This document shows, piece by piece, positions 1 through 64,000 of a stretch of 64,000 bases of DNA. The notes beneath the pieces were generated by a model. It saw nothing but the letters and a program-made list of their open reading frames with translations. It did not search any database and had not been told where the DNA came from. Made by a program: the position numbers and the translations under genes. The DNA lies in contig OZ296656.1 in NCBI GenBank assembly GCA_965655095.1, positions 76,694,001 to 76,758,000 of the forward strand, read 5' to 3'. Source of the stretch: Haplodiscus bocki. Taxonomy: Eukaryota. Every line of letters begins with the position of its first letter. Positions within the stretch are counted from its first letter, which is position 1.

Positions 1-3000
1 TTCCAAACTCAAGCTCTCCTTAGGATGTAGTTTGAATGAAGAAAACCGTTTGTCGGTAGCAATTTTCATCTTCGATAATTTGGATGCCAACTTTGGGATC
101 CAATCAAACGAAAATACTTTCAAATTTGTTACTTTTACACGAAAGTAACATTTGTTTCGATTTCATTCCTATTGTATTCCTTTCGTGTTCATAGCAATTT
201 GACTTCACTGCGCTTCCATTATTATGCACTTTTAACGACCTAACTGAACGGAAAACTCACAAACTTGCAATTTTCAGAACCTTAACATTTTTCTTAACTA
301 TTTTTGCTTCGTCATTATTTCGTTTCCACTCGTATCAGTGCGAAGTTGATTGACAAGTTCTTTCGGCTTATACGTGAGATTTCCTAATCGTCAAGCACGA
401 TTACCAAGATGAGCGATCAAAATGTCCTTCGTAACTATCGCCATCATAAAATTCATGCAAAAATAAAGGTCCGAAACAAGGTATAACTTTTATCTAAAAT
501 TCAATAACTAATTAGGTCAATCATAAACGCCGGGGGTATAACATACGCAGATCCTTAAACGTGGTTTCTGAATGTAGTTTCCGAGAATAAACACTTTGTA
601 ACAATTATTTTCAATAATCATGGTCAAGAATTGCGATTCTCCGCAAGTCTTCAAATTGTCATTCGAAAATAGATTTTTGGTCACTTTGAGGAAATTTTTC
701 GAAAAGTACAAACTGTTTCCAGGGTAGAGGTGGTTATTTCGAGTTAGTACGTTCAAAGAAGTGTACTCTAACGAAGAGATGAGTTTCCTTACTGGACTCA
801 ACAAAAAGTTGGTCAATTTCATGCGAAAGTACCGTTTTTCGCCATTTCTCAAAACCCAGATCCAGCTTTTAAGTAAATTATCTGGATGTTCAGGCAAAAA
901 TTCTTAATCAGTTTCCTGGAAGAGGTTGTTAGAATCATTGTGTCAAACTTTTAGCTTCGTATCTCTTCTGGCCTGCGAGAGCGTGGTAGCAGTTTTGCAA
1001 GCCGAAATTTCCAAAAAACCGTGATTCTAGCTAGTTGTGAAAAACCGAGGCGTCCATTTTTAGCTTCTCATGCTTGTTCTATTGTTAATTTTCGTCCATG
1101 CTACTGATATGCTTCCTATTGCCAGTAGCCCGGTCGACTTCTATTGGCTATTCGTTGATTAGTGAGAAAACTGCGATTTTGGGCGTTTTTTTTTACCGAA
1201 TTCTTCCTTTGTTCTCTAAAGTGAGTAAATATAAACGATCTATTTTTTCAGAGACGTTAGGACTTCCAATTATATTCCATTTAGGAGCATTCCGAGTTTT
1301 TTCTGTTGCGCGGTTCACCCAGAAAAAAAAAGAACTCAGTTTTCAGATTTCTTCATTGAACAATTCGTTTGATACGATTTTTCCTGATCTTCCTGTAGTC
1401 CGATTTGGCTAATGTTCCAAACTCAAGCTCTCCTTAGGATGTAGTTTGAATGAAGAAAACCGTTTGTCGGTAGCAATTTTCATCTTCGATAATTTGGATG
1501 CCAACTTTGGGATCCAATCAAACGAAAATACTTTCAAATTTGTTACTTTTACACGAAAGTAACATTTGTTTCGATTTCATTCCTATTGTATTCCTTTCGT
1601 GTTCATAGCAATTTGACTTCACTGCGCTTCCATTATTATGCACTTTTAACGACCTAACTGAACGGAAAACTCACAAACTTGCAATTTTCAGAACCTTAAC
1701 ATTTTTCTTAACTATTTTTGCTTCGTCATTATTTCGTTTCCACTCGTATCAGTGCGAAGTTGATTGACAAGTTCTTTCGGCTTATACGTGAGATTTCCTA
1801 ATCGTCAAGCACGATTACCAAGATGAGCGATCAAAATGTCCTTCGTAACTATCGCCATCATAAAATTCATGCAAAAATAAAGGTCCGAAACAAGGTATAA
1901 CTTTTATCTAAAATTCAATAACTAATTAGGTCAATCATAAACGCCGGGGGTATAACATACGCAGATCCTTAAACGTGGTTTCTGAATGTAGTTTCCGAGA
2001 ATAAACACTTTGTAACAATTATTTTCAATAATCATGGTCAAGAATTGCGATTCTCCGCAAGTCTTCAAATTGTCATTCGAAAATAGATTTTTGGTCACTT
2101 TGAGGAAATTTTTCGAAAAGTACAAACTGTTTCCAGGGTAGAGGTGGTTATTTCGAGTTAGTACGTTCAAAGAAGTGTACTCTAACGAAGAGATGAGTTT
2201 CCTTACTGGACTCAACAAAAAGTTGGTCAATTTCATGCGAAAGTACCGTTTTTCGCCATTTCTCAAAACCCAGATCCAGCTTTTAAGTAAATTTTCTGGA
2301 TGTTCAGGCAAAAATTCTTAATCAGTTTCCTGGAAGAGGTTGTTAGAATCATTGTGTCAAACTTTTAGCTTCGTATCTCTTCTGGCCTGCGAGAGCGTGG
2401 TAGCAGTTTTGCAAGCCGAAATTTCCAAAAAACCGTGATTCTAGCTAGTTGTGAAAAACCGAGGCGTCCATTTTTAGCTTCTCATGCTTGTTCTATTGTT
2501 AATTTTCGTCCATGCTACTGATATGCTTCCTATTGCCAGTAGCCCGGTCGACTTCTATTGGCTATTCGTTGATTAGTGAGAAAACTGCGATTTTGGGCGT
2601 TTTTTTTTACCGAATTCTTCCTTTGTTCTCTAAAGTGAGTAAATATAAACGATCTATTTTTTCAGAGACGTTAGGACTTCCAATTATATTCCATTTAGGA
2701 GCATTCCGAGTTTTTTCTGTTGCGCGGTTCACCCAGAAAAAAAAAAGAACTCAGTTTTCAGATTTCTTCATTGAACAATTCGTTTGATACGATTTTTCCT
2801 GATCTTCCTGTAGTCCGATTTGGCTAATGTTCCAAACTCAAGCTCTCCTTAGGATGTAGTTTGAATGAAGAAAACCGTTTGTCGGTAGCAATTTTCATCT
2901 TCGATAATTTGGATGCCAACTTTGGGATCCAATCAAACGAAAATACTTTCAAATTTGTTACTTTTACACGAAAGTAACATTTGTTTCGATTTCATTCCTA

Positions 3001-4547
3001 TTGTATTCCTTTCGTGTTCATAGCAATTTGACTTCACTGCGCTTCCATTATTATGCACTTTTAACGACCTAACTGAACGGAAAACTCACAAACTTGCAAT
3101 TTTCAGAACCTTAACATTTTTCTTAACTATTTTTGCTTCGTCATTATTTCGTTTCCACTCGTATCAGTGCGAAGTTGATTGACAAGTTCTTTCGGCTTAT
3201 ACGTGAGATTTCCCAATCGTCAAGCACGATTACCAAGATGAGCGATCAAAATGTCCTTCGTAACTATCGCCATCATAAAATTCATGCAAAAATAAAGGTC
3301 CGAAACAAGGTATAACTTTTATCTAAAATTCAATAACTAATTAGGTCAATCATAAACGCCGGGGGTATAACATACGCAGATCCTTAAACGTGGTTTCTGA
3401 ATGTAGTTTCCGAGAATCAACACTTTAACAATTATTTTCAATAATCATGGTCAAGAATTGCGATTCTCCGCAAGTATTCAAATTGTCATTCGAAAAATAG
3501 ATTTTTGGTCACTTTGAGGAAATTTTTCGAAAAGTACAAACTGTTTCCAGGGTAGAGGTGGTTATTTCGAGTTAGTACGTTCAAAGAAGTGTACTCTAAC
3601 GAAGAGATGAGTTTCCTTACTGGACTCAACAAAAAGTTGGTCAATTTCATGCGAAAGTACCGTTTTTCGCCATTTCTCAAAACCCAGATCCAGCTTTTAA
3701 GTAAATTATCTGGATGTTCAGGCAAAAATTCTTAATCAGTTTCCTGGAAGAGGTTGTTAGAATCATTGTGTCAAACTTTTAGCTTCGTATCTCTTCTGGC
3801 CTGCGAGAGCGTGGTAGCAGTTTTGCAAGCCGAAATTTCCAAAAAACCGTGATTCTAGCTAGTTGTGAAAAACCGAGGCGTCCATTTTTAGCTTCTCATG
3901 CTTGTTCTATTGTTAATTTTCGTCCATGCTACTGATATGCTTCCTATTGCCAGTAGCCCGGTCGACTTCTATTGGCTATTCGTTGATTAGTGAGAAAACT
4001 GCGATTTTGGGCGTTTTTTTTACCGAATTCTTCCTTTGTTCTCTAAAGTGAGTAAATATAAACGATCTATTTTTTCAGAGACGTTAGGACTTCCAATTAT
4101 ATTCCATTTGGGAGCATTCCGAGTTTTTTCTGTTAAGCGGTTCACCCAGAAAAAAAAAGAACTCAGTTTTCAGATTTCTTCATTGAACAATTCGTTTGAT
4201 ACGATTTTTCCTGATCTTCCTGTAGTCCGATTTGGCTAATGTTCCAAACTCAAGCTCTCCTTAGGATGTAGTTTGAATGAAGAAAACCGTTTGTCGGTAG
4301 CAATTTTCATCTTCGATAATTTGGATGCCAACTTTGGGATCCAATCAAACGAAAATACTTTCAAATTTGTTACTTTTACACGAAAGTAACATTTGTTTCG
4401 ATTTCATTCCTATTGTATTCCTTTCGTGTTCATAGCAATTTGACTTCACTGCGCTTCCATTATTATGCACTTTTAACGACCTAACTGAACGGAAAACTCA
4501 CAAACTTGCAATTTTCAGAACCTTAACATTTTTCTTAACTATTTTTG
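1..4547. repeat. Tandem macrosatellite, unit ~1414 bp, at least 3.2 near-identical copies (continues off the left edge)
   Basis: The sequence ttccaaactcaagctctcc recurs at 1, 1415, 2830 and 4242 (periods 1414/1415/1412). Copies differ by only scattered SNPs and indels. Identity ends abruptly at 4547. Confidence 0.98.
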
Positions 4548-5599
4548 GACGACTTCCAGTTTTTCGATTGCGATGAAATTCACTCAACACATTCTCAATG
4601 AAATTCAGTTTTCATTAGTGAGAACCGTTGTTTTTCTATCTGTAATAGTCTTCGAGAAAAATGACATGGGTGTTCGAGTTCGAATTAAAGACAAATTTAA
4701 ATTTTATGCTGCGGTTACTTTGCGATGTTAATATACGTGCCGAGGTCACTCCAAAATAGCAAATACTTGCTGCGCTGCTTCTTCTCCAAACGTAGTGTTT
4801 ATTCTGTTCAGTATTTACCTTTCACGTATTATTCTCACCGTTCAACTTCACAAAGTTCACGCGTACTAACATAGCAAATAAGTTATAGCAAATATGGCAA
4901 AACTGATCGTCTTGGACCGACACTAATTTTGAGCTTTTCATTCGCGTACTGTTCAGGTTTCCGACATAATTTAATCGAGTACCCTCCAAGTTACGTTATA
5001 TCAGTTGATGAATAAAATTTAATGAACATTATAAATTACGCTAGCATAAATCTCACAACAGAATCAAATACAATTTGAATTTCAGTAGGCAAAAAAATTT
5101 ATGAAACAATAAATTTTACAGCATCACTGTTTTTCAGCCAACCTAAAAGCAGTCACACGCTCAACAACAGGGCCCCTTATGCATTATGATTGTTCGTTGA
5201 TTAGCTGTTATATTAAATGGTAGTCATTTAAATTTAGTCAAGTAGGGCTATACGAGCAGAGTAACCGACTTGGTAATTTCTCATACGGGACAATCAACAA
5301 CAGATCTCACAGAGCAAGCAACAAAACAGGGAAACCATTAAAACAAATAAAATTAGAAACGGAGAGTACTGCCGAAAACAAAAATTAACAGACCAAAGAC
5401 TTTACTTTTATCTCTACCTTTATCTCTTCAACTAAAATCAGTAGGCCCAGAAAACGTCGATATCTAGCGAACTAAGAGGACTTAGACCCGCTCATATTTG
5501 GTCTGGAGAAACCGGACTCAAAAAAAGTATACGAAGGCCCCACAAAATTCCCATTGTTGGGGAAGCCTGTGGTGCCTTCTCATTCCTAGATTCCAGCTA

Positions 5600-5900
5600 A
5601 TTGATGAGTTTTCACACAAAAAGCAAAAAAGAAAATTGAAACATAATATACACAATGGAAAACAGCGTCCTTAACATAGGTCCCTGAGGTACTCCATGCC
5701 AAACTGGCTCCTTAATAGAAAACGAAGTATATAACTTGTAACGTCGTCAATCTGTCAATCCTTGATCAGATTCCAAGAACTTTTCTCAAACAAGCAGTCT
5801 GTTTTGGCGAGTTGCTCTTTCTCAACAACAAAAAAACTAACTGGGGATAAATCAAGAAAAACATAGGCATCAAGCGTGCTAGGCATGCAGGTCTAAGAAA
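5600..5900 (-). pseudogene. Decayed non-LTR retrotransposon reverse transcriptase fragment (CR1/L2-like)
   Basis: The minus strand reads AYVFLDLS near 5845-5870 and then HGVPQGPMLRTLFSIVYI (GVPQG at 5695-5681). Order and spacing match RT motifs FLDLSKAFD...GVPQGSVLGP. Limits are approximate. Confidence 0.7.
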
Positions 5901-8900
5901 TTAGCATAGTTCAGAAAAGAGGAAGAGCCACTCTGACGCAACCTGGCACATAATTTTGAAATGAAGCAGACAAAAGTATCATAAAAATCGAGTTGAGAAA
6001 AGTTCGGATAAGATTTCAATCACTTAGTAGCATGTATTCGATAGCTGACGAAAGTCAATATCGACATTCACTTGCTCAGCTATCCTAGCAGTAAAAACGA
6101 CTTTCACATCTAGGAGGTCCGAAAAATAAGCATAGACAGACTACTGCTTTTACTCGCTCGGACATTTGACATCGCTCGTGATTAGCGACCCTGTAGCTCT
6201 GCTGTCAGGGCAAATGCGAAAATAGACTATCAAAACTATTATGAAGGGGATACTTGGATTGTATCACAGAAAACTGACATTTGCCATTATACTATATCGA
6301 ATTCAACTTCCGTTAAAGTTGAAAAAGTTTATATTCTCGACAAATTGTGCTGCACAGAATTGGTCAGCAACTTGAACCATCTGTGTGCAGAATTGTATTA
6401 TTATTTATTGCCGAGAGCTATAAATTGTTGTTTTCTAATGGGTGAAAAGTTATTGAAAGCTGAAAAGGATTTATTGCAGAAAAGTAACTTCAGAGCGCTA
6501 CCTATTATTACGTCAAAATTGATGGGATTCCTAAGATGCTAGGGAAGGTATTTTTGAAATCCACAATTTGCGATTCCTGCCAGTGAGTGCTTCATGCCTT
6601 TCAAAAATAGCTTTACGCCTCAACTTGACGAAAACTTCGAAACACGCTGCGAGAGTTCAATAGTATCTTTTCCACAATTTTTCAGAAAAGTCAAAACTCT
6701 TTTATGCCCCGAAGATTATTTTAATCGTGATTTTTGAGAAAAAATCTTATATTTATTGCAATATTTCTTCAGCTCTTTATTGCGCACCCCCAGCGAGTGG
6801 GAATGGGGAAGAAAAGCATTTTTTTGTGATTTCAACAGAAAGCAGGACCCTGGATGCACGAAAGATTTGGTGACTATGTGCTTCTTCAAGGGAATTTGAC
6901 GGAAGCTTTTTCTGTAAACCCTCTGGACAATCCGAAAAAGCACCACCCAGCAACTTTAATCGCCGATTATAGCCAATATTTATCTACACACATACATGGA
7001 CATGTATTTCCAGAATACAGAGGCAATAATTACACAAATCAGCCGGGAATCTAAAGCCCGGGACACTTAAAATGCACATTAGGCGTCAACTAGAGGCTTA
7101 TCTGCACATTCCATGAAATTCTTTAATTGTTATAAGAAGGTTTAAGTTATAAATTCAGATTAGAAGAGGACAAACTTGAATTAAGGCTTAAACTACATGT
7201 ACACCAAGTCATTTACGAAGACTCCAGCAACAGACTTACTCGTTCAGTTCAGTACAAGTTAAGTTAATCGTTTCAAATGATTTTAATTACAAGTATTACA
7301 TCTTGTGGAATCTTGTCTTACAATTGCATGCGTAATGCAATTCCAATTGGTCTGGAGACGTCAGACATTCCCAATATCACATTCGCCTTAATCTCTACTC
7401 TTCCTTCGCATAGCCAAATTGATGATCAAACGAAGATATTTTCAAATTCATGAAACGTTTGACGAGGGTATCAAGATGCAAGAAATCAAACACTGCTTCA
7501 TTGTCGATTAAAAATGCTTCGTTATGTGAATCTGACATCGCTCCTTCACTATAAGAGGCGACGCGGGTTTATTATAATAAACCTGAGCCGTTTATTGACA
7601 TCTATCGATAACTTTGATATGGAGCCAATATCCTTATATATCGTAGTAACTGGATTGAGTCTGAAAATAGAATGAACGAACTCGATTGAACTAGCCCTCC
7701 AAAAAAGCCATTATGAAAGTAATCCAAACTTTACATTTCAAATCATATTTTAAGACAGTTTTTCTACGATTCCCGAAGCTCTCACATTTCAGCCGGCACT
7801 GTATTAGTTTATTAAAAGTCTCATGTTCCAAGACCAAAGACTTCACAGCGTATACGTTCCAGCTTCTTCAACTCTAATCCGAAACCATAGGCTTTCCCAG
7901 ATTTTTCGTACTTTATTGACACACAGTAAAACGTTCTAAATCTCCAAAGATCCTCGGAGAAATCATACTTTGAAGTTCCTAATAAGCGGGATGGTTATAT
8001 TTAGTGGGGCTCATCTCTAACCGCAGTACACAGAGTGAAATTATTCCATGTTCACAATTTCTCTAAATCCACGCATTCCCACCACCTCAGAATGGCCACA
8101 CCCTTACCGGGATACTACTCCGGATTAGCAATTGAGAATTTTTAAATACTTCATAATCACCTGCCTTTCCAAATACTTTACCTAGAATCCTTAACCCCTG
8201 TGCCCAAACTGGAATAATATTAACGCTTCAAGATTTTTTGTCATTCCCTTTATTTCCACTACCTCATAAAGGGCCACTACTTTCCCAGATACTACTAACC
8301 TCCAGAAAAATGAGAACTTTTTTCCCACCTTATCATTGCCGCCCCTTGCCATAACTCATCATATCCTTCGTTAGAGGTATCAAAGATGAAATACTCAATT
8401 TTTTCAGTCGGAAAAAATTTCGAAAAATATTCAATTCAGTTTTCCTTTCCTGAACCTGCCCATGACGCGCAAAATTCGTGTCTGGAAAATCATTGCTGGC
8501 TTGTAAATTACATATGTGTCGTGGCACAATGGTCAAGAAGATCAGAGGTAGCATGATCGAACTCCTCTATCGGCCAATATCTTTACATGTATTCAGACTT
8601 TGTTACACATTCCTATTCTTAATAGCAAAACAGGGTTTTTCTGTAAAATTCAGGATTTTTTTGATCATTGGCATCTTTTCTCTCAAAAATTATCAGCTTC
8701 CGACATTACTGAAACAAGTCGATCTTTCTAGTGTTACTTTTTCTGAAAATTTCGAGGAAAATGACTTACATAAAAAGCCAAAAAAGTTAGAATTTTTTTG
8801 AAAAAATATGTATAAATTTACATAACTGAACTTTCGCTCTGCTTTTAGACATCAGTGTTTTTCGTTAACCTAGTTTCTCTGGAGCCCAAAACAAACTTAC

Positions 8901-9456
8901 TTCCAAAGAACAATGCTGCAATTTGTCGTTTTGTGATCCCTATAATAAGAGGCTGCCAAAAAAGCAACTGGCAATGACTTTCGTTCATGTTCAAATTCAA
9001 TCATCTCCACAAGTTTAGGGTTCACTGCTTTTATTCAGGTCTCAAACGACAGTTTTTTACTTGAGGGACACTTTACATCTGAAAATCATTCACTTTGTAC
9101 CTTGCGTTGACGAAATTGCCAAAAAACTTACCAATATTATCGGTTTCGAATTTTCAAGCTACAATTTATTTTTAACTACAGACTTGATTCAGTCAATTAA
9201 GGTTTCATGCGACAATTTTCAACTCGTGGAAGCCTATGTGATCAACCAAACACAACTTTGAACCTGCATCAGATTCGCGATGAACCGAAAATACCAATAA
9301 AAGTACCATTAATATTGACAAATATAAATTCTCAAACTCATATGTCTAAACTTCAGGTTTGACGCACGGTATCTCCAGTTCTGTATACAGCTTTGGTTGA
9401 TTTATCAACTTCCACTGAAAAAACATTTCGAAATGGAATTATTCAAAAAATAACTA

Positions 9457-10310
9457 GTTTTTAGGCGAGCGGAGCGAAGCCTTTCCGCACAAGGACACGT
9501 CAAAATGATTTGGTTTCCTCCCGCCCCTGACATCCCTCTGCGTTTCATCTGTAATTTTCTCGGCACCAATTGGTCGGATTTATCCGGTTTTTATATTACA
9601 GTACCACCGGTTCACGATCTATTTCTTTCCAATATTCTGGCCGCCGAAGGTTTTTATCCGACGGGTTATTAGCGATAAAAATTTCAACTTTCGGATTTTT
9701 TACAGAGCAAAAGGTATGTGTTTTCGAGTACTGTCTGTACATGAAGCTTAGAAATGCTGATGTTTTGCGTTAATTGATGGAGCAGCAGTCAGTTGAGTGA
9801 CGTGCTGTGATATTCATTGCCAAAATTTTTTCAGCCAGTTTTCCTTAAAGAAAACAGGGATTTTTTTTGAATTCAAATGAACGATTTGTACGATCTGTTT
9901 GACGATTCCTTGGCTCAACTGGCAATGTCGTAACTGACTGGGGCCGAAACTTCCGTAGGACAAAACTTTTTCGCCGGCGAGTTTTTGACGAGAATAACTG
10001 AAAACCCAGATTTTTTCAAAAGGAAAGTGTTAATTTGTCGCAATTCTCTGGCGTAAAAATCCATCTAAGCCATTCCAAGAATGGATTGTTTATATACTAT
10101 GAAGAGCTAGTTGCATTCTGTTTTTAACCGATAAATTTCTGATTTCTCACATTATTTTGACCGAAAAGTTTAGTGCAAAAGAGTGTATCTTCAATTGAAT
10201 ATCTGCATTATCTAAAGTTTAGCGCGTTCAGCATGTTTCCAAGTGATGCATATCACTTGAATTGAGGAACACTTTGAGCGACGTGTACAGCAGTGAGGTT
10301 TGATGCAAGT
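9457..10310 (+). mobile_element. Non-autonomous interspersed repeat, probable Helentron-derived (HINE/DINE-like) element, copy A
   Basis: Starts tttttaggcgagcggagcgaagcctttccgcacaaggacacgtcaaaat and aligns by eye over several hundred bp with the reverse complement of ~20380-21083. The T-rich start and GAGCGGAGCGAAGC head suggest the classification. The right end is approximate. Confidence 0.6.
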
Positions 10311-11449
10311 TTCGACAGCGAGCGAACTTTTCTCATGGATTATTTCCGAAAACTGTCAAAAAACAGGTTCTTAACCTTTATCGACTCTTTCAAAGACTAT
10401 TTATCCGGTTGCACAAACTAAAAAGGTGAACTGGGCTTCGTGATGCCCACTGATTTGCCTGGAGAAACAGTCAAGAGGATTTAAGGAAACGTTCGGTCGT
10501 AGATAGGTAGTCCGGCCAAGCTACCCTTGAGATGTGGAGCAATTTTTTTCAATTGTTTTCGCCCTTTGGGACAAAATACTAAGACTCTCATCTTCTGGAG
10601 AATAGCCTCGATTGTGCGTCTCCTAAGAACCTTCAGCATCTCGTGAGTGCCCATGTCACCTCGGGGTTGCACTAAAAACCTTTCAATCGAGTTTTCTGAG
10701 AATTTATCAAGAAACGGCTTTAGGACGATTTTTTTGTTTCCGGATACGTTTTTTTACTTAACATGTAGTTGTCAGTTTTTCAAACCTTGCTGCTCTGAGG
10801 CGGCATTTCATAAACAGCGGTTGACTTCCGCTGACTTTTGAAATGACAAAGGGGGCTTTCTCAGCGAAATTTTGTTTGAAGTTAGGATAGTCACCTCGAA
10901 CCTCCGCTGTTATCTCATGGTTGTACTGTCTAATCTTTCCGGATTTTGCTATATCCTCTCTGGCATTGCATAGGCATGTGATCAGCGTTGTAGTCAATGA
11001 GTTAAGTACATTCGCGAGCCTTGCGCTAAGCACCTTAGCGCTAACGTTTTTCTTTTTCTGAAACTGCCCATTAAGCACAGACTTCATATTGGAGAGCAGA
11101 ATCGTTGAATGATGCATGTGGGGTGATCTCTGTTAGGTTGCCCACAGGTACTGGGATCGAATTCCGCAACTAGCCATACTTTCTCTTAAATACATTCATA
11201 CTTTTTTAAATGCGAAAAACACTCGGTTTATTTGACAAAAATTGGGATTTTTTTATGTGGCCTTTCTTTCTCAAACTGTATCCGTTTTTCGACCTTACAG
11301 AGAAAAATAACTTTTCGTCAAATATTTCCAGAATGATGAGAAAAAAAACAGCAGCATATCATTCTGTGATCTCCCTGCTGAGGGAATGTTAAGAAACACA
11401 ACTAGCTTTGAGTTTCTCTATGTTGAAACTCAATTTTCTGCTAAAATAC

Positions 11450-13400
11450 AGGGTTCAGTTTTTTTGATCTACGACTCAATCGAGAGAGTCAACTAAAGGC
11501 GACCCATCTTTTTAGAAAAAACTTTTTTCCTGGCACCAGAATCCTGAAAGTCCGAAAATTTCAATGAGAGCTATTAATATGTACTCCTTTCGATATTCAG
11601 ACTGATATTCCCGCGAAACTACTGCCTCGAGTTCTTCCATCCAAGTCTCAATCGAAAGCCTTTCACTGGCGATGGTTTTTGAAACAGTCGATTGAATCTT
11701 GATAGTCCAAAAATAACAAGAAAACTATGCGGCTGTGGCATATGTCGATTCCCAAACTCATCTCAATAACCACAGGCTGGATTTCTCTCATCAAGATCTT
11801 AGCCAACAATTCTTTTTACTTGAGAACGAGTTTCAGTCGTAAAGTCATCGTTTCAGCTCCTTGTGTTCGAATTGTAATCGCAGAAAAATGCCAGAAAGTG
11901 CGATTAACAATGTCGTATATCGAAATTCGAACATTTATTCTCCACAACTATTGATAAAAACTAAATCACATCAAGAACTAAATCTAATGCCATCTACTTG
12001 TGCTGAAGTAATCAATAGAATTTTTTTGACTGTGTTTCTTGCCTCCGATTCCCGAAAGTCGGAAAATTCATATAAAAAAGATCCAAACATTGTATTATCT
12101 CGATATTCAATTTCATATTGCTCCGTGACTATAGCTTTGATTTCTTCAATCAATGTCTCAATCTGAATATCTTTAATTGTGGCAAGCCATTCGAGTGAAA
12201 AATTGTCGATTCAGTTTTTTGTGTTGGATTGCAAAAAGTCCCAAAATGACCAGAAAGGTTTTTCATTTTTGAATTATCTCGATTTTCAAACTGGTACTTC
12301 TCACTAACTACATGCTAGATTTCTTTTGTCAAGGTGTCAATCGACAGGTTTTTACTTATAGAGGAATTTCGGATTATAAGGTCTGGGACATTGTTCCTAG
12401 CGTTGGAAATCTGGTAGCTCGCAAATACCAAAAAAAGCTATCAGTTATGACATACCTCCGACGTTCATGCTCATACTTAACCAAAGCAACTGACATAATT
12501 TTTCGCTTCAAGGTCTCGATCTAAAGCTTCTTATTTTTGGGCGGACTACCCCAATAGTAAAAAAAATTGTTCCTCGCATTGGAACCCCAATATTCCGATT
12601 CATTTCGATTTTCAATTTCATAGATTTCATGACTTCTTACATCAGTGTCTCAATCGACATGCCTTCAATTGCCGAGAAATTTCGGATTGAAAAGTCTATA
12701 AGATTGCTCGTTGCGTAGAAATTTTGACAGCCCGGAAAAACCAACAAGGGCTATCAGTTTCAACCTTTTTATCGATCTCCAAGCTCATATAAATCCATAG
12801 CTACTGATATGATTTCTTGCCCCAGTCTCTCAATCTGAAGCCGCCTACTTGTGGCAGAAATTTCGATATGCATATCAAAGAGTTTCTTCCATGCTGTGGA
12901 ATCGTGATCGACCAGAAATGCCATTAGTGCTATTAGTCTTGACATACCTCGGTATTCTAACTCAAATTTCTTCGGTTCTACTTATTGCATCTTTCCATCA
13001 AGGTGTCAATTGAAGGGCTTTTGGTCAATCGAGACAACTTTTTGTTAAAACCTTCGGCTTAAGGAGGACTATTCGTTTCCAAAAATCATGAAATTTCTTG
13101 TCTAAATTAGAATAGGAAGCTTGATACGACACAAGTGGCAAAATGCTATTAGTACAGACATATCTCGATATTCAATATACCCTTCTCAAAAACTGAATTT
13201 TGAATTCTTCCTCCAAGGTCTGAAATGACGCTGTAATACTATTAGATAACTCTTAGGTTGAAATTTGACTTTGTTCCTTAGATTGACCGAAAAGGTCAAT
13301 GAATCCATCGAATTAATACTGTTATTCTGTCGATTTTCAAAATTATTATTGTCCAAAGCTACTGGCTGAAGTCGTTCCATCAAGGTCTCCATCGAGCTGT
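11450..13400. repeat. Highly degenerate tandem array, period ~180 bp (~10 units)
   Basis: A landmark motif (a/c)agt(c/g)tcaatc(g/t)ga recurs near 11473, 11643, 12153, 12332, 12511, 12643, 12823, 13001, 13216 and 13383. Internal blocks also align (gctatcagttatgacatacctccg vs gctattagtcttgacatacctcgg). Confidence 0.8.
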
Positions 13401-13583
13401 AAAAAATTTTGTCAAAAATGGGTTTTTTTGCTAAGGTCATTTGTTGAACGTTCGATCAATCATATCATTTTTGCTCCCTTTGACGGAATGTATCGTCTAT
13501 CACACGGTGACTGCGCCTCTAAGTTACACTTTCTCTGATTCCATTCGCTCTTACAGCTTAGGAAAAGCCAGGCCTTGTTCCTA

Positions 13584-13643
13584 ATTTGAAGACTTTCAAA
13601 CACATTTGAAGACTCTCAAACACATTTGAAGACTTCCAAACAC
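13584..13643. repeat. 20-bp minisatellite x3 (atttgaagactttcaaacac); unit 1 contains a perfect TTTGAA-N4-TTCAAA dyad, units 2-3 one mismatch
   Basis: Units start at 13584, 13604 and 13624 with 1 substitution in each of the later units. Confidence 0.9.
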
Positions 13644-16487
13644 CTGAATTTCCCCGGCGATTCCTGCTACTAGTATTCCTTAGAATGAATACCTTCAGAG
13701 GAAGAGACAATTTTTTGATTTTTTTCCAATTCGCCGGGTGTTACCAACTCTATACTGGCAGACAGGGTTCCTTCTCAACCCTCATTCACTTTTTCAGCAA
13801 ATTGCGAAAACAGAAGCCAAAAGTTTCCACGGTTTAATCTCTGTAAAAGTATATTCATTTGGGGAGCAAGGAATTTTTCGACATTTGTTTTCAATTTCTG
13901 CGCTCTCATCGTTCCTTATGGCCCCTCCTGTACTCTCACGCAATTTTGCTGTGTTCTGAAAAAGTTTTCAAATGTTGCACAAAATTTTGTATTTCGTAGG
14001 AAGTCGCAAAATGTACCAGAAAGCGTTGAAAAAACAACCCAGAAATATTGAGTACTTCGTAAAATTGAAATTTTCCGAAGTCCTAATTAAAAAATCGTGA
14101 GTCTTAATAAAATAGCTCCATTATGGGCCGCAGAGGAATAAATCCAAAAAAAATGAAAAACCGAGATAAAAGCCTTCTGGTAAATTTCTTTTAGCCAAAA
14201 ATAATTGGATATGCCACTAACACCCAATAAAAACGTTGGAAAAGATAACCGCCCACCAAAGCGGATATGACTTCGGAAAATTTTTGGGAAGGCCATAGCC
14301 TCCCTACCCGTAACCCTTATTCCATTTTCCCGCGAATTGGGATAAATGAATTCAAAATTACGGACTAGGTCGCAAAATGTCGTACGAAAAAGTATCAAAA
14401 AAAACAAAAACCGAGTAACACTACAAGTACTTCGTAAGACTAAAATTTTTGGAAGTCCAAATAACAAAACGGAAATACACGTCGTAGACTTTCAAGTGCT
14501 TTCGAATTTAAACGTCAAAGCAAACAATCCAATTGCTCATTCAGCCTCATGCATGTCGGAATTCCGTTTTTTTCACGGGTCAAAAAGACCCATTCTGTGG
14601 AGAAAATGCAGTGTTTCGGAAAAAATTATATGTATTATATGTCGTATAAAATGGTCAACACCACCGAAACATTCGGACTGAACATGTAGATACTGATTGT
14701 CAGGTAAAAACCAGGACGACACTCAGTTGTTTAGAGTTACTAGTTTGAAGATGACAAATAGGAAAAGACGTGAACAGATTCTAGCTCTTTCAAAACAAAT
14801 GTGAACATAAACAAGTCGATCACCGATTGAACACCTTTTACAATAAAGAGGTGCTGTTGTATTGCCTGGACAAAAAGGAAGTCTATTGAAGGCTGCTGCA
14901 GTGAGAAAATATTACGTTCTAAAAACAACAGAACAACTAAACTAAACTTAAAGTAGGAAAAAGCCTGTCTCGTTTTAAGCTAAAGAAAACTTTTCATAAA
15001 TTCCAAAACTGCCAGCAAAACTTAATATGCGTTAAAGATTCACTTAAAGTCATGCCAACATGAGGAGATGAGACATCTTGTCAACAGCAAAAACAGAAAC
15101 GAATTCGATGCTATAAACGCTTCATGGAAGTGAAAATGTGGAACATATGGAATCACTTTGTATCCTACTTTGCACGTTCATTTTTCTGCTTTTGCTCAGA
15201 CAAAACTAAATCCCGTTCGGAGCCCAGGTGGTATGATAACTGCCTTTGGACAACAAAACCGACTGAGAACTCGGGAAGCCTTCCAAGACTTTTAAAGAGG
15301 CAACATTTGAAAAATTGCCAGACAGCCACTACAACTTGATGTGCCTTGAAATCATGGCATAGAAGGGCACTTGGGCAACAGAAAGTTTGCGCAAAAGACC
15401 AGTTCCTAAGAAAAACGTTTTGGAAAGACCAAACACCGAAATAGATTAGGGGCTAAGATACAGCACTTGAAAGTTTCTTCAGACAGGAAGGCAGAGTGTT
15501 TTTTCAGCAGAAAATGGCTACCCGAATAAGAGCAGAAACGATCAAATGCTAAAAATCATTTCCAAGTGTCTATAGAAACATTTCAAAACAAGTTATAGTC
15601 AAAAAATTTTGTTCGGTATCACACAACATTTGGATAGTACATTGATTTGGATAGAACATTGATTTGCAGGCTAGTTGGTTACCTTAGCTTACAGTAGAAT
15701 ATAGAGCTAAGGTATGACGTAAACAATGAGTCAGTACATAAAAGTAAGGAATTAGCAGACATCGGAGGAAAAGGTAACAACTGATTTGAAGATTTTGTAC
15801 TATATCAAGTAATTTGAAGGCAATAAAATGTGTGACTTCATATCAAAAGATTTCAAGTTATCCCATTTTTTAAATTATTGATAACATTGAAAATAATGGA
15901 CAACACTTCATTTTAATACCTCAAGATTGTGTATATTTTGTTGGACTTCAGTTTTACAACTTTAATTGATTTGAAAATCGAGAAAGTTGCTAAATTCATG
16001 CTCTTGGCCTTCACACGAGTCATCAAAAGTCAACTCAAACTAGTTTTGGTAAAAACACGTATATGGCCAAGTCATTTTCATGCGCGCACACCTTTTCGTG
16101 TACACTGTAACTTTTCCTGTTTACTAGCAAGAACGGAAAAGATGAATAATCAAGAGATTCGGCTACCACTGGGATATTTTACGCTTTCCAACACTGTTAA
16201 AATGCGTTTTAGATGAAACTTTTTTGGACTCTACATGGAATTTACCAGCTTCTACCAATTTACGAAAATCATTTTCTACACAAATCTCAATTTCCGTCAA
16301 AAAAAAGCGTCGTTGAGAACTGCTAATATTTCATTCGTATTCTACGGTAAACTTCTATCACTATTTGGCGGTAAAAAATTCAGAGACAGGATCGTGCAAT
16401 TTTCAAAAATACGGTAAAAAACGAACGCGGCAAGAGGACTATTTTCCTTCATATTATAAATGAGCAAAAGAAGACCATTGGGCTAAC

Positions 16488-16874
16488 CAGGTTGAAGACA
16501 GCCGCCACAAATTAAGGGCGCGTCTTTCACGGAACAGGAGTCACATTTCAACTGACCACTGGGTGTGATGGTAATGTCTGATTTTTTCTTCACCCCTGTG
16601 AGGGGCGCATTGCACGAAACACAGAAGAGACAACTCTGATGGAAGGTGTACCCAAGAATCACAGTGCAAGAATCGTTGAGGGGTAACCGGCAAGCACAGC
16701 AATTCAGGCCATATGTGTAGTGAAATACCGACGGTGTGAACACTTCGCTTTTTTGGGCCACTAACGTCGCTCCCTCGAGGTCAGTGCCGAAACAGGTCGT
16801 GGACTTTTCTGGGTCTATGTACTTCTGGATGTCTTGCTGTCCGGGAAATTGCACCTTGCCACCACCGCCTCCAA
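16488..16874 (-). CDS. Internal exon of a host LIM-domain protein (one complete LIM plus the start of a second)
   Basis: Translation CCACRLPL...FHQSCLFCVSCNAPL...LKCDSC fits the LIM pattern C-x2-C-x16-H-x2-C-x2-C-x2-C-x~20-C-x2-C and is followed by ICGGCLQP. Bounded by acceptor aaaatcag| (16875) and donor G|gttagc (16487); 387 nt, phase 1-1. Confidence 0.85.
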
Positions 16875-19518
16875 CTGATTTTGATGAAAATACATGCTCA
16901 CAATTTTTGAATTGATAAAAATCTTATCGTAAGAGCTCGTGTTTTTTCATCAACTTCCACCAAGCGATAGGTGGCCAAACTTGACTACCACTTTAATGTG
17001 TCTAAAAACAATTTGCCTGGGCTGATTTTTGGGGAAAATTCAAATTTTTTGGTGCTTAAATTAAATTACACCGCAATCAGGCTGAGAAACTTTTCCATAT
17101 TTTGGTACATTTCATTTTGTAGCAAAATGAGCTGCATATCGTTTCAATTTTTTTTCGAACAATCCAAAAAATCAGATATCCAGAAACTCCACCTGCAATT
17201 GACATATTCGTGTTCCAGATTTCGCTGAGAGAAAAGTTTCATATTACTGTTCAATATACTATAAGCCCATTTTTGAGAGCTGTTAAACTTCAATCTACGT
17301 TAAAACGCAGCCAAAGCAACAAATAAGCGAAGCAGCGTTAGCGAAACTTTCAGCCCATGAGCGGCCGCTCAAGCGCCTGTTTTATTGTCACAAATATGCG
17401 CAGTCGAAAACGTTGCTCCTGTAACTTTTGTCAGGACACCCAAAGGTCTTACAAAATATGACACTCAACATATTTTCAGCGAGTCTCTCGCGGCGGTTGC
17501 TTTCCGGAAGCGGCAACAATTTAAGTAAAAAGCGAAACAAACTGCCAAAGTTCCTGAGAATTTATTATTGATGAAAGTTAATCTGTGAACTGGCCTTTTG
17601 ATTCCTCATCTTATTCATCAGCGGTGAGCAGAAAAAGGCGCAATTTAGATAAAGTGTGAGCAAAAAATATCCAATAACCAAAAGCGACAATGAACAATTT
17701 TGTTGATCGATCAAAAATAGACTGTTTCGCATATGCATTTCTGGTACTGTTGACTGGCATTTCGCAGCAAAAACGAGAATGCGTTTTAAAAATGAGAGAC
17801 AATTCAGCGAAGCTCATGGGTTAAATTGGTGATAAGTAATTTTTCTTGACATTCCGAATACGGAAAACAGATCAAGAGCGACTGAAAACAAAAAGATTAA
17901 ACCCAAGATCCGGTAGCATCAAAAAACAGAGGAGAAGCTAGGGTTCACAACACTGGCGCCAACGGAATGCCAGTTTAAATCGGAACAGTGTAAACTTCAC
18001 ATTCAAAACAGGAAAATAGGCCACGTGAAGAAATTTTTGCAACGAAGCCAGAGCGCATGAACAAAATGTTGGAACAACGGAATCTCGGGAAAAAATGGAG
18101 TTTCGAACTAATCGAGAAAAACTGGCAGAAGCTTGTGACATAACACTTGTTTGCGCAAAATTCGGAACACCAGTAACAATAAATAGTGGTAAAAGCCTCT
18201 CGAAAACAAAATGAAATAATATGAAACATCGAAAGGAAATTCTACCTCAGTTAAAAAATTGATAATTGTCAAAAACATACTGTCGGGAAAATAATTTTTC
18301 CAACTTCTGCTAAAAATTGCATAGCTTATTGTGGACTGCGAATTTTATTGTGAAGAATTTCCCCATAAAAAGCAAATTTTTACATATCAGGATTCTTACT
18401 CGAGAACCATAAAAAATGAGAGCTAGGGTGCAAGGAGGCTCTTTCGTGGCTCCGATAGTATATTATCATACACTAATTAAGGTAGCGGAACTTGTAGCAA
18501 AAACACCTGCGTATTACCCCAATCTAATGCAATTGTAGCCAAAAAGCTGATTTGGGGAGCAAAAACTATGGAGAATCGCAAACAATCTCAGTTTCAGGCT
18601 CACTCAGGAGCACAAAAAGTACATTTTTCGAAAATCATAAAATTTTCCAAGTCCATTACATTCTATTCAATTCACATGAATGTGAAGTCAAAGATAATTT
18701 GAAGGCAACCTAGCAAAATTATGCGAAAATCGTCGAATTAGACGGCAATTCTGGAAAAACGAATGCTAAAAAACGACCAAGTTCCAATTGTTGATACAAA
18801 ATGGATAAACGAAAAACATGTCCTCCCGTACTGCTTTGCAATGCAAAATTAGCTGGAAAGCAAAAATAGGAAGCAACCGAGTGGAAATTAGCTAAAAGTC
18901 GAAATATTTGCCAGTGTCTTGTTTACTTCACACGTCCGAGCCTTCAAAACTTCATGTAGTCAGCCGTACTTGTTGTTCTGTATCATTTTCGTTTGGCTAA
19001 GTTACAAAATTATCGATAAGGAATGTAAATGTTCTCTAATCTGGCCTACTTTAGAGCACAGAAACGCCATTTCAGCCCAATAAAAAATCCTTGAAACACT
19101 CCAAAAGACCAACTGTATTTATCTATATTTTGCTTCCCGTTGAAATAGTCTGGACACGCTTCCATAGAGTTGATATTCCACCAGACTTTTGAAAATAAGG
19201 GAAAGAAAGGTAACTGGGTAAATTTTGATCTACCTGAAAACAAGAACACCATTTCGTGGCAAACATTTTAAAAACTTTTTTTCACTGATTTAAGCTGCAT
19301 GCTTAGTTGGAAAGAATAAACATTACTCAAGACCGGAAATTGTTAATACAGCAAAAACTTCCGCTTTTTCACAAGAAAACAAGAAATTTTCCAGCATTTT
19401 TCATTGGTAGTAGTTTCGTCAACTTTCAGAACGCAGATCTCTTGCAATTGAGAAATTAGCGTTATTTTCAAGAAAAATGTCAAATTGAGAATAAAGGAAG
19501 TATCGAACGCAAAAAACT

Positions 19519-19548
19519 TGGTCGAGATGGGATTCGAACCCGGAGCGT
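19519..19548 (-). other. tRNA 3'-half-like fragment (B-box + CCA), possible SINE remnant
   Basis: The minus strand reads ccgggttcgaatcccatctcgacca followed by a T-run. The T-stem is imperfect and no matching 5' acceptor strand is present, so it is not a full tRNA. Confidence 0.3.
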
Positions 19549-20379
19549 CGTAGTAACATCCCATAAAGAAACAGCTGATACGCCAAAAAGTAACCGATTG
19601 TCAAGTCGCAGGGGAAGTTCGTCCCACAGCTCACCTTGTGCGAGCTGTTAACAATATGACAAAACATAGGCGTTAAGATACTTAGCGCAGTGCGCGCGCG
19701 AATCAGCGGCCAGTAGAGCGTACTGCGTCCAAGAAAATTTCCGTCAGCATTGAGCAAATAGCGCTGCAATCAGAAGCAAAAGCATAAAATGAACAATTGG
19801 AAATACGCGTTACTCATATTTGTTACGTTAAAATCGCCATTATGTGAGTGCTGCTTCAAAACAATCATTTCCACTTGTTTTACACGCAGCTTTTAGTCCA
19901 TGTAATGCTGGACAGCACGAATACACAACCCTGAAACCACTGCTAGGGAGCGCGCCTAATGTAAAGACTGAAAAAACTGGCACAACATCTTGAGGTTTTT
20001 CTGCAAAACTTAAAAGGGAGAAAACCGTGAAGAAATTATTGATGGTTCCGACTGAAGACTACAGCGTTCCCTCGAAAAAAATACCCGAGTTTGTTATCAT
20101 AACACAATGCTCAGGAAACTGACGAAAAAAAGGTTTTGCAAAAATTTTGCGGACTTTTTTCTGTTGATTGCTAGCCATGAAAAATTCTCAGAGGCAAAAA
20201 TTGATTGGATGGCTGCACACACCACTCAATCAATTTCATGGTTAACCACTATAAGTTAATGGCCAAGTTTGACGTCTTCAGAGCGCATCTTAGCTTCAAT
20301 TTCTCTTAAAAGGAATCCATAAACTCAAACCTCGACTAATAATTTATGTGGCACAACTAAGGCAATCCAGAAAGGCAAA

Positions 20380-21083
20380 ATTTCACTGCAAAGCAACGTC
20401 AGGATCTCAATTCGCCGACATCAAGTGGATAGACGTCATTTGTGAGTTTGCGAAGCCGATGAACTGCTAAAAAATGACATTTTTCCGTTAAAACTAAAAA
20501 TTCGCAAACAACGAGTCAAATACTTCAAATTTGACACCCAAAACCAACTATTGAACGTAAAGAAAACTATTTTTAGCACCTATGCGTACAACTGAAAGGA
20601 CCACTGGGGGCCAGTCGAAGGAAGCAAGGAAATTGAAGTCAGAAAATCGGATAAGACCGAAATTTCGAAGGATTGACAAATTGTAGTTTCTTGCCGAAAA
20701 CTGGCCAGCAAAAAATTGACGAAAAATGCCACATCATAGCGCTCCATTGGATGATCTTCCATCGATTGGTTTGAAAACATTATCATTTTCAAGCTCTTTG
20801 TAAGAACAGCACTCAAAAGTATATGCTTTGCCCTTTGAAAAAAATATGAAAAATTTTTCCGCTTAAAACTCGCCAAAAAAATACGGCGGACGATTATTTG
20901 AGATATGATAGATCGTGAACCCATCGTAGTGTTCATCAAAACACTGATAAATCTGACCAATAGGTGTCGCGAATACCAGACTTGAAGAGATGAAACGTAG
21001 AGGGATTTCACAGACAGGAATAAAAACGCAATGATTTTGACGAGTCCTTGTGCAAAAAGGCTTCGCTCCGCTCATCTAAAAAA
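20380..21083 (-). mobile_element. Non-autonomous HINE-like repeat, copy B (inverted relative to copy A at 9457)
   Basis: The minus strand begins ttttttagatgagcggagcgaagcctttttgcacaaggactcgtcaaaatc and shares blocks such as atccctct.cgtttcatct, attggtc.gatttatc and ggttcacgatctat with 9457-10310. Confidence 0.6.
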
Positions 21084-21824
21084 CGCGCGTCGTCCGTGCT
21101 AAGCCGGCGCTTTGGCGGCCTAATCATTCTAACTGAACCGAGCTTAGTTTGAGTAGAGATTTTTTTCAAAAAAACTGCGGAATTCAAAGACCATCTTATA
21201 CAAATACCATTTTGTTCCAGATTTTATTTCCATTTCACGGAAAAGACTTATTATTTAAATGTTCCGTCGTAACTGAATTCCCAAAGGTTTTATTCGTCAT
21301 TCAAGTCGTCACATCATCTGTGATCTATGGTACTTTAAGAGCAAGTAAACTAGCCGACAAAAGTAACCATCAGTTCATTGTTTTCAGTAAGAGTCAATAT
21401 TCAAGTCCAAATTTCGTGAAAAATTCTCATTTCTAGAAAATTTTTCTAGATTATGCTAAAAATTTGAAGTAGTCTTTATTGGTGTTTTTTTTCTTTGAAA
21501 ATTGGATCAGTATTTGAAAAGCTATGATACTCTAACCTTTACGAGTTTTGGATCATTTTGTGAAGCTTTTGCCAAAAATATCCCTCAAGAGATCACCGGA
21601 AATGTCACATGTTTTTCAATGGCCAAGCATCTCTTCGAATTTTTTTTGAAAATTCTCAAGAAAAACTCCTGAATAGCGGTCGAATGAAAACTAAAACTAT
21701 TCACTATACACCCAATCTTTATACATGAGGGCTGGGAGGTCATTTTAGTTTTTTAGAAAGCACCAATAAAGTACTCCAAATTTTGAGCATATTTGTTTCT
21801 ACAAGTTCTTTCTAAAACACAGAA

Positions 21825-21850
21825 GCGAAGCTGAGCTTCGCAACACTTGT
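21825..21850 (+). other. Helitron-like 3' terminus: GC-rich hairpin followed by CTTGT
   Basis: gcgaagc-tga-gcttcgc (21825-21841) then aacacttgt, resembling the hairpin + CTRR/CTNG-T ends of rolling-circle elements. Confidence 0.4.
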
Positions 21851-22286
21851 GCCAACGGACTACTAAGAAAAAAATCGACTCACTATAATTGCTTTTTGAA
21901 GTGGCCACGATACTGCGAATACTGATAAAAAGTGTACAGAAACTGTTAATTGTACTACATTTATATACAAGTAAGAAACGCTATATTTTATTCGCTTCAA
22001 ATTTTGAATAAAAACAATACTTGTCAAGCAACAATGGCACAGTCAGGTAGAGAATGCGGCTGCGCCGGGAACGGTACCAGGTTCGAGCTGAGGCCACTCC
22101 CTCCGCTTAGGTCAATTCTAGGAACTTGTGTCAGTTGTGCTGAGATCTGGAAAAGTTTTAAGACTGTTATACCACTTGCGCTAGTGTAACAATGAGACAC
22201 TGCCTATCAAATTTGGACCTGAATATTGAATCTTTCAAGAAAAAAAAGAACTGACAATTACTTCTGTCGGCTACTGTATACATTAC

Positions 22287-22551
22287 GTAATTTGCTTTTT
22301 TGGCAACTTGTGAGCATGCCTGAAGGTTTAATTTCAGATTTGACTTCTTCCGCTTCTTTCTGTTGGATCTCGTCTTCAACCTCTTCGACTAAATTTTCGT
22401 CTCCGTTCTGAGCTATTTCTGCTGACTGAACAGAAGCCTTTTTCTTCCTAGCACTCTTCTCCAAGCTGCGAGAGGCAACGGAATCCTTTGTTTCGTAAGG
22501 TGCGTCATCTTCTTGAAGACTGTGGCCCTTGCCACACACGGCACCCATGAT
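22287..22551 (-). CDS. Probable first coding exon of the LIM-domain gene (MGAVCGK N-terminus, acidic/Lys-rich linker)
   Basis: Acceptor tttatag| lies 3 nt before ATG (22548). Protein-like translation MGAVCGKGHSLQEDDAPYETKD...EEVEDEIQQKEAEEVK. Two phase-1 donor candidates (AG|gcatgc after 22320, C|gtaatg after 22287) are compatible with the phase-1 acceptor at 16874. Confidence 0.6.
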
Positions 22552-24049
22552 CTATAAATGATAGAACTAAAAAGTCCCAAAAGCAATGAGCGGTGAACTA
22601 GAGATAAACCGTGCCGAAATCTGATTCCGAAAACCAAAGAAAAGCAACGTAAACTATGTAACTAGTAAATATACAACACAAAATGCAATTAGGTTACAAC
22701 GGGTGTCTCATATCGAGAGAAGCTTTCTTAGTCGTTCGAAGCTCCAATAAAATAATGATTAGTATCAAGTGCTCAAGAAGTTGGCAATTGAGGGCGAGAT
22801 CAAGCTCAGTTTCACTGTAAGCTACTTCAGAAGTCTTGATATATAAACATTATGTGAGTACCGTGCCGCTGTGTCCTTTGCCAACCAGAGTTGAACCTGG
22901 TAACCTAACATCAATGAGTAAGCTATCAGAAACACGCTGTTATCTAGTGCAAACCGCGTAAACTTGAATCAGGCTGATACCAACTTGGTACCACTATCTT
23001 ATGCAATTCATATTATACAGCACTGATTATTCTACAAAACAATGCAGCAAGTACAAATCCATTTCAGACAGTCATTCAGTAAAAAATTCGACAAGCACTT
23101 TCAAGAGCATTACAAATAGCATAATATTCGGTACAGGTCATGTCAGGTAAAATGACAGGCAGTTCTGGAATATCTTTTTGCTCATTCAATTCAAATAACC
23201 GTGAGATCACCACCGAGACAAGCCTTCGCGACGATTATATGCATACCAAAAACGGAGTGTTCTAGAATCAAATGAACGTCGATACCACTGCTGCAGCTAC
23301 ACAAGAGTCACAATCCGAACTATTCGAAAAAACTCCAAGTTTGGTTGAAGATCCGTCAAAGCATAGAATTGACTTTAAACCCGAAGACTTCAATTTTAAA
23401 AGGAAGAAGTTCATTTCTATGCTGCCTGAGCAGAGAAAACAGTATAAGGGGCCCTCGAACAGGTGTAAATCCTAACCATGAAGAACCCAGGAAAAAATTC
23501 TAGTTTTGATTTGGAAATGGGACAGAGAAAAGATCCTCCCTAGGTTATGACAACACATCTAAACTTACTAATGAAAGGTTTGTACACTCTCTCTCTACAA
23601 GACGAGAGAATTTCTGGGAGTAATCCACTCCGCAGTAAGTGAATCAACAGTTGAGCGCCACGTCTCCTCACAGATGTACTAAGCATTAAACTACCTTTCC
23701 TAGGAATATTATATTCCACTATGTCCATGTTCAGTTTTTGAAGTGAAGATTCTCGGCGAGTGAAGACTCCGTTGAGGTACTCGGAACAATGTGATCTTCT
23801 GAGCGACTTCAAGGTGAACTTGATAAACTCTAGTGTATCAGGATCGGAAAGTATCATGATATTGTTTTCCGCGAATATTGCTTTCGTCGGGAAAAATCAC
23901 TTTTCGAAAAAAAAATCAAATTAATTACATTTTTCTGGAATAAAATAGGTTTTAATTTATTTGACGTTGACTTATAGATAAGTAGACCGTATAGCAAAAA
24001 TGGCTTGATTTCTACATCGTAGTATCGTAGAGCACTTCTCTTCACCAAT

Positions 24050-26800
24050 GAACAGAGGTGCACAATAAGAGACGAATGACTGCTCACTTTCTAAGGACAA
24101 TAACATGTTGCTCAAATTTAAAATTTCTGTCTACAAAAATGCCCAAAAAATTGACAACCTCACAATCTGATATGATTGAACAACCTACCTTGAGAGCATG
24201 TTTTTCGTTTCCAAAATGAACCTACGGCGTTTTCATGTTTAGAAAGATTTTTTTCAATTGACCAAGCTGGAAATTGACCAAGTCCAGCATTTCAATTGTA
24301 TCACTCTGGGATTTATCATGAAAAACAATGTTCGTATCATCAGCAAAAAGAAAAAATTCAATTTCCTTAGAAATACTTTGTAAGTCATTGACATACAGAA
24401 TAAACGAAAGAGGACCAAGTATGCAGCCCTGTGTAAACCAACCTCAATATGGCAAGCCAAAGTTGTCATTCAGTTAATTACAACCATTTGCTTTCAACTA
24501 CATAAATGTAATTTGATCCAGTTATTCGCTAGGCCCAAGACTCCTTAAAATTTTAGCTTCCTCAGAAATTTGCCATGATTTATGGGACCAAGAGCTTTTT
24601 TCGAATCCAAAAAAGAGGCAACTATATTTGAGATTTGAATCACAATTGATTTTTTTCCGTAATCTCAGCTAAGGCATCAATCGTATCATAAAGCACTCGA
24701 ATACTGGACTCATCATGAAAAATCATTTTCTACGACTCCAAATACTTGGATAATCGATCGTAGAAGGCAGGTTTTAAGATTTTACTCAACGCTGGCAGGA
24801 ACGAAATCGGCCAATAGTTATTTACGTCGGATCGTATACCAACTTTGAAAAGCGGCAGCAATCTTGCGTGTTTGAGACAATCTGGAAACTCACCGAGAGA
24901 GAAAATTGGTTCACAAGATGAACCACAGGCTCTATTATTACCGCTAAGCTAACTAAGAATTTCAGTGGAGATGCTACCACGTCCTACAGCTTTCCCATCG
25001 GACAGTTTTAATACCAAGGCATCCATTGGAAAGAGGAACAACGTTGACCATACGATGTTATCGACAGGAAACTCTTTCGTTTTCCACTTTACCGTCAAGT
25101 ATCGGATCCAAAAGATTAAGTCCCATGCTAGCCAATTTCTCGTTGAAGGTATTCGCATCATCGTAATCATTTTTCCACAACTCGGCAGTTTTCAGCAGAC
25201 TTTTCAGCAGACATCAGGGACTTTCGATTGTTGGTCCTGAAATGGACTTCAATTCTGTAAAAAGGGACTTGGGACTTTTTACCCATCATAAATTGAGTTT
25301 GTTGTATGCTAAAAATAATGATGCTTTTTGCCTAGCCAACCGATATCGTGATAGTTTTGCCGTCTAAGGTGAAAATCGAAAAAACCGATACAGCCGGTCT
25401 TTTTCAGCTAGAAGATTTAGGTAATTGTTGTCGTACTGAGGGGGCTTGTTCTGTTTGCAAGTCCCAACATTGCTCGAAGTTGCGAACATGTCTATTAAGC
25501 TTTATATAGAAAGCAAAGTCGCTGAATTGTGACTCAAGACTGAGCATAGAATAGGAGTGGCAGAGAGCAGACTAAGCACTGAAGGCATACTTTTTGAACA
25601 CATGCATCTTTTAGAAAAACAATCTTTAAGATAATGTTGATAACTGCGTGTTTGACTTTTTAGCAGTGGGAATCGGACAAAAATCCACAATGATCAGTTA
25701 TTGATAAACCCTTGATACCTTTAAGGAATTAAAAAAAAGGGATTGAGCAAAATATGGTCCAAGACTGTTTCGCTTTACTTTGTTATTCTTGTCGTTTTTT
25801 TATACAGTTCTTCATGCTTGAAACTATTCAAAAACAAAGATTAAGAACACACTGAAACTACTGCAGTATTTTTTATATCTCCCAGAACAAAGCGAGGGTA
25901 TTTTTATCTACCACACGCAAACAGACGATGCTGTAAATGAGTGAGAAAATCATATTTTGGCGAAGACGACGATTTATACACACAAAACACGAAGTACTCA
26001 CAATGACCAGTTATGATTTTGATCAGCAAACACTCCATATCCAAGTCATTAAGCAAAAGTTGATAAATTAAATCAAGTGTAACGTATATCACAACCCCTC
26101 AGTTTCTACTCACTCCTTCCACCATTGTCGGAAAATGGTAGCTTTCCAATTTAAACAGACCAGGACTTTGACCATGATCCAATGTTCCTGATAGACATAA
26201 AATATAGGGTTTATCCGGGAATTCGGATACTTGGTACGCAAGTTGGGCAAATTTTTTCCGGATAGATCTTACATTCAAGTGCAAAACCCAGTCTCCGCCA
26301 TCTTTCGGAAATTTAAGAAGTATTTTATTTTAGTCTTTTTACGGTTCAGGAGATACGTCAGACGACCCCGTAACAAAAATAGAAATTGCATTTTACAAAC
26401 AGGAAAGATGAAATCAAGGTCAAATTAATGAAGCTTGAAAAAGTTTCTTAAATGCAGTTTTGAAATATCAGTTTTTTTTAAACGACTGCTTTTCGTTCAT
26501 CATATTGAATGCAGCAACATCACTGCGTTGACACAAGGTCTCCGCTAGTCTGGCACGCAGAAGCATCAAGGTGTCATTAATGAAGACTTGTTTCCCGGCA
26601 TCCTTCAGCTTGTACTTACTTGATATGAGCCCTATTTTTGTTTGTCTGAGGAAAAACTTGACAAAAATGGGACGTCCCTTCGCATATCTCACTGCTTCAT
26701 TGGGCACCCGGTGACAAATGCCCATGTCCTGCATGACGGCTGAACACGGAAATACCACTTACAAAAATGGTTTACATCGACATCATTAGCCCTTGTAGCA
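24050..26800 (-). mobile_element. Decayed near-full-length CR1/L2-group LINE (ORF1 + APE endonuclease + RT)
   Basis: ORF1 remnant ICHRV...RPIFVKF...KLK...VFIND (26468-26758). APE N-terminus HLNVRSIRKK...PYILCLS (26099-26284). RT region FPDCLKHARLLPLFK...NNYWPISFLPALSKI (~24780-24890), DSKKALGPINH, QGCILGPLSFILYVNDL and FADDT (24347-24333). Many stops and frameshifts. Confidence 0.9.
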
Positions 26801-26883
26801 ATGTTTGAAGCATCTTTATTGGAAAACTGAAACAATGTTGAAGAAACTCTTCATTTTAAATCAATGCAACTTTCGATTAGGCA

Positions 26884-28180
26884 CTAGGTGGGCGGGGGCC
26901 TCATTCCCCTCAGTATTTAGGCAAGCGGGTAGGGTCCTGATTGCCCTTCTCAGTACCAGGTTTACGGATACAAAGCCCGGAGCTCAAAAATGCTAACTTT
27001 TAAACTAACCGTAAGATTTTGATGAGCGAGCGGCCCCCACCGTTTTTTTGGACGCTGATTACGATGGTAGTGGTCAATTTTTGATTGAAAACTCTAAGAC
27101 CCCCATTTTTGCCCATTTTTCTGGTAAAAACACCTTTTTTTGCATATTTTTACGGTTCTTGGCCAAAAAGTCTAACTTTGTTCACACAACTAGTATTGCA
27201 AGTGGCTGCATGCGGAAAGTGCGTCAATTGGTGGGAATAACGAGCTAAAGAACGCTGCTATACGACAATCTGACGTTGACTTATGTCAATTTGGAAGTAG
27301 TCAAAAAACTGGTCTGAGACATGTTTTTCAAGTCAAAGGTCGCATAACTATTCACACACTGGTCGGAACGGTTTCAACGCGGTACTACCACTTGTTGCCC
27401 ATCCACAGGTTAACAAATGCTTAGCAGGAAAAAAGTCCATAAAACAAAGTGGGAAAAAGTTATGACCCCTTTTTTGGAAAAAACCACACTTTTCCGAAAT
27501 TTTGATTTCATAAAATGCAATCTGGCGTCATTTTTTTTGTACATTAGTTATCGTGCCGTACGTTTTTGCAATACGCCGCCCATTTGATGTAGATAGTTCG
27601 TGTGTTTTTGTTTTTTTGAAATTTTTCATCAATTTTCTGTCATTTTTGGGGGCACGAATTTTGACCTACTTGACACTATTTCCATCGGAGTCCATGTGTT
27701 TCAACTGGCCATAACTTTTTTCTGCGTTACTTTACGGATTGCTACTAGCGGTACAAAATGGTTCCACTGGTGTGCGGAAAGGCGTATGTTAAGTTTCAGG
27801 TCATTAGAAGCAGTTTGTCAAAAAGACTACGCGCTCAATTTTCAGAACTTCACTACCATCGAAAATGGTTTTCCATAGGTTCATCAGATTTTTTCTATTT
27901 TCACAAATTTTTATCTTCACGGGGGGTGGTTAAACTGAAGTTGCAGGACTTCCACAACAACGTATGTCTAGAGTACTTGAAACTAAGTCCCTCAGAGTGA
28001 CACGCCGTTCCCATTCGTCCGCAGGGCAATGGGAACGGCGCGAACTCTTTCAAAACAAAAAGTTCAGAATTGAAATCTTTAGTCCGTTCCGATAACAAGA
28101 TGGCCTGTCGCCACTACCTCATGCAATACATTTGCTGCCAGACTGATAAACAACACTCCAAGTGTGTCGTCGCGCTCAGC
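26884..28180 (+). repeat. Solo diverged copy of the ~1435-bp array unit (46.4-52.2 kb), truncated in the loop of the large hairpin
   Basis: Clear homology over ~27140-28180, including the 13-bp hairpin (28003-28040) and only the left arm of the 34-bp stem (28141-28176). The ctaggtgg boundary motif occurs at 26884 and again at 28348. Confidence 0.9.
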
Positions 28181-28347
28181 ATTCTTAGCTGGTACAACAT
28201 GTCTTGTCACCATTCAATCCCCCCCCCCCGGGCACTTCCGGTTTCATCAATTTGCACTTTTAGCCACACTCGAGAGTCCGTTGGCGCGCTGTCGCGCGCC
28301 GATCGTCTCAACTAAAGCCCTACTTACCGGCTATGCCGTCATCTTCT

Positions 28348-29480
28348 CTAGGTGGTCAGGGGATCGCGCCCCACATTAGTCCTTGCGAGGCGGGGGAGGG
28401 GCCCCTTTGCCGAGCGTTAAAATATAAGAAAAAACAAATATGCACAAACGGTATAGGGAATTAGCGATCTCAGCTCCCACCCATACGATTTGGATCAAAC
28501 TTTGCATGCGGGCATAACTTTCAATTCTAAGAACAATGGTGCTAGTTAGATCATTCTAGCAAAAATGGTTGAGGAATTATGACGGGATGATTCTGTTTTT
28601 TGGCCTCATTTTGCAGTTTTTTACCGACAGCCCTGCAAGTAACCACATGCATTTGGCCGAAACTTTTCGTGTGAAGCAGAATAAATAAGGGCTACACGCA
28701 TGCAAAAAATTTTCTACCAACTCGGCATAGGTGTGGAGATATGACGGATCAAATTTGGAAAAAAATGCCAAAAATTGATCATTTCGTCATAGCTCCCACA
28801 TTGAAGTACATAGTTTGCGCTCTGGAGTGCCTCCAGTATGAAATTGACTCCATAACTTGAAAGCTAATTTTTCGACGATGAAAAGGTTTCGGCCAGTTTG
28901 CCGAAAGAAATGACGGTTATGACGAATTTTTTGAAAAAAAATCAATTTTTACCAAAAGCTCAATTTTCCTTGTAGAATTCGTTTCTGATACTTTTGTGGA
29001 CGGATTTTTTTCGGAAACTGCTTTAGTGCAAAACGTTCTTCGACTTGGGGTAAATTTTGGGGTAAAAGTCTTCTGCGAAAAAAAATCAGTTTTTGGGAAG
29101 AAATCAAATGATGTTTTGTTATTTTTGTAAAAATGTTATCTGGTACTTTTACGAGGAACAGTTTGCGAGGTTTCTGGAGGCAAGAAACATTTCCTTGGGA
29201 AAAAACGAATTGAAGCGAGCAGCGCAGTTCGTATGGTAGAAATCTTATCTGTTTTTCCCTGCGATAATGGAAGGAAATATTCGAGCGGAAAAAAGTCGGC
29301 TATTTTCGGGAAAAAATTTTGAAAAACGGAGATCTTGCTCCGAATCCCCAATGAAAAACGAGAAATCTCAGGGTTGTCGTTGTACATATCGATTGTGGTG
29401 TTGCTTTCCAGGTAAACGTCTGTAATTTTATCCATGTCAAAATTAGCTTTTAAATCTCAAAAAATAATGAGATATGCAAA
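28348..29480. repeat. Diverged continuation of the same repeat superfamily
   Basis: Starts with ctaggtggtc and reuses the family's short motifs (aaactttgcatg, cataact, gaaacttttcg). It parallels the diverged fifth unit at 52166+. Limits approximate. Confidence 0.4.
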
Positions 29481-32400
29481 ATAATTGACAGTCAATTTTA
29501 ACAAGGTAATTGATCCTTAACGCAGCAATTAGCTGAGACACTGGCCCACAATTGTGTGTTAAGCTTAAGCAGCCAATTGAAAAGGTAGCCTATTTTTTCG
29601 AAAATTATACGAAAGAGCAAAAAAGGTGAGAGTCAATTTCAAGAGATAGTTGTTCCATAACGTACGTATTGGTTGAGACACGGGCCCAAAACAACAAGTT
29701 GTGCATCTAATTGGTGATCCATCTAAAGTTTCAGCTCGTCAGGTAGATGCTTAGCAGATATCGCGGTAGTATGCGACATGATTCTTAACCTACAAAGAAA
29801 ATTTTTTGGCAGGAAAGCAGGAACTCTTACGCGTGCTGTTTTGGTTAGGTGTTTTTCCTACATACAAAAGGTACGAATGACAGAACGATCCTGTTTAGTG
29901 TGTTACTACAGCATTTCAGATTGGTGTTGCGACTTTCCAAAAAAAACAATTGAGGGTTTTTGTAGTTTCATTTATGGATAATGCAAAAGGAAAACTCCTT
30001 TATGCCATGCATGTCTCTCCAAACCAACATTACTATGTTCCAAAAGAAATACGGCAACTTGGGATGCAACAAAATCGCAGTATGCAAGTGATTTTAAAGG
30101 CACTGTACATCATCCGCTTAACTTGAAAATTCTGAGAATTGAAAAACTGAGCAGCCGAGACAAATTTTTTAATAAATTGTAAATAATTTTTTGGGGACAC
30201 AATAAACCTAAGTCAAAAAGTTGATTCAAACACATTTTTTGGGTATTTCACGCCATTTGGTTGAGCAAAAACTAATTTTTGACGGTTAAACGCTGACTTC
30301 ATTCAAGTTAACGTTGTTTAAGTATGGTAAACTTGCTAAGACTCGAAGAAGTCACATTTAGTTGCATCTATGTAACCAATTTATTATTGCCACTTGCTTC
30401 AACTGTTGATACGAAGAACGCTTTTTTTAGCATTTTGAAACTCTAGCTCAGGAATCTTGTTAATACCATCAGAAGCAACGACAATATGTTTCATCTGGAG
30501 CGTGGAATTCAAAACGAGTACAACTTTACTTATGGCCGATGTTGTTTGTCGACATCTCAAAAGACAAATCAACAGTACTAAGCCTGACAAACTCAAGCCT
30601 CATGAATGTGTGCTTGTATTCATCGATTGAAGAGGTCATATTTTGCGTGTTTAAAGAAACAAATAGCAATGTAAAGTTTCGATTAGGGAAGAGTTTGAAT
30701 TTTATCTTTGTTAAAGTCTGCCTTAGGCCAAGAATAAGACGGTCAACTATTTCACATCCTGCGCCGGTCGCAATATCCATTGACGATGGATGACCGGCAG
30801 AAAGTGATGGGCTCTGTTGGCTCCTTCCAAATACGGGTAGAGTTCTCGTTCGGATTGTTACGCAAGTATTCAGAAAAGAAATGGAGGCTTTGTATTAGTA
30901 CGGGAAATTGTTAGAGGGTGAATGTACAGGCAGTATGAAAATTAGTAGTGCAGCCGACAGTCGAAATTACACATACTACGTTGTACAAGCCGTCAATATC
31001 TACGAAAATGAAATAATCTCGCAACCTTTATACCACTTTTTCGAAAACAAAAACCACGCTAATGGAAAGGTGTTGGCCTTTCGGTATACATTTTTAGGAA
31101 CATTGTCACATCATTTGCATAAAAGGCATGTTGTTGAGGATTGAAGAAACTTGTTGCAAAGTTATCAACGCCATATAGAAGCTTATGGTTGAGAAACGAA
31201 AGTAACGCTCTAACCAAGTTAACTGGAACTTTTTTGGAAGGGTAATTTCAACCACGAAGAAATGGTTAATGAAAACTTGGCTTCTGATGCAGAAGAAATA
31301 ACATGCACAATTTGGACAAAGTGTTAATGAGCACCGTTAGAACTACATTACCCAATGAAAGTCGAAGAAGACGAAATGGAAGACAAATGCTGGTACATCA
31401 TCAGGAAGATGCTTTCGGATAAAAGCCACTATCTTTCATTGCCACTAACGTTGAATAAGTTATTCGGTGAATCACAATTTGATAATCCATATAAAACGAA
31501 GGAGAAGTCATAAGCTAGCAAAAAAATTCGAATGGTGGACTTTCCGCGGCAGAACTTCATATCACCGTTTAATATCGACAAAAATATTCTACAAGTATTT
31601 TATTTACAAAGTCTGCGCTGTAATACAACTGAGAATCGAGGTATTCAAGAGGCCGTGCTATTGTACAGTGCAACAAACAATACAATGAAGAAAAGCCAAC
31701 TGTGAAAGTAGAGCCACATTGGATATACATTTACTTAAGAAATAGGAGTTGAGGCAAATTGTGGAAAGAGAGCAATCGTCGAAAATTGAAACTAAGCTTG
31801 TTGAGATTCAAATTTTATGAGGCGTGGGCATTGACATCGTGAAAATTTGATTCAAACCAAGTTATGCGAAGGCAAGCACAGTGGCCTTAAACAGTGTCAA
31901 ACAAGAGAGTAATATGATAACAACCTGTAGTTCCTGTTTGCACACTTATCATTTGTTCCAGTTTGACCGCGCAATTGCAAAGTCATAATTTCCTCAAAAG
32001 AAACATTTCTTGGATATTAAAATCTTCCACCACACTTAGAACAAGCTAAAAGCTTACAATTTTTATCAAAAAGTTATGATCGCAACCATGATCGTTTTTG
32101 TAATGAACCGCATTTTAGAGAAAGGACAATCAATCAGTTCAAAAGTAGTATATTTCAAATTGTAGGTACAAGGAAAATAATGTGATTGCAACTTATTTGA
32201 CTCTTGTGTATGACGTTTCAGTTTGTGAAAAGGCTCAGAAAAGGATCTTTGCTGAGTTGTTTCTGTTTTCCAAAAAAAAAACTTCACGTAAAGTAGTCGA
32301 AAAGGATCAACTATGGAAGTACAAAGCGTGTCATCATTAAAAAAAATTCAGCAAGATTGCACACGTACTTTTCTGACAAAGGTACTGCAAAAATGTGTAT

Positions 32401-34539
32401 CCATTCAAAAGATGAAGAATCGATGAACTGCATGTGGCTAAGACAGATCATCAGTTTTTCCCTGAGATAATTGATTCGTAGCGCATAGAAAAAGCCAAGC
32501 GTTTGATGGAAAATGGAGAACACTCAGTTGCATTTGGAGTGACTGTTGCTAAAATAGTCATTTTATCATGGAAGAGAAAATTGAACAAAAATGGTTTCTG
32601 ACGTGAGAAGTGCGAGTTTTAGCACGCACTTAGCACTTAGGATTGCAAGAGGGGAAGCACCAGCAAAAATTCGATTCAAAGCAACAAAAGCAAGACAAAG
32701 GACTTCCACACAGTAAAATTTATGATTCGTTTTATTGCGAATTGCCGGACGGAGACACTTTTTATTGCTGCAAAAACATCAAACCTATTGCAGAGTTTGC
32801 AGTCTTGGTTGGTTGCTTGCAGCTTGATTGACAGTTGTCCGAAATGAAAATGATCACAAAACTCTAGCAGTCACATAGAAGGCAGCTACATATGATCAAC
32901 CGATTCATCGTCATTTTGATGCCCGGTTATCTCGAAACCCCTCCTTTAACCCCCAGAAGTACACAATGTAAGGGCACAAAATCCAACAGCCACGAATCAT
33001 TAGGGCTGAAACTTTAGGCATTTGAGTATTAAAAAATGGTTCGACGCAAAAACGAGTGAATTCCAGTCTTTAATTGGACAGTGCATATTTACGAAGCTCC
33101 AAGCGGTTTCAGGCAAATTCAGCACAGCAACACAAAGTTTGCGTTGTTTTACAGTTAACACCAAGAAGCATTAAAAACTTGTTGAAATTTATTTCAGTGG
33201 GTACCAACGTGCGGCCAATATCAATTTAAAGTTGTAACATCCAATGCTTCAAATAGTACACATGTGATGACTTCTAACAAATTCAATTTCTTATAGAACT
33301 TATGATCGGACACAAGATGTTCGTTAAGAAAAGGAGTTTTCGTTAAATTGCTGAAATTATTTCTAAAGTTCACAAGAATAAGTGCATCACAAAATTATCT
33401 TACGTTTGTTGAAATGTGCTCAAATTCAAATTATGTTTTCGCTACCAGGAAATGAAAATTTTGAGAGAAACTTTTTAGCAAAGAAACCCATAAGAAGTTC
33501 GACACTTCCCTTGGAATTCCCCAAGTTATCAGTGGCGTTTACCTAACGACAGCCTCTGAGACAGTTTCATTTTCCAGAAAATAGCCAGAATGATACTGCA
33601 AACGAATAACAAATATTTCTAGTTAAACATTTCAGGTTATTTCAATTTTTTCAAGTACGGTCTTTTGTTCAGACAAAGATGGAAACTAAAACATTGTGCT
33701 GCAAAGCATCCTTTCAAAATATATCGTTCATTTGCTAACATTAGGGGATGTTTAATAACTTATAGTTTATAATCCAAAAAGCATATTATTCCTAAGTTTC
33801 AGATCTGGCTTGACATAATATGGTCCACTATCTGTGGAAAAGAAAAAATTTTCTAACAAAAACGCTCACTTTCAGAGAAATTCGTTGAACCTATTGAAAA
33901 AACTAATGGAACAAGTCAGCTTCAAATGTAAACTATTTTTGCGGACTATGCATACTACAACTACAGTAACTTGCTGTGCTTGTTGGAAAGTGTAACTATT
34001 CTGCAACACGGCGAAAGCTAAAAATGCAACTGATTTCATACAAAAAACAGAAATGGGTAGCTCAACGAATAGAAACACAAAAAGACAAGGGAACAGTTTT
34101 GAGCGAGTTCATAAGAAAAAGCACTTTATTATAAAACTAGTTAAGTTAGCAATAAGACACAAGTTAAAGCTATTGTAAACTGTTCAACTGGTTTTTTAGA
34201 TGCAAGAAAGAGACATTGAATTTTTTTAAGATAGAAAAAGTTTGCAGAAAAAGCACAATGATGTCTACATAGTAAACAAGACGGTTTGCATGCAACACTA
34301 TGCAGTCGAAGCAAACCATGTGAATGAAATCCGCCACTACTTTGTTGTACAGCCTGCCAAAACACCAGTTTTTTTGCAGTCGAAGCGGCTGCATTATACT
34401 GTAGAAGCGAAACGTCCTGAGGGGCCCCACTATGCAGTCGACGCATTTGTTTTTCAATGCATTGAAAATAGTTTGGACTTTAGAGAAGCAAAGTAACGAT
34501 CGAAAAAAATTTTGACAACAAAGTCTCTGATAGAGTTCT

Positions 34540-37500
34540 TTAGAAAGCATTCGATTGGTTGGAACACACTACAATTTCCAAATTGTCTTCTCTGTGTGCC
34601 CATGATCTAGCAATGTTTTCAGCTAAGGGGACGGCTATGGTAAAAGAAACAATGCTTTGCTTGACATTGACATAAAGTGAAGCAGCATCGAGCCATTCTT
34701 TTTCAAAAAGTCGGATTCTCTGGCCATTCGTCCAGTTGAAACCGGTAACATAGGCACAATCTATCCACGGCATTCGATTTGGCACCCTCGTGAATGCCAA
34801 CCCCAAGCCTGCATTATGCTCTCGAGCACGACGAACCAAGGACATACTTGAGCCAATATACAATACATTTTTTTTGAGGAACACTTTGCAGCAAGTAACA
34901 ATAACCCAAAGCTTGCGTCGGCAAGTCTTGCGCTGAAGGCGGAAAAAGGGATGCTTTGGCAAGGTCAATTGCAGCATCTTTCGTGCAATTTTTGTCAAAA
35001 TTTCATGGGTTAGGTCAGACCACTGTGATCTCTTACGAGTTAGATCAAGAATCGCTTTCTTGTTAGCTTCTCTCGTTCCCACGAACGTTACGTGACTTAA
35101 ACTTCTTACTCTACTCATGACCACATACAGTTGCTCCGGAAGCCACAAACTAAACTCCCTAGACTCCACAATTTGAGTGGCCACCATAGGCAACGTTTCA
35201 CCCATGGTTTTGTGGATGGTCGAAGCTACAAACAACTTCAGAGGGAACTGGATTCTGCGGCATACTGTTTTATGGTTCAACCGAACTGTCACGCCGATCT
35301 CTTTGTTGATAACAACACATCGCCAAGTGTTTGTCATAACTGACAGCGGAGGAATAGTTCGGCAACCAGTTGGAGCTAGAGCAACTGTCACACTCCCATT
35401 TTCAATGCTATCCAAAGACACTAGAACACAAAGTTGGCCTTGATAAGCTGGTATTGATGGTTTATTAACTGTTAATCGTAGAATAGCTCCTGGGTAAAGA
35501 AACAAGGATCCGGGTTCGAGGCATTTCTTGTTGAGGAAATTGAAAGCTGTTGTTGACGCTTCCGTCCAGTTATCAGTGCTGGACAAACACATTTCATCTA
35601 CTGTCATGTGTTCATAATATTGAGTTCCACTGTTTTTAACGTCGGGTATTCTGTTTTCAGTTGCTTTACGCTCAGCTTGCCGTGTAGCGAAAATTCTGAT
35701 ACTATCGCCAGGCACGTCGGACCATGACTTCACAAAGTTGCAATTTTTTTCAATGATTTCCCAAATGCGCTTTGCATTGGCATCTGTTTTGGGGACTGAA
35801 GACATTAGAGACAACAATTCTGGGCCGTTTTTGTTTCGCATCCTAACGAAATTCTACAAGTTGTGGAAGGCGAATGTGGTTAGAGGGAATGACGAGCTCA
35901 TCAGATAGGAACCCGAAGGTGGAGGAAGTTGAAAGAAATCCCCAGTTGCAATGACCAATTTTCCACCGAAAGGAACATAATTTGAGGTTATGACTTGCAA
36001 CACATGATCAAATGCTGCCCATATTTCGCTTCAGATCATCGACATCTCTTGAACAAAAAACACATCAACATTTTGCAGGAACCGGGTTTTAACAGGGGAA
36101 CGCTGTAAGTTGGACAACGCAGTCTTCGCAAGCGACTCAGCAGAAGCATTTCTTTCGACCGGAAAAGGAATTAGGGCATTTAAAGGTTTTCCGGCTAGAG
36201 CAGCAGATCTCTCAGCAGCTGAAGAGGTCACAACACAGGGTAATCCTTGACAAAGGGCATACGCAAGTGATTTCAGCATCACAAAATTTTGCCACTTCCA
36301 GGCGGACCAAAGACAACCTGATGTCTTATGAAAGAGCACAGTCACCACCTGTAAGTATCAATTGACGGCATTAGTCTGTCCAAAGTTTGGCATTGTTCTA
36401 GGTATGATTTTTTACACTGATCAGGGTTTTTTCGTATATTTGGTTTCCAAGGGACTGGCCCATTGACATTTGAATGTAACATGGTCTGTTCATTTGGCAA
36501 ATGAGTGTGAGATGTGAGGAGGAAGGCCACCATTTTACTTTTTTCCAACACCAATTGAAGAGCTAAACCTTCATCATTTTCTTCCATGACATTTCTATCA
36601 AGGGCAAGCGGCAGTGCAGCCGCAAAATGAAGATTGTTCCTTAAAAGGGCTTCGGAAATGACACTATGGGCCTTCAGAAGGTTTTTTTTGAAAAATTTCG
36701 AGGATCCCGGTGTGAAACGTAGTTGTTTTAACAAATACTTACGTGTAACAGCTTTTACCTTCATGTCAGTGACGTAGCTGGGAACAACATTGGCTGCTAT
36801 GAAAGCATCTTTGAATGATTGAACGTTTAAAATGTCCATTTCCGTATAGAAATCTCCCTGAGTTAACAAAAGATGCAGTAACAATTTCGTACGACTGTTT
36901 GGTATAAATGTTGCTATACACAACAACAGCCGTTTCCTCGGACAAACCTTTCCAATGAGCAACAAACTGGCTTTTGTTTCTGCTTCGAAGAACCGGAACG
37001 ACATGTTTTCTCATTTCATTTTTCAGCTTTTTATTCCGCTCATTACTACCTTTCAAACGACAAACGTTAATGATTGATTCTACAGCAGCTGGACGTAATT
37101 TGATGACATACCCTGTGGCATCCACCCAATAAGTTTTGCGGATATTTTTTTCACTAACAGTTCATGATCGCTGGTGACTTTCTCAATTTATGATTTCCAA
37201 CGAACGAACCAACTGTAATAAACCGATAAATTTGAAATGAACATGAGTTCGGGTGGACGAAGTCCGAAAAGGGTAACTTTGCCGGGTGTAACAAAACTGG
37301 TTTCAACATTCGCAAGCAAAAGTATCTGACTTTCCGTGAACTGCCGGTTTTTCGGAAGTTGCAGAACTTCACTGCGCACGCGAACTGCTTCGTTAAAAGT
37401 TGTGCTGAATTTCAATTTGCTGTTATATTTTTCCTTCACAAACCCTGAGCAATATGCTTTTGGAACTGTAGGCACATGTACGAAATCGACGTTTGTGCAA

Positions 37501-40500
37501 ACGTAAGGGAGTTGTAAGCACCACCAGAGGCACTCTGTTATACTTACTATCCGCCCTGTAATTTTATTTTGTTTTTCACAGTCCCGCTGTCTCTTGCTTA
37601 TAGTAGCTTGAACGCCAGCTATTTTTTCGTTTTCAATCGGCTGTGTCAACACTTTCACACTGTCCTCTGCTTCACCTGCCACGATGTTTGCCACTGCTCG
37701 AGCTTCAATTCCAGCGGCATATTTTGCAACGTAACGTGGTGCCATATAGTCATCACAAATTTGGACATTTGCGCTTGACTGTGTAAGTGCGAACAGAGCC
37801 GCATTAGTGAGAGAAAAATGTTTGTTAAACACAGTTGGATAATGGTGTTTCCCACCTATCAATGGCGCTTTAGCCTTTGGCGTTAAAGTTTTTTCATCAA
37901 TGTCTGCCAAACCTTGCAGCAAATTCCACGTTTCAGCAGAAAAATTGATGGGAACTTCTTTGAACAAGAAACATTGGGATGCCGGATACTTTGTGACACG
38001 GCAGATAGGCTGATTGAGGCTGTCTGTTTTCTTGTGGCATCGTTTACGGCCTTTGGTACAAATATGAACCTGATATTTTTGAAATAAATCGGCAAGCATC
38101 AAACGGTCGCCCTTGGTTAATGTGGGACAACTGATTTCCAAGGCACCTAAAAATGTTTCTTTCGAACAGCATATGCGAGATCGGACGTCAATCGAAAATT
38201 TATCTTCCGGAGTACACAATATTGCATGCAAGTTTGAAAACCCCGCAGTCTCCTCTTGCCATTCATATCTCATCCAAATGTGAGATACAGGTCCCAACGG
38301 ACGTTCTGGTGATTTCTTTATCCATTCCATGACATACTGGAAAGCTCGATACCAGCACTTGAGCATTGGCATTAGTTCAACTTGAAATGCAGCTGACAAT
38401 ACTTCCTTTGTTGTAGTATCTTCTGGGTAGAGTTCATGAAGTGCTTCAAAAATTTTTCGAATACCGGGATGGGTTGATTGCCCGCAAATATATGTCACAA
38501 AGTACGTTGGATTTTTCTCCTTGATAAAAGCAGCGAGTTCGCACACATATTTCCGGCTTTCAGCACAGTCAAACTTGAAATTATCCATTGATACAAATCT
38601 AGAATTATTCGGAGGAGAACTCACTTCCTGCAAGCCGCGATTTAAAACAATTCGAACATCAGTTTTGTGGAGTTGACTGTTCAGAAGACAGTCGAATACG
38701 TACTGCAGATATGCAGCATTACAAGAAGTTAAAAATGACCCATGTATTATACGAGTGCGAAGCATATCTTCCAAACCAGCGAAACCCAGGTGTTTGTTGT
38801 AATTCGATGATTTGTATAGAGTTGCTGGTATCGCACCGTGAAAACTTCCGTTTTCTGACTGAGACCAGAAAATTGACTGGAAAAGCAACGCTTCAGGTTG
38901 AACCAGAGGCAACGAAGTTGAGGAAGTTGAGGTTGCGGCGATATTTTCCACGAAACGTTTCTTTCAATGTTAGACTGATGGGATTTCCTTTACGCCGATA
39001 CAAAAGATTGCATTGAGAGTTCAGAAGGATATGTAACGGTAATTTAAAGTTTTCTTCCTTACGACTACGTTGAACTGAAAGAACTTTACCATCTTGACAA
39101 GGTTTTAGTTTGCTCATGAATTTGAAGTTTTCGTCAATATATTCATCATCGTTTTTTGCAGGTAACAGTTCATCTCCGACTGAAGAATTGCTGATGGTAA
39201 CAAAATCGGCTGTTTCTGCAGCTGCCTCAGGGTCTGTTGATTCAACAAATGGCATGTTACAAAATCTGTCACGCCCACCTCTTCTATTAGTTGAAACTGA
39301 TGAATCAGAATCACAAGACAACTCCATTATCTCTTCGTTTGGGCATGGAGCAGCATTTATTAGGACACGTGTGTTGTTCTCTTTCAGTCCTTCCTTGAAA
39401 TGACGCTTGCATGTACAACTATGACATTCAAAGTGTGGGCAGCGCAAAAACGAACACAGGCCGCATCTGCAACGAAAGGTACTTTTCCTAAAATCTCTCG
39501 TCAGAGGTAAATCGTGCTTTTGACAAATAGAAACGCCCTGGCCTGTCAAATTGCTCAAAAATTGCCATTTCAGTTCGGCCACGTCAGCATTTCTTGTTTT
39601 TTTTTAAAAAAAATTGCAATGTCCCAGTAACCATTGCAATGTCCCGAAAGGCTGACTGAATAACCTCGGTTGGATTGCCGTCAGTTTTTCTCGCAAATTT
39701 GCTATGCTTTTCAAAGATCCAAAACCTTTGGAAATTCTCTCCATGCCGAACCAACCAACGTGGTTGGCTTTTAGGTTCTGCATCTTTTGATCCAAGTGCA
39801 ATCAATTCATATTCCTGGCCTGAGACAACGAAGGTCAAGGGAGGTTCATTTCTGTTGCGCAAATTATTGACGGACGTGGTAGTGAAAATGGCATGAGTTG
39901 TTACATCAGGAAACTCCAAATTTGACACACAAGTAATGGTTTTGCGTTCGAACATATGGCGAATAGTGTCACAACACATTTCAAGGAATTTCGCACCAAG
40001 GACGCAACAGCATTGGGCAATGGTCGAGGCTTTGTCTTCATTTTGACATTGTTGGAGTAATTTCTTTATGGCTTCCTCCGGTCGCTGCAGAAGTATCGTG
40101 CTGTTTGCATTACGCATTGTCGTTCGGGAAATGAAAACTTTCCTCAGCAATTAGAACAAGGGTTCCAAAGTCACAGGGTATTTCGGCGAATTAACTAAGA
40201 AACAAAACATCAATGGTTACAAACAGGTTGCAGCTTGCACAAGCCACAACACATTATTGCAGTTATTGTTCAGTGGAGGGGGTGAACAATCAAAATCGTC
40301 AGTACCTTGTGCGAAAGAATAACAACTCAAAACTTCTACGTAGTTCAAATATTGCTTCCCACATTTTACCACAATTATTGCAACCTCAACGCAAGTTTCC
40401 AAGTCAGTCGAAGAGGCATGCGACAAACAACTGGTCACATTTGCCTTCTGTGGCTGATACTGAAGCATTCCGGAAGCGACATCATCAACAAGTTTGCCGT

Positions 40501-42595
40501 CTCTCACCCATTGGCAAATCAGAGTTTTATTATCGTCTCTGAAAGCGCAACAAATTCCTTCCGCCTGATACAAGATATCGCTAGTGATGTCCCAACGTGT
40601 TCTTCGCTTCAACCGAACTGTATTTATGCCACTGTAAGAACCGATACTTTTAAGTAACTGGTATGTATGGCTGGCGAAATTTGCTTTGATGTTTGTTATC
40701 CAGGAAATTGTCGGAGCTACCACACTCAAACGCTCCTCGTGGAGTAGAGCTGGTCGTGTTAAAGAAGGATGGGAAGGAGGGTGATTGTAATGAACGGAGG
40801 ACCCCTTTGAGTGCATGGAGCAAGCATGAAATACCAATGCTTCCGATTTGTCCACTCTCAAGGTTGCTGCAACTAAGAACCGTCGGAGTGATAATGTAGG
40901 TACCAAGAAATCCGATCGCATCCCGCGCAGATGCAAGTGGCTAGAAGCTTGAAAAAATGTAAACTCCGGGTAAAATAGGTTCAGAAAGTGTTTGGCTGAA
41001 ATATATCCTACTTCTTCAATGAAACACCAGCAAACGAAAAGGCACCGGACATTGGGGTAGGGTTCTTCATCTAAAGCAAGTGAAATGCTTTCTTGCTTCA
41101 AACCTTTCAATAATTGTTGAAAACGACGCAATCGAAGGGTTCCATCAACAGCACATTTGCCCTGGATTCTGCTTTTGTTCAGATATTGCTGCACACCAGA
41201 TGGAAAACATCCAATAGATCCCCACCATTGCTGCCTTATTTCCAGAGGCAATATTAACAAAATGTCTATTCTTATTTCTGTGGTTATCTTTATATCACTT
41301 AACAGTGTGAAAAACTCAGAAGGCCATGCTTCATTCCAGTCAATGCGCTCGGAGGTGCAATAACATAAACACAAATTACAAAGATAGACAAGGGATTCTT
41401 GGAATCGATTGCCAAACATTCTGTTCTTCAGTTCTGACTTGTTTTTGCTAACGAGCTTGAATGGAAGATTGAGTGTTGACTTCCGCATGCATTTTTGGCA
41501 GTAGTCAGGATAGTTCGGAACAGAACTTTTGTCATGCGTTTCTCTATTGCTTCTATCAGTGCCTGATACACTGGAAGCAGGATTGTGAAGGCTCATGCAT
41601 TTTGGTGAATGATTTCCGGTCACTTTCTTTCTGCCCTCACTCGAAGAAGTGGACAATGGCGGGTTGTATTTGCAAGTTGCGGTGACAATATTGAGATGCG
41701 ACGACACTTCTGGCATTGCAAAATGTGTTTCAGAAGTGTTAGCATCAGTAGTACTGAGCTTCGTTTTTTTCGTAGGTGGTTCTTCTGTTGTACCCTGAGG
41801 AGCTTTCAATAACTGAGTTTCAGCTCCACCAATCCTCGAAGAGAAATCCAAAGAAGAGCTAACCATTGAAGTTCTAGGCGGACACACAGTTCCATCAATT
41901 CCAATCGATAGGAGTTCATTGAATACTTCAAAGTGATTCGCATTCCTAGTTTGTTGAATGAAAATGCCTCGCCTGTCTGTATTCAAACAACATTCATATA
42001 TCAACCAAGATTTCAAAGGCACATGGTATAAATAAACGTCAACTGAAGAAATTTGACAGAAAGTATAAATTTCTATGCAAGTCCCAAAAACACCAATTTC
42101 GCCCATTTTCGAAACACAGAGGTACTCGTCAACAGAAGCACAAGTCAAAATACGATGCTGGTTGGGAAAATCATCCGAGTGAATTACAGTTTGGAAGCTA
42201 TTGGGAGGGAAATTGACCAAGTTCGTGTTTGTAACAATTACATTTCGTATAATTTCACCACAAGCCTGCATCAGACCGAGAGCAACAGCCAAAGAAGTAA
42301 AAAGGCAATTTCCATCACCAAGAATTGGAGTGACGTTCGCCCGGCGCAAAGAAGAAATGAAGCAATCTTTTGGGATTGTACTTTGCTGAATCAACAGAAA
42401 ATAACTCAACTCCAAATTAGCCAGGGAATGCAAAATGTCTTTTCTTCGGGCAGGTGACACGGATATGGCAGTGTCTGGAATTTTGTATAACACACCTAAA
42501 GGCTCTTCAGCTTGAAGTTCTGTTTGAATATCTTTGACACATTCATGATTCTCACCAGCAATATGCCCACAAGCAATGCAACGTTGACGCTTCAT
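34540..42595 (-). pseudogene. Frameshifted Helitron/Helentron-like RepHel: OTU + Cys-rich domains + HUH Rep + PIF1 helicase + GIY-YIG
   Basis: Successive minus-strand ORF pieces are collinear with the 54888-62063 protein: PTYFVTY, RYEWQ..AGFSNLH, YVAKYAAG, RPPEL, PFGGKLVIATGDFFQLPP, RRIQFPL..TIHKTMGETL, QLYVVMSRV, GYCYLL..YIG..RR..EHN. Several frameshifts and stops; the first His of HUH is lost. Confidence 0.93.
41925..42340 (-). CDS. OTU-like cysteine protease domain at the N-terminus of the decayed RepHel
   Basis: ILGDGNCLFTSLA (catalytic D/C; GDGNC at 42320-42306), central G(T)CIEI and NANHFE (catalytic H, ~41935). Confidence 0.85.
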
Positions 42596-45500
42596 ATTTC
42601 ATATCTTGTAATAAGGTGCCAGTGATAATTTTAGATAATGTCATGACCAACTCCTTCCATAACTATTTGAAAAGAAACGAGTGGTTCAAACTAGTGCAAC
42701 ACATTTTTTAAACATATTATTTTCCTAATACAAAAAACGGGTGAATACCTGACAGGAAAAAAAATTTCAATGAATGCATTCAAACTGCAACTCAACTTCA
42801 GTGAAGGGATTAAATCATCCGAGCAAACATGCCCTAAAACAATTTAGCATCACAAACGAATTGCATGAAACCTTTCAGCCTTGGTTTTGTGAGGGCTACT
42901 GAGCAAAACCAAGGCTTTCAGTGATCTCCTTCAATTCTACTTTACGAGACCGAGTGTTTTATCCAATTACAGACGTTCCCAGAACAACTTGTTCCAGTGG
43001 AAAAAGAGTGGAGACCTAAGAAATGTCGTCGCAAAAACGTATTCAGCAATTAGTTGGAGAAAAGAATCAGCTAAGTTTTTTTTCATATAGAAGTGGACTT
43101 AACAAATGTCCACCACCGTACACGAGTAGAATCTCATTAAATCACACACGAAAAACTGTAACTTAAAAAGAACATTTCCTTGTACAGAAAAACTTTCATT
43201 GCGTAAATCCATTTGATATTATTACTTTTGCAAATATTTTTGACATAATCAATAAGTAAGTGCTTAACGCCTCACCAACGCGAGAAAACTACCTAAGCAG
43301 ATCACATTCCTGAGAAAAATCAACTTTCGCCAAACAAGATAATTTGGAATTTCGTTGGAATTGAGATGCCAGAAATCAGAAGACAATCACAAAAGCAATC
43401 TACAGTCATGTGGTGTTTGCAGCCGTAAAATGCCTCGAAAGGCATTCAAATAACAACTCAACTTCTGCAGAAAGACACAAGACCAGCAATGATGGAACCC
43501 TGATCAAATTCATACATCTGCAAAAAGTCAGAGAACAATCCGCATTTTTGAGCATTGTACAATGCCTATTTGCCTTTTTTATGAAACAGAAAACACTCCT
43601 ATTTTTTTCTTCAGCCTTAGGATAATCTCGAAATTTAAACTGAGCAAAAAGGTTTATTCATCAGTTGTTGTGAGGCAAAACAATGCTCGTGCTATGCAGT
43701 GCAATCATCCAAACAGTTAAGGTGCTCATTCATTTTCCGCAAACTTTCATTTCGGATCATTCCGCTCCTATTCAGGGGTACATTCCATTATTATTGAGGG
43801 AACGCGAACAGAAAAACCAAATGGAAAAACTTGTTTATACAAAACCACAAATTTTGAGGACCTAAGAACAAAATTAACAAACAAAGAAAAGGAGCGAAAC
43901 TTAGCCTTTCGGCATTTAGAAAACACCGCGGACTACAGAAGTTCTTTAATAAAACATATGATAGTGGTTAGGAGAAACTTTTTGATTACCCTAACCAAAC
44001 TGCGCAACACAAATAGTAGTTAGGAAATGCTGACTCGCCGTTTTTTCTGAAAACTGCAACGCGAAAAAAGCATCGTTTAATTAAAATGAAACAGACTCCA
44101 ACAACAAGTAGCAAAACAATTCATTCGTCATCAGTACTCTATCGTCAAAATTAAGTACTCTTACTCCGTTGGGAAGTCGAATCATCAATTGAAAGAACAA
44201 ATTTGCTCTTGCTAGTTGATTGATTATGGCTGATAAATCAGTAATGAAACGCAATTATGTGGCACCAGCCTACAGAAAACTTAAAATTAACGCAATCAAC
44301 AAATATCAGGCAAAGAGATTTGAAAACAAGAAGTTTGGAGAAAAATTCGTTCATCAGTTGCTTTGCTAAAAATCAACGCAGCTTTGTGAATAAACGTTGC
44401 AAAACAATCAAAATAACTTTATAGGACAATTTTGTTTTAGGTGAATTGATCTTTTATCTAAACCAACCCACTGCAAGAATTTGGCAGTGATTAGAAAATT
44501 GGCATTTACTACAGAAAGACAGCAAAGGTAATAGCATTTTACAAATTGGTACATCCTTACCAAAAGTCATACCGTGATATGAAGAAGAGAAAACCAAAAT
44601 TTTGCTTTTACCCCATTTCAATTTTTCGACTTGCTACTAATTTCAGAAATGTTGACAAAATCTTTCTGGAAATTGAAATATCAAGTTAACTCCAAAAAAT
44701 AATCAAAATAAACCAACTCAAACAACCTGGTGTTGTTCTGGAGCCGGAGAATGACAAAATACAGTTTCTTGAGGCACGTTGATTGGATTCAAAATTCATT
44801 CAAAATAATGCACTGGTACTTAGGTGGAATTTGGCCAAATCTATGGAATTATATGAAAGGTACTCAAATTTTTCTGATGACTTATTAACCGTACCTTTTA
44901 CAATTTCAAGAGGATTTCAAACTCGCGAGAACCACCACACAGAAATACTGCAATGTGTATAGTTGACGTGTGGCAAGCATCGAGTTTTTTAAATGACCTT
45001 TGCTGATTCACAATGGAAATTTCGAAATACCAAGAAACTTGTGAAAAGACGTCCGAATCGACGGGACGGCTGGAGAAGTAGATGGTATCAGAAATCCAAT
45101 GAAAAGTAGTTGGAAACGAAACTTCTGACATGGCAGAAATAGAAGCATTGGGTCTGAAACGTAGCGAATACAGGTAGCATGTTACTGCATTACCTGCATT
45201 CATTTTTGTATATTTGATCAATGCGTGTACAGAAACTCCGTCAAGCAAACTGGCCAATAGTTATTCGAATGTCTGACATTGAAAAACTCACTGACGCTGC
45301 AAGGTAGTCATCATGCAGTCGCCTGTTCAATCGAAAACACTTCAGAGCAAAGAAGAAATGTAAGGTTAAAGCTCAGACAAAACGCAATCTGAGAAGATTT
45401 TGGAACACCGTTTTCAACGTTTTTAATCGTGCATGAACAAAGTCCGCTTCTTGTGCCATTGTTGAAAGCAATCAGTTGCGAAATTTGTGACTGCCTGGAA

Positions 45501-47660
45501 AAAGAAGCTATTGTCAAAGAACAACGTCCAGAAGTAAGAACTACCATTAAATGAAATTGAAGCAAGTCTTAAAGGAAGCAATGTCTTTGTAGTGAATCTG
45601 TCTCATCACTGACAGACTATTTGACACTTTTTGGCATTTGGTCCACTGACTGAGTCATTAAAGCGTCAAATCTGTCATGGTCTGTACACCTACATGGTAA
45701 ACAGGGGGGTTTAGGTCCACTCTAATTACAAAACCACTGAAAAACGGAATGAAGCGTAAAGGAGGGAAAAAGTGATAGAAGGAAGCTTCTCCTAGTAGCC
45801 TGTGTTCCTCACAGACAGACTCATAAGCAATTCAAAAAACATCATGAAAAAAATAGCACGACCGAGCGCCTTCCCTGTAGAAGAAATAAAACATCAACAC
45901 TCCAATTCACCTGAAATTGCATTGAAGTCTGACCTTTTAAACAACAACCACAGAAAAAAACTGTGCCTATATAACACGCTAATTTACTAAAAGTTGACTG
46001 AAAATAGTGTAAACATTCTTGAAAACACACGAGACTGTCAACGGCCGAGAGTAAAAGCTTATTTTGAGAAAAATACACTTACTTGAAGGCACTTCACCGT
46101 TGTCGCTTCGTTGTAGAAAAGTTTCAACAACAGTGAGATTGTAGCACTTATTGAATGCATGGCAAAAAAGTAATTCTCAAAGTAAGCAAATTGAAACTTC
46201 GGTATGACACATTTCTCCCTAAAAAACAACGATGACTTCTGCCGGAAAGATTCAACAGTTTATAATGATCAAAGGGCGACGGAAAAGACGTTAAGCATAA
46301 ACAAAAATACATTTGTAGAGAAAACATGCCCAGAATTGGCTATCCAATTGTTGTAAAACTTTGGATCCGATGAAAAATCCCAAATATCCCGCCATCTGGT
46401 AATTTTCGCCGTCGCCTCCACTGGGTGGTCCGGAACGTTTTTCAACCTCTCAGGCCGCCCGGGGAGGGACCCGGTAGCGGCACCCCCTGTGGGAAATCTT
46501 ACTTGTAATTTTTGGGTGGAAAAAAATACGATTTTGGAAATGAGCCTATAGAATTGGCTGAAATTTTGCATGTTTTTAGGTATGAGCAAGCTAATCAACA
46601 TTCCCTACTGGCGTTTTCCCGGATTTTTTCTTAAAGTTGGATTTTTTTGCCATTTTGTGACGTCAATTTCGCCTATTTTCCGTTTTTTGACGGTTTTTGG
46701 CCAAAAAGTCCAACTTCGTCCACACAACTAGTATTGCAAGTGGCTGCATGCGGAAAGTACGTCATTCGGTAGGAACAACCAGCTAAAGAAGACTGCTCTA
46801 CAACAATCTGACGTTGACTTATGATGTTTTGAAAATGGTCAAAAAAGGGTGTCAGAGAGGTGTTTTTCAGGTTTAGGGTCCCGTAACTCGTCACACACTG
46901 GTCGCAGCGGTTTCAAGGCGGTACTACCCCTTGTTGCCCATCCATAGGTCAACAAATGTTTAGCAGGGAAAAAGTCCACAAAACAAAGTGGGAAAAAGTT
47001 ATGACCCCTTTTTTGAAAAAAACCACACTTTTTCGAAATTTTGCTCATAAAATGCAATCTGGCGGCATTTTTTTCGTACAAACGGTATTGGTTCATTCTA
47101 AGTTGCAATAGTTAGCCCATTGGATGTAATTGGCTGGTGTGTTTTTGTGTTTCGAAAATTTTTCAATTTTTCGACATTTTTCAGGCCACGAATTTTGACC
47201 CACCTGACAAGATTTTCATGAGAATCGTTGTGATTTAACTGGCCATAACTTTTTTCTGGGGCACTTTATGGATTGGTACCAGCAGCTATAAAAAGCTCCC
47301 CTGGTAGGCAGCAAGGCGTATGTGAAGTTTCAAGTCTTTAGAAGCAGTTTTTCAGAAAGTCTGTGCTCTCAATTTTCAAAACTTCACTACCATTGAAAGT
47401 GGTTTTCAAAAATTTCAGATTTTTTCTATTTTGACAACATTTTATCTTCAGGTGTGGTTCAAATGAAGTTTCAGGACTTCCAAAGCAACGTCTACAGTAG
47501 TAGAAATTAAGCTCCTCAGAGTGACGCCGTTCCCATTCGTCCGCAGGGCAATGGGATCGGCGAACTCTTTCAAAACAAAAAGGTCAAAACTGAAATCTAC
47601 ACTCCGTTCCGGTAACCAGGTGGCCTATCGCCTGTAGCTGACGCAAACAATAGGCGGCCA

Positions 47661-47759
47661 GACTGATAAACAACGCTCCACGTGTCGTCGCACTCAGCCG
47701 GAACGAAGCGTGGCGAAGTGGAGGCAGTGCGACGACACGTGGAGTGTTGTTTATCAGTC
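47661..47759. repeat. 34-bp inverted repeat with 31-nt loop (one per unit; also 49095-49193, 50531-50629, 51967-52065)
   Basis: gactgataaacaac(a/g)ctccacgtgtcgtcgcact - cagccggaacgaagcgtggcgaagtggaggc - agtgcgacgacacgtggagtgttgtttatcagtc. Perfect in units 2 and 3; one G:T in units 1 and 4. Confidence 0.97.
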
Positions 47760-48958
47760 GGTTGTCAGTATTGTGTCAAAATATCTTGTATTTAACATAA
47801 AAAAGGTTTAAACACTCCTAACAACGGCCCTATTTTGACCTTAGCCTCCAGCGCTAGGTGGTCCGGAACGTTTTTCAACCTCTCAGGCCGCCCGGGGAGG
47901 GACCCGGTAGCGGCACCCCCTGTGGGAAATCTTACTTGTAATTTTTGGGTGGAAAAAAATACGATTTTGGAAATGAGCCTATAGAATTGGCTGAAATTTT
48001 GCATGTTTTTAGGTATGAGCAAGCTAATCAACATTCCCTACTGGCGTTTTCCCGGATTTTTTCTTAAAGTTGGATTTTTTTGCCATTTTGTGACGTCAAT
48101 TTCGCCTATTTTCCGTTTTTTGACGGTTTTTGGCCAAAAAGTCCAACTTCGTCCACACAACTAGTATTGCAAGTGGCTGCATGCGGAAAGTACGTCACTC
48201 GGTAGGAACAACCAGCTAAATAAGACTGCTCTACAACAATCTGACGTTGACTTATGATGTTTTGAAAATGGTCAAAAAAGGGTGTCAGAGAGGTGTTTTT
48301 CAGGTTTAGGGTCCCGTAACTCGTCACACACTGGTCGCAACGGTTTCAAGGCGGTACTACCCCTTGTTGCCCATCCATAGGTCAACAAATGTTTAGCAGG
48401 GAAAAAGTCCACAAAACAAAGTGGGAAAAAGTTATGACCCCTTTTTTGAAAAAAACCACACTTTTTCGAAATTTTGCTCATAAAATGCAATCTGGCGGCA
48501 TTTTTTTCGTACAAACGGTATTGGTTCGTTCTGTATTGCAATAGTTAGCCCATTGGATGTAATTGGCTGGTGTGTTTTTGTTTTTCGAAAAATTTTCATT
48601 TTTTCGACATTTTTCAGGCCACGAATTTTGACCCACCTGACAAGATTTTCATGAGAATCGTTGTGATTTAACTGGCCATAACTTTTTTCTGGGGCACTTT
48701 ATGGATTGGTACCAGCAGCTATAAATAGTTCTCCTAGTAGGCGGGAAGGCGTATGTGAAGTTTCAAGTCTTTAGAAGCAGTTTGTCAGAAAGACTATGCT
48801 CTCAATTTTCAAAACTTCACTACCATTGAAATTGGTTTTCAAAAATTTCAGATTTTTTTCTATTTTGACAACTTTTTATCTTCACGGGTGGTTCAAATGA
48901 AGCTGCAGGACTTCCAAAGCAACGCCTAGAACAGTAGAAATGAAGCCCCTCAGAGGGA

Positions 48959-48996
48959 CGCCGTTCCCATTCGTCCGCAGGGCAATGGGAACGGCG
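48959..48996. repeat. 13-bp hairpin capped by cc-GCA-gg (one per unit; also 47525-47562, 28003-28040)
   Basis: cgccgttcccatt-cgtccgcagggc-aatgggaacggcg. Confidence 0.9.
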
Positions 48997-51900
48997 AACT
49001 CTTTCAAAACAAAAAGGTCAAAATTGAAATCTTCACTCCGTTCCGGTACCCAGGTGGCCTTTCGCCAATCGCTCAAGCAAACCATTTGCTGCCAGACTGA
49101 TAAACAACACTCCACGTGTCGTCGCACTCAGCCGGAACGAAGCGTGGCGAAGTGGAGGCAGTGCGACGACACGTGGAGTGTTGTTTATCAGTCGGGTGTC
49201 AGTTTTGTAACAAAAATATCATTTAAATTATTATAGCAAAAGTTAAAATACTCTCAGACAACGGCCCTATTTTGACCTTAGCCTCCAGCGCTAGGTGGTC
49301 CGGAACTTTTTTCAACTTTTTCTGCCGCGCGGGGAGGGACCCGGTAGCGGCTTCCCTTATGGAAAACTTACTTTGGAAAAAACGCTGGAAAAAAATGCGA
49401 TTTTGGAAACGAGCCTATAGAATTGGCTGAAAATTTGCATGTTTTTAGGTATGAGCAAGCTAATCAACAATCCCTAGTGGCGTTTTGCCCAATTTTTTCT
49501 TAAAGTTGGATTTTTTGGCCATTTTGTGACGTCAAATTCGCCTATTTTCCATTTTTTGACGGTTTTTGGCCAAAAAGTCCAACTTCGTCCACACAACTAG
49601 GATTGCAAGTGGCTGCATGCGGAAAGTAAGTCAATCGGCGGGAACAACGAGCTAAAGAACGTTGCTCTACGACAACTTGACGTTGACTTATGATAATTTG
49701 AAAATGGTCAAAAATGGGTGTCAGAGAGGTGTTTTTCAGGTTTAGGTTCCCGTAACTCGTCACACACTGGTCGGAGCGGTTTCAAGGTGGTACTACCCCT
49801 TGTTGCCCATCCATAGGTCAACAAATGCTTAGCAGGAAAAAAGTCCCTAAAACAAAGTGGGAAGAAGTTATGACCACTTTTTTGGAAAAAACCACACTTT
49901 TTCGAAATTTTGGTCATAAAATGCAATCCGGCGGCATTTTTTTCGTACAAAAGATATTTGTTCATTCTGTATTGCAATAGTTAGCCCTTACAATGTAATT
50001 ACCTGGTGTGTTTTTGTTTTTCCAAAACTTTTCATTTTTTTGACATTTTTTGGGGCACGAAATTTGACCTACCTGACAACATTTTCATCAGAATCCTTGT
50101 GTTTCAACTGGCCATAACTTTTTTCTGGGGCACTTTACGGAATGTTACCAGCAGCCATAAATAGTTCCCCTGGTGCGCATCAACGAGTATGTGAAGTTTC
50201 AAGTCATTAGAAATAGTTTGTCAGGAAGAGGACGCGCTCAATTTTCAAAACTTCACCACCATTGAAAATGGTTTTCAAAAAATTCAGACTTTTCCATTTT
50301 TGACATTTTTTTTATCTTTACGGGTGGTTGAAATGAAGTTGCAGGACCTCCAAGACAACATCTAGAGTGCTTGAAAGGGAGTCACTCAGAGTGACGCCGT
50401 TCCCCTTCGTCCGCAGGGCAATGGGAACGGCGAACTCTTTCAAAACAAAAAGGTCAAAATTGAAAACATCACTCCGTTCCGGTAACGAGGTGGCCTATCG
50501 CCAGTAGCTCATGCAAACCATTGGCTGCCAGACTGATAAACAACACTCCACGTGTCGTCGCACTCAGCCGGAACGAAGCGTGGCGAAGTGGAGGCAGTGC
50601 GACGACACGTGGAGTGTTGTTTATCAGTCGGGTGTCAGTATTCTAACCAGAATATCAATGAAATTAACATAGAAGAAGCAAAAATACATCGTGACAACGG
50701 CCCTATTTTGACCTTAGCCTCCAGCGCTAGGTGGTCCGGAACGTTTTTCAACCTCTCAGGCCGCCCGGGGAGGGACCCGGTAGCGGCACCCCCTGTGGGA
50801 AATCTTACTTGTAATTTTTGGGTGGAAAAAAATACGATTTTGGAAATGAGCCTATAGAATTGGCTGAAATTTTGCATATTTTTAGGTATGAGCAAGCTAA
50901 TCAACATTCCCTACTGGCGTTTTCCCGGATTTTTTCTTAAAGTTGGATTTTTTTGCCATTTTGTGACGTCAATTTCGCCTATTTTCCGTTTTTTGACGGT
51001 TTTTGGCCAAAAAGTCCAACTTCGTCCACACAACTAGTATTGCAAGTGGCTGCATGCGGAAAGTACGTCATTCGGTAGGAACAACCAGCTAAAGAAGACT
51101 GCTCTACAACAATCTGACGTTGACTTATGATGTTTTGAAAATGGTCAAAAAAGGGTGTCAGAGAGGTGTTTTTCAGGTTTAGGGTCCCGTAACTCGTCAC
51201 ACACTGGTCGCAGCGGTTTCAAGGCGGTACTACCCCTTGTTGCCCATCCATAGGTCAACAAATGTTTAGCAGGGAAAAAGTCCACAAAACAAAGTGGGAA
51301 AAAGTTATGACCCCTTTTTTGAAAAAAACCACACTTTTTCGAAATTTTGCTCATAAAATGCAATCTGGCGGCATTTTTTTCGTACAAATGGTATTGGTTC
51401 ATTCTGTGTTGCAATAGTTAGCCCATTGGATGTAATTGGCTGGTGTGTTTTTGTGTTTCGAAAATTTTTCAATTTTTCGACATTTTTCAGGCCACGAATT
51501 TTGACCCACCTGACAAGATTTTCATGAGAATCGTTGTGATTTAACTGGCCATAACTTTTTTCTGGGGCACTTTATGGATTGGTACCAGCAGCTATAAAAA
51601 GCTCCCCTGGTAGGCGGCAACGCGTATGTGAAGTTTCAAGTCTTTAGAAGCAGTTTGTCAGAAAGTCTATGCTCTCAATTTTCAAAACTTCACTACCATT
51701 GAAATTGTTTTTCAAAAATTTCAGATTTTTTCTATTTTGACAACTTTTTATCTTCACGGGTGGCTCAAATGAAGTTGCATGACTTCCAAAGCAACGTCTA
51801 GAGTAGTAGAAGTTAAGCCCCTCAGAGTGACGCCGTTCCCATTCGTCCGCAGGGCAATGGGATCGGCGAACTCTTTCAAAACAAAAAGGTCAAAACTGAA

Positions 51901-52165
51901 ATCTACACTCCGTTCCGGTAACCAGGTGGCCTATCGCCTGTAGCTGACGCAAACAATAGGCGGCCAGACTGATAAACAACGCTCCACGTGTCGTCGCACT
52001 CAGCCGGAACGAAGCGTGGCGAAGTGGAGGCAGTGCGACGACACGTGGAGTGTTGTTTATCAGTCGGGTGTCAGTTTTGTAACAAAAATATCATTTAAAT
52101 TATTATAGCAAAAGTTAAAATACTACCAGACAACGGCCCTATTTTGACCTTAGCCTCCAGCGCTA

Positions 52166-53200
52166 GGTGGTCCGGGCCTCCCCCAACCTCATCCGGCCGC
52201 CTGGGGAGGGTCCCAGAGCCGGCCCCCTCTTTCTGAATTTTGATAGGTGATTTTTTGAGGATATAATTGCGATTTTGGAAACTAACCCTACGATTTTTCT
52301 AATTTTTTGCATACGGCTAGGTATGACAGATCTAAGAACTAATCCCTACTGGCGTTTTCCCGAATTTTTGACTGATGTTGATTTTTTGGCATTTTTTTGG
52401 TGCAAAAATGACGTTTTTTCGAAAAATTGGCAGTTTTTCGTCCCAAAGTCCATTTTCTTCCACACAACTAGATTAGCAAGTGCGGGCATGCAGAAAGTAC
52501 GTCAACTGGTGAGAAGAATAAGCACTAGAACGTTGGTCTACGACAAGTTGACGTGGACTTATGATAATTTGAATGTGTGCAAAAAACGTGCGAGAAGAGA
52601 CATTTCCAAATATAACGTCACATAACTCGATAACGATCATGTTTCGCGGTCCAGCATAAGAGTGCTTTTTTGTTGCCAGTCTATAGCGGAACAAATGTTG
52701 TGGAGAAAAAGTTCCTGAGAAAATTCTATGAAAAAAGTTATAACCGTTTTTTTGGGCGAAAAATCGATTTTTTCGAAATTTTTTGCAAAATAGTCGAAGT
52801 GATTGCATTTTTTCGCAAACACAGATATGGAGACCACCATAATCGCATTAGGCAGCCCAAGGGCGGCACTACACCAGGGTTAGACAGTTTTTTCAAAATT
52901 ATTTTCAAGACTTTGATTTTTTCGGCCGTCAATTTTGTCTCGAGAGAGAAAAAACAAAAAAGACAATTTCGTCCAAAACACACCATAACTTCTTTCAGAG
53001 ACTTTTTAGAGGAGTAGATAACCCTTACAAAAGTCCATGACACATACATTTCACGTCCCATGCATTTTTTGAGTTTTTGTTAACCAATGCAAAGAAAGTT
53101 GATTGACATGAAATTTTGATAATTTCTATCTTCGAACTTTCACTTGTTTCGTCTACAGAAATTAATGACAGAGCTCATACAAGTTTCAGTGATTTTTTCC
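52166..53200. repeat. Strongly diverged fifth unit of the 1435-bp array
   Basis: Collinear blocks: gattttggaaa, atccctactggcgttttccc, ccacacaactag, gcatgc.gaaagtacgtca, acaaatg, aaaaagttat, ccataactt. Neither large hairpin is present. Confidence 0.8.
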
Positions 53201-53743
53201 CTTCAATACATGTGGCTGGGTAAAATTATCCTCATGTCAAACAATTGTTCAACGAATTACCTCTAACACTGAAGCCATAAATGTCTTCCAAATGGTTCTT
53301 CGTTTGGTTTTACTATGGGCCACCTGTTGAAGCTTCCAGGCTTCTCTGGTGGTGGGGGTTCCATGGACCCCCCTGATGGTTGATCAATCAATCGGAGGTG
53401 CTAGATCTGCCTCAAGGGGCGGTGATGAATAGGGTAGGTAATTTATGTCGGTTAGTTTTTCTGCTCTTTTACCGAGCTCTCCCTAAGGACCACTTTTTTT
53501 CAAGTTTCAGGTTCTGTTCTCTTTTCTACAGAGGTAAGTTTTGCGTTCAAGTAAGTCGTCTATTGATCTGAGGTTAATCTGTATTGTTCATCCGTATAGT
53601 GGCGCTAATTGCGTCTACTCTATGACTGCAGCTTTCAAATGTTCATCCGAAATACTTCTTTTCAATGACTGTAATCACAGTGGCGATTAGTGCGTCGAGT
53701 AATGGATGCTGTGTCTGACAATTTCTCCTTTTTCCAGATAACC

Positions 53744-54310
53744 ATGTTTCTCGTGCAAGTTAATGATTTCACATTTTCGGCCTACTATGAATCCACAGAG
53801 CAACAGGTACTCATAATTGGGGACTCTCTGCTGCGAAAGTTTAACATGTCACAAACTGATAAACTTTTCTTCCCCGGAGCAAGGGCTGACGACGTTGCGG
53901 CCATCCTCCAGCTCCCACAAATCCGAAGAATTATTCAAAAGTATACAACAATATGCCTTTTTTATGGAGGTAATGCTGTCAACGATTTTCCGAAACAAGG
54001 TATACTTAGACGGGCTCAGACACCGTCTGAAGTTATGTTTGATGTTCACTATGTTTGTGAAGCCTTATCGCAGAAATATACAACGATCTTCATACTAGGA
54101 TGCCAATTAAGGTTGAACGGGACTGCAGACCGTATTAAAGAATTGAATTTACTTCTGAAGAATATCCCCACTAATGCTAAATATGTCAGTTTGTCCTCCA
54201 AGATGGCCACAGAGTATTCTGTACATGAAGACGAAGTCCATCTCAGTTGTCTGGGAATCACGTATCTGAGATCAATCATACTCCACAGAATTTTGAAAAA
54301 AATTGAATGA
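53744..54310 (+). CDS. SGNH/GDSL-type hydrolase (esterase), transposon-associated
   Basis: All four SGNH blocks are present: LIIGDSLLR (S), FPGA (G), YGGNAV (N), EDEVHLS (DxxH). The likely ATG at 53744 follows a polypyrimidine acceptor ttttccag (53737). Confidence 0.88.
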   Translation: MFLVQVNDFTFSAYYESTEQQVLIIGDSLLRKFNMSQTDKLFFPGARADDVAAILQLPQIRRIIQKYTTICLFYGGNAVNDFPKQGILRRAQTPSEVMFDVHYVCEALSQKYTTIFILGCQLRLNGTADRIKELNLLLKNIPTNAKYVSLSSKMATEYSVHEDEVHLSCLGITYLRSIILHRILKKIE

Positions 54311-54887
54311 ATAGTTTCTTCTGGTGGGACAGTTTTTGCGCTGAAATGGCTTGTTGTGATGCTAAACGGTTGCTAATTTGAACTATTTTTGTTTGCTATT
54401 GTGCTGTTGATATTGTTTCGGTTGATACTTTTGTGAATTGCTTTTTTAATGGTTCAGTTCCTTGTATGAAGTGGATATTGGGACAATCTGTTGACAGTTT
54501 GTAATTCATAAATGAACTTTGTAGTTATTGTGTTAGTAACATTTGCTCATACTGGTCGATATTATTTTTAACCAATGATTCTTTTTGTGTAACGATTTTT
54601 TTGTTTCTTCATTTCTATGACACGTTGCGATCTGAGTTTTTATGTTGCTTACTTTTTGGAATTTATTTGCAAATGTTTCATTCAAAAACAGCAAAATGAA
54701 TAATACCAATTTAACACGTTTTTTCTGCACTTGACGTTTTCGATATCTCGTTGTAGAAAAATACTCAATTCTTTTTCTATAAAAGGATGCATTAATATGT
54801 GCTTTTCGGATATGCTTTATGACTTTTGAAACTATTGGCATTTTGCTACTAGTTCCTCTTGACTTCCAGAGCATATGATTGACAATA

Positions 54888-57800
54888 ATGCCCAACAAAT
54901 CGAGTCGAAGTAGAAAGAGAATACTCTCCGATAAGTGTAAAGGTTGCGGTAGAATCAAATCATCTGAAACTTGTGCCTTCTGTCTATCCCGACTGCAATG
55001 TTCCCCTGATCCTGATGTCTTTGAGATATCCGTTTGTACAACTGAGACTGATGACAGCGAGAGCCCTGTTAATTACCCAGATGAAGTTTGTTGTTATGCT
55101 TGCCGAAGGATATCAACCAAATATCACCACTTGGACTTTCAATTGGTCCATGGTATTTATATTTGTAATCGTCAAAAATTCAGACCGGCAAAAACAACAG
55201 AAATTGTTCCCTTGTGTCAAACTTGTAATATCTACCTTAACCCGGAAGCTGAAGCTTTTGCTACAACAGCCACGTTTAAACATGCCTGGCCTTGTGTTTT
55301 TTGGTATATCCTTTCAACTGAGGACGTCTCAATTAATTTTTGGCAATACATTCCCATAGAAATGAGGAGCAGTTGGATCAATAAAACCGCCTTGAGTAAT
55401 ATTGTTTTCTGGAGTAGGATGGAATTAGTGAGCGTCCCAGTTTTTGCTGACCTGACCAACCGGAGGCAGCACTTCCATAAATTTAAGCAACAGTGGCTCC
55501 TGAATGACATGGTTAAAAGTGTTAATGAAGAGTATTTTCCCTGCGTCAAATGTCCAGTTGGTTGCGAGGAGTTCATCGACGAGTGTGGTTCAATTAGTTT
55601 TGTTCACTATCTCGGAAAAATAGTTCCCAATTTCAATAACTTTGAAACAAACCCCAACGATTTTTTACGAGGTATCAGAAGTGACTATGAATTAACTGAC
55701 TACCTGTTTGACTCGGATCCCAGATCCCCTTTCAAGAAACCTAGTATTGTTATTGATAACACAGGAATATCCATTCTAACTTGTAGGGATCATGATAAGA
55801 AAGTAAAAGATTACTACTTACATGTACCTAGGCATCCGTCAGGCCGTGTTTTCAACCCTCTGGCTGATCGATTTGCACCCGCCGTTTTGAGCACACGAGT
55901 AAGGAAACCTTTTCAAGAAAATTTCTCAACGGCTTCCTATAAGATGCTTCAACTAAACCATTCTTTTTCGGGAATTAATACTTGTTTTTTATCGGTGCAA
56001 CGGAATTTTGATAGAGTTACCGACGAAAGCATCGAACATGAGTCTTTTTATTTACATACCAGGAAAGATACAGAAATTGTGCTGAAGAAACTCGTCCAAA
56101 ACGGTTCGCTTAGTCAAAAAATAGGTGAGGCCATTCTGAAAAACCGCAATGAACGGTGGCTCGCACAAAATGAACAATTCCTCAACCACACTAATTTTGT
56201 TCCTTTGGAGACAGTAAGTTTCATTCGCTACATTAATCAATATCCTAACATCAACCCAATGACTACCATTGAGGAGCAGGAGGAGGAAGAGGTGGAGCAG
56301 GAATCCCTGGGTGATGAAAGCAGCGGTTACATTGAGGACGTTGACCATCAAGCGCCATGCGGCATAGATTACTCACAAGAGTCACCTTCTGGAACTTCTG
56401 TGGTTGAAAGTGCGGACACCTCAGGTTCAAACACCCTCCAGGAAGCAAACTTTTGTCAACAGGAACTCTTACAACGCATTGTATTTCCTTGTGTGAAACC
56501 GCTAGATAGAACTTTGGGGGCGCCTCCAAAAACGTTTGTGGTAGGATCAGATTCAGCTAAAATTTTGATTGACATGTCAGCCAACTCCGTCCTTTTCATG
56601 AGTAATGTGCTCCAAGCTTCGTTACGAAAACATGGTTTCTCTTGGAAACTTTCGGATTGTTTCCATGTTAAAAAAGGAAAAACGTTCAAACAATCCTTTG
56701 CTACAGCCCTACAAAATTTACGACATGAAATTGACGAGATTTCCATGTACGAAATTTTGTCCAAACTGCCTTTTGCTAACGTAGCCACAATAGAAAATCG
56801 ACAGAGTTCATTAGGATTCTCGAATATTGCCCCGGAAAAAGATTTTCAGGTCTATGTCAGTACTTGTCACCGAAATAGATCACTGCTTGCGCCAGAAGAA
56901 AGCTTCAATACATCATCAGGTTTGTTTCGTCTTGTGTACGTTGTGGCTGATTCACCAGTCAATAAGACATTTTTCCGATACAAGTTTTGTGAAGAGTGGT
57001 GGGATGTCTCTTCACCAGGTAGATCAAAAAAGACCTGTCAAAAACACCTTTCTTCTTTGATTTCTAACAACGCTTGGAAAGCTTTGATATACGAGAAAAT
57101 GGATTCAGATTTAAGCCAACAAGAACGTGATCGCAATGTAACCAGTGTTTTTGGTCAAGATAAAGTCTTCTGCGATAATCATGCTCTTCCCCTGTCATGT
57201 GATTTCCCGAAAAATTCTTATGTTTGTCAGTTTGATGAAAGTTGCTACCGAAAATCGGCGTGGAGATGTCCCTCTGAAAATTGTGAGAGCGCTCTCTGTA
57301 AAAGCCACTTTGAGGAAATCAATGAAAAATCTGTTGTAGTTCCACACAGCGGCAAAAATTCTTCCGCCGACAACGATGATGAGATGTCCACCGTTGAAGT
57401 TGAGGAAGTTACGGACAACGAACTTGATGGTTTAGAAACTGAAAACATTGCTCTCCTGGAAATGCCTACCGACGCCGGTTTCGTGGACGACGTTCAGCTT
57501 CAGCAGACTGATGCTGGTGCCGAGTCTGTACATTTTCACTCTAATGACGATTTGCACGCAGTTGGAAGCCACGTTATATTGAATGCGGTTTGTGCGTTGC
57601 TAAATCGACCCCGGAACCCTACCAATTTCCGTAAAAAAGAATGGCGTTTCCTGCAGTCCTTCGTTGCTAAATGTCCCGGTGAGTCAGTCCCATTGACTTT
57701 TCCTGAGGCAGCCCTTCTGCCGTCAATTTATTATATAATGGCCGAGCAATCAATCTGTGGGGCCGTCCCAGCCCCTCTTTTTTCTCCCTCGCTTTCCAAA

Positions 57801-60800
57801 AGGTTCAATTTCGCTGACATAATATCTCATATCAAAAATCGTTTAAAGGATTTTAGTCTTCTCACATCCACTGACCCACGAGTTATCCAATTCTATTTCG
57901 ATTGTTTCTTGAATTTTCAAGCTCAATACTGCGATACGCGATTCGTTTTGAACAGAGGTCTGCAAGAGTTTCGCTCACAAGAGTCCGAAAAAAGTGAGGC
58001 TCGGGTTAGAATGAATGAAGAAGACAGCCGCAAAGTAGTCAATGAGTTAGCTGCTGCAATTCGCTCGGAAGAGCCAACCTTTTTTCTGACATTCACTCTT
58101 AACCAATCGAGAATGTTTGGCGTGGCTCCTCTGTACCGCCTAGTCGAAAAGAATGTTAGAAACTTAAGTGCCTCCAAGCGAAAAAACATCATAGAGGGTT
58201 TTATGCCGCTATACATGAGACTTTGGGAACGAGCAGCTACTTTTTTCATAAAGTACTTGGAAAAGTCAACTGAAAAACCTTTAGGTACTATCAAAAACAT
58301 TTTCCCCAGGTTTGAGTTCCAGACGTCTAAGGGCAATGCTCCGCATTTGCATGTAATTATTTGGACGACTGAAAGCAAAAATGATCCTGTGATACAAAAA
58401 AAGATAGTTGGATCTTTTCGACAGCTGCTGCAGGAGTTACAAATGGAGATGCAGGATCCATCAAATAACATTGTGCAAAATGAGAAAGATGCTGATGACC
58501 TTGTTCAGTTAGCGCGGGCCACGTTAAGTCATACTTGCGAGCGTGCTGGTTTCAGATGCCATAAAAAATGTGACAACAGTGGGAACATGGTCTGCCGCTT
58601 CAAAGTTTTCGATCCATGCTTTCAGACGTTCTTCAAAGCAATTGATAGGCCGCATTCGAATGAGGTTTGGGACTTGCTGAAAAGCTTAAACTTAGCAAAG
58701 TTAGTTGAAGGTTTTCATGCCGGTTATGAAATTTGCCAAGAACTGCAAGGTGGTAGGTATAACTACGCCGCAGACTTTGGTGAAACCTTTTCACCTGTCA
58801 TAACCAAACTGTTCACTGTGATTCAAGCTAGCATGAATTCTCTACTTTGCGACCGAGTTATGTCGGCAACGTATCTCGCCAAATATGCGGCGGGCGTGGA
58901 GGAGCACGCTACTGTTCAAATCAGTGGAGAATCTAATGACACAGTATCGGTGAGCGTGAAGAAAATGAAAAATATAAAAATCGCGGGGGCTCAAATTGCA
59001 GCCAAAACTGACGAAGAAAAAACATCGAGTAACAACAATTGTAGAATTTTGTCATCCACTGAGTGTATTTGGTCTATTTTGGATTTGAAATACGTTTTCC
59101 CCACTTATGTTTGTGTGCATGTCAACACGCTTCCACTCGAGAATCGCGGAGGTATCGTACGAAAAAAATCTTATGTGCGACAGGTGGATAGACCTGGTCA
59201 GCATGATCAGGCGTTGGCGCTCGTAAAAATCAGACAGTTGAAGCAGTTTGAAGACAATCGGCTTTTTACGAAAACCCAAGAGAAAACTTTACGCGAATCC
59301 CATGATTCGCGTTTGAGCATTGATAAGGTTTCCCTCTTCGCTGTCAGGCCTCCTGAGCTGCTTTTCATTCGTGACATAGAATTTTATTTTCGGCATTTTT
59401 CGTTTGAGAAAATTAGTTTTCGTTCGGCAATTGATTGCGTTAAATCTTCGCTGCATGAAAGTTGTTGGGTGGATGGTGTTGGTCATTTGATAAGATTGCG
59501 ATCAGACAGTCTTCCCAATTTCATGACATTTCTTTCCGAAAATCGTCAGGATTCAAACCCTAGATATTCTTTTTTCGCATCTTTCTACGAAAAACGTTTC
59601 TCATCCCGAAGTTGCGTCAACTTTTTGTCGGATGAAAGAGATGGTTTTAAGAAACCTGCGGTTGTAGTGTTCCCTAATGTTATTCCGAAACACGCTCCTA
59701 ATTTTTTAATTAACTTCTTGCTGCAGTTTGGCAAGTACGAAACAGAATTTGACTTGTATAACAGTGCACTCTTGACTGTCGCATACGAGAAAGCAGGTTT
59801 ACTGGAGGACTCCACCAACGTGACTCAGGAAGATCTGAATAAACTTTTGAAAAAATTCATTTTGCGCCGCGTTGTTTTCGTCCCTGGCTCGCATGTTTCG
59901 CAGGATAGACAAATACTCGAAGCAAAAGCTGCTTTCAGCTTACTCATGGATTGCCCTGAGAACCTGGACACTCCCACTATCATTTACAACGCTTTGCGAG
60001 ATGAATGCTCCCAGGAACTTCAGAACGCTATTAATAACAAATTTTGTGCTGTGGCGTCACAGCTCTACTCTTTAGTACAAGATTCGGCGAAACCTGACAT
60101 CGAGTCGATACTCAATAAACAGGCAAGCGATCCCCTTCGTTACAATCCCCTGTGTTCCAACGATATCAAATTCAACGAAGAACAAAAAGTAGTTCTGGAA
60201 AGTTTACTGAGAACCCTTGATACTTTCGTGAGCTCTGCTCCTCGATTTTTTCGATTCCAGTTTGTGGTAGGGATGCCAGGTTCTGGGAAAACGTTTGTTA
60301 TTGTACATGCACTCCTTTATGCTTTGTGTATCGGACTTGACGTAATGGTTACCTCACTGAGTAGTGAACGGGCGATGCAATTCTCCGGTGTTCATATACA
60401 CGAACTTTTTGGTCTTCCGGTCGCTAAACGTTTGATCGTTGATGAAATCGCTGAAAACGCTCTGAAAAAACTTAATTGTGATCCTATTCGAACAACAGTT
60501 CTTAGGAGGATAGATATCCTGTATTTCGAAGAGATAGGTATGGTCTCGGCCGAAGAATTTGCGGCGATTGACTTGATCATGCAAAAGGTACGAGACAATT
60601 ACTCGCCTTTCGGCGGAGTTTTGGTGCTTGGAACCGGTGATCCGAAGCAACTTCCGCCACCGCAAGGTCGATTGCTCTGGACATCCCCAATCATACTTAC
60701 AAGCGTTACAATGCACGCCTTAGAGAAATGCGTTCGGATGGTTGACGTTGTCGGTCGCGAGTTTTTGAATATTTTGTCAAGTCCAAAAATTACCGAAACC

Positions 60801-62063
60801 GAAATGGAGATTTTGATGACAACTTTCTCAGATGAATGTAATTTTTGCGAACTCGACAACAGCCCTATGGACGCAGTTCGGATTTTTGGAACCAGGGCCG
60901 CGGAGAGTAAAGCTATTGAAACTCAAATCGACAGGGTTAGACGGTCTGGATCAAAAGTAATTGAAATATTAAGTTGCGACGAAGTGAAAACTAACCCCAG
61001 TAGCAATTGGAAACCGGTTGCAAAGCATTACTCCAAGGTACTAAACAAGCTCTGTCTAGAGCCCGAGGTTTTATATTGTTATCAGGATGCGTTACTCCGG
61101 ATCACCGTCAATATTCCGAGTCAAAATGTGTCGCAGGGGCAAATGTGTGTATTCAAAAAATTTGATGGTGTCAAAAAAATAACAGTGATTGTTGCTCTTC
61201 CCGGTGTAAGGAAGCTACCTCCATGTAATTCCAATGGCAGTTACCTCTTCGAGGAAAACGGTTGGTTCGAAATTACTTTAACAAAGCAAGCCGGTTTCGT
61301 TCATGGCCATAAGGGGTCATCTATTAGGAGATCTCAGTTTCCACTGAAAAATTTTATGGCAATGACAATACACAAAGCAATGGGCGAGACCATTGGTAAA
61401 ATTGTCACGAAAATTGATTGCGTAGATCGGGCCTATAATTTGTGGGAGAAAGAGCAGCTTTACGTTCTTGTTAGTAGAGTCCAAAATCTGAAAGACATAA
61501 CGTTTTTAGGTGACAAGAATACAACCCTTTTGTCGATCAAAAATTTGTTAGGTAAGTCTTCTCAGTGGGACGATTACACGGAAAGATTAGTTCGAACAGC
61601 AAGTAATCAAGATAATGCCGTGTTCGACATGGCAGCGTTATCGCCGTTTAGACCTCGGAAAATTGAGCTTCCTGTCGGAGAAGTTGGATTTGTCTACCTG
61701 CTTGTTAGTACTCGGAATATAAGTGCGTGTTACGTTGGCGAAACAAGTAATTTGCGCAGACGTCTTTTGGAACACAATTCCGGTAAAGGAGCTTTTTTCA
61801 CGAATCAGAGTCATTTAAGGCCTTGGGGTGTAATGTGTTTTGCTACCGGTTTCAGTGACTGTCCTCAATCGAACCGAAAAGAGCGAAAGCACCTGGAGCA
61901 AAAAATTCATGACAATTTTTTTCAAAATTTCAACGCGTTCAACCGTCAAGGATCACCTTCTGAAGTTCTTCAGATTTTTCTGTCGTGCGTATCAGAACAT
62001 AAGTCTCAGGTCTGTGGTTTGCGTGCAGTTATAACCGGAAAAATTCTCAGCCGACAGAGCTAG
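54888..62063 (+). CDS. Intact Helitron/Helentron-like Rep-helicase with C-terminal SLX1-like GIY-YIG nuclease (~2390 aa)
   Basis: Rep motif 1 PTFFLTFT (58074), HUH RFEFQTSKGNAPHLH (His 58344/58350), Y2 motif YLAKY (58872-58886). PIF1 motifs GMPGSGKT (60270), EEIGMV, PFGG..GDPKQLPP, RSQFPL..MTIHK, QLYV..SR. GIY-YIG GFVYLL...YVG..RR..EHN.G...RPW...GF (from 61686). Confidence 0.95.
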   Translation: MPNKSSRSRKRILSDKCKGCGRIKSSETCAFCLSRLQCSPDPDVFEISVCTTETDDSESPVNYPDEVCCYACRRISTKYHHLDFQLVHGIYICNRQKFRPAKTTEIVPLCQTCNIYLNPEAEAFATTATFKHAWPCVFWYILSTEDVSINFWQYIPIEMRSSWINKTALSNIVFWSRMELVSVPVFADLTNRRQHFHKFKQQWLLNDMVKSVNEEYFPCVKCPVGCEEFIDECGSISFVHYLGKIVPNFNNFETNPNDFLRGIRSDYELTDYLFDSDPRSPFKKPSIVIDNTGISILTCRDHDKKVKDYYLHVPRHPSGRVFNPLADRFAPAVLSTRVRKPFQENFSTASYKMLQLNHSFSGINTCFLSVQRNFDRVTDESIEHESFYLHTRKDTEIVLKKLVQNGSLSQKIGEAILKNRNERWLAQNEQFLNHTNFVPLETVSFIRYINQYPNINPMTTIEEQEEEEVEQESLGDESSGYIEDVDHQAPCGIDYSQESPSGTSVVESADTSGSNTLQEANFCQQELLQRIVFPCVKPLDRTLGAPPKTFVVGSDSAKILIDMSANSVLFMSNVLQASLRKHGFSWKLSDCFHVKKGKTFKQSFATALQNLRHEIDEISMYEILSKLPFANVATIENRQSSLGFSNIAPEKDFQVYVSTCHRNRSLLAPEESFNTSSGLFRLVYVVADSPVNKTFFRYKFCEEWWDVSSPGRSKKTCQKHLSSLISNNAWKALIYEKMDSDLSQQERDRNVTSVFGQDKVFCDNHALPLSCDFPKNSYVCQFDESCYRKSAWRCPSENCESALCKSHFEEINEKSVVVPHSGKNSSADNDDEMSTVEVEEVTDNELDGLETENIALLEMPTDAGFVDDVQLQQTDAGAESVHFHSNDDLHAVGSHVILNAVCALLNRPRNPTNFRKKEWRFLQSFVAKCPGESVPLTFPEAALLPSIYYIMAEQSICGAVPAPLFSPSLSKRFNFADIISHIKNRLKDFSLLTSTDPRVIQFYFDCFLNFQAQYCDTRFVLNRGLQEFRSQESEKSEARVRMNEEDSRKVVNELAAAIRSEEPTFFLTFTLNQSRMFGVAPLYRLVEKNVRNLSASKRKNIIEGFMPLYMRLWERAATFFIKYLEKSTEKPLGTIKNIFPRFEFQTSKGNAPHLHVIIWTTESKNDPVIQKKIVGSFRQLLQELQMEMQDPSNNIVQNEKDADDLVQLARATLSHTCERAGFRCHKKCDNSGNMVCRFKVFDPCFQTFFKAIDRPHSNEVWDLLKSLNLAKLVEGFHAGYEICQELQGGRYNYAADFGETFSPVITKLFTVIQASMNSLLCDRVMSATYLAKYAAGVEEHATVQISGESNDTVSVSVKKMKNIKIAGAQIAAKTDEEKTSSNNNCRILSSTECIWSILDLKYVFPTYVCVHVNTLPLENRGGIVRKKSYVRQVDRPGQHDQALALVKIRQLKQFEDNRLFTKTQEKTLRESHDSRLSIDKVSLFAVRPPELLFIRDIEFYFRHFSFEKISFRSAIDCVKSSLHESCWVDGVGHLIRLRSDSLPNFMTFLSENRQDSNPRYSFFASFYEKRFSSRSCVNFLSDERDGFKKPAVVVFPNVIPKHAPNFLINFLLQFGKYETEFDLYNSALLTVAYEKAGLLEDSTNVTQEDLNKLLKKFILRRVVFVPGSHVSQDRQILEAKAAFSLLMDCPENLDTPTIIYNALRDECSQELQNAINNKFCAVASQLYSLVQDSAKPDIESILNKQASDPLRYNPLCSNDIKFNEEQKVVLESLLRTLDTFVSSAPRFFRFQFVVGMPGSGKTFVIVHALLYALCIGLDVMVTSLSSERAMQFSGVHIHELFGLPVAKRLIVDEIAENALKKLNCDPIRTTVLRRIDILYFEEIGMVSAEEFAAIDLIMQKVRDNYSPFGGVLVLGTGDPKQLPPPQGRLLWTSPIILTSVTMHALEKCVRMVDVVGREFLNILSSPKITETEMEILMTTFSDECNFCELDNSPMDAVRIFGTRAAESKAIETQIDRVRRSGSKVIEILSCDEVKTNPSSNWKPVAKHYSKVLNKLCLEPEVLYCYQDALLRITVNIPSQNVSQGQMCVFKKFDGVKKITVIVALPGVRKLPPCNSNGSYLFEENGWFEITLTKQAGFVHGHKGSSIRRSQFPLKNFMAMTIHKAMGETIGKIVTKIDCVDRAYNLWEKEQLYVLVSRVQNLKDITFLGDKNTTLLSIKNLLGKSSQWDDYTERLVRTASNQDNAVFDMAALSPFRPRKIELPVGEVGFVYLLVSTRNISACYVGETSNLRRRLLEHNSGKGAFFTNQSHLRPWGVMCFATGFSDCPQSNRKERKHLEQKIHDNFFQNFNAFNRQGSPSEVLQIFLSCVSEHKSQVCGLRAVITGKILSRQS

Positions 62064-62163
62064 AGTTGTGTAAATACTTGCTTTTCTTCATACACCGTGG
62101 AGTGGAGTAGGAAGCGACCTTCTAGGATGAACTGCGACATGTGAGTATGAGGCACTGCACAAT

Positions 62164-62461
62164 GTTCTACTCCCATAGTGAACTTGTGCTGTTTCTCTAC
62201 ACTTCACCAAAACCTAAATGTGCAGCGGGACGTTCTACTGGGATAGTGAACTCCTGCTGTTTTAATCATCTAAGACCTGTTCGAATTTTCTGAAAGCACA
62301 AAGTTCTACTTGGATAGTGAACTTGTGTTTCAAAGATCAACTTTTAGTGTAGTGAATTTAATTAAGGCTTTTTCCTCCTAATGTCACTAGAAGTCAACAT
62401 GTGAACCAAAAAGGTAGTTACAGAGAAAAGACAAAAGCACAGTTCTACTTCCATAGTGAAC
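62164..62461 (+). repeat. Four iterated imperfect-palindromic 20-mers GTTCTACT-N3-ATAGTGAAC downstream of RepHel
   Basis: Copies at 62164-62183, 62232-62251, 62303-62322 and 62442-62461. Confidence 0.9.
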
Positions 62462-62494
62462 GTGTAATATTTTGACATGAAAAGTATATGATCC

Positions 62495-62780
62495 CTACCG
62501 GTTGAATCAGTATTGCTGTTTCCATTAATAAATGTGTTTTTAAGACTTTAAACTTTGACATTTAAATTTGTAAAAAGAATTTGAAAATCAGCTCTTGTGT
62601 ATCATCTTGTTTCTCTGCAGCTTCTAGAAGTACCTTATCCATACCGTTGGAATCAATATTGCTGTTTCTATTAGTAAATTTGTTATTAAAACTTGAATCT
62701 TTGACATTTAGACTTGTAAAAAGAATTTGAAATTCAGCTCTTGTCTTTCAACTTATCTCTCTGCAGCTTCTGATAAGTGC
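62495..62780. repeat. Two diverged tandem copies of a ~147-bp unit
   Basis: tacc.....aatca.tattgctgttt at 62495 and 62642; shared ctttgacattta, tgtaaaaagaatttgaaa and ctctgcagcttct. Confidence 0.9.
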
Positions 62781-62819
62781 TCGTTAGATTATTGTTTTGT
62801 TTGAAATCCATAAATTTTG

Positions 62820-62962
62820 AAAGGGCAATGACAAAGCGTAATTATAATACTTCTTCTGTCAAAAGTTTTCCGAGCGTTATCATTTGAAAAGTTCATTTTG
62901 CCATCATTTCGTGCCCGCACTTGCCTTTATTGGCAATGTGCGGGCTCCTTTCATTGCCCTTT
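62820..62962. mobile_element. Mini element or terminus: 12-bp inverted repeats enclosing a GC-rich hairpin
   Basis: aaagggcaatga (62820-62831) / tcattgcccttt (62951-62962); hairpin gcccgcac-ttgcc-tttatt-ggcaa(t)gtgcgggc (62913-62945). Confidence 0.5.
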
Positions 62963-63640
62963 ACAGTAATTAAATTTACTTGAAATAATAGTATGCTTGA
63001 TTATGATGTTTTTCTTAATGGAGAATTAAAAAGGCTTAAGAAACTGACGACTTCATTGACATGTCTTCGATGGTGATCAGGTGACAGTCAATTTCACTTA
63101 ATTATAGTAGTGAAAACTTCAAGACTTATCTCAAATTTTTACAAATTTTGTACTTAATTGTGAATTTGAAATGGATACAAACTATGATAATTGAGTTTCC
63201 CTTTTTTCCAGCTTTTTTGTCCCACTAGAAGGTTTTCGTTTGCGTCTGCTGACAAGCTTCAAACATTTCAGCTCACTGAATTTCCGGGAGGTTTTTTACT
63301 GTTTATCTCTTAAGAGGACAAGCTTGAGAACGCCCAATTTCGAAATTTTGGGAGCGCTCACATTGTAAACAGCTTTCCTTTCATTTCCATCGGCAAATTA
63401 TCAGTTTTTTCTTGAAACTAGTGCTAATTTTTTTGGACAGTTGCATGGATTCTTTCCGTAGTTCTAATCTAATGCAAACAGCAAGTTTTACAATTCGTTG
63501 AAGATTGTTTTCCGAAGCGTTTGAAGAATCGGTGTTTAAATCGTAGATTCCGTTGAAGCGACACTTGAAAAATTAAACGCTTGTAAAAAATCGGCGGAGT
63601 TTGTTTGTAACACTTGACCATTTCAGACTTCCAAATAATA

Positions 63641-64000
63641 ATGAACTCCGCTTTTCCCAGCTCCCTGAATCCCGTTGCCGCCAGAGCATTGGCCGAAAAT
63701 TTTGAAGAGATAACTTTTTCCGATTTCTGCTCGGGCAATGATTGCGAAGATAAAAAACTTTACCTGATCTATTTGCACGGCAAGCGCTCAGCGGAGCCTC
63801 TGAAATATCGACAGTCGACATCTGCCCGAACAATAGTGCCGTTTAAGAACAAACTTCAACAGACGAATTATGATCGGTTCTTTCTGTTAGGAGATCCCAA
63901 GTCAAATCGGGTTGTTGCCCTGTTCAGCTCAAATGACAAAGAAAGTCGAATTTTGACACGCTATCATACAGAGATACACCCAGGAAAAGTTGTGGCTATC
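63641..64000 (+). CDS. Uncharacterised ORF truncated by the window edge (possibly OB-fold-like), not in the ORF track
   Basis: 120 open codons from ATG 63641: MNSAFPSSLNPVAARALAENFEEITFSDFCSGNDCEDKKLYLIYLHGKRSAEPLKYRQSTSARTIVPFKNKLQQTNYDRFFLLGDPKSNRVVALFSSNDKESRILTRYHTEIHPGKVVAI. Preceded by acceptor-like catttcag (63626). Confidence 0.6.
   Translation, partial: MNSAFPSSLNPVAARALAENFEEITFSDFCSGNDCEDKKLYLIYLHGKRSAEPLKYRQSTSARTIVPFKNKLQQTNYDRFFLLGDPKSNRVVALFSSNDKESRILTRYHTEIHPGKVVAI

What the first reader, a model, noticed from the sequence alone, without database searches (positions are those of the whole stretch)
46424..64000. Candidate multi-gene rolling-circle system: hairpin array + SGNH hydrolase + RepHel-GIY-YIG + iterons + third ORF
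Seen: in one orientation, a 6.8-kb structured tandem array, an intact SGNH ORF, an intact RepHel, repeated 20-mers and a further open ORF, whereas the other TE coding regions here are decayed. Known: SGNH and OTU domains accompany some Helentrons, and Helitrons can form tandem arrays. Inference: this is one large (>17 kb) autonomous element, and the array holds origins or substrates for its Rep and nuclease.
Basis: partly seen in the sequence, partly recalled or inferred. Interest (0 to 1): 0.8.

Follow-up and report, generated by a model that had tools for sequence, protein, structure and literature searches.

The report
Helitron-like transposon chain with GIY-YIG nuclease
The region is not one giant element but a head-to-tail chain of rolling-circle (Helitron-like) transposons: four 1.4-kb gene-less copies followed by an intact 13.4-kb three-gene copy whose transposase carries an unusual GIY-YIG nuclease. 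The way the chain is built suggests that these elements insert right next to each other's ends.

Summary
There is a 1.43-kb tandem array, an intact SGNH-like ORF, an intact 2,391-aa Rep-helicase-GIY-YIG ORF, four repeated hairpin motifs and a third ORF, all on the + strand.

The interpretation as one element of more than 17 kb is wrong. A 99.3% identical second copy (L001) shares only window 52167 onward. Upstream of it lies a different 1,054-bp array.

The autonomous element is 13,409 bp (52167 to about 65575, 1.6 kb past the window). It starts with GTGG plus a conserved hairpin and ends in CTAG.

The array is four separate non-autonomous elements (46425-52166) with the same kind of ends. Their first 1,087 bp are 98% identical to a sister autonomous family (L002) and only about 70% to this one. 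Neighbouring units are less alike than units on other contigs, so the chain grew by repeated insertion, not by local duplication.

ORF1 folds as an SGNH hydrolase. ORF3 is probably an RPA-like OB-fold ssDNA binder, on a low-confidence model. The GIY-YIG domain is SLX1-like.

The Rep-helicase core is homologous to Helentron transposases (hhalign probability 100%). All 18 sampled clade members carry GIY-YIG and none gave an AP-endonuclease Pfam match.

Verdict: a recently active new variant of Helitron-like elements. Insertion at resident 3' ends is inferred, not shown.

The parts
46376..46424 (+). Solo 3'-end-like (RTS, 'type II') remnant ...CTGGTAATTTTCGCCGTCGCCTCCACTGG that precedes the first unit. 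No recognisable element body lies upstream.
   Evidence: Aligns with the 3' ends of the 1054-bp units of L001 and the 1033-bp units of L004. The upstream 3.8 kb has no match to any fetched locus.
46425..47857 (+). Non-autonomous unit U1 (1433 bp), from GTGG to CTAG.
47858..49294 (+). Non-autonomous unit U2 (1437 bp).
49295..50730 (+). Non-autonomous unit U3 (1436 bp). It belongs to a different subfamily: 88-89% identical to its neighbours but 92% to L002 units.
50731..52166 (+). Non-autonomous unit U4 (1436 bp). It is 99% identical to a unit on another contig (L002).
51964..52068 (+). Long hairpin (37-nt arms, 95% complementary) about 95 nt before the 3' end of U4. The same hairpin is present in every unit.
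52167..64000 (+). Autonomous element, 13,409 bp in full. It continues about 1,575 bp beyond the window and ends in ...GCCTCCAGCGCTAG.
   Evidence: L001 copy is 99.25-99.5% identical. The end lies at L008 11935, which equals window coordinate 65575.
52167..52235 (+). 5'-end module (LTS): GTGGTCC..., then a hairpin with a GGG/CCC stem and an NAGGGN loop 40 nt after the CTAGGTGG junction motif.
   Evidence: Of 44 occurrences of the hairpin motif, 42 have CTRGGTGG 39-50 nt upstream, across the window and six loci. The fourth stem pair covaries: CG 9, GC 4, UA 2, AU 1.
53702..54310 (+). ORF1, 202 aa, SGNH/GDSL-type hydrolase.
   Evidence: Motifs GDS, G, GGN(x)ND and DxxH are conserved in the alignment. 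AF2 model pLDDT 75. Best full-length Foldseek matches are PAF-AH Ib, GDSL esterases, PatB and OatA, with TM up to 0.60. No Pfam hit.
54888..62063 (+). RepHel-GIY-YIG transposase, 2391 aa, intact.
58026..59140 (+). HUH Rep domain. HUH (PHLHVIIW) lies at about 58344-58352 and the two tyrosines (YLAKY) at about 58872-58886.
   Evidence: H1156, H1158, Y1332 and K1335 are invariant in 18 relatives. They align with the HUH and Tyr motifs of Helentron proteins.
60171..61478 (+). Pif1-type SF1B helicase (Walker A GMPGSGKT).
   Evidence: Pfam PIF1 2.6e-12. PDB Pif1 and Helraiser helicase matches.
61686..61930 (+). C-terminal GIY-YIG nuclease, SLX1/URI-like.
   Evidence: Pfam GIY-YIG 4.3e-07, found in 18 of 18 relatives. 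The family profile matches SLX1 structures at 2e-12.
62157..62466 (+). The core GTTCTACTnnnATAGTGAAC is constant and the outer stems covary.
   Evidence: z -2.4 to -5.1. Identical in L001, absent from other families.
62482..62771 (+). 146-bp tandem repeat, 1.9 copies.
   Evidence: Also present in L001.
63642..64000 (+). ORF3, first 119 of 346 codons. Probable RPA-like OB-fold ssDNA-binding protein with a Cys4 cluster.

Best explanation
Window 46425-64000 is a head-to-tail chain of rolling-circle (Helitron-like) transposons.

Composition (shown):
- Four 1.43-kb non-autonomous elements are followed by one intact 13.4-kb autonomous element. The chain continues beyond the window with three more non-autonomous elements and another RepHel gene.
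- Every element starts with GTGG(T/C)C and, about 36-46 nt further on, a GC hairpin with loop NAGGGN. This is the left terminal sequence (LTS).
- Every element ends in CTAG or CTGG, preceded by a family-specific right terminal sequence (RTS).
- The autonomous element encodes an SGNH-type hydrolase, then a 2,391-aa protein, then ORF3.
- The 2,391-aa protein has a Cys/His-rich N-terminal region, an HUH/Y2 Rep, a Pif1 helicase and an SLX1-like GIY-YIG nuclease.
- ORF3 is a probable RPA-like ssDNA binder.

Mechanism (inferred):
- Rep nicks at the GTGG 5' end and the helicase peels off the + strand up to the CTRG 3' end.
- ORF3 coats the single strand.
- The released unit re-enters the genome directly 3' of the RTS of a resident copy.
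- That would explain why mixed families and subfamilies stack into chains.
- The GIY-YIG domain takes the place of the Helentron AP-endonuclease as the target or second-strand nuclease.
- The gene-less 1.05-1.44-kb units keep only the LTS and RTS and are mobilised in trans.
For: Boundaries:
- L001 is 99.25% identical from window 52147 to 64000 but has a different array upstream.
- The window's own contig (L008) shows the element ending at CTAG, 13,409 bp after the GTGG.
- In L007 a sister element ends ...GCCTGCAGCGCTAG and is followed by unrelated DNA, which places CTAG in the RTS and GTGG in the LTS.
- A 1,421-bp derivative consists of the first 842 bp (93.8%) and the last 35 bp (100%) of this element.
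- The 1435-bp unit (U1435) is 98% identical to the L002-type element over its first 1087 bp.

End signals:
- The hairpin motif occurs 44 times in the window and the loci examined. In 42 of them CTRGGTGG lies 39-50 nt upstream; the other two have one-base variants.
- These occurrences span two assemblies and RepHel families down to 33% identity.
- The hairpin shows covariation.

Chain built by insertion:
- U4 is 99% identical to a unit on another contig but 89% to its neighbour U3.
- The order of subfamilies differs between loci.
- L001, L006 and L008 have chains of unrelated unit families.

Proteins:
- Pfam PIF1 and GIY-YIG match.
- hhalign against Helentron-type proteins gives probability 100%, E 7e-54, over 1113 columns that include the HUH and YxxxY motifs.
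- Helitron_like_N matches 10 of 18 relatives and GIY-YIG 18 of 18.
- The GIY-YIG domain is SLX1-like.
- ORF1 has an SGNH fold and motifs.
- The ORF3 model matches RPA, Teb1, CST, LEF-3 and MCM10 OB folds.
- The three genes are syntenic in L002 and L007, and ORF3 is also present in L003 and L006.

Recent activity: the two copies differ at 84 of 11,836 positions. One is intact and the other has a single premature stop at codon 812.
Against: - No empty site, target-site footprint or circular junction was available. The exact nick positions and the end-targeted insertion are inferred.
- The RTS/LTS split rests on one chain end (L007) and one deletion derivative.
- The window protein itself does not reach the Pfam Helitron_like_N threshold. 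A family profile matches the bat Helitron Helraiser only in the helicase.
- The ORF3 model has pLDDT 60 and TM scores of 0.2-0.3. Profile searches find no Pfam or PDB relative.
- ORF1 has no Pfam hit.
- SGNH was not detected next to the more distant RepHel relatives (L004, L005, L006).
- The Styela relative lacks the end module.
- The first 20 nt or so after GTGG differ between the two 99% identical copies. This is unexplained.
- The source organism is unknown.
Confidence: 0.8

Rival explanations
1. Array, SGNH, RepHel, iterons and ORF3 form one composite autonomous element of more than 17 kb, and the array is its internal set of origins.
For: All parts share one orientation and are contiguous. 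The sister locus L002 also has 1435-bp units directly upstream of its RepHel element.
Against: L001, 99.3% identical, lacks the array and has a different one instead. Each unit has its own complete GTGG...CTAG ends. Units are closer to units on other contigs than to their neighbours. The same units also lie downstream of the element.
Confidence: 0.04
2. The elements are as described, but the chains come from rolling-circle read-through. Concatemers or bypass of the 3' signal would carry neighbours along, followed by unequal recombination. There would be no end-targeted insertion.
For: Tandem Helitron arrays are attributed to rolling-circle concatemers in the literature (bioRxiv 10.1101/2024.11.21.624632; PMC12001565). 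Runs of the same unit family occur (window U1, U2; L002 dn1, dn2 at 94%). 3'-end bypass is a known Helitron behaviour (PMC6431247).
Against: Adjacent units are often of different subfamilies or unrelated families, and their order differs between loci. Concatemers of one circle would give near-identical neighbours. Chain starts show only a short RTS remnant before the first LTS.
Confidence: 0.3
3. The 1.4-kb arrays are ordinary satellite DNA, and RepHel elements merely tend to land in or near it.
For: The genome has many arrays with 1.0-1.4 kb periods.
Against: Units are deletion derivatives of autonomous elements: 98% over 1087 bp in one case, and 93.8% over 842 bp plus the last 35 bp in another. 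Otherwise unrelated unit families share the same LTS hairpin module and CTRG ends across two assemblies. Autonomous elements sit in register, not inside units.
Confidence: 0.04

Closest known systems
Helentrons (HLE2 Helitron-like elements with a C-terminal AP endonuclease; Poulter 2003; Thomas 2014; HELIANO paper PMC11417382)
   Same: The Rep-Pif1 helicase core is homologous over 1113 aligned columns. A nuclease is fused after the helicase. An OTU domain is present in some relatives (4 of 18). Both have short non-autonomous partners and are associated with tandem repeats.
   Different: The nuclease is an SLX1-like GIY-YIG, not an AP endonuclease (0 of 18 relatives gave an Exo_endo_phos Pfam match). 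There is no Pfam DUF6570 hit, which is the HLE2 marker per PMC11417382. Ends are GTGG...CTRG, with no 12-16-nt terminal inverted repeats. Whole elements, not internal minisatellites, are in tandem.
Canonical Helitrons (HLE1; Helraiser, PDB 7LCC)
   Same: Both have an HUH/Y2 Rep plus Pif1 helicase and a 3' end of CTRR type (CTAG/CTGG here) with upstream hairpins. RPA-like accessory genes are known in Helitrons (PMC6431247). Gene-less derivatives and tandem arrays are also known.
   Different: There is no 5' TC. The family profile matches Helraiser only in the helicase. It also differs by a roughly 1000-aa Cys/His-rich N-terminus, the GIY-YIG domain, the SGNH gene and the conserved 5' hairpin module.
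HelenSM92, an HLE2 family of the moss Sphagnum magellanicum reported to carry a GIY-YIG domain (PMC11417382)
   Same: It is the only description found of GIY-YIG together with RepHel.
   Different: It is a plant element, described there as a captured domain. The present clade is in animal-type genomes (named relatives are from Styela clava and Hyalella azteca) and has the domain fused in all 18 members sampled.
Bacterial HUH elements that insert next to a sequence resembling their own end (IS200/IS605, IS91/ISCR). From my own knowledge.
   Same: They use single-strand HUH chemistry and end hairpins as recognition signals. Insertion is directed to a short sequence related to the element end, which can give tandem copies.
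   Different: The proteins are unrelated in architecture (Y1 or Y2 without a fused helicase or nuclease) and the hosts are prokaryotes. End-targeting here is only inferred.
Terminons / Penelope-like retroelements (PMC6431247)
   Same: The accessory repertoire is the same: GIY-YIG nuclease and GDSL/SGNH esterase in large eukaryotic mobile elements that form head-to-tail arrays.
   Different: They are based on reverse transcriptase and lie at telomeres, with no RepHel transposase. The resemblance is one of accessory modules only.

Membership tests
Helitron-like elements (RepHel superfamily) | HUH motif and two catalytic tyrosines in a Rep domain | tested here: met
   PHLHVIIW and YLAKY. H1156, H1158, Y1332 and K1335 are invariant and Y1336 is nearly invariant in 18 relatives. 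They align to the Helentron HUH and Tyr motifs.
Helitron-like elements (RepHel superfamily) | Pif1-type SF1B helicase fused C-terminal to Rep | tested here: met
   Pfam PIF1 2.6e-12. PDB Pif1 matches at 1e-11 to 3e-23 and Helraiser helicase at 7e-16 with the family profile.
Helitron-like elements (RepHel superfamily) | Match to Pfam Helitron_like_N | tested here: inconclusive
   No hit for the window protein at E<=0.01. 10 of 18 relatives hit, best 1.6e-07; P0012 scores 30.5 bits against a cut-off of 28.9. hhalign to Helentron-type proteins covers this domain.
Helitron-like elements (RepHel superfamily) | No target-site duplication; insertion at a fixed dinucleotide (AT or TT) | not testable with these tools
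   No empty site was available. The only element-to-host junction seen is CTAG|ATTG.
Helentron (HLE2 with endonuclease) | C-terminal apurinic/apyrimidinic endonuclease (Exo_endo_phos) | tested here: not met
   GIY-YIG is present instead in 18 of 18 relatives and Exo_endo_phos in none. Genuine Helentron proteins P0047 and P0049 do show it.
Helentron / HLE2 | DUF6570 domain upstream of Rep (HLE2 marker per PMC11417382) | tested here: not met
   No Pfam DUF6570 hit in any of 18 relatives at E<=0.01. P0047, P0049 and P0051 have it at 1e-19 to 2e-23. The hhalign match starts only after that region.
Helentron / HLE2 | 12-16-nt terminal inverted repeats, with a stem-loop after the right repeat | tested here: not met
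   The ends are GTGGTCC... and ...GCCTCCAGCGCTAG. Only a 5-bp complementarity (CCTCC/GGTGG) spans the junction.
Canonical Helitron (HLE1) | 5' TC and 3' CTRR with a hairpin 10-12 nt upstream | tested here: inconclusive
   The 3' CTAG/CTGG fits CTRR. GC hairpins lie upstream of CTAG in several unit families. The 5' end is GTGG, not TC.
GIY-YIG nucleases, SLX1/URI branch | GIY and YIG tyrosines, the Arg, and the His-Asn of the URI core | tested here: met
   GFVYLL...CYVGET..RRRLLEHNSG. Y2273, Y2285, G2287, H2299 and N2300 are invariant. Pfam 4.3e-07. The profile matches SLX1 structures at 2e-12. Catalysis was not tested.
SGNH/GDSL hydrolases (ORF1) | Blocks I (GDS), II (G), III (GxND) and V (DxxH) on a flavodoxin-like fold | tested here: met
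   IIGDSLLR, PGAR, YGGNAVND and DEVHLS are conserved in relatives. AF2 pLDDT 75. Foldseek matches PAF-AH Ib, GDSL esterases, PatB and OatA at TM 0.5-0.6. There is no Pfam or PDB sequence hit.
RPA-like OB-fold ssDNA-binding proteins (ORF3) | Tandem OB folds, one with an inserted zinc ribbon | tested here: inconclusive
   C191, C196 and C206 are invariant and C208 is nearly invariant in 56 relatives. The top Foldseek hits are RPA, Teb1, CST, LEF-3 and MCM10, with probability up to 1.0. However, the model has pLDDT 60 and TM 0.2-0.3. No Pfam or PDB sequence or profile hit was found.

The most novel reading that the evidence does not exclude
This clade of Helitron-like elements integrates site-specifically at the 3' terminus (CTRG) of resident relatives. 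Rep, perhaps with the SLX1-like GIY-YIG nuclease, would treat a resident right end as the target. Elements of different families then stack head-to-tail into chains. This 'end-homing' mode would differ from the AT/TT dinucleotide targeting of known Helitrons and Helentrons. It would also be a direct route from transposons to kilobase-period satellite arrays.
Probability: 0.35. Interest if true: 0.8.

Novelty: new variant of a known kind. Interest (0 to 1): 0.6.

Why it matters
Helitron-like elements are currently sorted into Helitrons and Helentron/Helitron2 types. The fused nuclease, when present, is an AP endonuclease. Here a whole clade has an SLX1-like GIY-YIG nuclease in that position. 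I sampled 18 of the 51 related proteins that were found, among them predicted proteins from a tunicate and an amphipod, and all 18 carry it. The clade also has its own end signals and conserved SGNH and RPA-like partner genes.

In the searchable literature I found only one passing mention of GIY-YIG with RepHel, in a moss.

The window holds an intact copy, and a second copy lies 0.7% away. That makes it a candidate active element for biochemical study of how a rolling-circle transposase cooperates with a second nuclease.

The mixed head-to-tail chains give a concrete, testable case for how transposons seed long-period tandem arrays.

Tried and rejected
- Rfam (gathering threshold) and tRNA scans of the window found nothing, so the array is not an RNA-gene array.
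- TRF cannot see the array because its period exceeds 500.
- Pfam gave nothing for ORF1, ORF3 or their L002 counterparts, even at E<=5. The RepHel N-terminal 1050 aa gave only sub-threshold matches to two domains of unknown function.
- PDB sequence searches for ORF1 and ORF3 found nothing.
- A 56-sequence ORF3 profile against PDB found nothing.
- Ten distant ORF3 relatives have no Pfam domain.
- Thermodynamic z-scores of the 141-nt junction regions are not significant. The case for the 5' hairpin rests on conservation and covariation instead.
- The region upstream of the array (42.6-46.4 kb) matches none of the fetched loci, so the origin of the solo RTS-like 45-mer is unexplained.
- The iteron motif is absent from sister families, so it is not a clade-wide Rep-binding site.
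- The end module was not found in the Styela clava locus.
- I did not place the clade on a tree against HLE1 because no HLE1 sequence was available by reference.
- The SGNH-like gene of L003 appears spliced.

Full report
OBSERVATION

The window is AT-rich eukaryote-like DNA with GC 0.36-0.43. Direct-repeat analysis shows copies spaced 1433-1437 bp apart from 46383 to about 52600. TRF misses them because the period exceeds 500.

The ORF table shows the following:
- a 206-codon ORF at 53690-54310 (202 aa from its ATG at 53702);
- one continuous frame at 54879-62063 (2391 aa from the ATG at 54888);
- an ORF starting at 63642 that runs off the window.

Four 32-nt repeats with the core GTTCTACTnnnATAGTGAAC lie at 62157-62466. 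0.17 matches are expected by chance and 0 of 100 shuffles reach four. A 146-bp repeat of 1.9 copies follows. No Rfam family or tRNA is present.

THE BIG PROTEIN

- Pfam finds PIF1 (aa 1765-1927, 2.6e-12) and GIY-YIG (aa 2270-2327, 4.3e-07), but not Helitron_like_N.
- The word search found 51 relatives. Most have PIF1 plus GIY-YIG and many also have Helitron_like_N. Named examples are predicted proteins of Styela clava and Hyalella azteca. Classical Helentron proteins (OTU, DUF6570, Helitron_like_N, PIF1, AP endonuclease) appear only at E around 1e-7.
- In an alignment of 18 relatives, the HUH histidines (H1156, H1158), Y1332/K1335 of YLAKY, the Walker A motif and the GIY-YIG core (Y2273, Y2285, G2287, H2299, N2300) are invariant.
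- Scanning all 18 gave GIY-YIG in 18, PIF1 in 17, Helitron_like_N in 10, OTU in 4, and no AP endonuclease or DUF6570.
- Profile-profile comparison with nine Helentron-type proteins gives probability 100%, E 7e-54, over 1113 columns running from before Rep through HUH, YxxxY and the helicase.
- Against PDB, the family profile matches Pif1 helicases, Helraiser (helicase part only, 7e-16) and SLX1 nucleases (2e-12).

The protein is therefore a divergent Helitron-like RepHel with an SLX1-type GIY-YIG nuclease where Helentrons carry an AP endonuclease. It also has a roughly 1000-aa Cys/His-rich N-terminal region without known domains.

BOUNDARIES

Locus L001 is in the same ENA assembly (ERZ26859043). 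It holds a copy 99.25% identical to window 52147-64000 and nothing of the array. Upstream of it is a 1054-bp tandem array and downstream a 1426-bp tandem array.

The window's own contig continues in L008 (window coordinate = L008 + 53640). There the element ends ...GCCTCCAGCGCTAG at L008 11935, which is window coordinate 65575.

In L007 (assembly ERZ25074608, RepHel 63% identical) the element ends ...GCCTGCAGCGCTAG and is followed by unrelated DNA (ATTGATG...). So CTAG belongs to the right end, and the GTGG that follows it in chains belongs to the next element's left end.

A 1,421-bp element in L008 consists of the first 842 bp (93.8%) and the last 35 bp (100%) of the autonomous element, with unrelated DNA between. 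This confirms both ends.

The autonomous element is thus 52167 to about 65575, or 13,409 bp. The array is four separate units: 46425-47857, 47858-49294, 49295-50730 and 50731-52166.

THE UNITS

The 1435-bp unit (U1435) is 98% identical over its first 1087 bp to the 5' region of the L002-type autonomous element (RepHel 61-64% identical to the window's). It shares that element's last 35 nt or so. So it is a deletion derivative of the sister family.

Each unit has a hairpin with 37-nt arms about 95 nt before its 3' end.

Pairwise identities show that U4 is 99% identical to a unit in L002 but 89% to its neighbour U3. U3 is closest (92%) to other L002 units. The order of subfamilies differs between loci. 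Local tandem duplication does not explain this. Repeated insertion does.

Chains of unrelated unit families occur in several places:
- L001 has four 1054-bp units, then the autonomous element, then at least four 1426-bp units.
- L006 has alternating units of about 1270 and 1400 bp on both sides of a RepHel that is only about 32% identical to the window's.
- L008 has two U1435 units, the 1,421-bp derivative and another unit, then a third RepHel of the clade.

The window has a second short chain at 26.88-29.4 kb and a decayed RepHel-GIY-YIG on the minus strand at 34.5-42.6 kb.

END SIGNALS

A search for the loop motif GGGnAGGGnCC(C/T) alone gave 44 hits on the element strand in the window, L001, L002, L004, L006, L007 and L008. 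In 42 of them CTRGGTGG lies 39-50 nt upstream. The other two have one-base variants, CTAGGTGC and CTTGGTGG.

The hairpin keeps a GGG/CCC stem. Its fourth pair covaries (CG 9, GC 4, UA 2, AU 1, one broken). The covariation score is 0.31 against 0.08 in shuffles, with 0 of 500 shuffles as high. Slid controls are lower. Overall folding energies of the junction regions are not better than shuffles.

Right ends are family-specific but always end in CTAG or CTGG. Several have GC hairpins upstream.

The module is conserved between two assemblies and between RepHel families only 33% identical. It was not found at the Styela locus.

Every left end seen is preceded by a right end. At the start of the window array only a 45-nt right-end-like remnant is present (46376-46424), with no recognisable body upstream.

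ACCESSORY GENES

ORF1 has the SGNH blocks GDS, G, GGN(x)ND and DxxH. These are conserved in L002 (31% identity, E 7e-28) and in L007. Its AF2 model (pLDDT 75, pTM 0.76) best matches PAF-AH Ib, GDSL esterases and the SGNH O-acetyltransferases PatB and OatA, with TM up to 0.60. In L003 the homologue lies downstream of ORF3 and appears to contain an intron.

ORF3 (346 aa) is 53% identical in L002, 73% in L007, 42% in L003 and about 27% in L006. It always lies downstream of RepHel. Its family has 368 representative clusters at E<=1e-3 in the 1.84-billion-protein library. None of the ten scanned has a Pfam domain. C191, C196 and C206 are invariant and C208 is nearly invariant. The AF2 model is weak (pLDDT 60). 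Its best Foldseek matches are all multi-OB ssDNA binders (RPA, Teb1, CST, LEF-3, MCM10), with probability up to 1.0 but TM only 0.2-0.3. No sequence-level link to PDB was found. An RPA-like role is likely but not established.

THE 'ITERONS'

Each of the four repeats folds into a stem-loop (z -2.4 to -5.1). The inner stem is constant and the outer stems are compensated. They are identical in L001 and absent from other families. Those families carry different repeated palindromes at the same place after the RepHel stop. Their role is open: a strand-synthesis signal, a transcript end or a protein-binding site.

ACTIVITY

The window and L001 copies differ at 84 of 11,836 positions. The density is three times higher in the first 1.5 kb. 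The L001 RepHel has a single premature stop at codon 812, while the window copy is intact.

MECHANISM

Shown:
- the element limits;
- the shared end modules;
- the derivative relationship between units and autonomous elements;
- gene content and synteny;
- the homology of Rep-Hel to Helentron proteins.

Inferred:
- Rep nicks at CTRG|GTGG.
- The helicase unwinds the + strand and ORF3 coats it.
- The released unit is joined directly 3' of a resident right end, giving chains.
- GIY-YIG supplies the target or second-strand nick that the AP endonuclease is thought to supply in Helentrons.
- Non-autonomous units are mobilised in trans.

Whether the window's Rep acts on the neighbouring U1435 units is untested. 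Their partner by sequence is the L002 family, although the right ends and loop motifs are nearly the same.

The main rival for chain formation is rolling-circle concatemers or 3'-end bypass plus recombination. That is the usual explanation of Helitron arrays in the literature. It fits runs of like units but not the interleaving of subfamilies and families.

COMPARISON AND NOVELTY

Full-text searches found GIY-YIG together with RepHel only as one moss HLE2 family said to have captured the domain (PMC11417382). Tandem Helitron arrays, SGNH/GDSL accessory genes (in Terminons) and RPA-like genes in Helitrons are known.

The element fails three Helentron/HLE2 criteria: the AP endonuclease, a DUF6570 hit and 12-16-nt terminal inverted repeats. 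It also lacks the HLE1 5' TC, while its 3' CTRG fits CTRR.

I file it as a new variant of Helitron-like elements. It is neither a member of the Helentrons proper nor a new kind of system. Repbase could not be consulted, so prior curation there cannot be excluded.

HOUSEKEEPING

Noticed in passing
window 34540-42595 (minus strand): A second RepHel-GIY-YIG gene of the same clade (26-36% aa identity to the intact one) is broken into six ORF pieces. No ORF1 or ORF3 homologue and no end module was detected next to it.
   Followed up: partly
window 26884-29400: A second short head-to-tail chain: a U1435-like unit (82% identity, 27138-28180) followed by a unit related to the 1054-bp family of L001. 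Each has the CTAGGTGG-hairpin module (at 26884 and 28348).
   Followed up: partly
L008 11936-21041 (window's own contig beyond coordinate 64000): After the autonomous element the chain continues. It has two U1435-type units, a 1,421-bp deletion derivative of the window-type element and one more unit. A third RepHel gene of the clade (27% identical in the N-terminal region) follows.
   Followed up: partly
window 46376-46424: A 45-nt sequence nearly identical to the right ends of 1.05-kb unit families of L001 and of L004 (a different assembly) sits alone before the first array unit. The 3.8 kb upstream matches nothing fetched.
   Followed up: partly
L001, L002, L004, L006, L008: All non-autonomous unit families seen are 1.03-1.44 kb long, although their internal sequences are unrelated. 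This hints at a size preference.
   Followed up: no
L003 22080-22891: In a family 48% identical in RepHel (other assembly), the SGNH-like gene lies downstream of ORF3 instead of upstream of RepHel. It seems to contain an intron and starts SDS instead of GDS.
   Followed up: partly
window 52167-53701 vs L001 4783-6318: The two 99% identical copies differ three times more often in the first 1.5 kb (1.9 against about 0.55 differences per 100 bp). They are quite different in the 20 nt right after GTGG.
   Followed up: no
ORF3 family (P0054-P0213): ORF3 belongs to an unannotated protein family with 368 representative clusters at E<=1e-3. Three cysteines are invariant and a fourth nearly invariant, and there is no Pfam model.
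   Followed up: partly
window 13584-13643 and 15628-15666: Two short tandem repeats (20 bp x 3 and 17 bp x 2.3), unrelated to the finding.
   Followed up: no

Follow-up and report, generated by a model that had tools for sequence, protein, structure and literature searches.

Helitron-like elements and related systems

Canonical Helitrons (HLE1, Helraiser) encode a RepHel protein that combines an HUH-Y2 Rep with a PIF1 helicase, carry at one of their ends a hairpin and then CTAG, and form head-to-tail arrays, according to the accessible parts of their descriptions (PMC4778049, PMC5876387). All of these properties, as well as the T that comes next at the one host-like flank (here at 26883), are found in the 64,000-nucleotide stretch of Haplodiscus bocki DNA analysed here (the window). 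Neither terminal hairpins nor tandem arrays are, in this sense, new for Helitrons. The locus differs in the placement of its end hairpin, ~33 nt before the end as against 11 nt in Helraiser and 10-12 nt in HLE1 as described, and in the absence of the HLE1 5' TC after its joins. It also has a 34-bp subterminal palindrome and a C-terminal Slx1-like nuclease, neither of which figures in the available descriptions of HLE1 and Helraiser. The palindrome is longer than the Helitron hairpins described in these sources (19 bp in Helraiser, PMC4778049; 5-10 bp in HINEs).

The HLE2/Helitron2/Helentron group and its HINE/DINE-1 derivatives, FoHeli included, have in common with the locus stem-loops near both ends (PMC3627910, PMC4067079, PMC5148889, as far as accessible), an extra nuclease after the helicase and an SGNH-type ORF (PF13472 is present in 3 of the 120 fish proteins listed). 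On the other hand, HLE2 has 11-17 bp subterminal inverted repeats where none was found here (longest 7-9 nt), and a DUF6570 marker that is absent from the lineage proteins scanned here; HUH spacing also differs, and GIY-YIG stands in the place of the C-terminal AP endonuclease of Helentron. HelenSM92 of Sphagnum (HELIANO) is a Helitron-like family that likewise has a GIY-YIG domain (PMC11417382); by the available description, this is a single domain captured by an HLE2 family whose elements have short TIRs and insert at TT sites. No other GIY-YIG-bearing Helitron-like family was found in the accessible literature outside Repbase and the subscription journals, and the literature search returned no paper on RepHel together with SLX1. 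What is available on a third Helitron clade, in Paramecium, does not mention GIY (PMC13085455). Slx1 and At-HIGLE are structure-selective endonucleases; here the predicted domain is fused to a transposase. The GIY-YIG RepHel lineage seems to be missing from the current Helitron classification, and the unclassified elements of HELIANO may include it.

The terminal hairpins of AAV and other parvoviruses are long stems that are acted on by an HUH Rep and prime synthesis. They offer a works-like analogy for the combination of long stem, HUH Rep and priming, with the differences that the loop here is without stable inner palindromes, that the hairpin lies within a tandem unit, and that no capsid gene was found in the ORFs scanned. 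The reading tentatively preferred here, at somewhat less than even confidence, is that the palindrome folds as a hairpin on a displaced single strand, whose base would be cut by the Slx1-like nuclease that forms part of the partner RepHel.

The tandem array and its ends

The array spans 46421-52162, its units measuring 1433-1437 bp (Table 1), and contigs from sequencing runs X1, X2 and X10 lead from the end of the compared segment back into its beginning, at a period of ~1436. The 1.44-kb unit is likely a non-autonomous Helitron-like element. One and the same head motif begins seven sites of the window: the four units, 52163, 26884 and 28348. Read on the minus strand, these heads end in CTAG, which matches the 3' CTRR of HLE1, in six of the seven cases and in CCAG in the seventh. 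The head hairpin covaries across six heads with a score that 6 of 500 shuffles reach, but these are six related sequences and controls of this kind can be passed without structure.

After the CTAG of the head at 26884 the minus strand continues with T, at 26883, and then with unrelated AT-rich DNA; at the other joins the sequence after CTAG is partly related. HLE1 inserts between A and T without a duplication, and the T at 26883 is the one flanking base available for comparison. (The bases following the joins on the minus strand are CG, TG and AG.) The tail of the array matches the tail at 46420 with P 0.0035 and that at 28347 with P 0.022, and three of the six comparisons among the four tails are not significant. 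The pattern of heads and tails is what a chain of Helitron-like elements, joined head to tail and with its end at 26884, would show; arrays of this sort are on record for Helitrons in the portions available of PMC5876387 and PMC5148889. Among the 25 longest pairs listed there is no 11-17 bp repeat pairing both unit ends, and the longest inverted match of the palindrome loop to the junction measures 7 nt, or 9 nt in the case of the first unit.

The unit and the autonomous right-hand RepHel element share one end, ~70% identical over 846 nt; the other end of the right RepHel element was not found within the window. The head at 28348 may mark where the left RepHel element has its far end; that element would then lie in sense orientation in an 18-kb element (28348-46420); a Pfam scan of nine ORFs in the 6 kb between 28.5 and 34.5 kb gave no hit. 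Neither of the presumed ends of the left RepHel element (45400-46420 and 28150-28500) contains a perfect stem of 8 bp or more.

In the dispersed copy, a hairpin-rich block at 28181-28347 replaces palindrome loop, right arm and tail, with the next head at 28348; it is possibly an alternative end module. Three data sets (the first 60 nt, minus strand, of L001, a unit from a metagenome, and loose ends of runs X5 and X10 at 49262) have one and the same alternative sequence before the junction block, the tail of another subfamily with the last 30 nt in common. A cluster of small G+C-rich hairpins at 53340-53430, just before the SGNH-like ORF, lies at about the same distance from its head as the unit hairpin cluster and is without sequence likeness to it. 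A second tandem array at 1-4547 (period ~1414 bp, copies 99.5% identical, sharp end at 4547) has no clear homology to the 1.44-kb unit and no perfect stem above 9 bp.

Table 1. Positions of the array, its palindromes and hairpins, related copies and neighbouring genes in the window
Feature	Position	Strand	Remarks
Four head-to-tail units	46421-47853, 47854-49290, 49291-50726, 50727-52162	-	strand inferred from hairpin...CTAG end
Junction block, 46 nt, invariant	49258-49303; also 47821-47866, 50694-50739, 52130-52175	.	spans inferred end-to-end join 49290/49291
Inferred 3' end: G+C-rich hairpin ~33 nt before CTAG	49291-49367	-	equivalents at 47854, 50727, 52163, 26884, 28348; CCAG at 46421
Hairpin A, 13-bp stem	48959-48996; also 47525-47562, 50395-50432, 51831-51868, 28003-28040	.	
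Palindrome, unit 1	47661-47759	.	arms 47661-47694 and 47726-47759; one G:T pair
Palindrome, unit 2	49095-49193	.	perfect 34-bp arms; loop 49129-49159
Palindrome, unit 3	50531-50629	.	perfect arms
Palindrome, unit 4	51967-52065	.	one G:T pair; contains unit-1-like to unit-2-like haplotype switch
Diverged fifth head, ~70% identical	52163-53008	.	E 3.7e-92; leads towards coding region
Dispersed copy, 82% identical	26884-28181	-	begins at the CTAG motif and retains hairpin A
Further distant CTAG head	28348-28509	-	E 0.0079 to profile built without this head
Intact ORF, 2394 codons	54879-62063	+	HUH-Y2 Rep, PIF1 helicase, C-terminal Slx1-like GIY-YIG domain
Second RepHel-GIY-YIG gene, other family	34540-42598	-	broken into several frames; 26-36% identical to first
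ORF, 211 aa, SGNH/GDSL-hydrolase-like (lead only)	53675-54310	+	no Pfam hit

The palindrome and its conservation

Each of the four units contains the 99-nt inverted repeat (34-nt arm, 31-nt spacer, reverse-complement arm). It is placed 97-196 nt inside one unit end, which in the reading of the element is the one opposite to the CTAG end. The arm motif occurs nine times in the window, eight times in the array and once in the dispersed copy; a search across the window found it neither at the start of the array, nor at the start of the dispersed copy, nor after 52065. This bears on the TIR-TIR junction proposed in the initial annotation; on such a view the palindrome would represent the abutted TIRs of a tandem cut-and-paste element, the 31 nt being the spacer between them. 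The dispersed copy does stop 4 nt past the left arm, as a right end might, but the outer starts of the array and of the dispersed copy are without arms, the same 31-nt spacer recurs with one change in the metagenome unit L001, as would not be expected of a target duplication, and the neighbouring enzymes are HUH Reps, with no DDE transposase family in the 28 ORFs scanned. The proposal is left unsupported and is very improbable.

One of the 99 palindrome columns varies among the four units (left-arm position 15, where units 1 and 4 have G and the two others A), compared with 212 of 1340 columns elsewhere (binomial P 7.7e-7), and 7 of 20000 column permutations yield any 99-nt window equally clean; both statistics treat sites as independent. 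When L001, the sole outside unit found, is added, variable columns number 4 of 99 (2/34 and 1/34 in the arms, 1/31 in the loop) against a GC-matched expectation of 21.4. Outside the palindrome 13-15% of sites separate L001 from the four units; within it the differences number 3-4 of 99 (P 6e-4 to 2e-3). A contig of run X5 over 49160-49286 has 11 differences, at least 10 of them at 49204-49252, outside the arm. On the strength of the four-unit column test, the L001 comparison and the X5 contig, the palindrome is conserved beyond chance. The initial annotation's account of a near-invariant palindrome in every unit, kept as a functional site by selection or conversion, is borne out to this extent by the column conservation in the four units and L001.

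Across five units the AT-rich block adjoining the palindrome is variable at 34 of 64 columns, but three other blocks are as conserved as the palindrome. These are hairpin A (2/42 columns variable in five units), an internal inverted repeat (4/83) and the junction block (0/33), so that the palindrome is one among four conserved blocks, three of them inverted repeats; a non-overlapping 99-nt window likewise has four variable columns once L001 is added. (The internal repeat, at 48067-48149 and equivalents, has 19-bp arms and a 45-nt spacer and is the other most conserved stretch of the unit. Hairpin A is kept in all units and, with one substitution, in the dispersed copy.) Unit 3, which had been described as clearly diverged apart from the palindrome, is so over its first 1100 columns and not next to the palindrome: in the 140 columns to the left it shows 11-13 differences where units 1 and 2 differ from each other by 15. 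The array units are mosaics.

Two-sided changes occur in none of the 34 stem pairs (31 invariant, 2 wobble, 1 broken), so that folding of the palindrome is not demonstrated by covariation. The four distinct arm substitutions are all transitions, and three of them would stay G:U pairs on the plus strand.

The main rival to the hairpin-substrate view is homogenisation without function, whereby a break-prone or long identical block would be copied between units by host repair faster than its flanks. The mosaic units, with switches in and near conserved blocks, are in keeping with this, as are the equal invariance of loop and arms without a covarying pair, the high copy number and tandem arrangement of the family in the sequencing runs examined, and the stimulation of recombination by inverted repeats (PMC2908449, in the part available). 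However, conversion tracts would have to stop sharply at the highly variable AT-rich block, conservation extends to the outside metagenome unit, and hairpin A is still conserved in the dispersed copy. We consider homogenisation unlikely as the whole account, though a serious contender.

Sequence switches at the palindrome

At the 15 consecutive sites that lead up to the left arm unit 4 agrees with unit 1; from just past the right arm, and for 20 sites in a row, it agrees with unit 2. The dispersed copy has the left arm and 4 nt of the loop, followed by a different, hairpin-rich block, and is without the right arm; a shift in this position is also seen in L001, though less strongly. Breakpoints at the palindrome, which the initial annotation had anticipated, are thus seen within unit 4 and in the loop of the dispersed copy. 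Other haplotype switches fall elsewhere in the unit, and a single switch inside an 87-nt interval has a prior of 6%. The evidence for the palindrome as an exchange breakpoint is suggestive only, because switches also occur elsewhere and long identical blocks attract crossovers.

The same observations touch on the possibility that the loop is the true or an alternative element end, nicked there by the Rep, with the stem presenting the site as in the rolling-circle origins of ssDNA viruses. The match of the dispersed copy stops 4 nt into the loop, TC at the arm-loop border resembles the 5' TC of HLE1, and loop and junction share 7-9 nt inverted and 8-nt direct word matches (shuffle P 0.005-0.044, post hoc); multiple 5' ends are, moreover, known in Helitrons (PMC5148889, PMC11417382, as far as accessible). 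Against this, the array starts at the CTAG-type motif and not at the loop, and it is at this motif that five family switches fall. The 24 loose ends listed (of 220) are all outside the loop, and the 8-nt head word is altered in unit 3 and L001 while the loop shows no corresponding change. The sharp unit boundary at CTAG, at a distance of 97 nt, makes a Rep nick origin in the loop, one of the functions first suggested for the palindrome, less likely, and we regard it as improbable.

Folding of the palindrome

The palindrome folds with z = -11.4 and -12.5 on the two strands. Its loop folds no better than shuffles (z -0.15). The loop does contain the two CGAAG motifs noted earlier, in the contexts A-CGAAG-C and G-CGAAG-T; when it is shuffled 20000 times with dinucleotides preserved, 2.3% of the shuffles carry two. 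The very stable mini-hairpin heptamer of the CGAAG type needs a second Watson-Crick pair, which both motifs lack; the argument from C-GAA-G mini-hairpins is accordingly weak.

Conversion of duplex to two hairpins has a computed cost of ~55 kcal/mol, compared with 13 for a 4-nt loop, in a rough estimate that ignores the four-way junction and supercoiling. Cruciform extrusion is favoured by short spacers, with a negligible-extrusion cut-off of 76 bp (PMC2908449, in the part available). Since the 31-nt spacer raises the computed cruciform cost, a single-strand hairpin is the likelier form of the palindrome; the description 'cruciform-capable' is doubtful. The long spacer, by this computed cost and by PMC2908449 as far as available, also counts against host selection of the array as a structural satellite (centromere-like or a pairing site). 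In runs X1 and X2 the family occurs abundantly and in tandem, and Helitron-derived arrays occur at plant centromeres (cited in the accessible part of PMC5148889), but here there are just four units between two RepHel genes, and a satellite role appears remote.

An RNA role, with the palindrome and neighbouring hairpins as a small-RNA precursor or structured transcript, is quite unlikely, if less so than a satellite. The 250 nt around the palindrome fold into several stems, the arm substitutions that remain G:U on the plus strand are compatible with pairing in RNA, and there are four sub-threshold matches to Rfam miRNA precursors (31-33 bits). These scores are far below the gathering values of 80-200, as for any long hairpin, and no match in the window reaches gathering score; moreover, the loop is conserved as much as the arms, and with all substitutions being transitions, wobble on one strand is expected.

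The RepHel genes

The partner RepHel carries the HUH motif, two catalytic tyrosines and the PIF1 helicase. Helitron_like_N is matched in 11 of the 20 RepHel relatives scanned, and the profile used matches Helraiser (E 1.2e-27). The GIY-YIG domain has the Slx1-type fold and catalytic residues at 17-25% identity to Slx1 and At-HIGLE, and is predicted to be an Slx1-like branched-DNA nuclease. It is found lineage-wide, the lineage comprising 314 representatives at E<=1e-30. Exo_endo_phos (AP endonuclease) is absent from all 26 lineage proteins scanned, GIY-YIG being at the C-terminal place instead, and DUF6570, found in the control P0013, is likewise absent from all 26. A quick tree sets the 26 lineage proteins apart from eight fish HLE2 proteins by a long branch (SH-aLRT 100), in a sampling without any HLE1, other HLE2 subgroup or Paramecium sequence. 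The lineage (54879-62063; P0002-P0012, P0014-P0161) is recognizable by its C-terminal Slx1-like GIY-YIG domain, lack of DUF6570 and longer HUH spacing.

A 2.5-kb piece of the lineage (L002, 32% identical) is present in a bacterial metagenome-assembled genome and is likely eukaryotic DNA binned by mistake. Downstream of the intact RepHel gene, 62140-62771 contains a near-duplication of 146 bp together with short motifs that recur; these may be repeats internal to the element. A LIM-domain-like stretch at 16483-16923 on the minus strand (E 7e-4, below the Pfam cut-off) is probably a host gene exon.

A proposed mechanism

The units are arranged head to tail with a common sharp boundary at hairpin...CTAG, and from a diverged head the sequence leads on to an intact RepHel gene that ends in a GIY-YIG domain. 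RepHel would nick the end-to-end junction (the CTAG join), peel off one strand and make circles or concatemers, and the array would have arisen because of this activity. We hold this first part of the scheme, from the arrangement of the units to the nicking and peeling, to be probable.

In its second part, the 34-bp stem would fold on the peeled strand and the Slx1-like domain, as predicted from its fold, would nick the branch between stem and single strand; the nick would then prime second-strand synthesis or resolve an intermediate. The same cuts would make the palindrome a site of exchange between neighbouring units. This part is put forward tentatively, as nearly but not quite an even proposition. 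The substrate role for the GIY-YIG protein that had been proposed at the outset gains support from the likeness of its domain to the fold of the branched-DNA nuclease Slx1, with the amendment that the substrate is more likely to be a single-strand hairpin than a cruciform.

Counting against the hairpin-substrate view are the equal conservation of other unit blocks and the lack of stem covariation. The hairpin is also not a universal need, since the presumed ends of the left RepHel element have no perfect stem of 8 bp or more and the dispersed copy has no right arm. The Slx1-like domain may serve in target cutting or joint resolution instead of hairpin cutting. The link between unit and enzyme is one of adjacency and a 70% identical head. 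The polarity of the element is uncertain, because either choice of strand leaves one of the two RepHel genes reversed (a reversed RepHel orientation occurs in the Helitron2, Helentron and FoHeli families; PMC3627910, PMC4067079, PMC5148889, as far as accessible).

Implications

A stronger version of the hairpin-substrate view would have these proteins constitute a further major rolling-circle transposon lineage in which the hairpin is the dedicated site of the Slx1-type nuclease and the cut at its base self-primes conversion of the peeled strand into the double-stranded circle on which transposition depends, parvovirus-like; this we think unlikely. The hairpin-substrate view bears on the route from peeled strand to double strand and on the role of the extra nucleases of some RepHel proteins. 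The active donors in Helraiser transposition are double-stranded circles, according to the part available of PMC5876387.

With an intact 2394-codon RepHel adjoining a short candidate substrate element whose hairpins are defined, the question is addressable with one protein and a few oligonucleotides. If the hairpin is a conversion hot spot and nothing else, it is an ordinary repeat feature, and the RepHel lineage stays of interest. If the dedicated-site reading is true, the locus would fill the second-strand gap in the scheme of Helitron transposition with a two-component, reconstitutable system.

Follow-up and report, generated by a model that had tools for sequence, protein, structure and literature searches.

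Current classification divides Helitron-like elements into Helitron1 and Helitron2/Helentron. HLE1 elements, Helraiser (PDB 7LCC) among them, have a 5'-TC end, a 3'-CTRR end and a 3' hairpin, insert between A and T and, to our knowledge, carry no extra nuclease; HLE2 elements, which include the Helentrons, have short asymmetric terminal inverted repeats with hairpins at both ends, insert between T and T and are known with an OTU domain. The sole nuclease that we know of fused to the Rep-helicase protein (RepHel) is an AP endonuclease (APE), and in Helentrons the presumed job of this domain is to make a second cut. DUF6570, lying upstream of Rep, has been proposed by HELIANO as the marker of HLE2, and the same study described a GIY-YIG domain, which it called 'captured', in HelenSM92, an HLE2 family from the moss Sphagnum magellanicum (PMC11417382).

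Here we analysed a 64,000-nucleotide stretch of the Haplodiscus bocki genome (contig OZ296656.1; hereafter the window), whose features are collected in Table 1. We are highly confident that its frame at 54888-62063 encodes the transposase of an autonomous Helitron-like DNA transposon, and that fusion to an SLX1-type GIY-YIG nuclease is a clade-wide and selected property of this kind of transposase. The frame is open from 54879 to 62063 on the forward strand (2,394 codons counted from the first TTG, 2,391 from the ATG at 54888) and contains no stop, and its first methionine is invariant in the family alignment; at about 40% G+C, an open frame of 2,391 codons cannot have arisen by chance. From N to C terminus it encodes a Cys/His-rich region, an HUH/two-tyrosine Rep, a PIF1 helicase and the GIY-YIG domain. 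The N-terminal region of some 1,030 residues is presumed to be zinc-binding or DNA-binding; a Pfam scan of its roughly 1,000 residues returned no family, with zinc-finger hints below threshold only.

Table 1. Features of the window and their coordinates
Feature	Position	Strand	Remarks
Decayed copy, different family of the same clade	34642..42598	-	Split over at least 4 reading frames
GIY-YIG remnant of the decayed copy	34693..34906	-	Pfam match; frameshift inside the domain
Four non-autonomous units of ~1,433 bp in a head-to-tail array	46421..52162	+	First ~440 bp like the start of the autonomous element
Junction between the element and the preceding unit	52147..52170	+	...GCCTCCAGCGCTAG/GTGGTCCGG...; similarity to copy L001 begins
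Upstream accessory ORF1, 206 aa	53690..54310	+	SGNH-hydrolase-like motifs GDS, GGN, D..H
Transposase ORF, single and intact	54888..62063	+	2,391 codons plus stop; Rep, PIF1 and GIY-YIG inside
N-terminal region, ~1,030 aa	54888..57971	+	Conserved family-wide, rich in nearly invariant Cys/His; no match in Pfam
Rep nuclease domain, aa 1029-1424	57972..59159	+	FFLTFT motif 1, HUH, two tyrosines
PIF1-type SF1B helicase	60171..61547	+	Walker A GMPGSGKT at aa 1795
C-terminal GIY-YIG nuclease, SLX1 type, aa 2267-2391	61686..62060	+	Pfam, phmmer, AF2, Foldseek
Downstream accessory ORF3, start only (cut by the window end)	63612..64000	+	355 aa in copy L001

The Rep domain carries FFLTFT at aa 1065, HLHVIIW at aa 1153 and YLAKYAAG at aa 1329, and in alignments of 25 and 91 sequences the columns of H1153/H1155 and Y1329/Y1333 vary little or not at all. 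When the family Rep profile was searched against the PDB, the sole match was Helraiser (7lcc_A, E 9.9e-7), with an alignment spanning motif 1, HUH and YxxKY (KYLFKY in Helraiser). In line with this, the AF2 model of Rep (pLDDT 90) gave 7lcc_A as its sole Foldseek match at E≤0.001 (E 7.5e-6), although at 11% identity in the fold match the two proteins are very remote. The Pfam model Helitron_like_N was matched only weakly by the window protein (16.5 bits, the cut-off being 28.9), and at E≤0.001 by 13 of 19 relatives (best E 8.7e-11). As in Helraiser, Rep is followed within the ORF by the helicase (Pfam PIF1, aa 1762-1924, E 2.6e-12), whose profile matches solved Pif1 helicases as well as Helraiser. 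The protein thus combines an HUH/two-tyrosine Rep and a PIF1 helicase of the Helitron kind.

At the C terminus, GFVYLL (aa 2267), YVGET (2282), EHNSG (2295) and RPWG (2311) include the GIY-YIG residues Y2270, Y2282, H2296 and N2297, with R2292 between the second and third of these motifs and E2337 further downstream. The Pfam GIY-YIG model is matched over aa 2267-2324 with 30.6 bits in the whole protein and 36.6 in the domain alone (cut-off 22.6). The best phmmer match of the domain in the PDB was SLX1 (6seh_C, E 2.9e-6). Its AF2 model (pLDDT 89) displays the beta-beta-alpha-beta-alpha core, and its top 11 Foldseek matches were all SLX1 or At-HIGLE; an SLX1 cluster of the Atlas aligned to it with a TM score of 0.73. 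The domain also has the signature of these proteins, Y..YIG.T....RRL.(E/Q)HN.G....T....RPW....GF....FE..W. Over 119 diverse members the six catalytic positions are conserved at 93% (Y), 84% (Y), 82% (R), 85% (H), 98% (N) and 84% (E). The extra nuclease, as modelled, has an SLX1-like fold with intact catalytic residues. SLX1 itself has a RING domain (SLX1_C) and an SLX4 partner, whereas the domain of the clade is fused to a helicase and has no sign of either: Pfam found no SLX1_C or C-terminal RING in the window protein, and the last 70 residues of the transposase form two helices and one strand with just two Cys and one His. It is because this C-terminal RING is absent that the domain is SLX1-like rather than an SLX1 orthologue.

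These results bear out in part an earlier sequence-only reading of the locus, which had described one uninterrupted ORF joining Rep, PIF1 and a C-terminal domain: no stop interrupts the 2,391 codons, and the C-terminal motifs it quoted are present in a domain that passes the Pfam cut-off. Its assignment of this domain to the SLX1/UPF0213 type agrees with both the PDB sequence matches and the fold matches. It was also right that the transposase lacks the APE domain, as Pfam matched Exo_endo_phos neither in the window ORF nor in 19 relatives.

A search of 1.84 billion proteins gave 7,145 matches, 317 of them at E≤1e-30. The GIY-YIG domain was present in all of the best 150 representatives that extend past the helicase, the exceptions being truncated proteins. 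What had been proposed as a family trait is in fact clade-wide, the domain being found in 130 of the 172 collected proteins and C-terminal without exception. Some members also have an OTU domain. Between sister-family copies with dS of about 0.2, dN/dS was 0.15-0.18 for the whole ORF and 0.22-0.23 for the GIY-YIG part. The nuclease is under purifying selection and is therefore needed by the element. Elements with this layout form a large and old branch of the Helitron-like group in marine animals and protists, one that has hardly been described. As to whether the architecture had already been catalogued, a point the sequence-only reading raised, our literature search found no described lineage defined by GIY-YIG, but one Sphagnum family with such a domain has been published (PMC11417382). 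HelenSM92, the sole Helitron-like element with GIY-YIG that this search recovered, is known as one moss family and was compared by description only; searches on Helitron with SLX1 and on HLE3/Helitron3 returned nothing relevant.

The closest described arrangement is that of the Helentrons. The flounder Helentron P0246 (Helitron_like_N, DUF6570, PIF1 and Exo_endo_phos), the best-scoring relative outside the clade, likewise encodes Rep, PIF1 and a C-terminal second nuclease in one ORF, but its second nuclease is an APE, whereas that of the clade is a GIY-YIG of SLX1 type. The clade furthermore lacks the HLE2 marker DUF6570, which was absent from 19 members at E≤0.001 and from the pre-Rep regions of 10 members at E≤10, and has an N-terminal region of about 1,000 residues. 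Exo_endo_phos was present in both outgroup Helentrons (P0246 and P0248). Word-indexed protein searches for tree references recovered clade members only, and a profile search recovered two Helentrons, two DUF6570-bearing proteins, one Helitron without DUF6570 and bacterial Pif1. In the helicase tree the clade lies outside both sampled, APE-bearing Helentrons on a single long branch of its own with a support of 100, in agreement with the earlier proposal that the carriers form a separate lineage; with three reference sequences only, the tree recovers the clade as monophyletic and does not resolve its deep node or sister group. Against the Rep-helicase profile, P0246 scored 156 bits (Rep 55, helicase 98), Helraiser 84 bits and the Helitron without DUF6570 75 bits, which suggests that the clade may be closer to Helentrons than to Helitron1, on a comparison of three references only.

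The transposase is accompanied by two accessory genes. ORF1 has a conserved sister-family counterpart (31% identity, E 6e-28) and had no Pfam match; its PDB match was non-significant (4c1b_A, the esterase-type ORF1p of the zebrafish L2 LINE, E 1.2). ORF3 is 53% identical to its sister-family counterpart and had neither a Pfam match nor a PDB sequence match. Autonomous and non-autonomous units have their ends in common and form head-to-tail arrays, and the same ~1,433-bp units are found beside autonomous sister-family copies (L002-L005). At the junctions between units the sequence is ...GCGCTAG/GTGGTCCGG, with CTAG present and a 5' end that is not TC, and every autonomous copy abuts another unit at one short sequence, ...CTAG/GTGG.... 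Because all copies seen abut another element, the true termini and the target are not readable: the window, L001 and L002-L005 offered neither ordinary flanks nor an empty site or a duplicated target. At 35-65 nt from the 5' junction there is a GC-rich palindrome; hairpin energies of the junction regions folded as single-stranded DNA were no better than those of shuffled sequence.

Taken as a whole, the locus is best explained as an element of about 13 kb with three genes, the SGNH-like ORF1, the transposase and ORF3, from a clade whose transposase always ends in the SLX1-type GIY-YIG nuclease, without an AP endonuclease. Following the Helraiser model, Rep would nick the element end, the helicase would unwind the strand in the 5'-to-3' direction, and the DNA would be carried to a new site as a single strand. 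We tentatively suggest, as a plausible reading that falls short of probable, that GIY-YIG may provide the second cut, one that Rep cannot make, either in branched DNA, a flap or a fork-like structure that the helicase generates or in the opposite or target strand. Target nicking and flap or junction resolution stand on a par as candidate roles of the domain. That the nuclease acts as a target-site or second-strand nickase and not as a flap/junction resolvase, perhaps cutting the element's own conserved end, is somewhat doubtful, since its nearest solved relatives are structure-selective rather than site-specific and no target site can be defined from the copies here. In this reading the domain would work in the manner of the GIY-YIG endonuclease of Penelope-like retroelements or of the APE of LINEs and Helentrons. 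It does draw on the position of GIY-YIG, which is that of the APE in Helentrons, and on the common junction at which all autonomous copies seen adjoin another unit; if the cut fell in the conserved end of the element itself, the head-to-tail stacking would be accounted for. The missing RING/SLX4-binding part counts in the same direction, as without it the choice of substrate need not match that of SLX1-SLX4.

It is very unlikely that GIY-YIG is a captured passenger that plays no part in transposition, although accessory domains of Helitrons are commonly regarded in this way. In 130 of the 172 proteins, spread over a deep clade, the domain lies in frame at the same C-terminal place, its catalytic residues are 82-98% conserved and dN/dS inside it is 0.22. 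These observations outweigh the degenerate motifs of a few members (P0020 and the Hyalella azteca protein P0025) and the precedent of HelenSM92, whose domain was termed 'captured' in a paper that found accessory domains to be often fragmentary (PMC11417382). Less credible still is the view that the ORF is a domesticated gene of the host or belongs to an integrated virus, which the long, intact ORF and its two conserved neighbour genes might bring to mind: many copies exist, decayed ones among them, the youngest copies differ near-neutrally, the ends are common to non-autonomous derivatives, and the Pfam scans contained no capsid or other viral gene.

Coming back to the second nuclease, the deep and species-rich GIY-YIG clade would show that rolling-circle transposons recruited such an enzyme on two or more occasions, each time from an unrelated fold. 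The same happened in non-LTR retroelements, with APE in LINEs and GIY-YIG in Penelope-like elements. Repeated recruitment from unrelated folds would argue that the second cut answers a real mechanistic need, and the intact window copy offers a natural protein with which to study it. Penelope-like elements, which are likewise mobile, have an enzyme that joins a reverse transcriptase to a C-terminal GIY-YIG endonuclease (PMC6431247); they relate to APE-bearing LINEs as the GIY-YIG clade relates to APE-bearing Helentrons, with the difference that they are retroelements with another GIY-YIG subtype. More speculatively, and at present more doubtful than otherwise, RepHel-GIY-YIG might be a third major lineage of rolling-circle transposons in eukaryotes, equal in rank to Helitron1 and Helitron2/Helentron rather than a twig of HLE2, whose nuclease cuts a resident copy in or close to its conserved end, so that new copies insert at old ends and build mixed head-to-tail arrays. 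If so, transposition would target the element itself and build satellites. The Pfam Helitron model sees the clade poorly, and the clade may therefore be under-annotated in corals, tunicates, crustaceans, Perkinsus and diatoms, in whose genomes it forms satellite-like arrays as well.

The window copy had been read as intact and possibly still active. Its frame is full-length, and a second copy found elsewhere (L001), with one stop codon, is 99.44% identical, differing by 13 synonymous and 26 non-synonymous changes, a near-neutral pattern. Being intact and young, the window copy may have kept its mobility. The upstream flanks of the two differ, and the two copies could be structural haplotypes of one locus rather than two insertions. 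A search of sequencing runs found no RNA runs carrying the transposase sequence, and contigs matching it exactly occurred in two samples, with variants diverged by 3-8% beside them. We note finally that the same domain had been said to end a diverged copy at 34540-34910. That copy is real but decayed, and its C-terminal ORF exceeds the Pfam GIY-YIG cut-off (27.7 bits), but its GIY and YIG motifs are in different frames, a frameshift, which the sequence-only reading had passed over, separating GYCYLL (34906-34889) from LYIGSS..EHNAG..FEKEW (34863-34693) on the minus strand. Its closest relative is family P0010, with 50-73% protein identity.

The transposase occupies a single open frame at 54879..62063 (+), 2,394 codons long when counted from the first TTG and 2,391 when counted from the ATG at 54888, whose Met is invariant in the family alignment, and all motifs quoted in the earlier sequence-only reading were found within it. 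Pfam scanning identified PIF1 at aa 1762-1924 (E 2.6e-12), a weak match to Helitron_like_N (16.5 bits) and, in the C-terminal domain for which that reading had proposed a profile check, GIY-YIG at aa 2267-2324 (30.6 bits within the full-length protein, 36.6 bits with the domain by itself; cut-off 22.6 bits). As that reading had also held, the AP endonuclease (APE) of Helentrons is absent, the same scan giving no Exo_endo_phos match. Whereas a Helentron carries an APE at the C-terminal position, the window ORF has an intact, selected SLX1-type nuclease there instead.

The proposed kinship with SLX1 was borne out by sequence and structure alike. By sequence, SLX1 (6seh_C, E 2.9e-6) and UPF0213 proteins of bacteria are the closest solved structures, and the 11 top Foldseek matches to the domain model (pLDDT 89) were SLX1 or At-HIGLE (E 9e-7 to 1.6e-4), with UvrC and I-TevI at E>1. 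The nearest ESM Atlas shapes were a diatom GIY-YIG cluster (TM 0.83) and a fungal SLX1 (TM 0.73). SLX1 itself, however, has a C-terminal SLX1_C/RING part, which neither Pfam nor the model revealed in the window ORF, where the GIY-YIG domain is the protein's end; the domain is SLX1-like and not an SLX1 orthologue. Its catalytic positions are kept across 119 members (Y 93%, Y 84%, R 82%, H 85%, N 98%, E 84%).

The Rep and helicase of the window ORF are Helitron-type. A Rep profile built from 91 family domains matched one solved protein only, the Helraiser Helitron transposase (7lcc_A, E 9.9e-7), in an alignment spanning motif 1 (TCN), HUH and YxxKY. For the AlphaFold2 model of aa 1029-1424 (pLDDT 90), the sole Foldseek match to reach significance was 7lcc_A once more (E 7.5e-6), the viral HUH Reps ranked behind it falling short, and the helicase region of the family matched solved Pif1 helicases and Helraiser.

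We then searched for the fusion more widely. A word-indexed search returned ~25 clusters of 1,375-2,853 aa with PIF1 and GIY-YIG; Pfam detected PIF1 in 17 of the 19 scanned, GIY-YIG in 14, Helitron_like_N in 13, OTU in 2, and DUF6570 (the marker that HELIANO proposed for the Helitron2/Helentron group, HLE2) or APE in none. DUF6570 was not found in the pre-Rep regions of ten members even with a more lenient scan. When 1.84 billion representatives were searched exhaustively, 7,145 matched, 317 of them at E<=1e-30 and the best 150 all at E<=1e-63. The view that the fusion is a family trait held up: the family GIY-YIG HMM matched 130 of 172 proteins, always C-terminally and directly past the helicase, the remainder being truncated pieces. 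Hosts of the clade include Styela clava, Hyalella azteca (in which the GIY-YIG domain is degenerate), Cyprideis torosa, Perkinsus olseni and, on the basis of Atlas clusters, diatoms, and 'coral metagenome' runs contain the window ORF's own family at 91-95% identity.

The second copy in the window, said to end in the same domain, is real, and its last ORF exceeds the Pfam GIY-YIG cut-off (27.7 bits). The motif string quoted for it nevertheless crossed a frameshift, since GYCYLL (34906-34889) and LYIGSS...EHNAG...FEKEW (34863-34693) lie in differing frames. With the window ORF, tblastn found 26-36% identical pieces at 34735-41542 (-); P0010, from the closest family, matched 34642-42598 (-) at 50-73% identity, split over frames -1, -2, -3 and -2, a pattern that places this decayed copy in a different family within the clade and not in the same element.

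As to the place of the clade, the Rep-helicase profile scored 156 bits (Rep 55, helicase 98) against a flounder Helentron with Helitron_like_N, DUF6570, PIF1 and Exo_endo_phos, 116 bits against a helicase-APE fragment, 75 bits against a DUF6570-less Helitron and 84 bits, for the helicase only, against Helraiser. A helicase tree with bacterial Pif1 as its root, and two Helentrons and another Helitron as references, gathered 55 clade members in one group (SH-aLRT 100, stem 1.16 changes per site); the Helentrons (support 97) and the other Helitron fell outside it, with the node uniting all three lacking resolution. These scores and this tree support the proposed distinct lineage, which leans towards the Helentron side, three references not separating a position inside HLE2 from one outside it. 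In the searchable full texts, a scope that leaves most subscription papers and Repbase outside, the sole relevant statement on Helitrons and GIY-YIG comes from the HELIANO paper (PMC11417382), which describes such a domain as 'captured and transposed' in HelenSM92, a single HLE2 family from Sphagnum magellanicum. Nothing in the same literature joined Helitrons to SLX1 or described a third Helitron group, and GIY-YIG in Helitrons is absent from Heringer and Kuhn 2022. The architecture has one brief precedent in print, no description of a lineage defined by GIY-YIG having been found, and an earlier one may exist elsewhere.

The sequence-only reading had suggested that the lineage may still be active. 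In support of a young window copy, L001, a copy in an ENA assembly, is 99.25% identical to window 52147-64000. Of the 40 differences over 7,185 nt of ORF, 13 are synonymous, 26 are non-synonymous and one is a stop at codon 812, which fits neutral decay since a recent duplication or insertion. The sequences diverge upstream of 52147; the two copies represent separate insertions or else structural haplotypes. Logan contigs from two samples of one organism contain exact stretches of the window ORF and, at higher depth, variants diverged by 3-8%; a run search did not find the ORF in any RNA run. The sister family (P0003; 62% protein identity) has at least five intact copies of 2,361 aa on different contigs. 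Among three of its sublineages (mutual dS ~0.2), dN/dS was 0.15-0.18 for the whole ORF, 0.11-0.16 for Rep, 0.09-0.12 for the helicase and 0.22-0.23 for the GIY-YIG domain. The last value indicates that selection maintains the nuclease along active lineages, which argues against its being a mere passenger.

Both families share a three-gene set of upstream ORF, transposase and downstream ORF. The upstream ORF (206-260 aa; 31% identity between families, E 6e-28) has motifs that suggest an SGNH hydrolase-like protein; its sole PDB hint, the esterase-type ORF1p of a zebrafish L2 LINE (4c1b_A), is not significant (E 1.2). The downstream ORF (345-355 aa, 53% identity) had no Pfam or PDB sequence match. 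Autonomous copies of ~12-13 kb are embedded in head-to-tail arrays of ~1.43-kb units, with which they share their 5' part and final ~36 nt. Every junction reads ...CGGCCCTA-N(8-9)-AGCCTCCAGCGCTAG/GTGGTCCGG..., and the junction regions were no more stable when folded than shuffled sequence. Because each copy adjoins another unit, true termini, target site and duplications are not definable in the examined copies. One unit family with one junction sequence lies beside autonomous copies of both transposase families, so several autonomous families may serve one common set of short units.

Locations of transposase motifs, accessory ORFs and unit arrays
Feature	Location	Remark
FFLTFT	window ORF, aa 1065	
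HLHVIIW	window ORF, aa 1153	
YLAKYAAG	window ORF, aa 1329	
GMPGSGKT	window ORF, aa 1795	Walker A
GFVYLL, YVGET, EHNSG, RPWG	window ORF, aa 2267-2311	
Upstream accessory ORF	window 53690-54310	GDS, GGN and D..H motifs, kept in sister family
Downstream accessory ORF, start	window 63612-64000	continues in L001 16231-17298
~1,433-bp non-autonomous unit arrays	window 46421-52162; L002-L005 (sister-family contigs) 1483-8307, 20062-27086	head-to-tail

In the Helraiser model, transposition begins when Rep nicks an end; the strand is then peeled off by the helicase and joined to the target by Rep. By extension, Rep of the window element would nick one element end, its helicase would peel the strand away and Rep would join the peeled strand at the target, with the GIY-YIG domain making a cut beyond Rep's ability. 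That cut might fall on a flap, fork or junction made by the fused helicase, a putative role, raised in the sequence-only reading, that SLX1 kinship favours and that we regard as a tentative candidate. Alternatively, the domain might nick the target or the opposite strand, perhaps where a resident copy has its conserved end; such nicking, which we regard as a slightly less likely candidate, is favoured by the way copies stack and by the parallel with APE and Penelope-like elements. A resolvase role for the domain is putative, while the architecture, SLX1 kinship, lineage and youth of the window copy are supported.

Several further repeats were noted. Directly 3' of the transposase stop, at window 62157-62771 (L001 14774-15388), four copies of a ~32-nt motif, GCACAATGTTCTACT...ATAGTGAACTTGTG, are followed by two 146-bp tandem repeats, and together these look like iterons. 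Near the unit 3' end, in the same phase in each unit (window 47740-47830), a conserved stem, GGAGTGTT...AACACTCC, encloses ~55 nt that vary strongly between units. The lone 1-kb piece at window 27138-28180, 82% identical to the mid-part of the 1.43-kb unit and lacking either unit end, represents an old unit that lies outside the array and has decayed. A separate tandem repeat at window 1-4547 (period ~1,415 bp, copies 99.5% identical) has no BLAST relation to the Helitron-like units. Finally, a ~55-nt block, TACCTACAGTTA.GCCTCCTCTGGTAATTGGTACCCT.GCCTCCACTGGGTGG, precedes the 5' junction at L001 and recurs ~1,055 bp upstream (3690-3740, 4745-4790), pointing to a further unit type in front of that copy.
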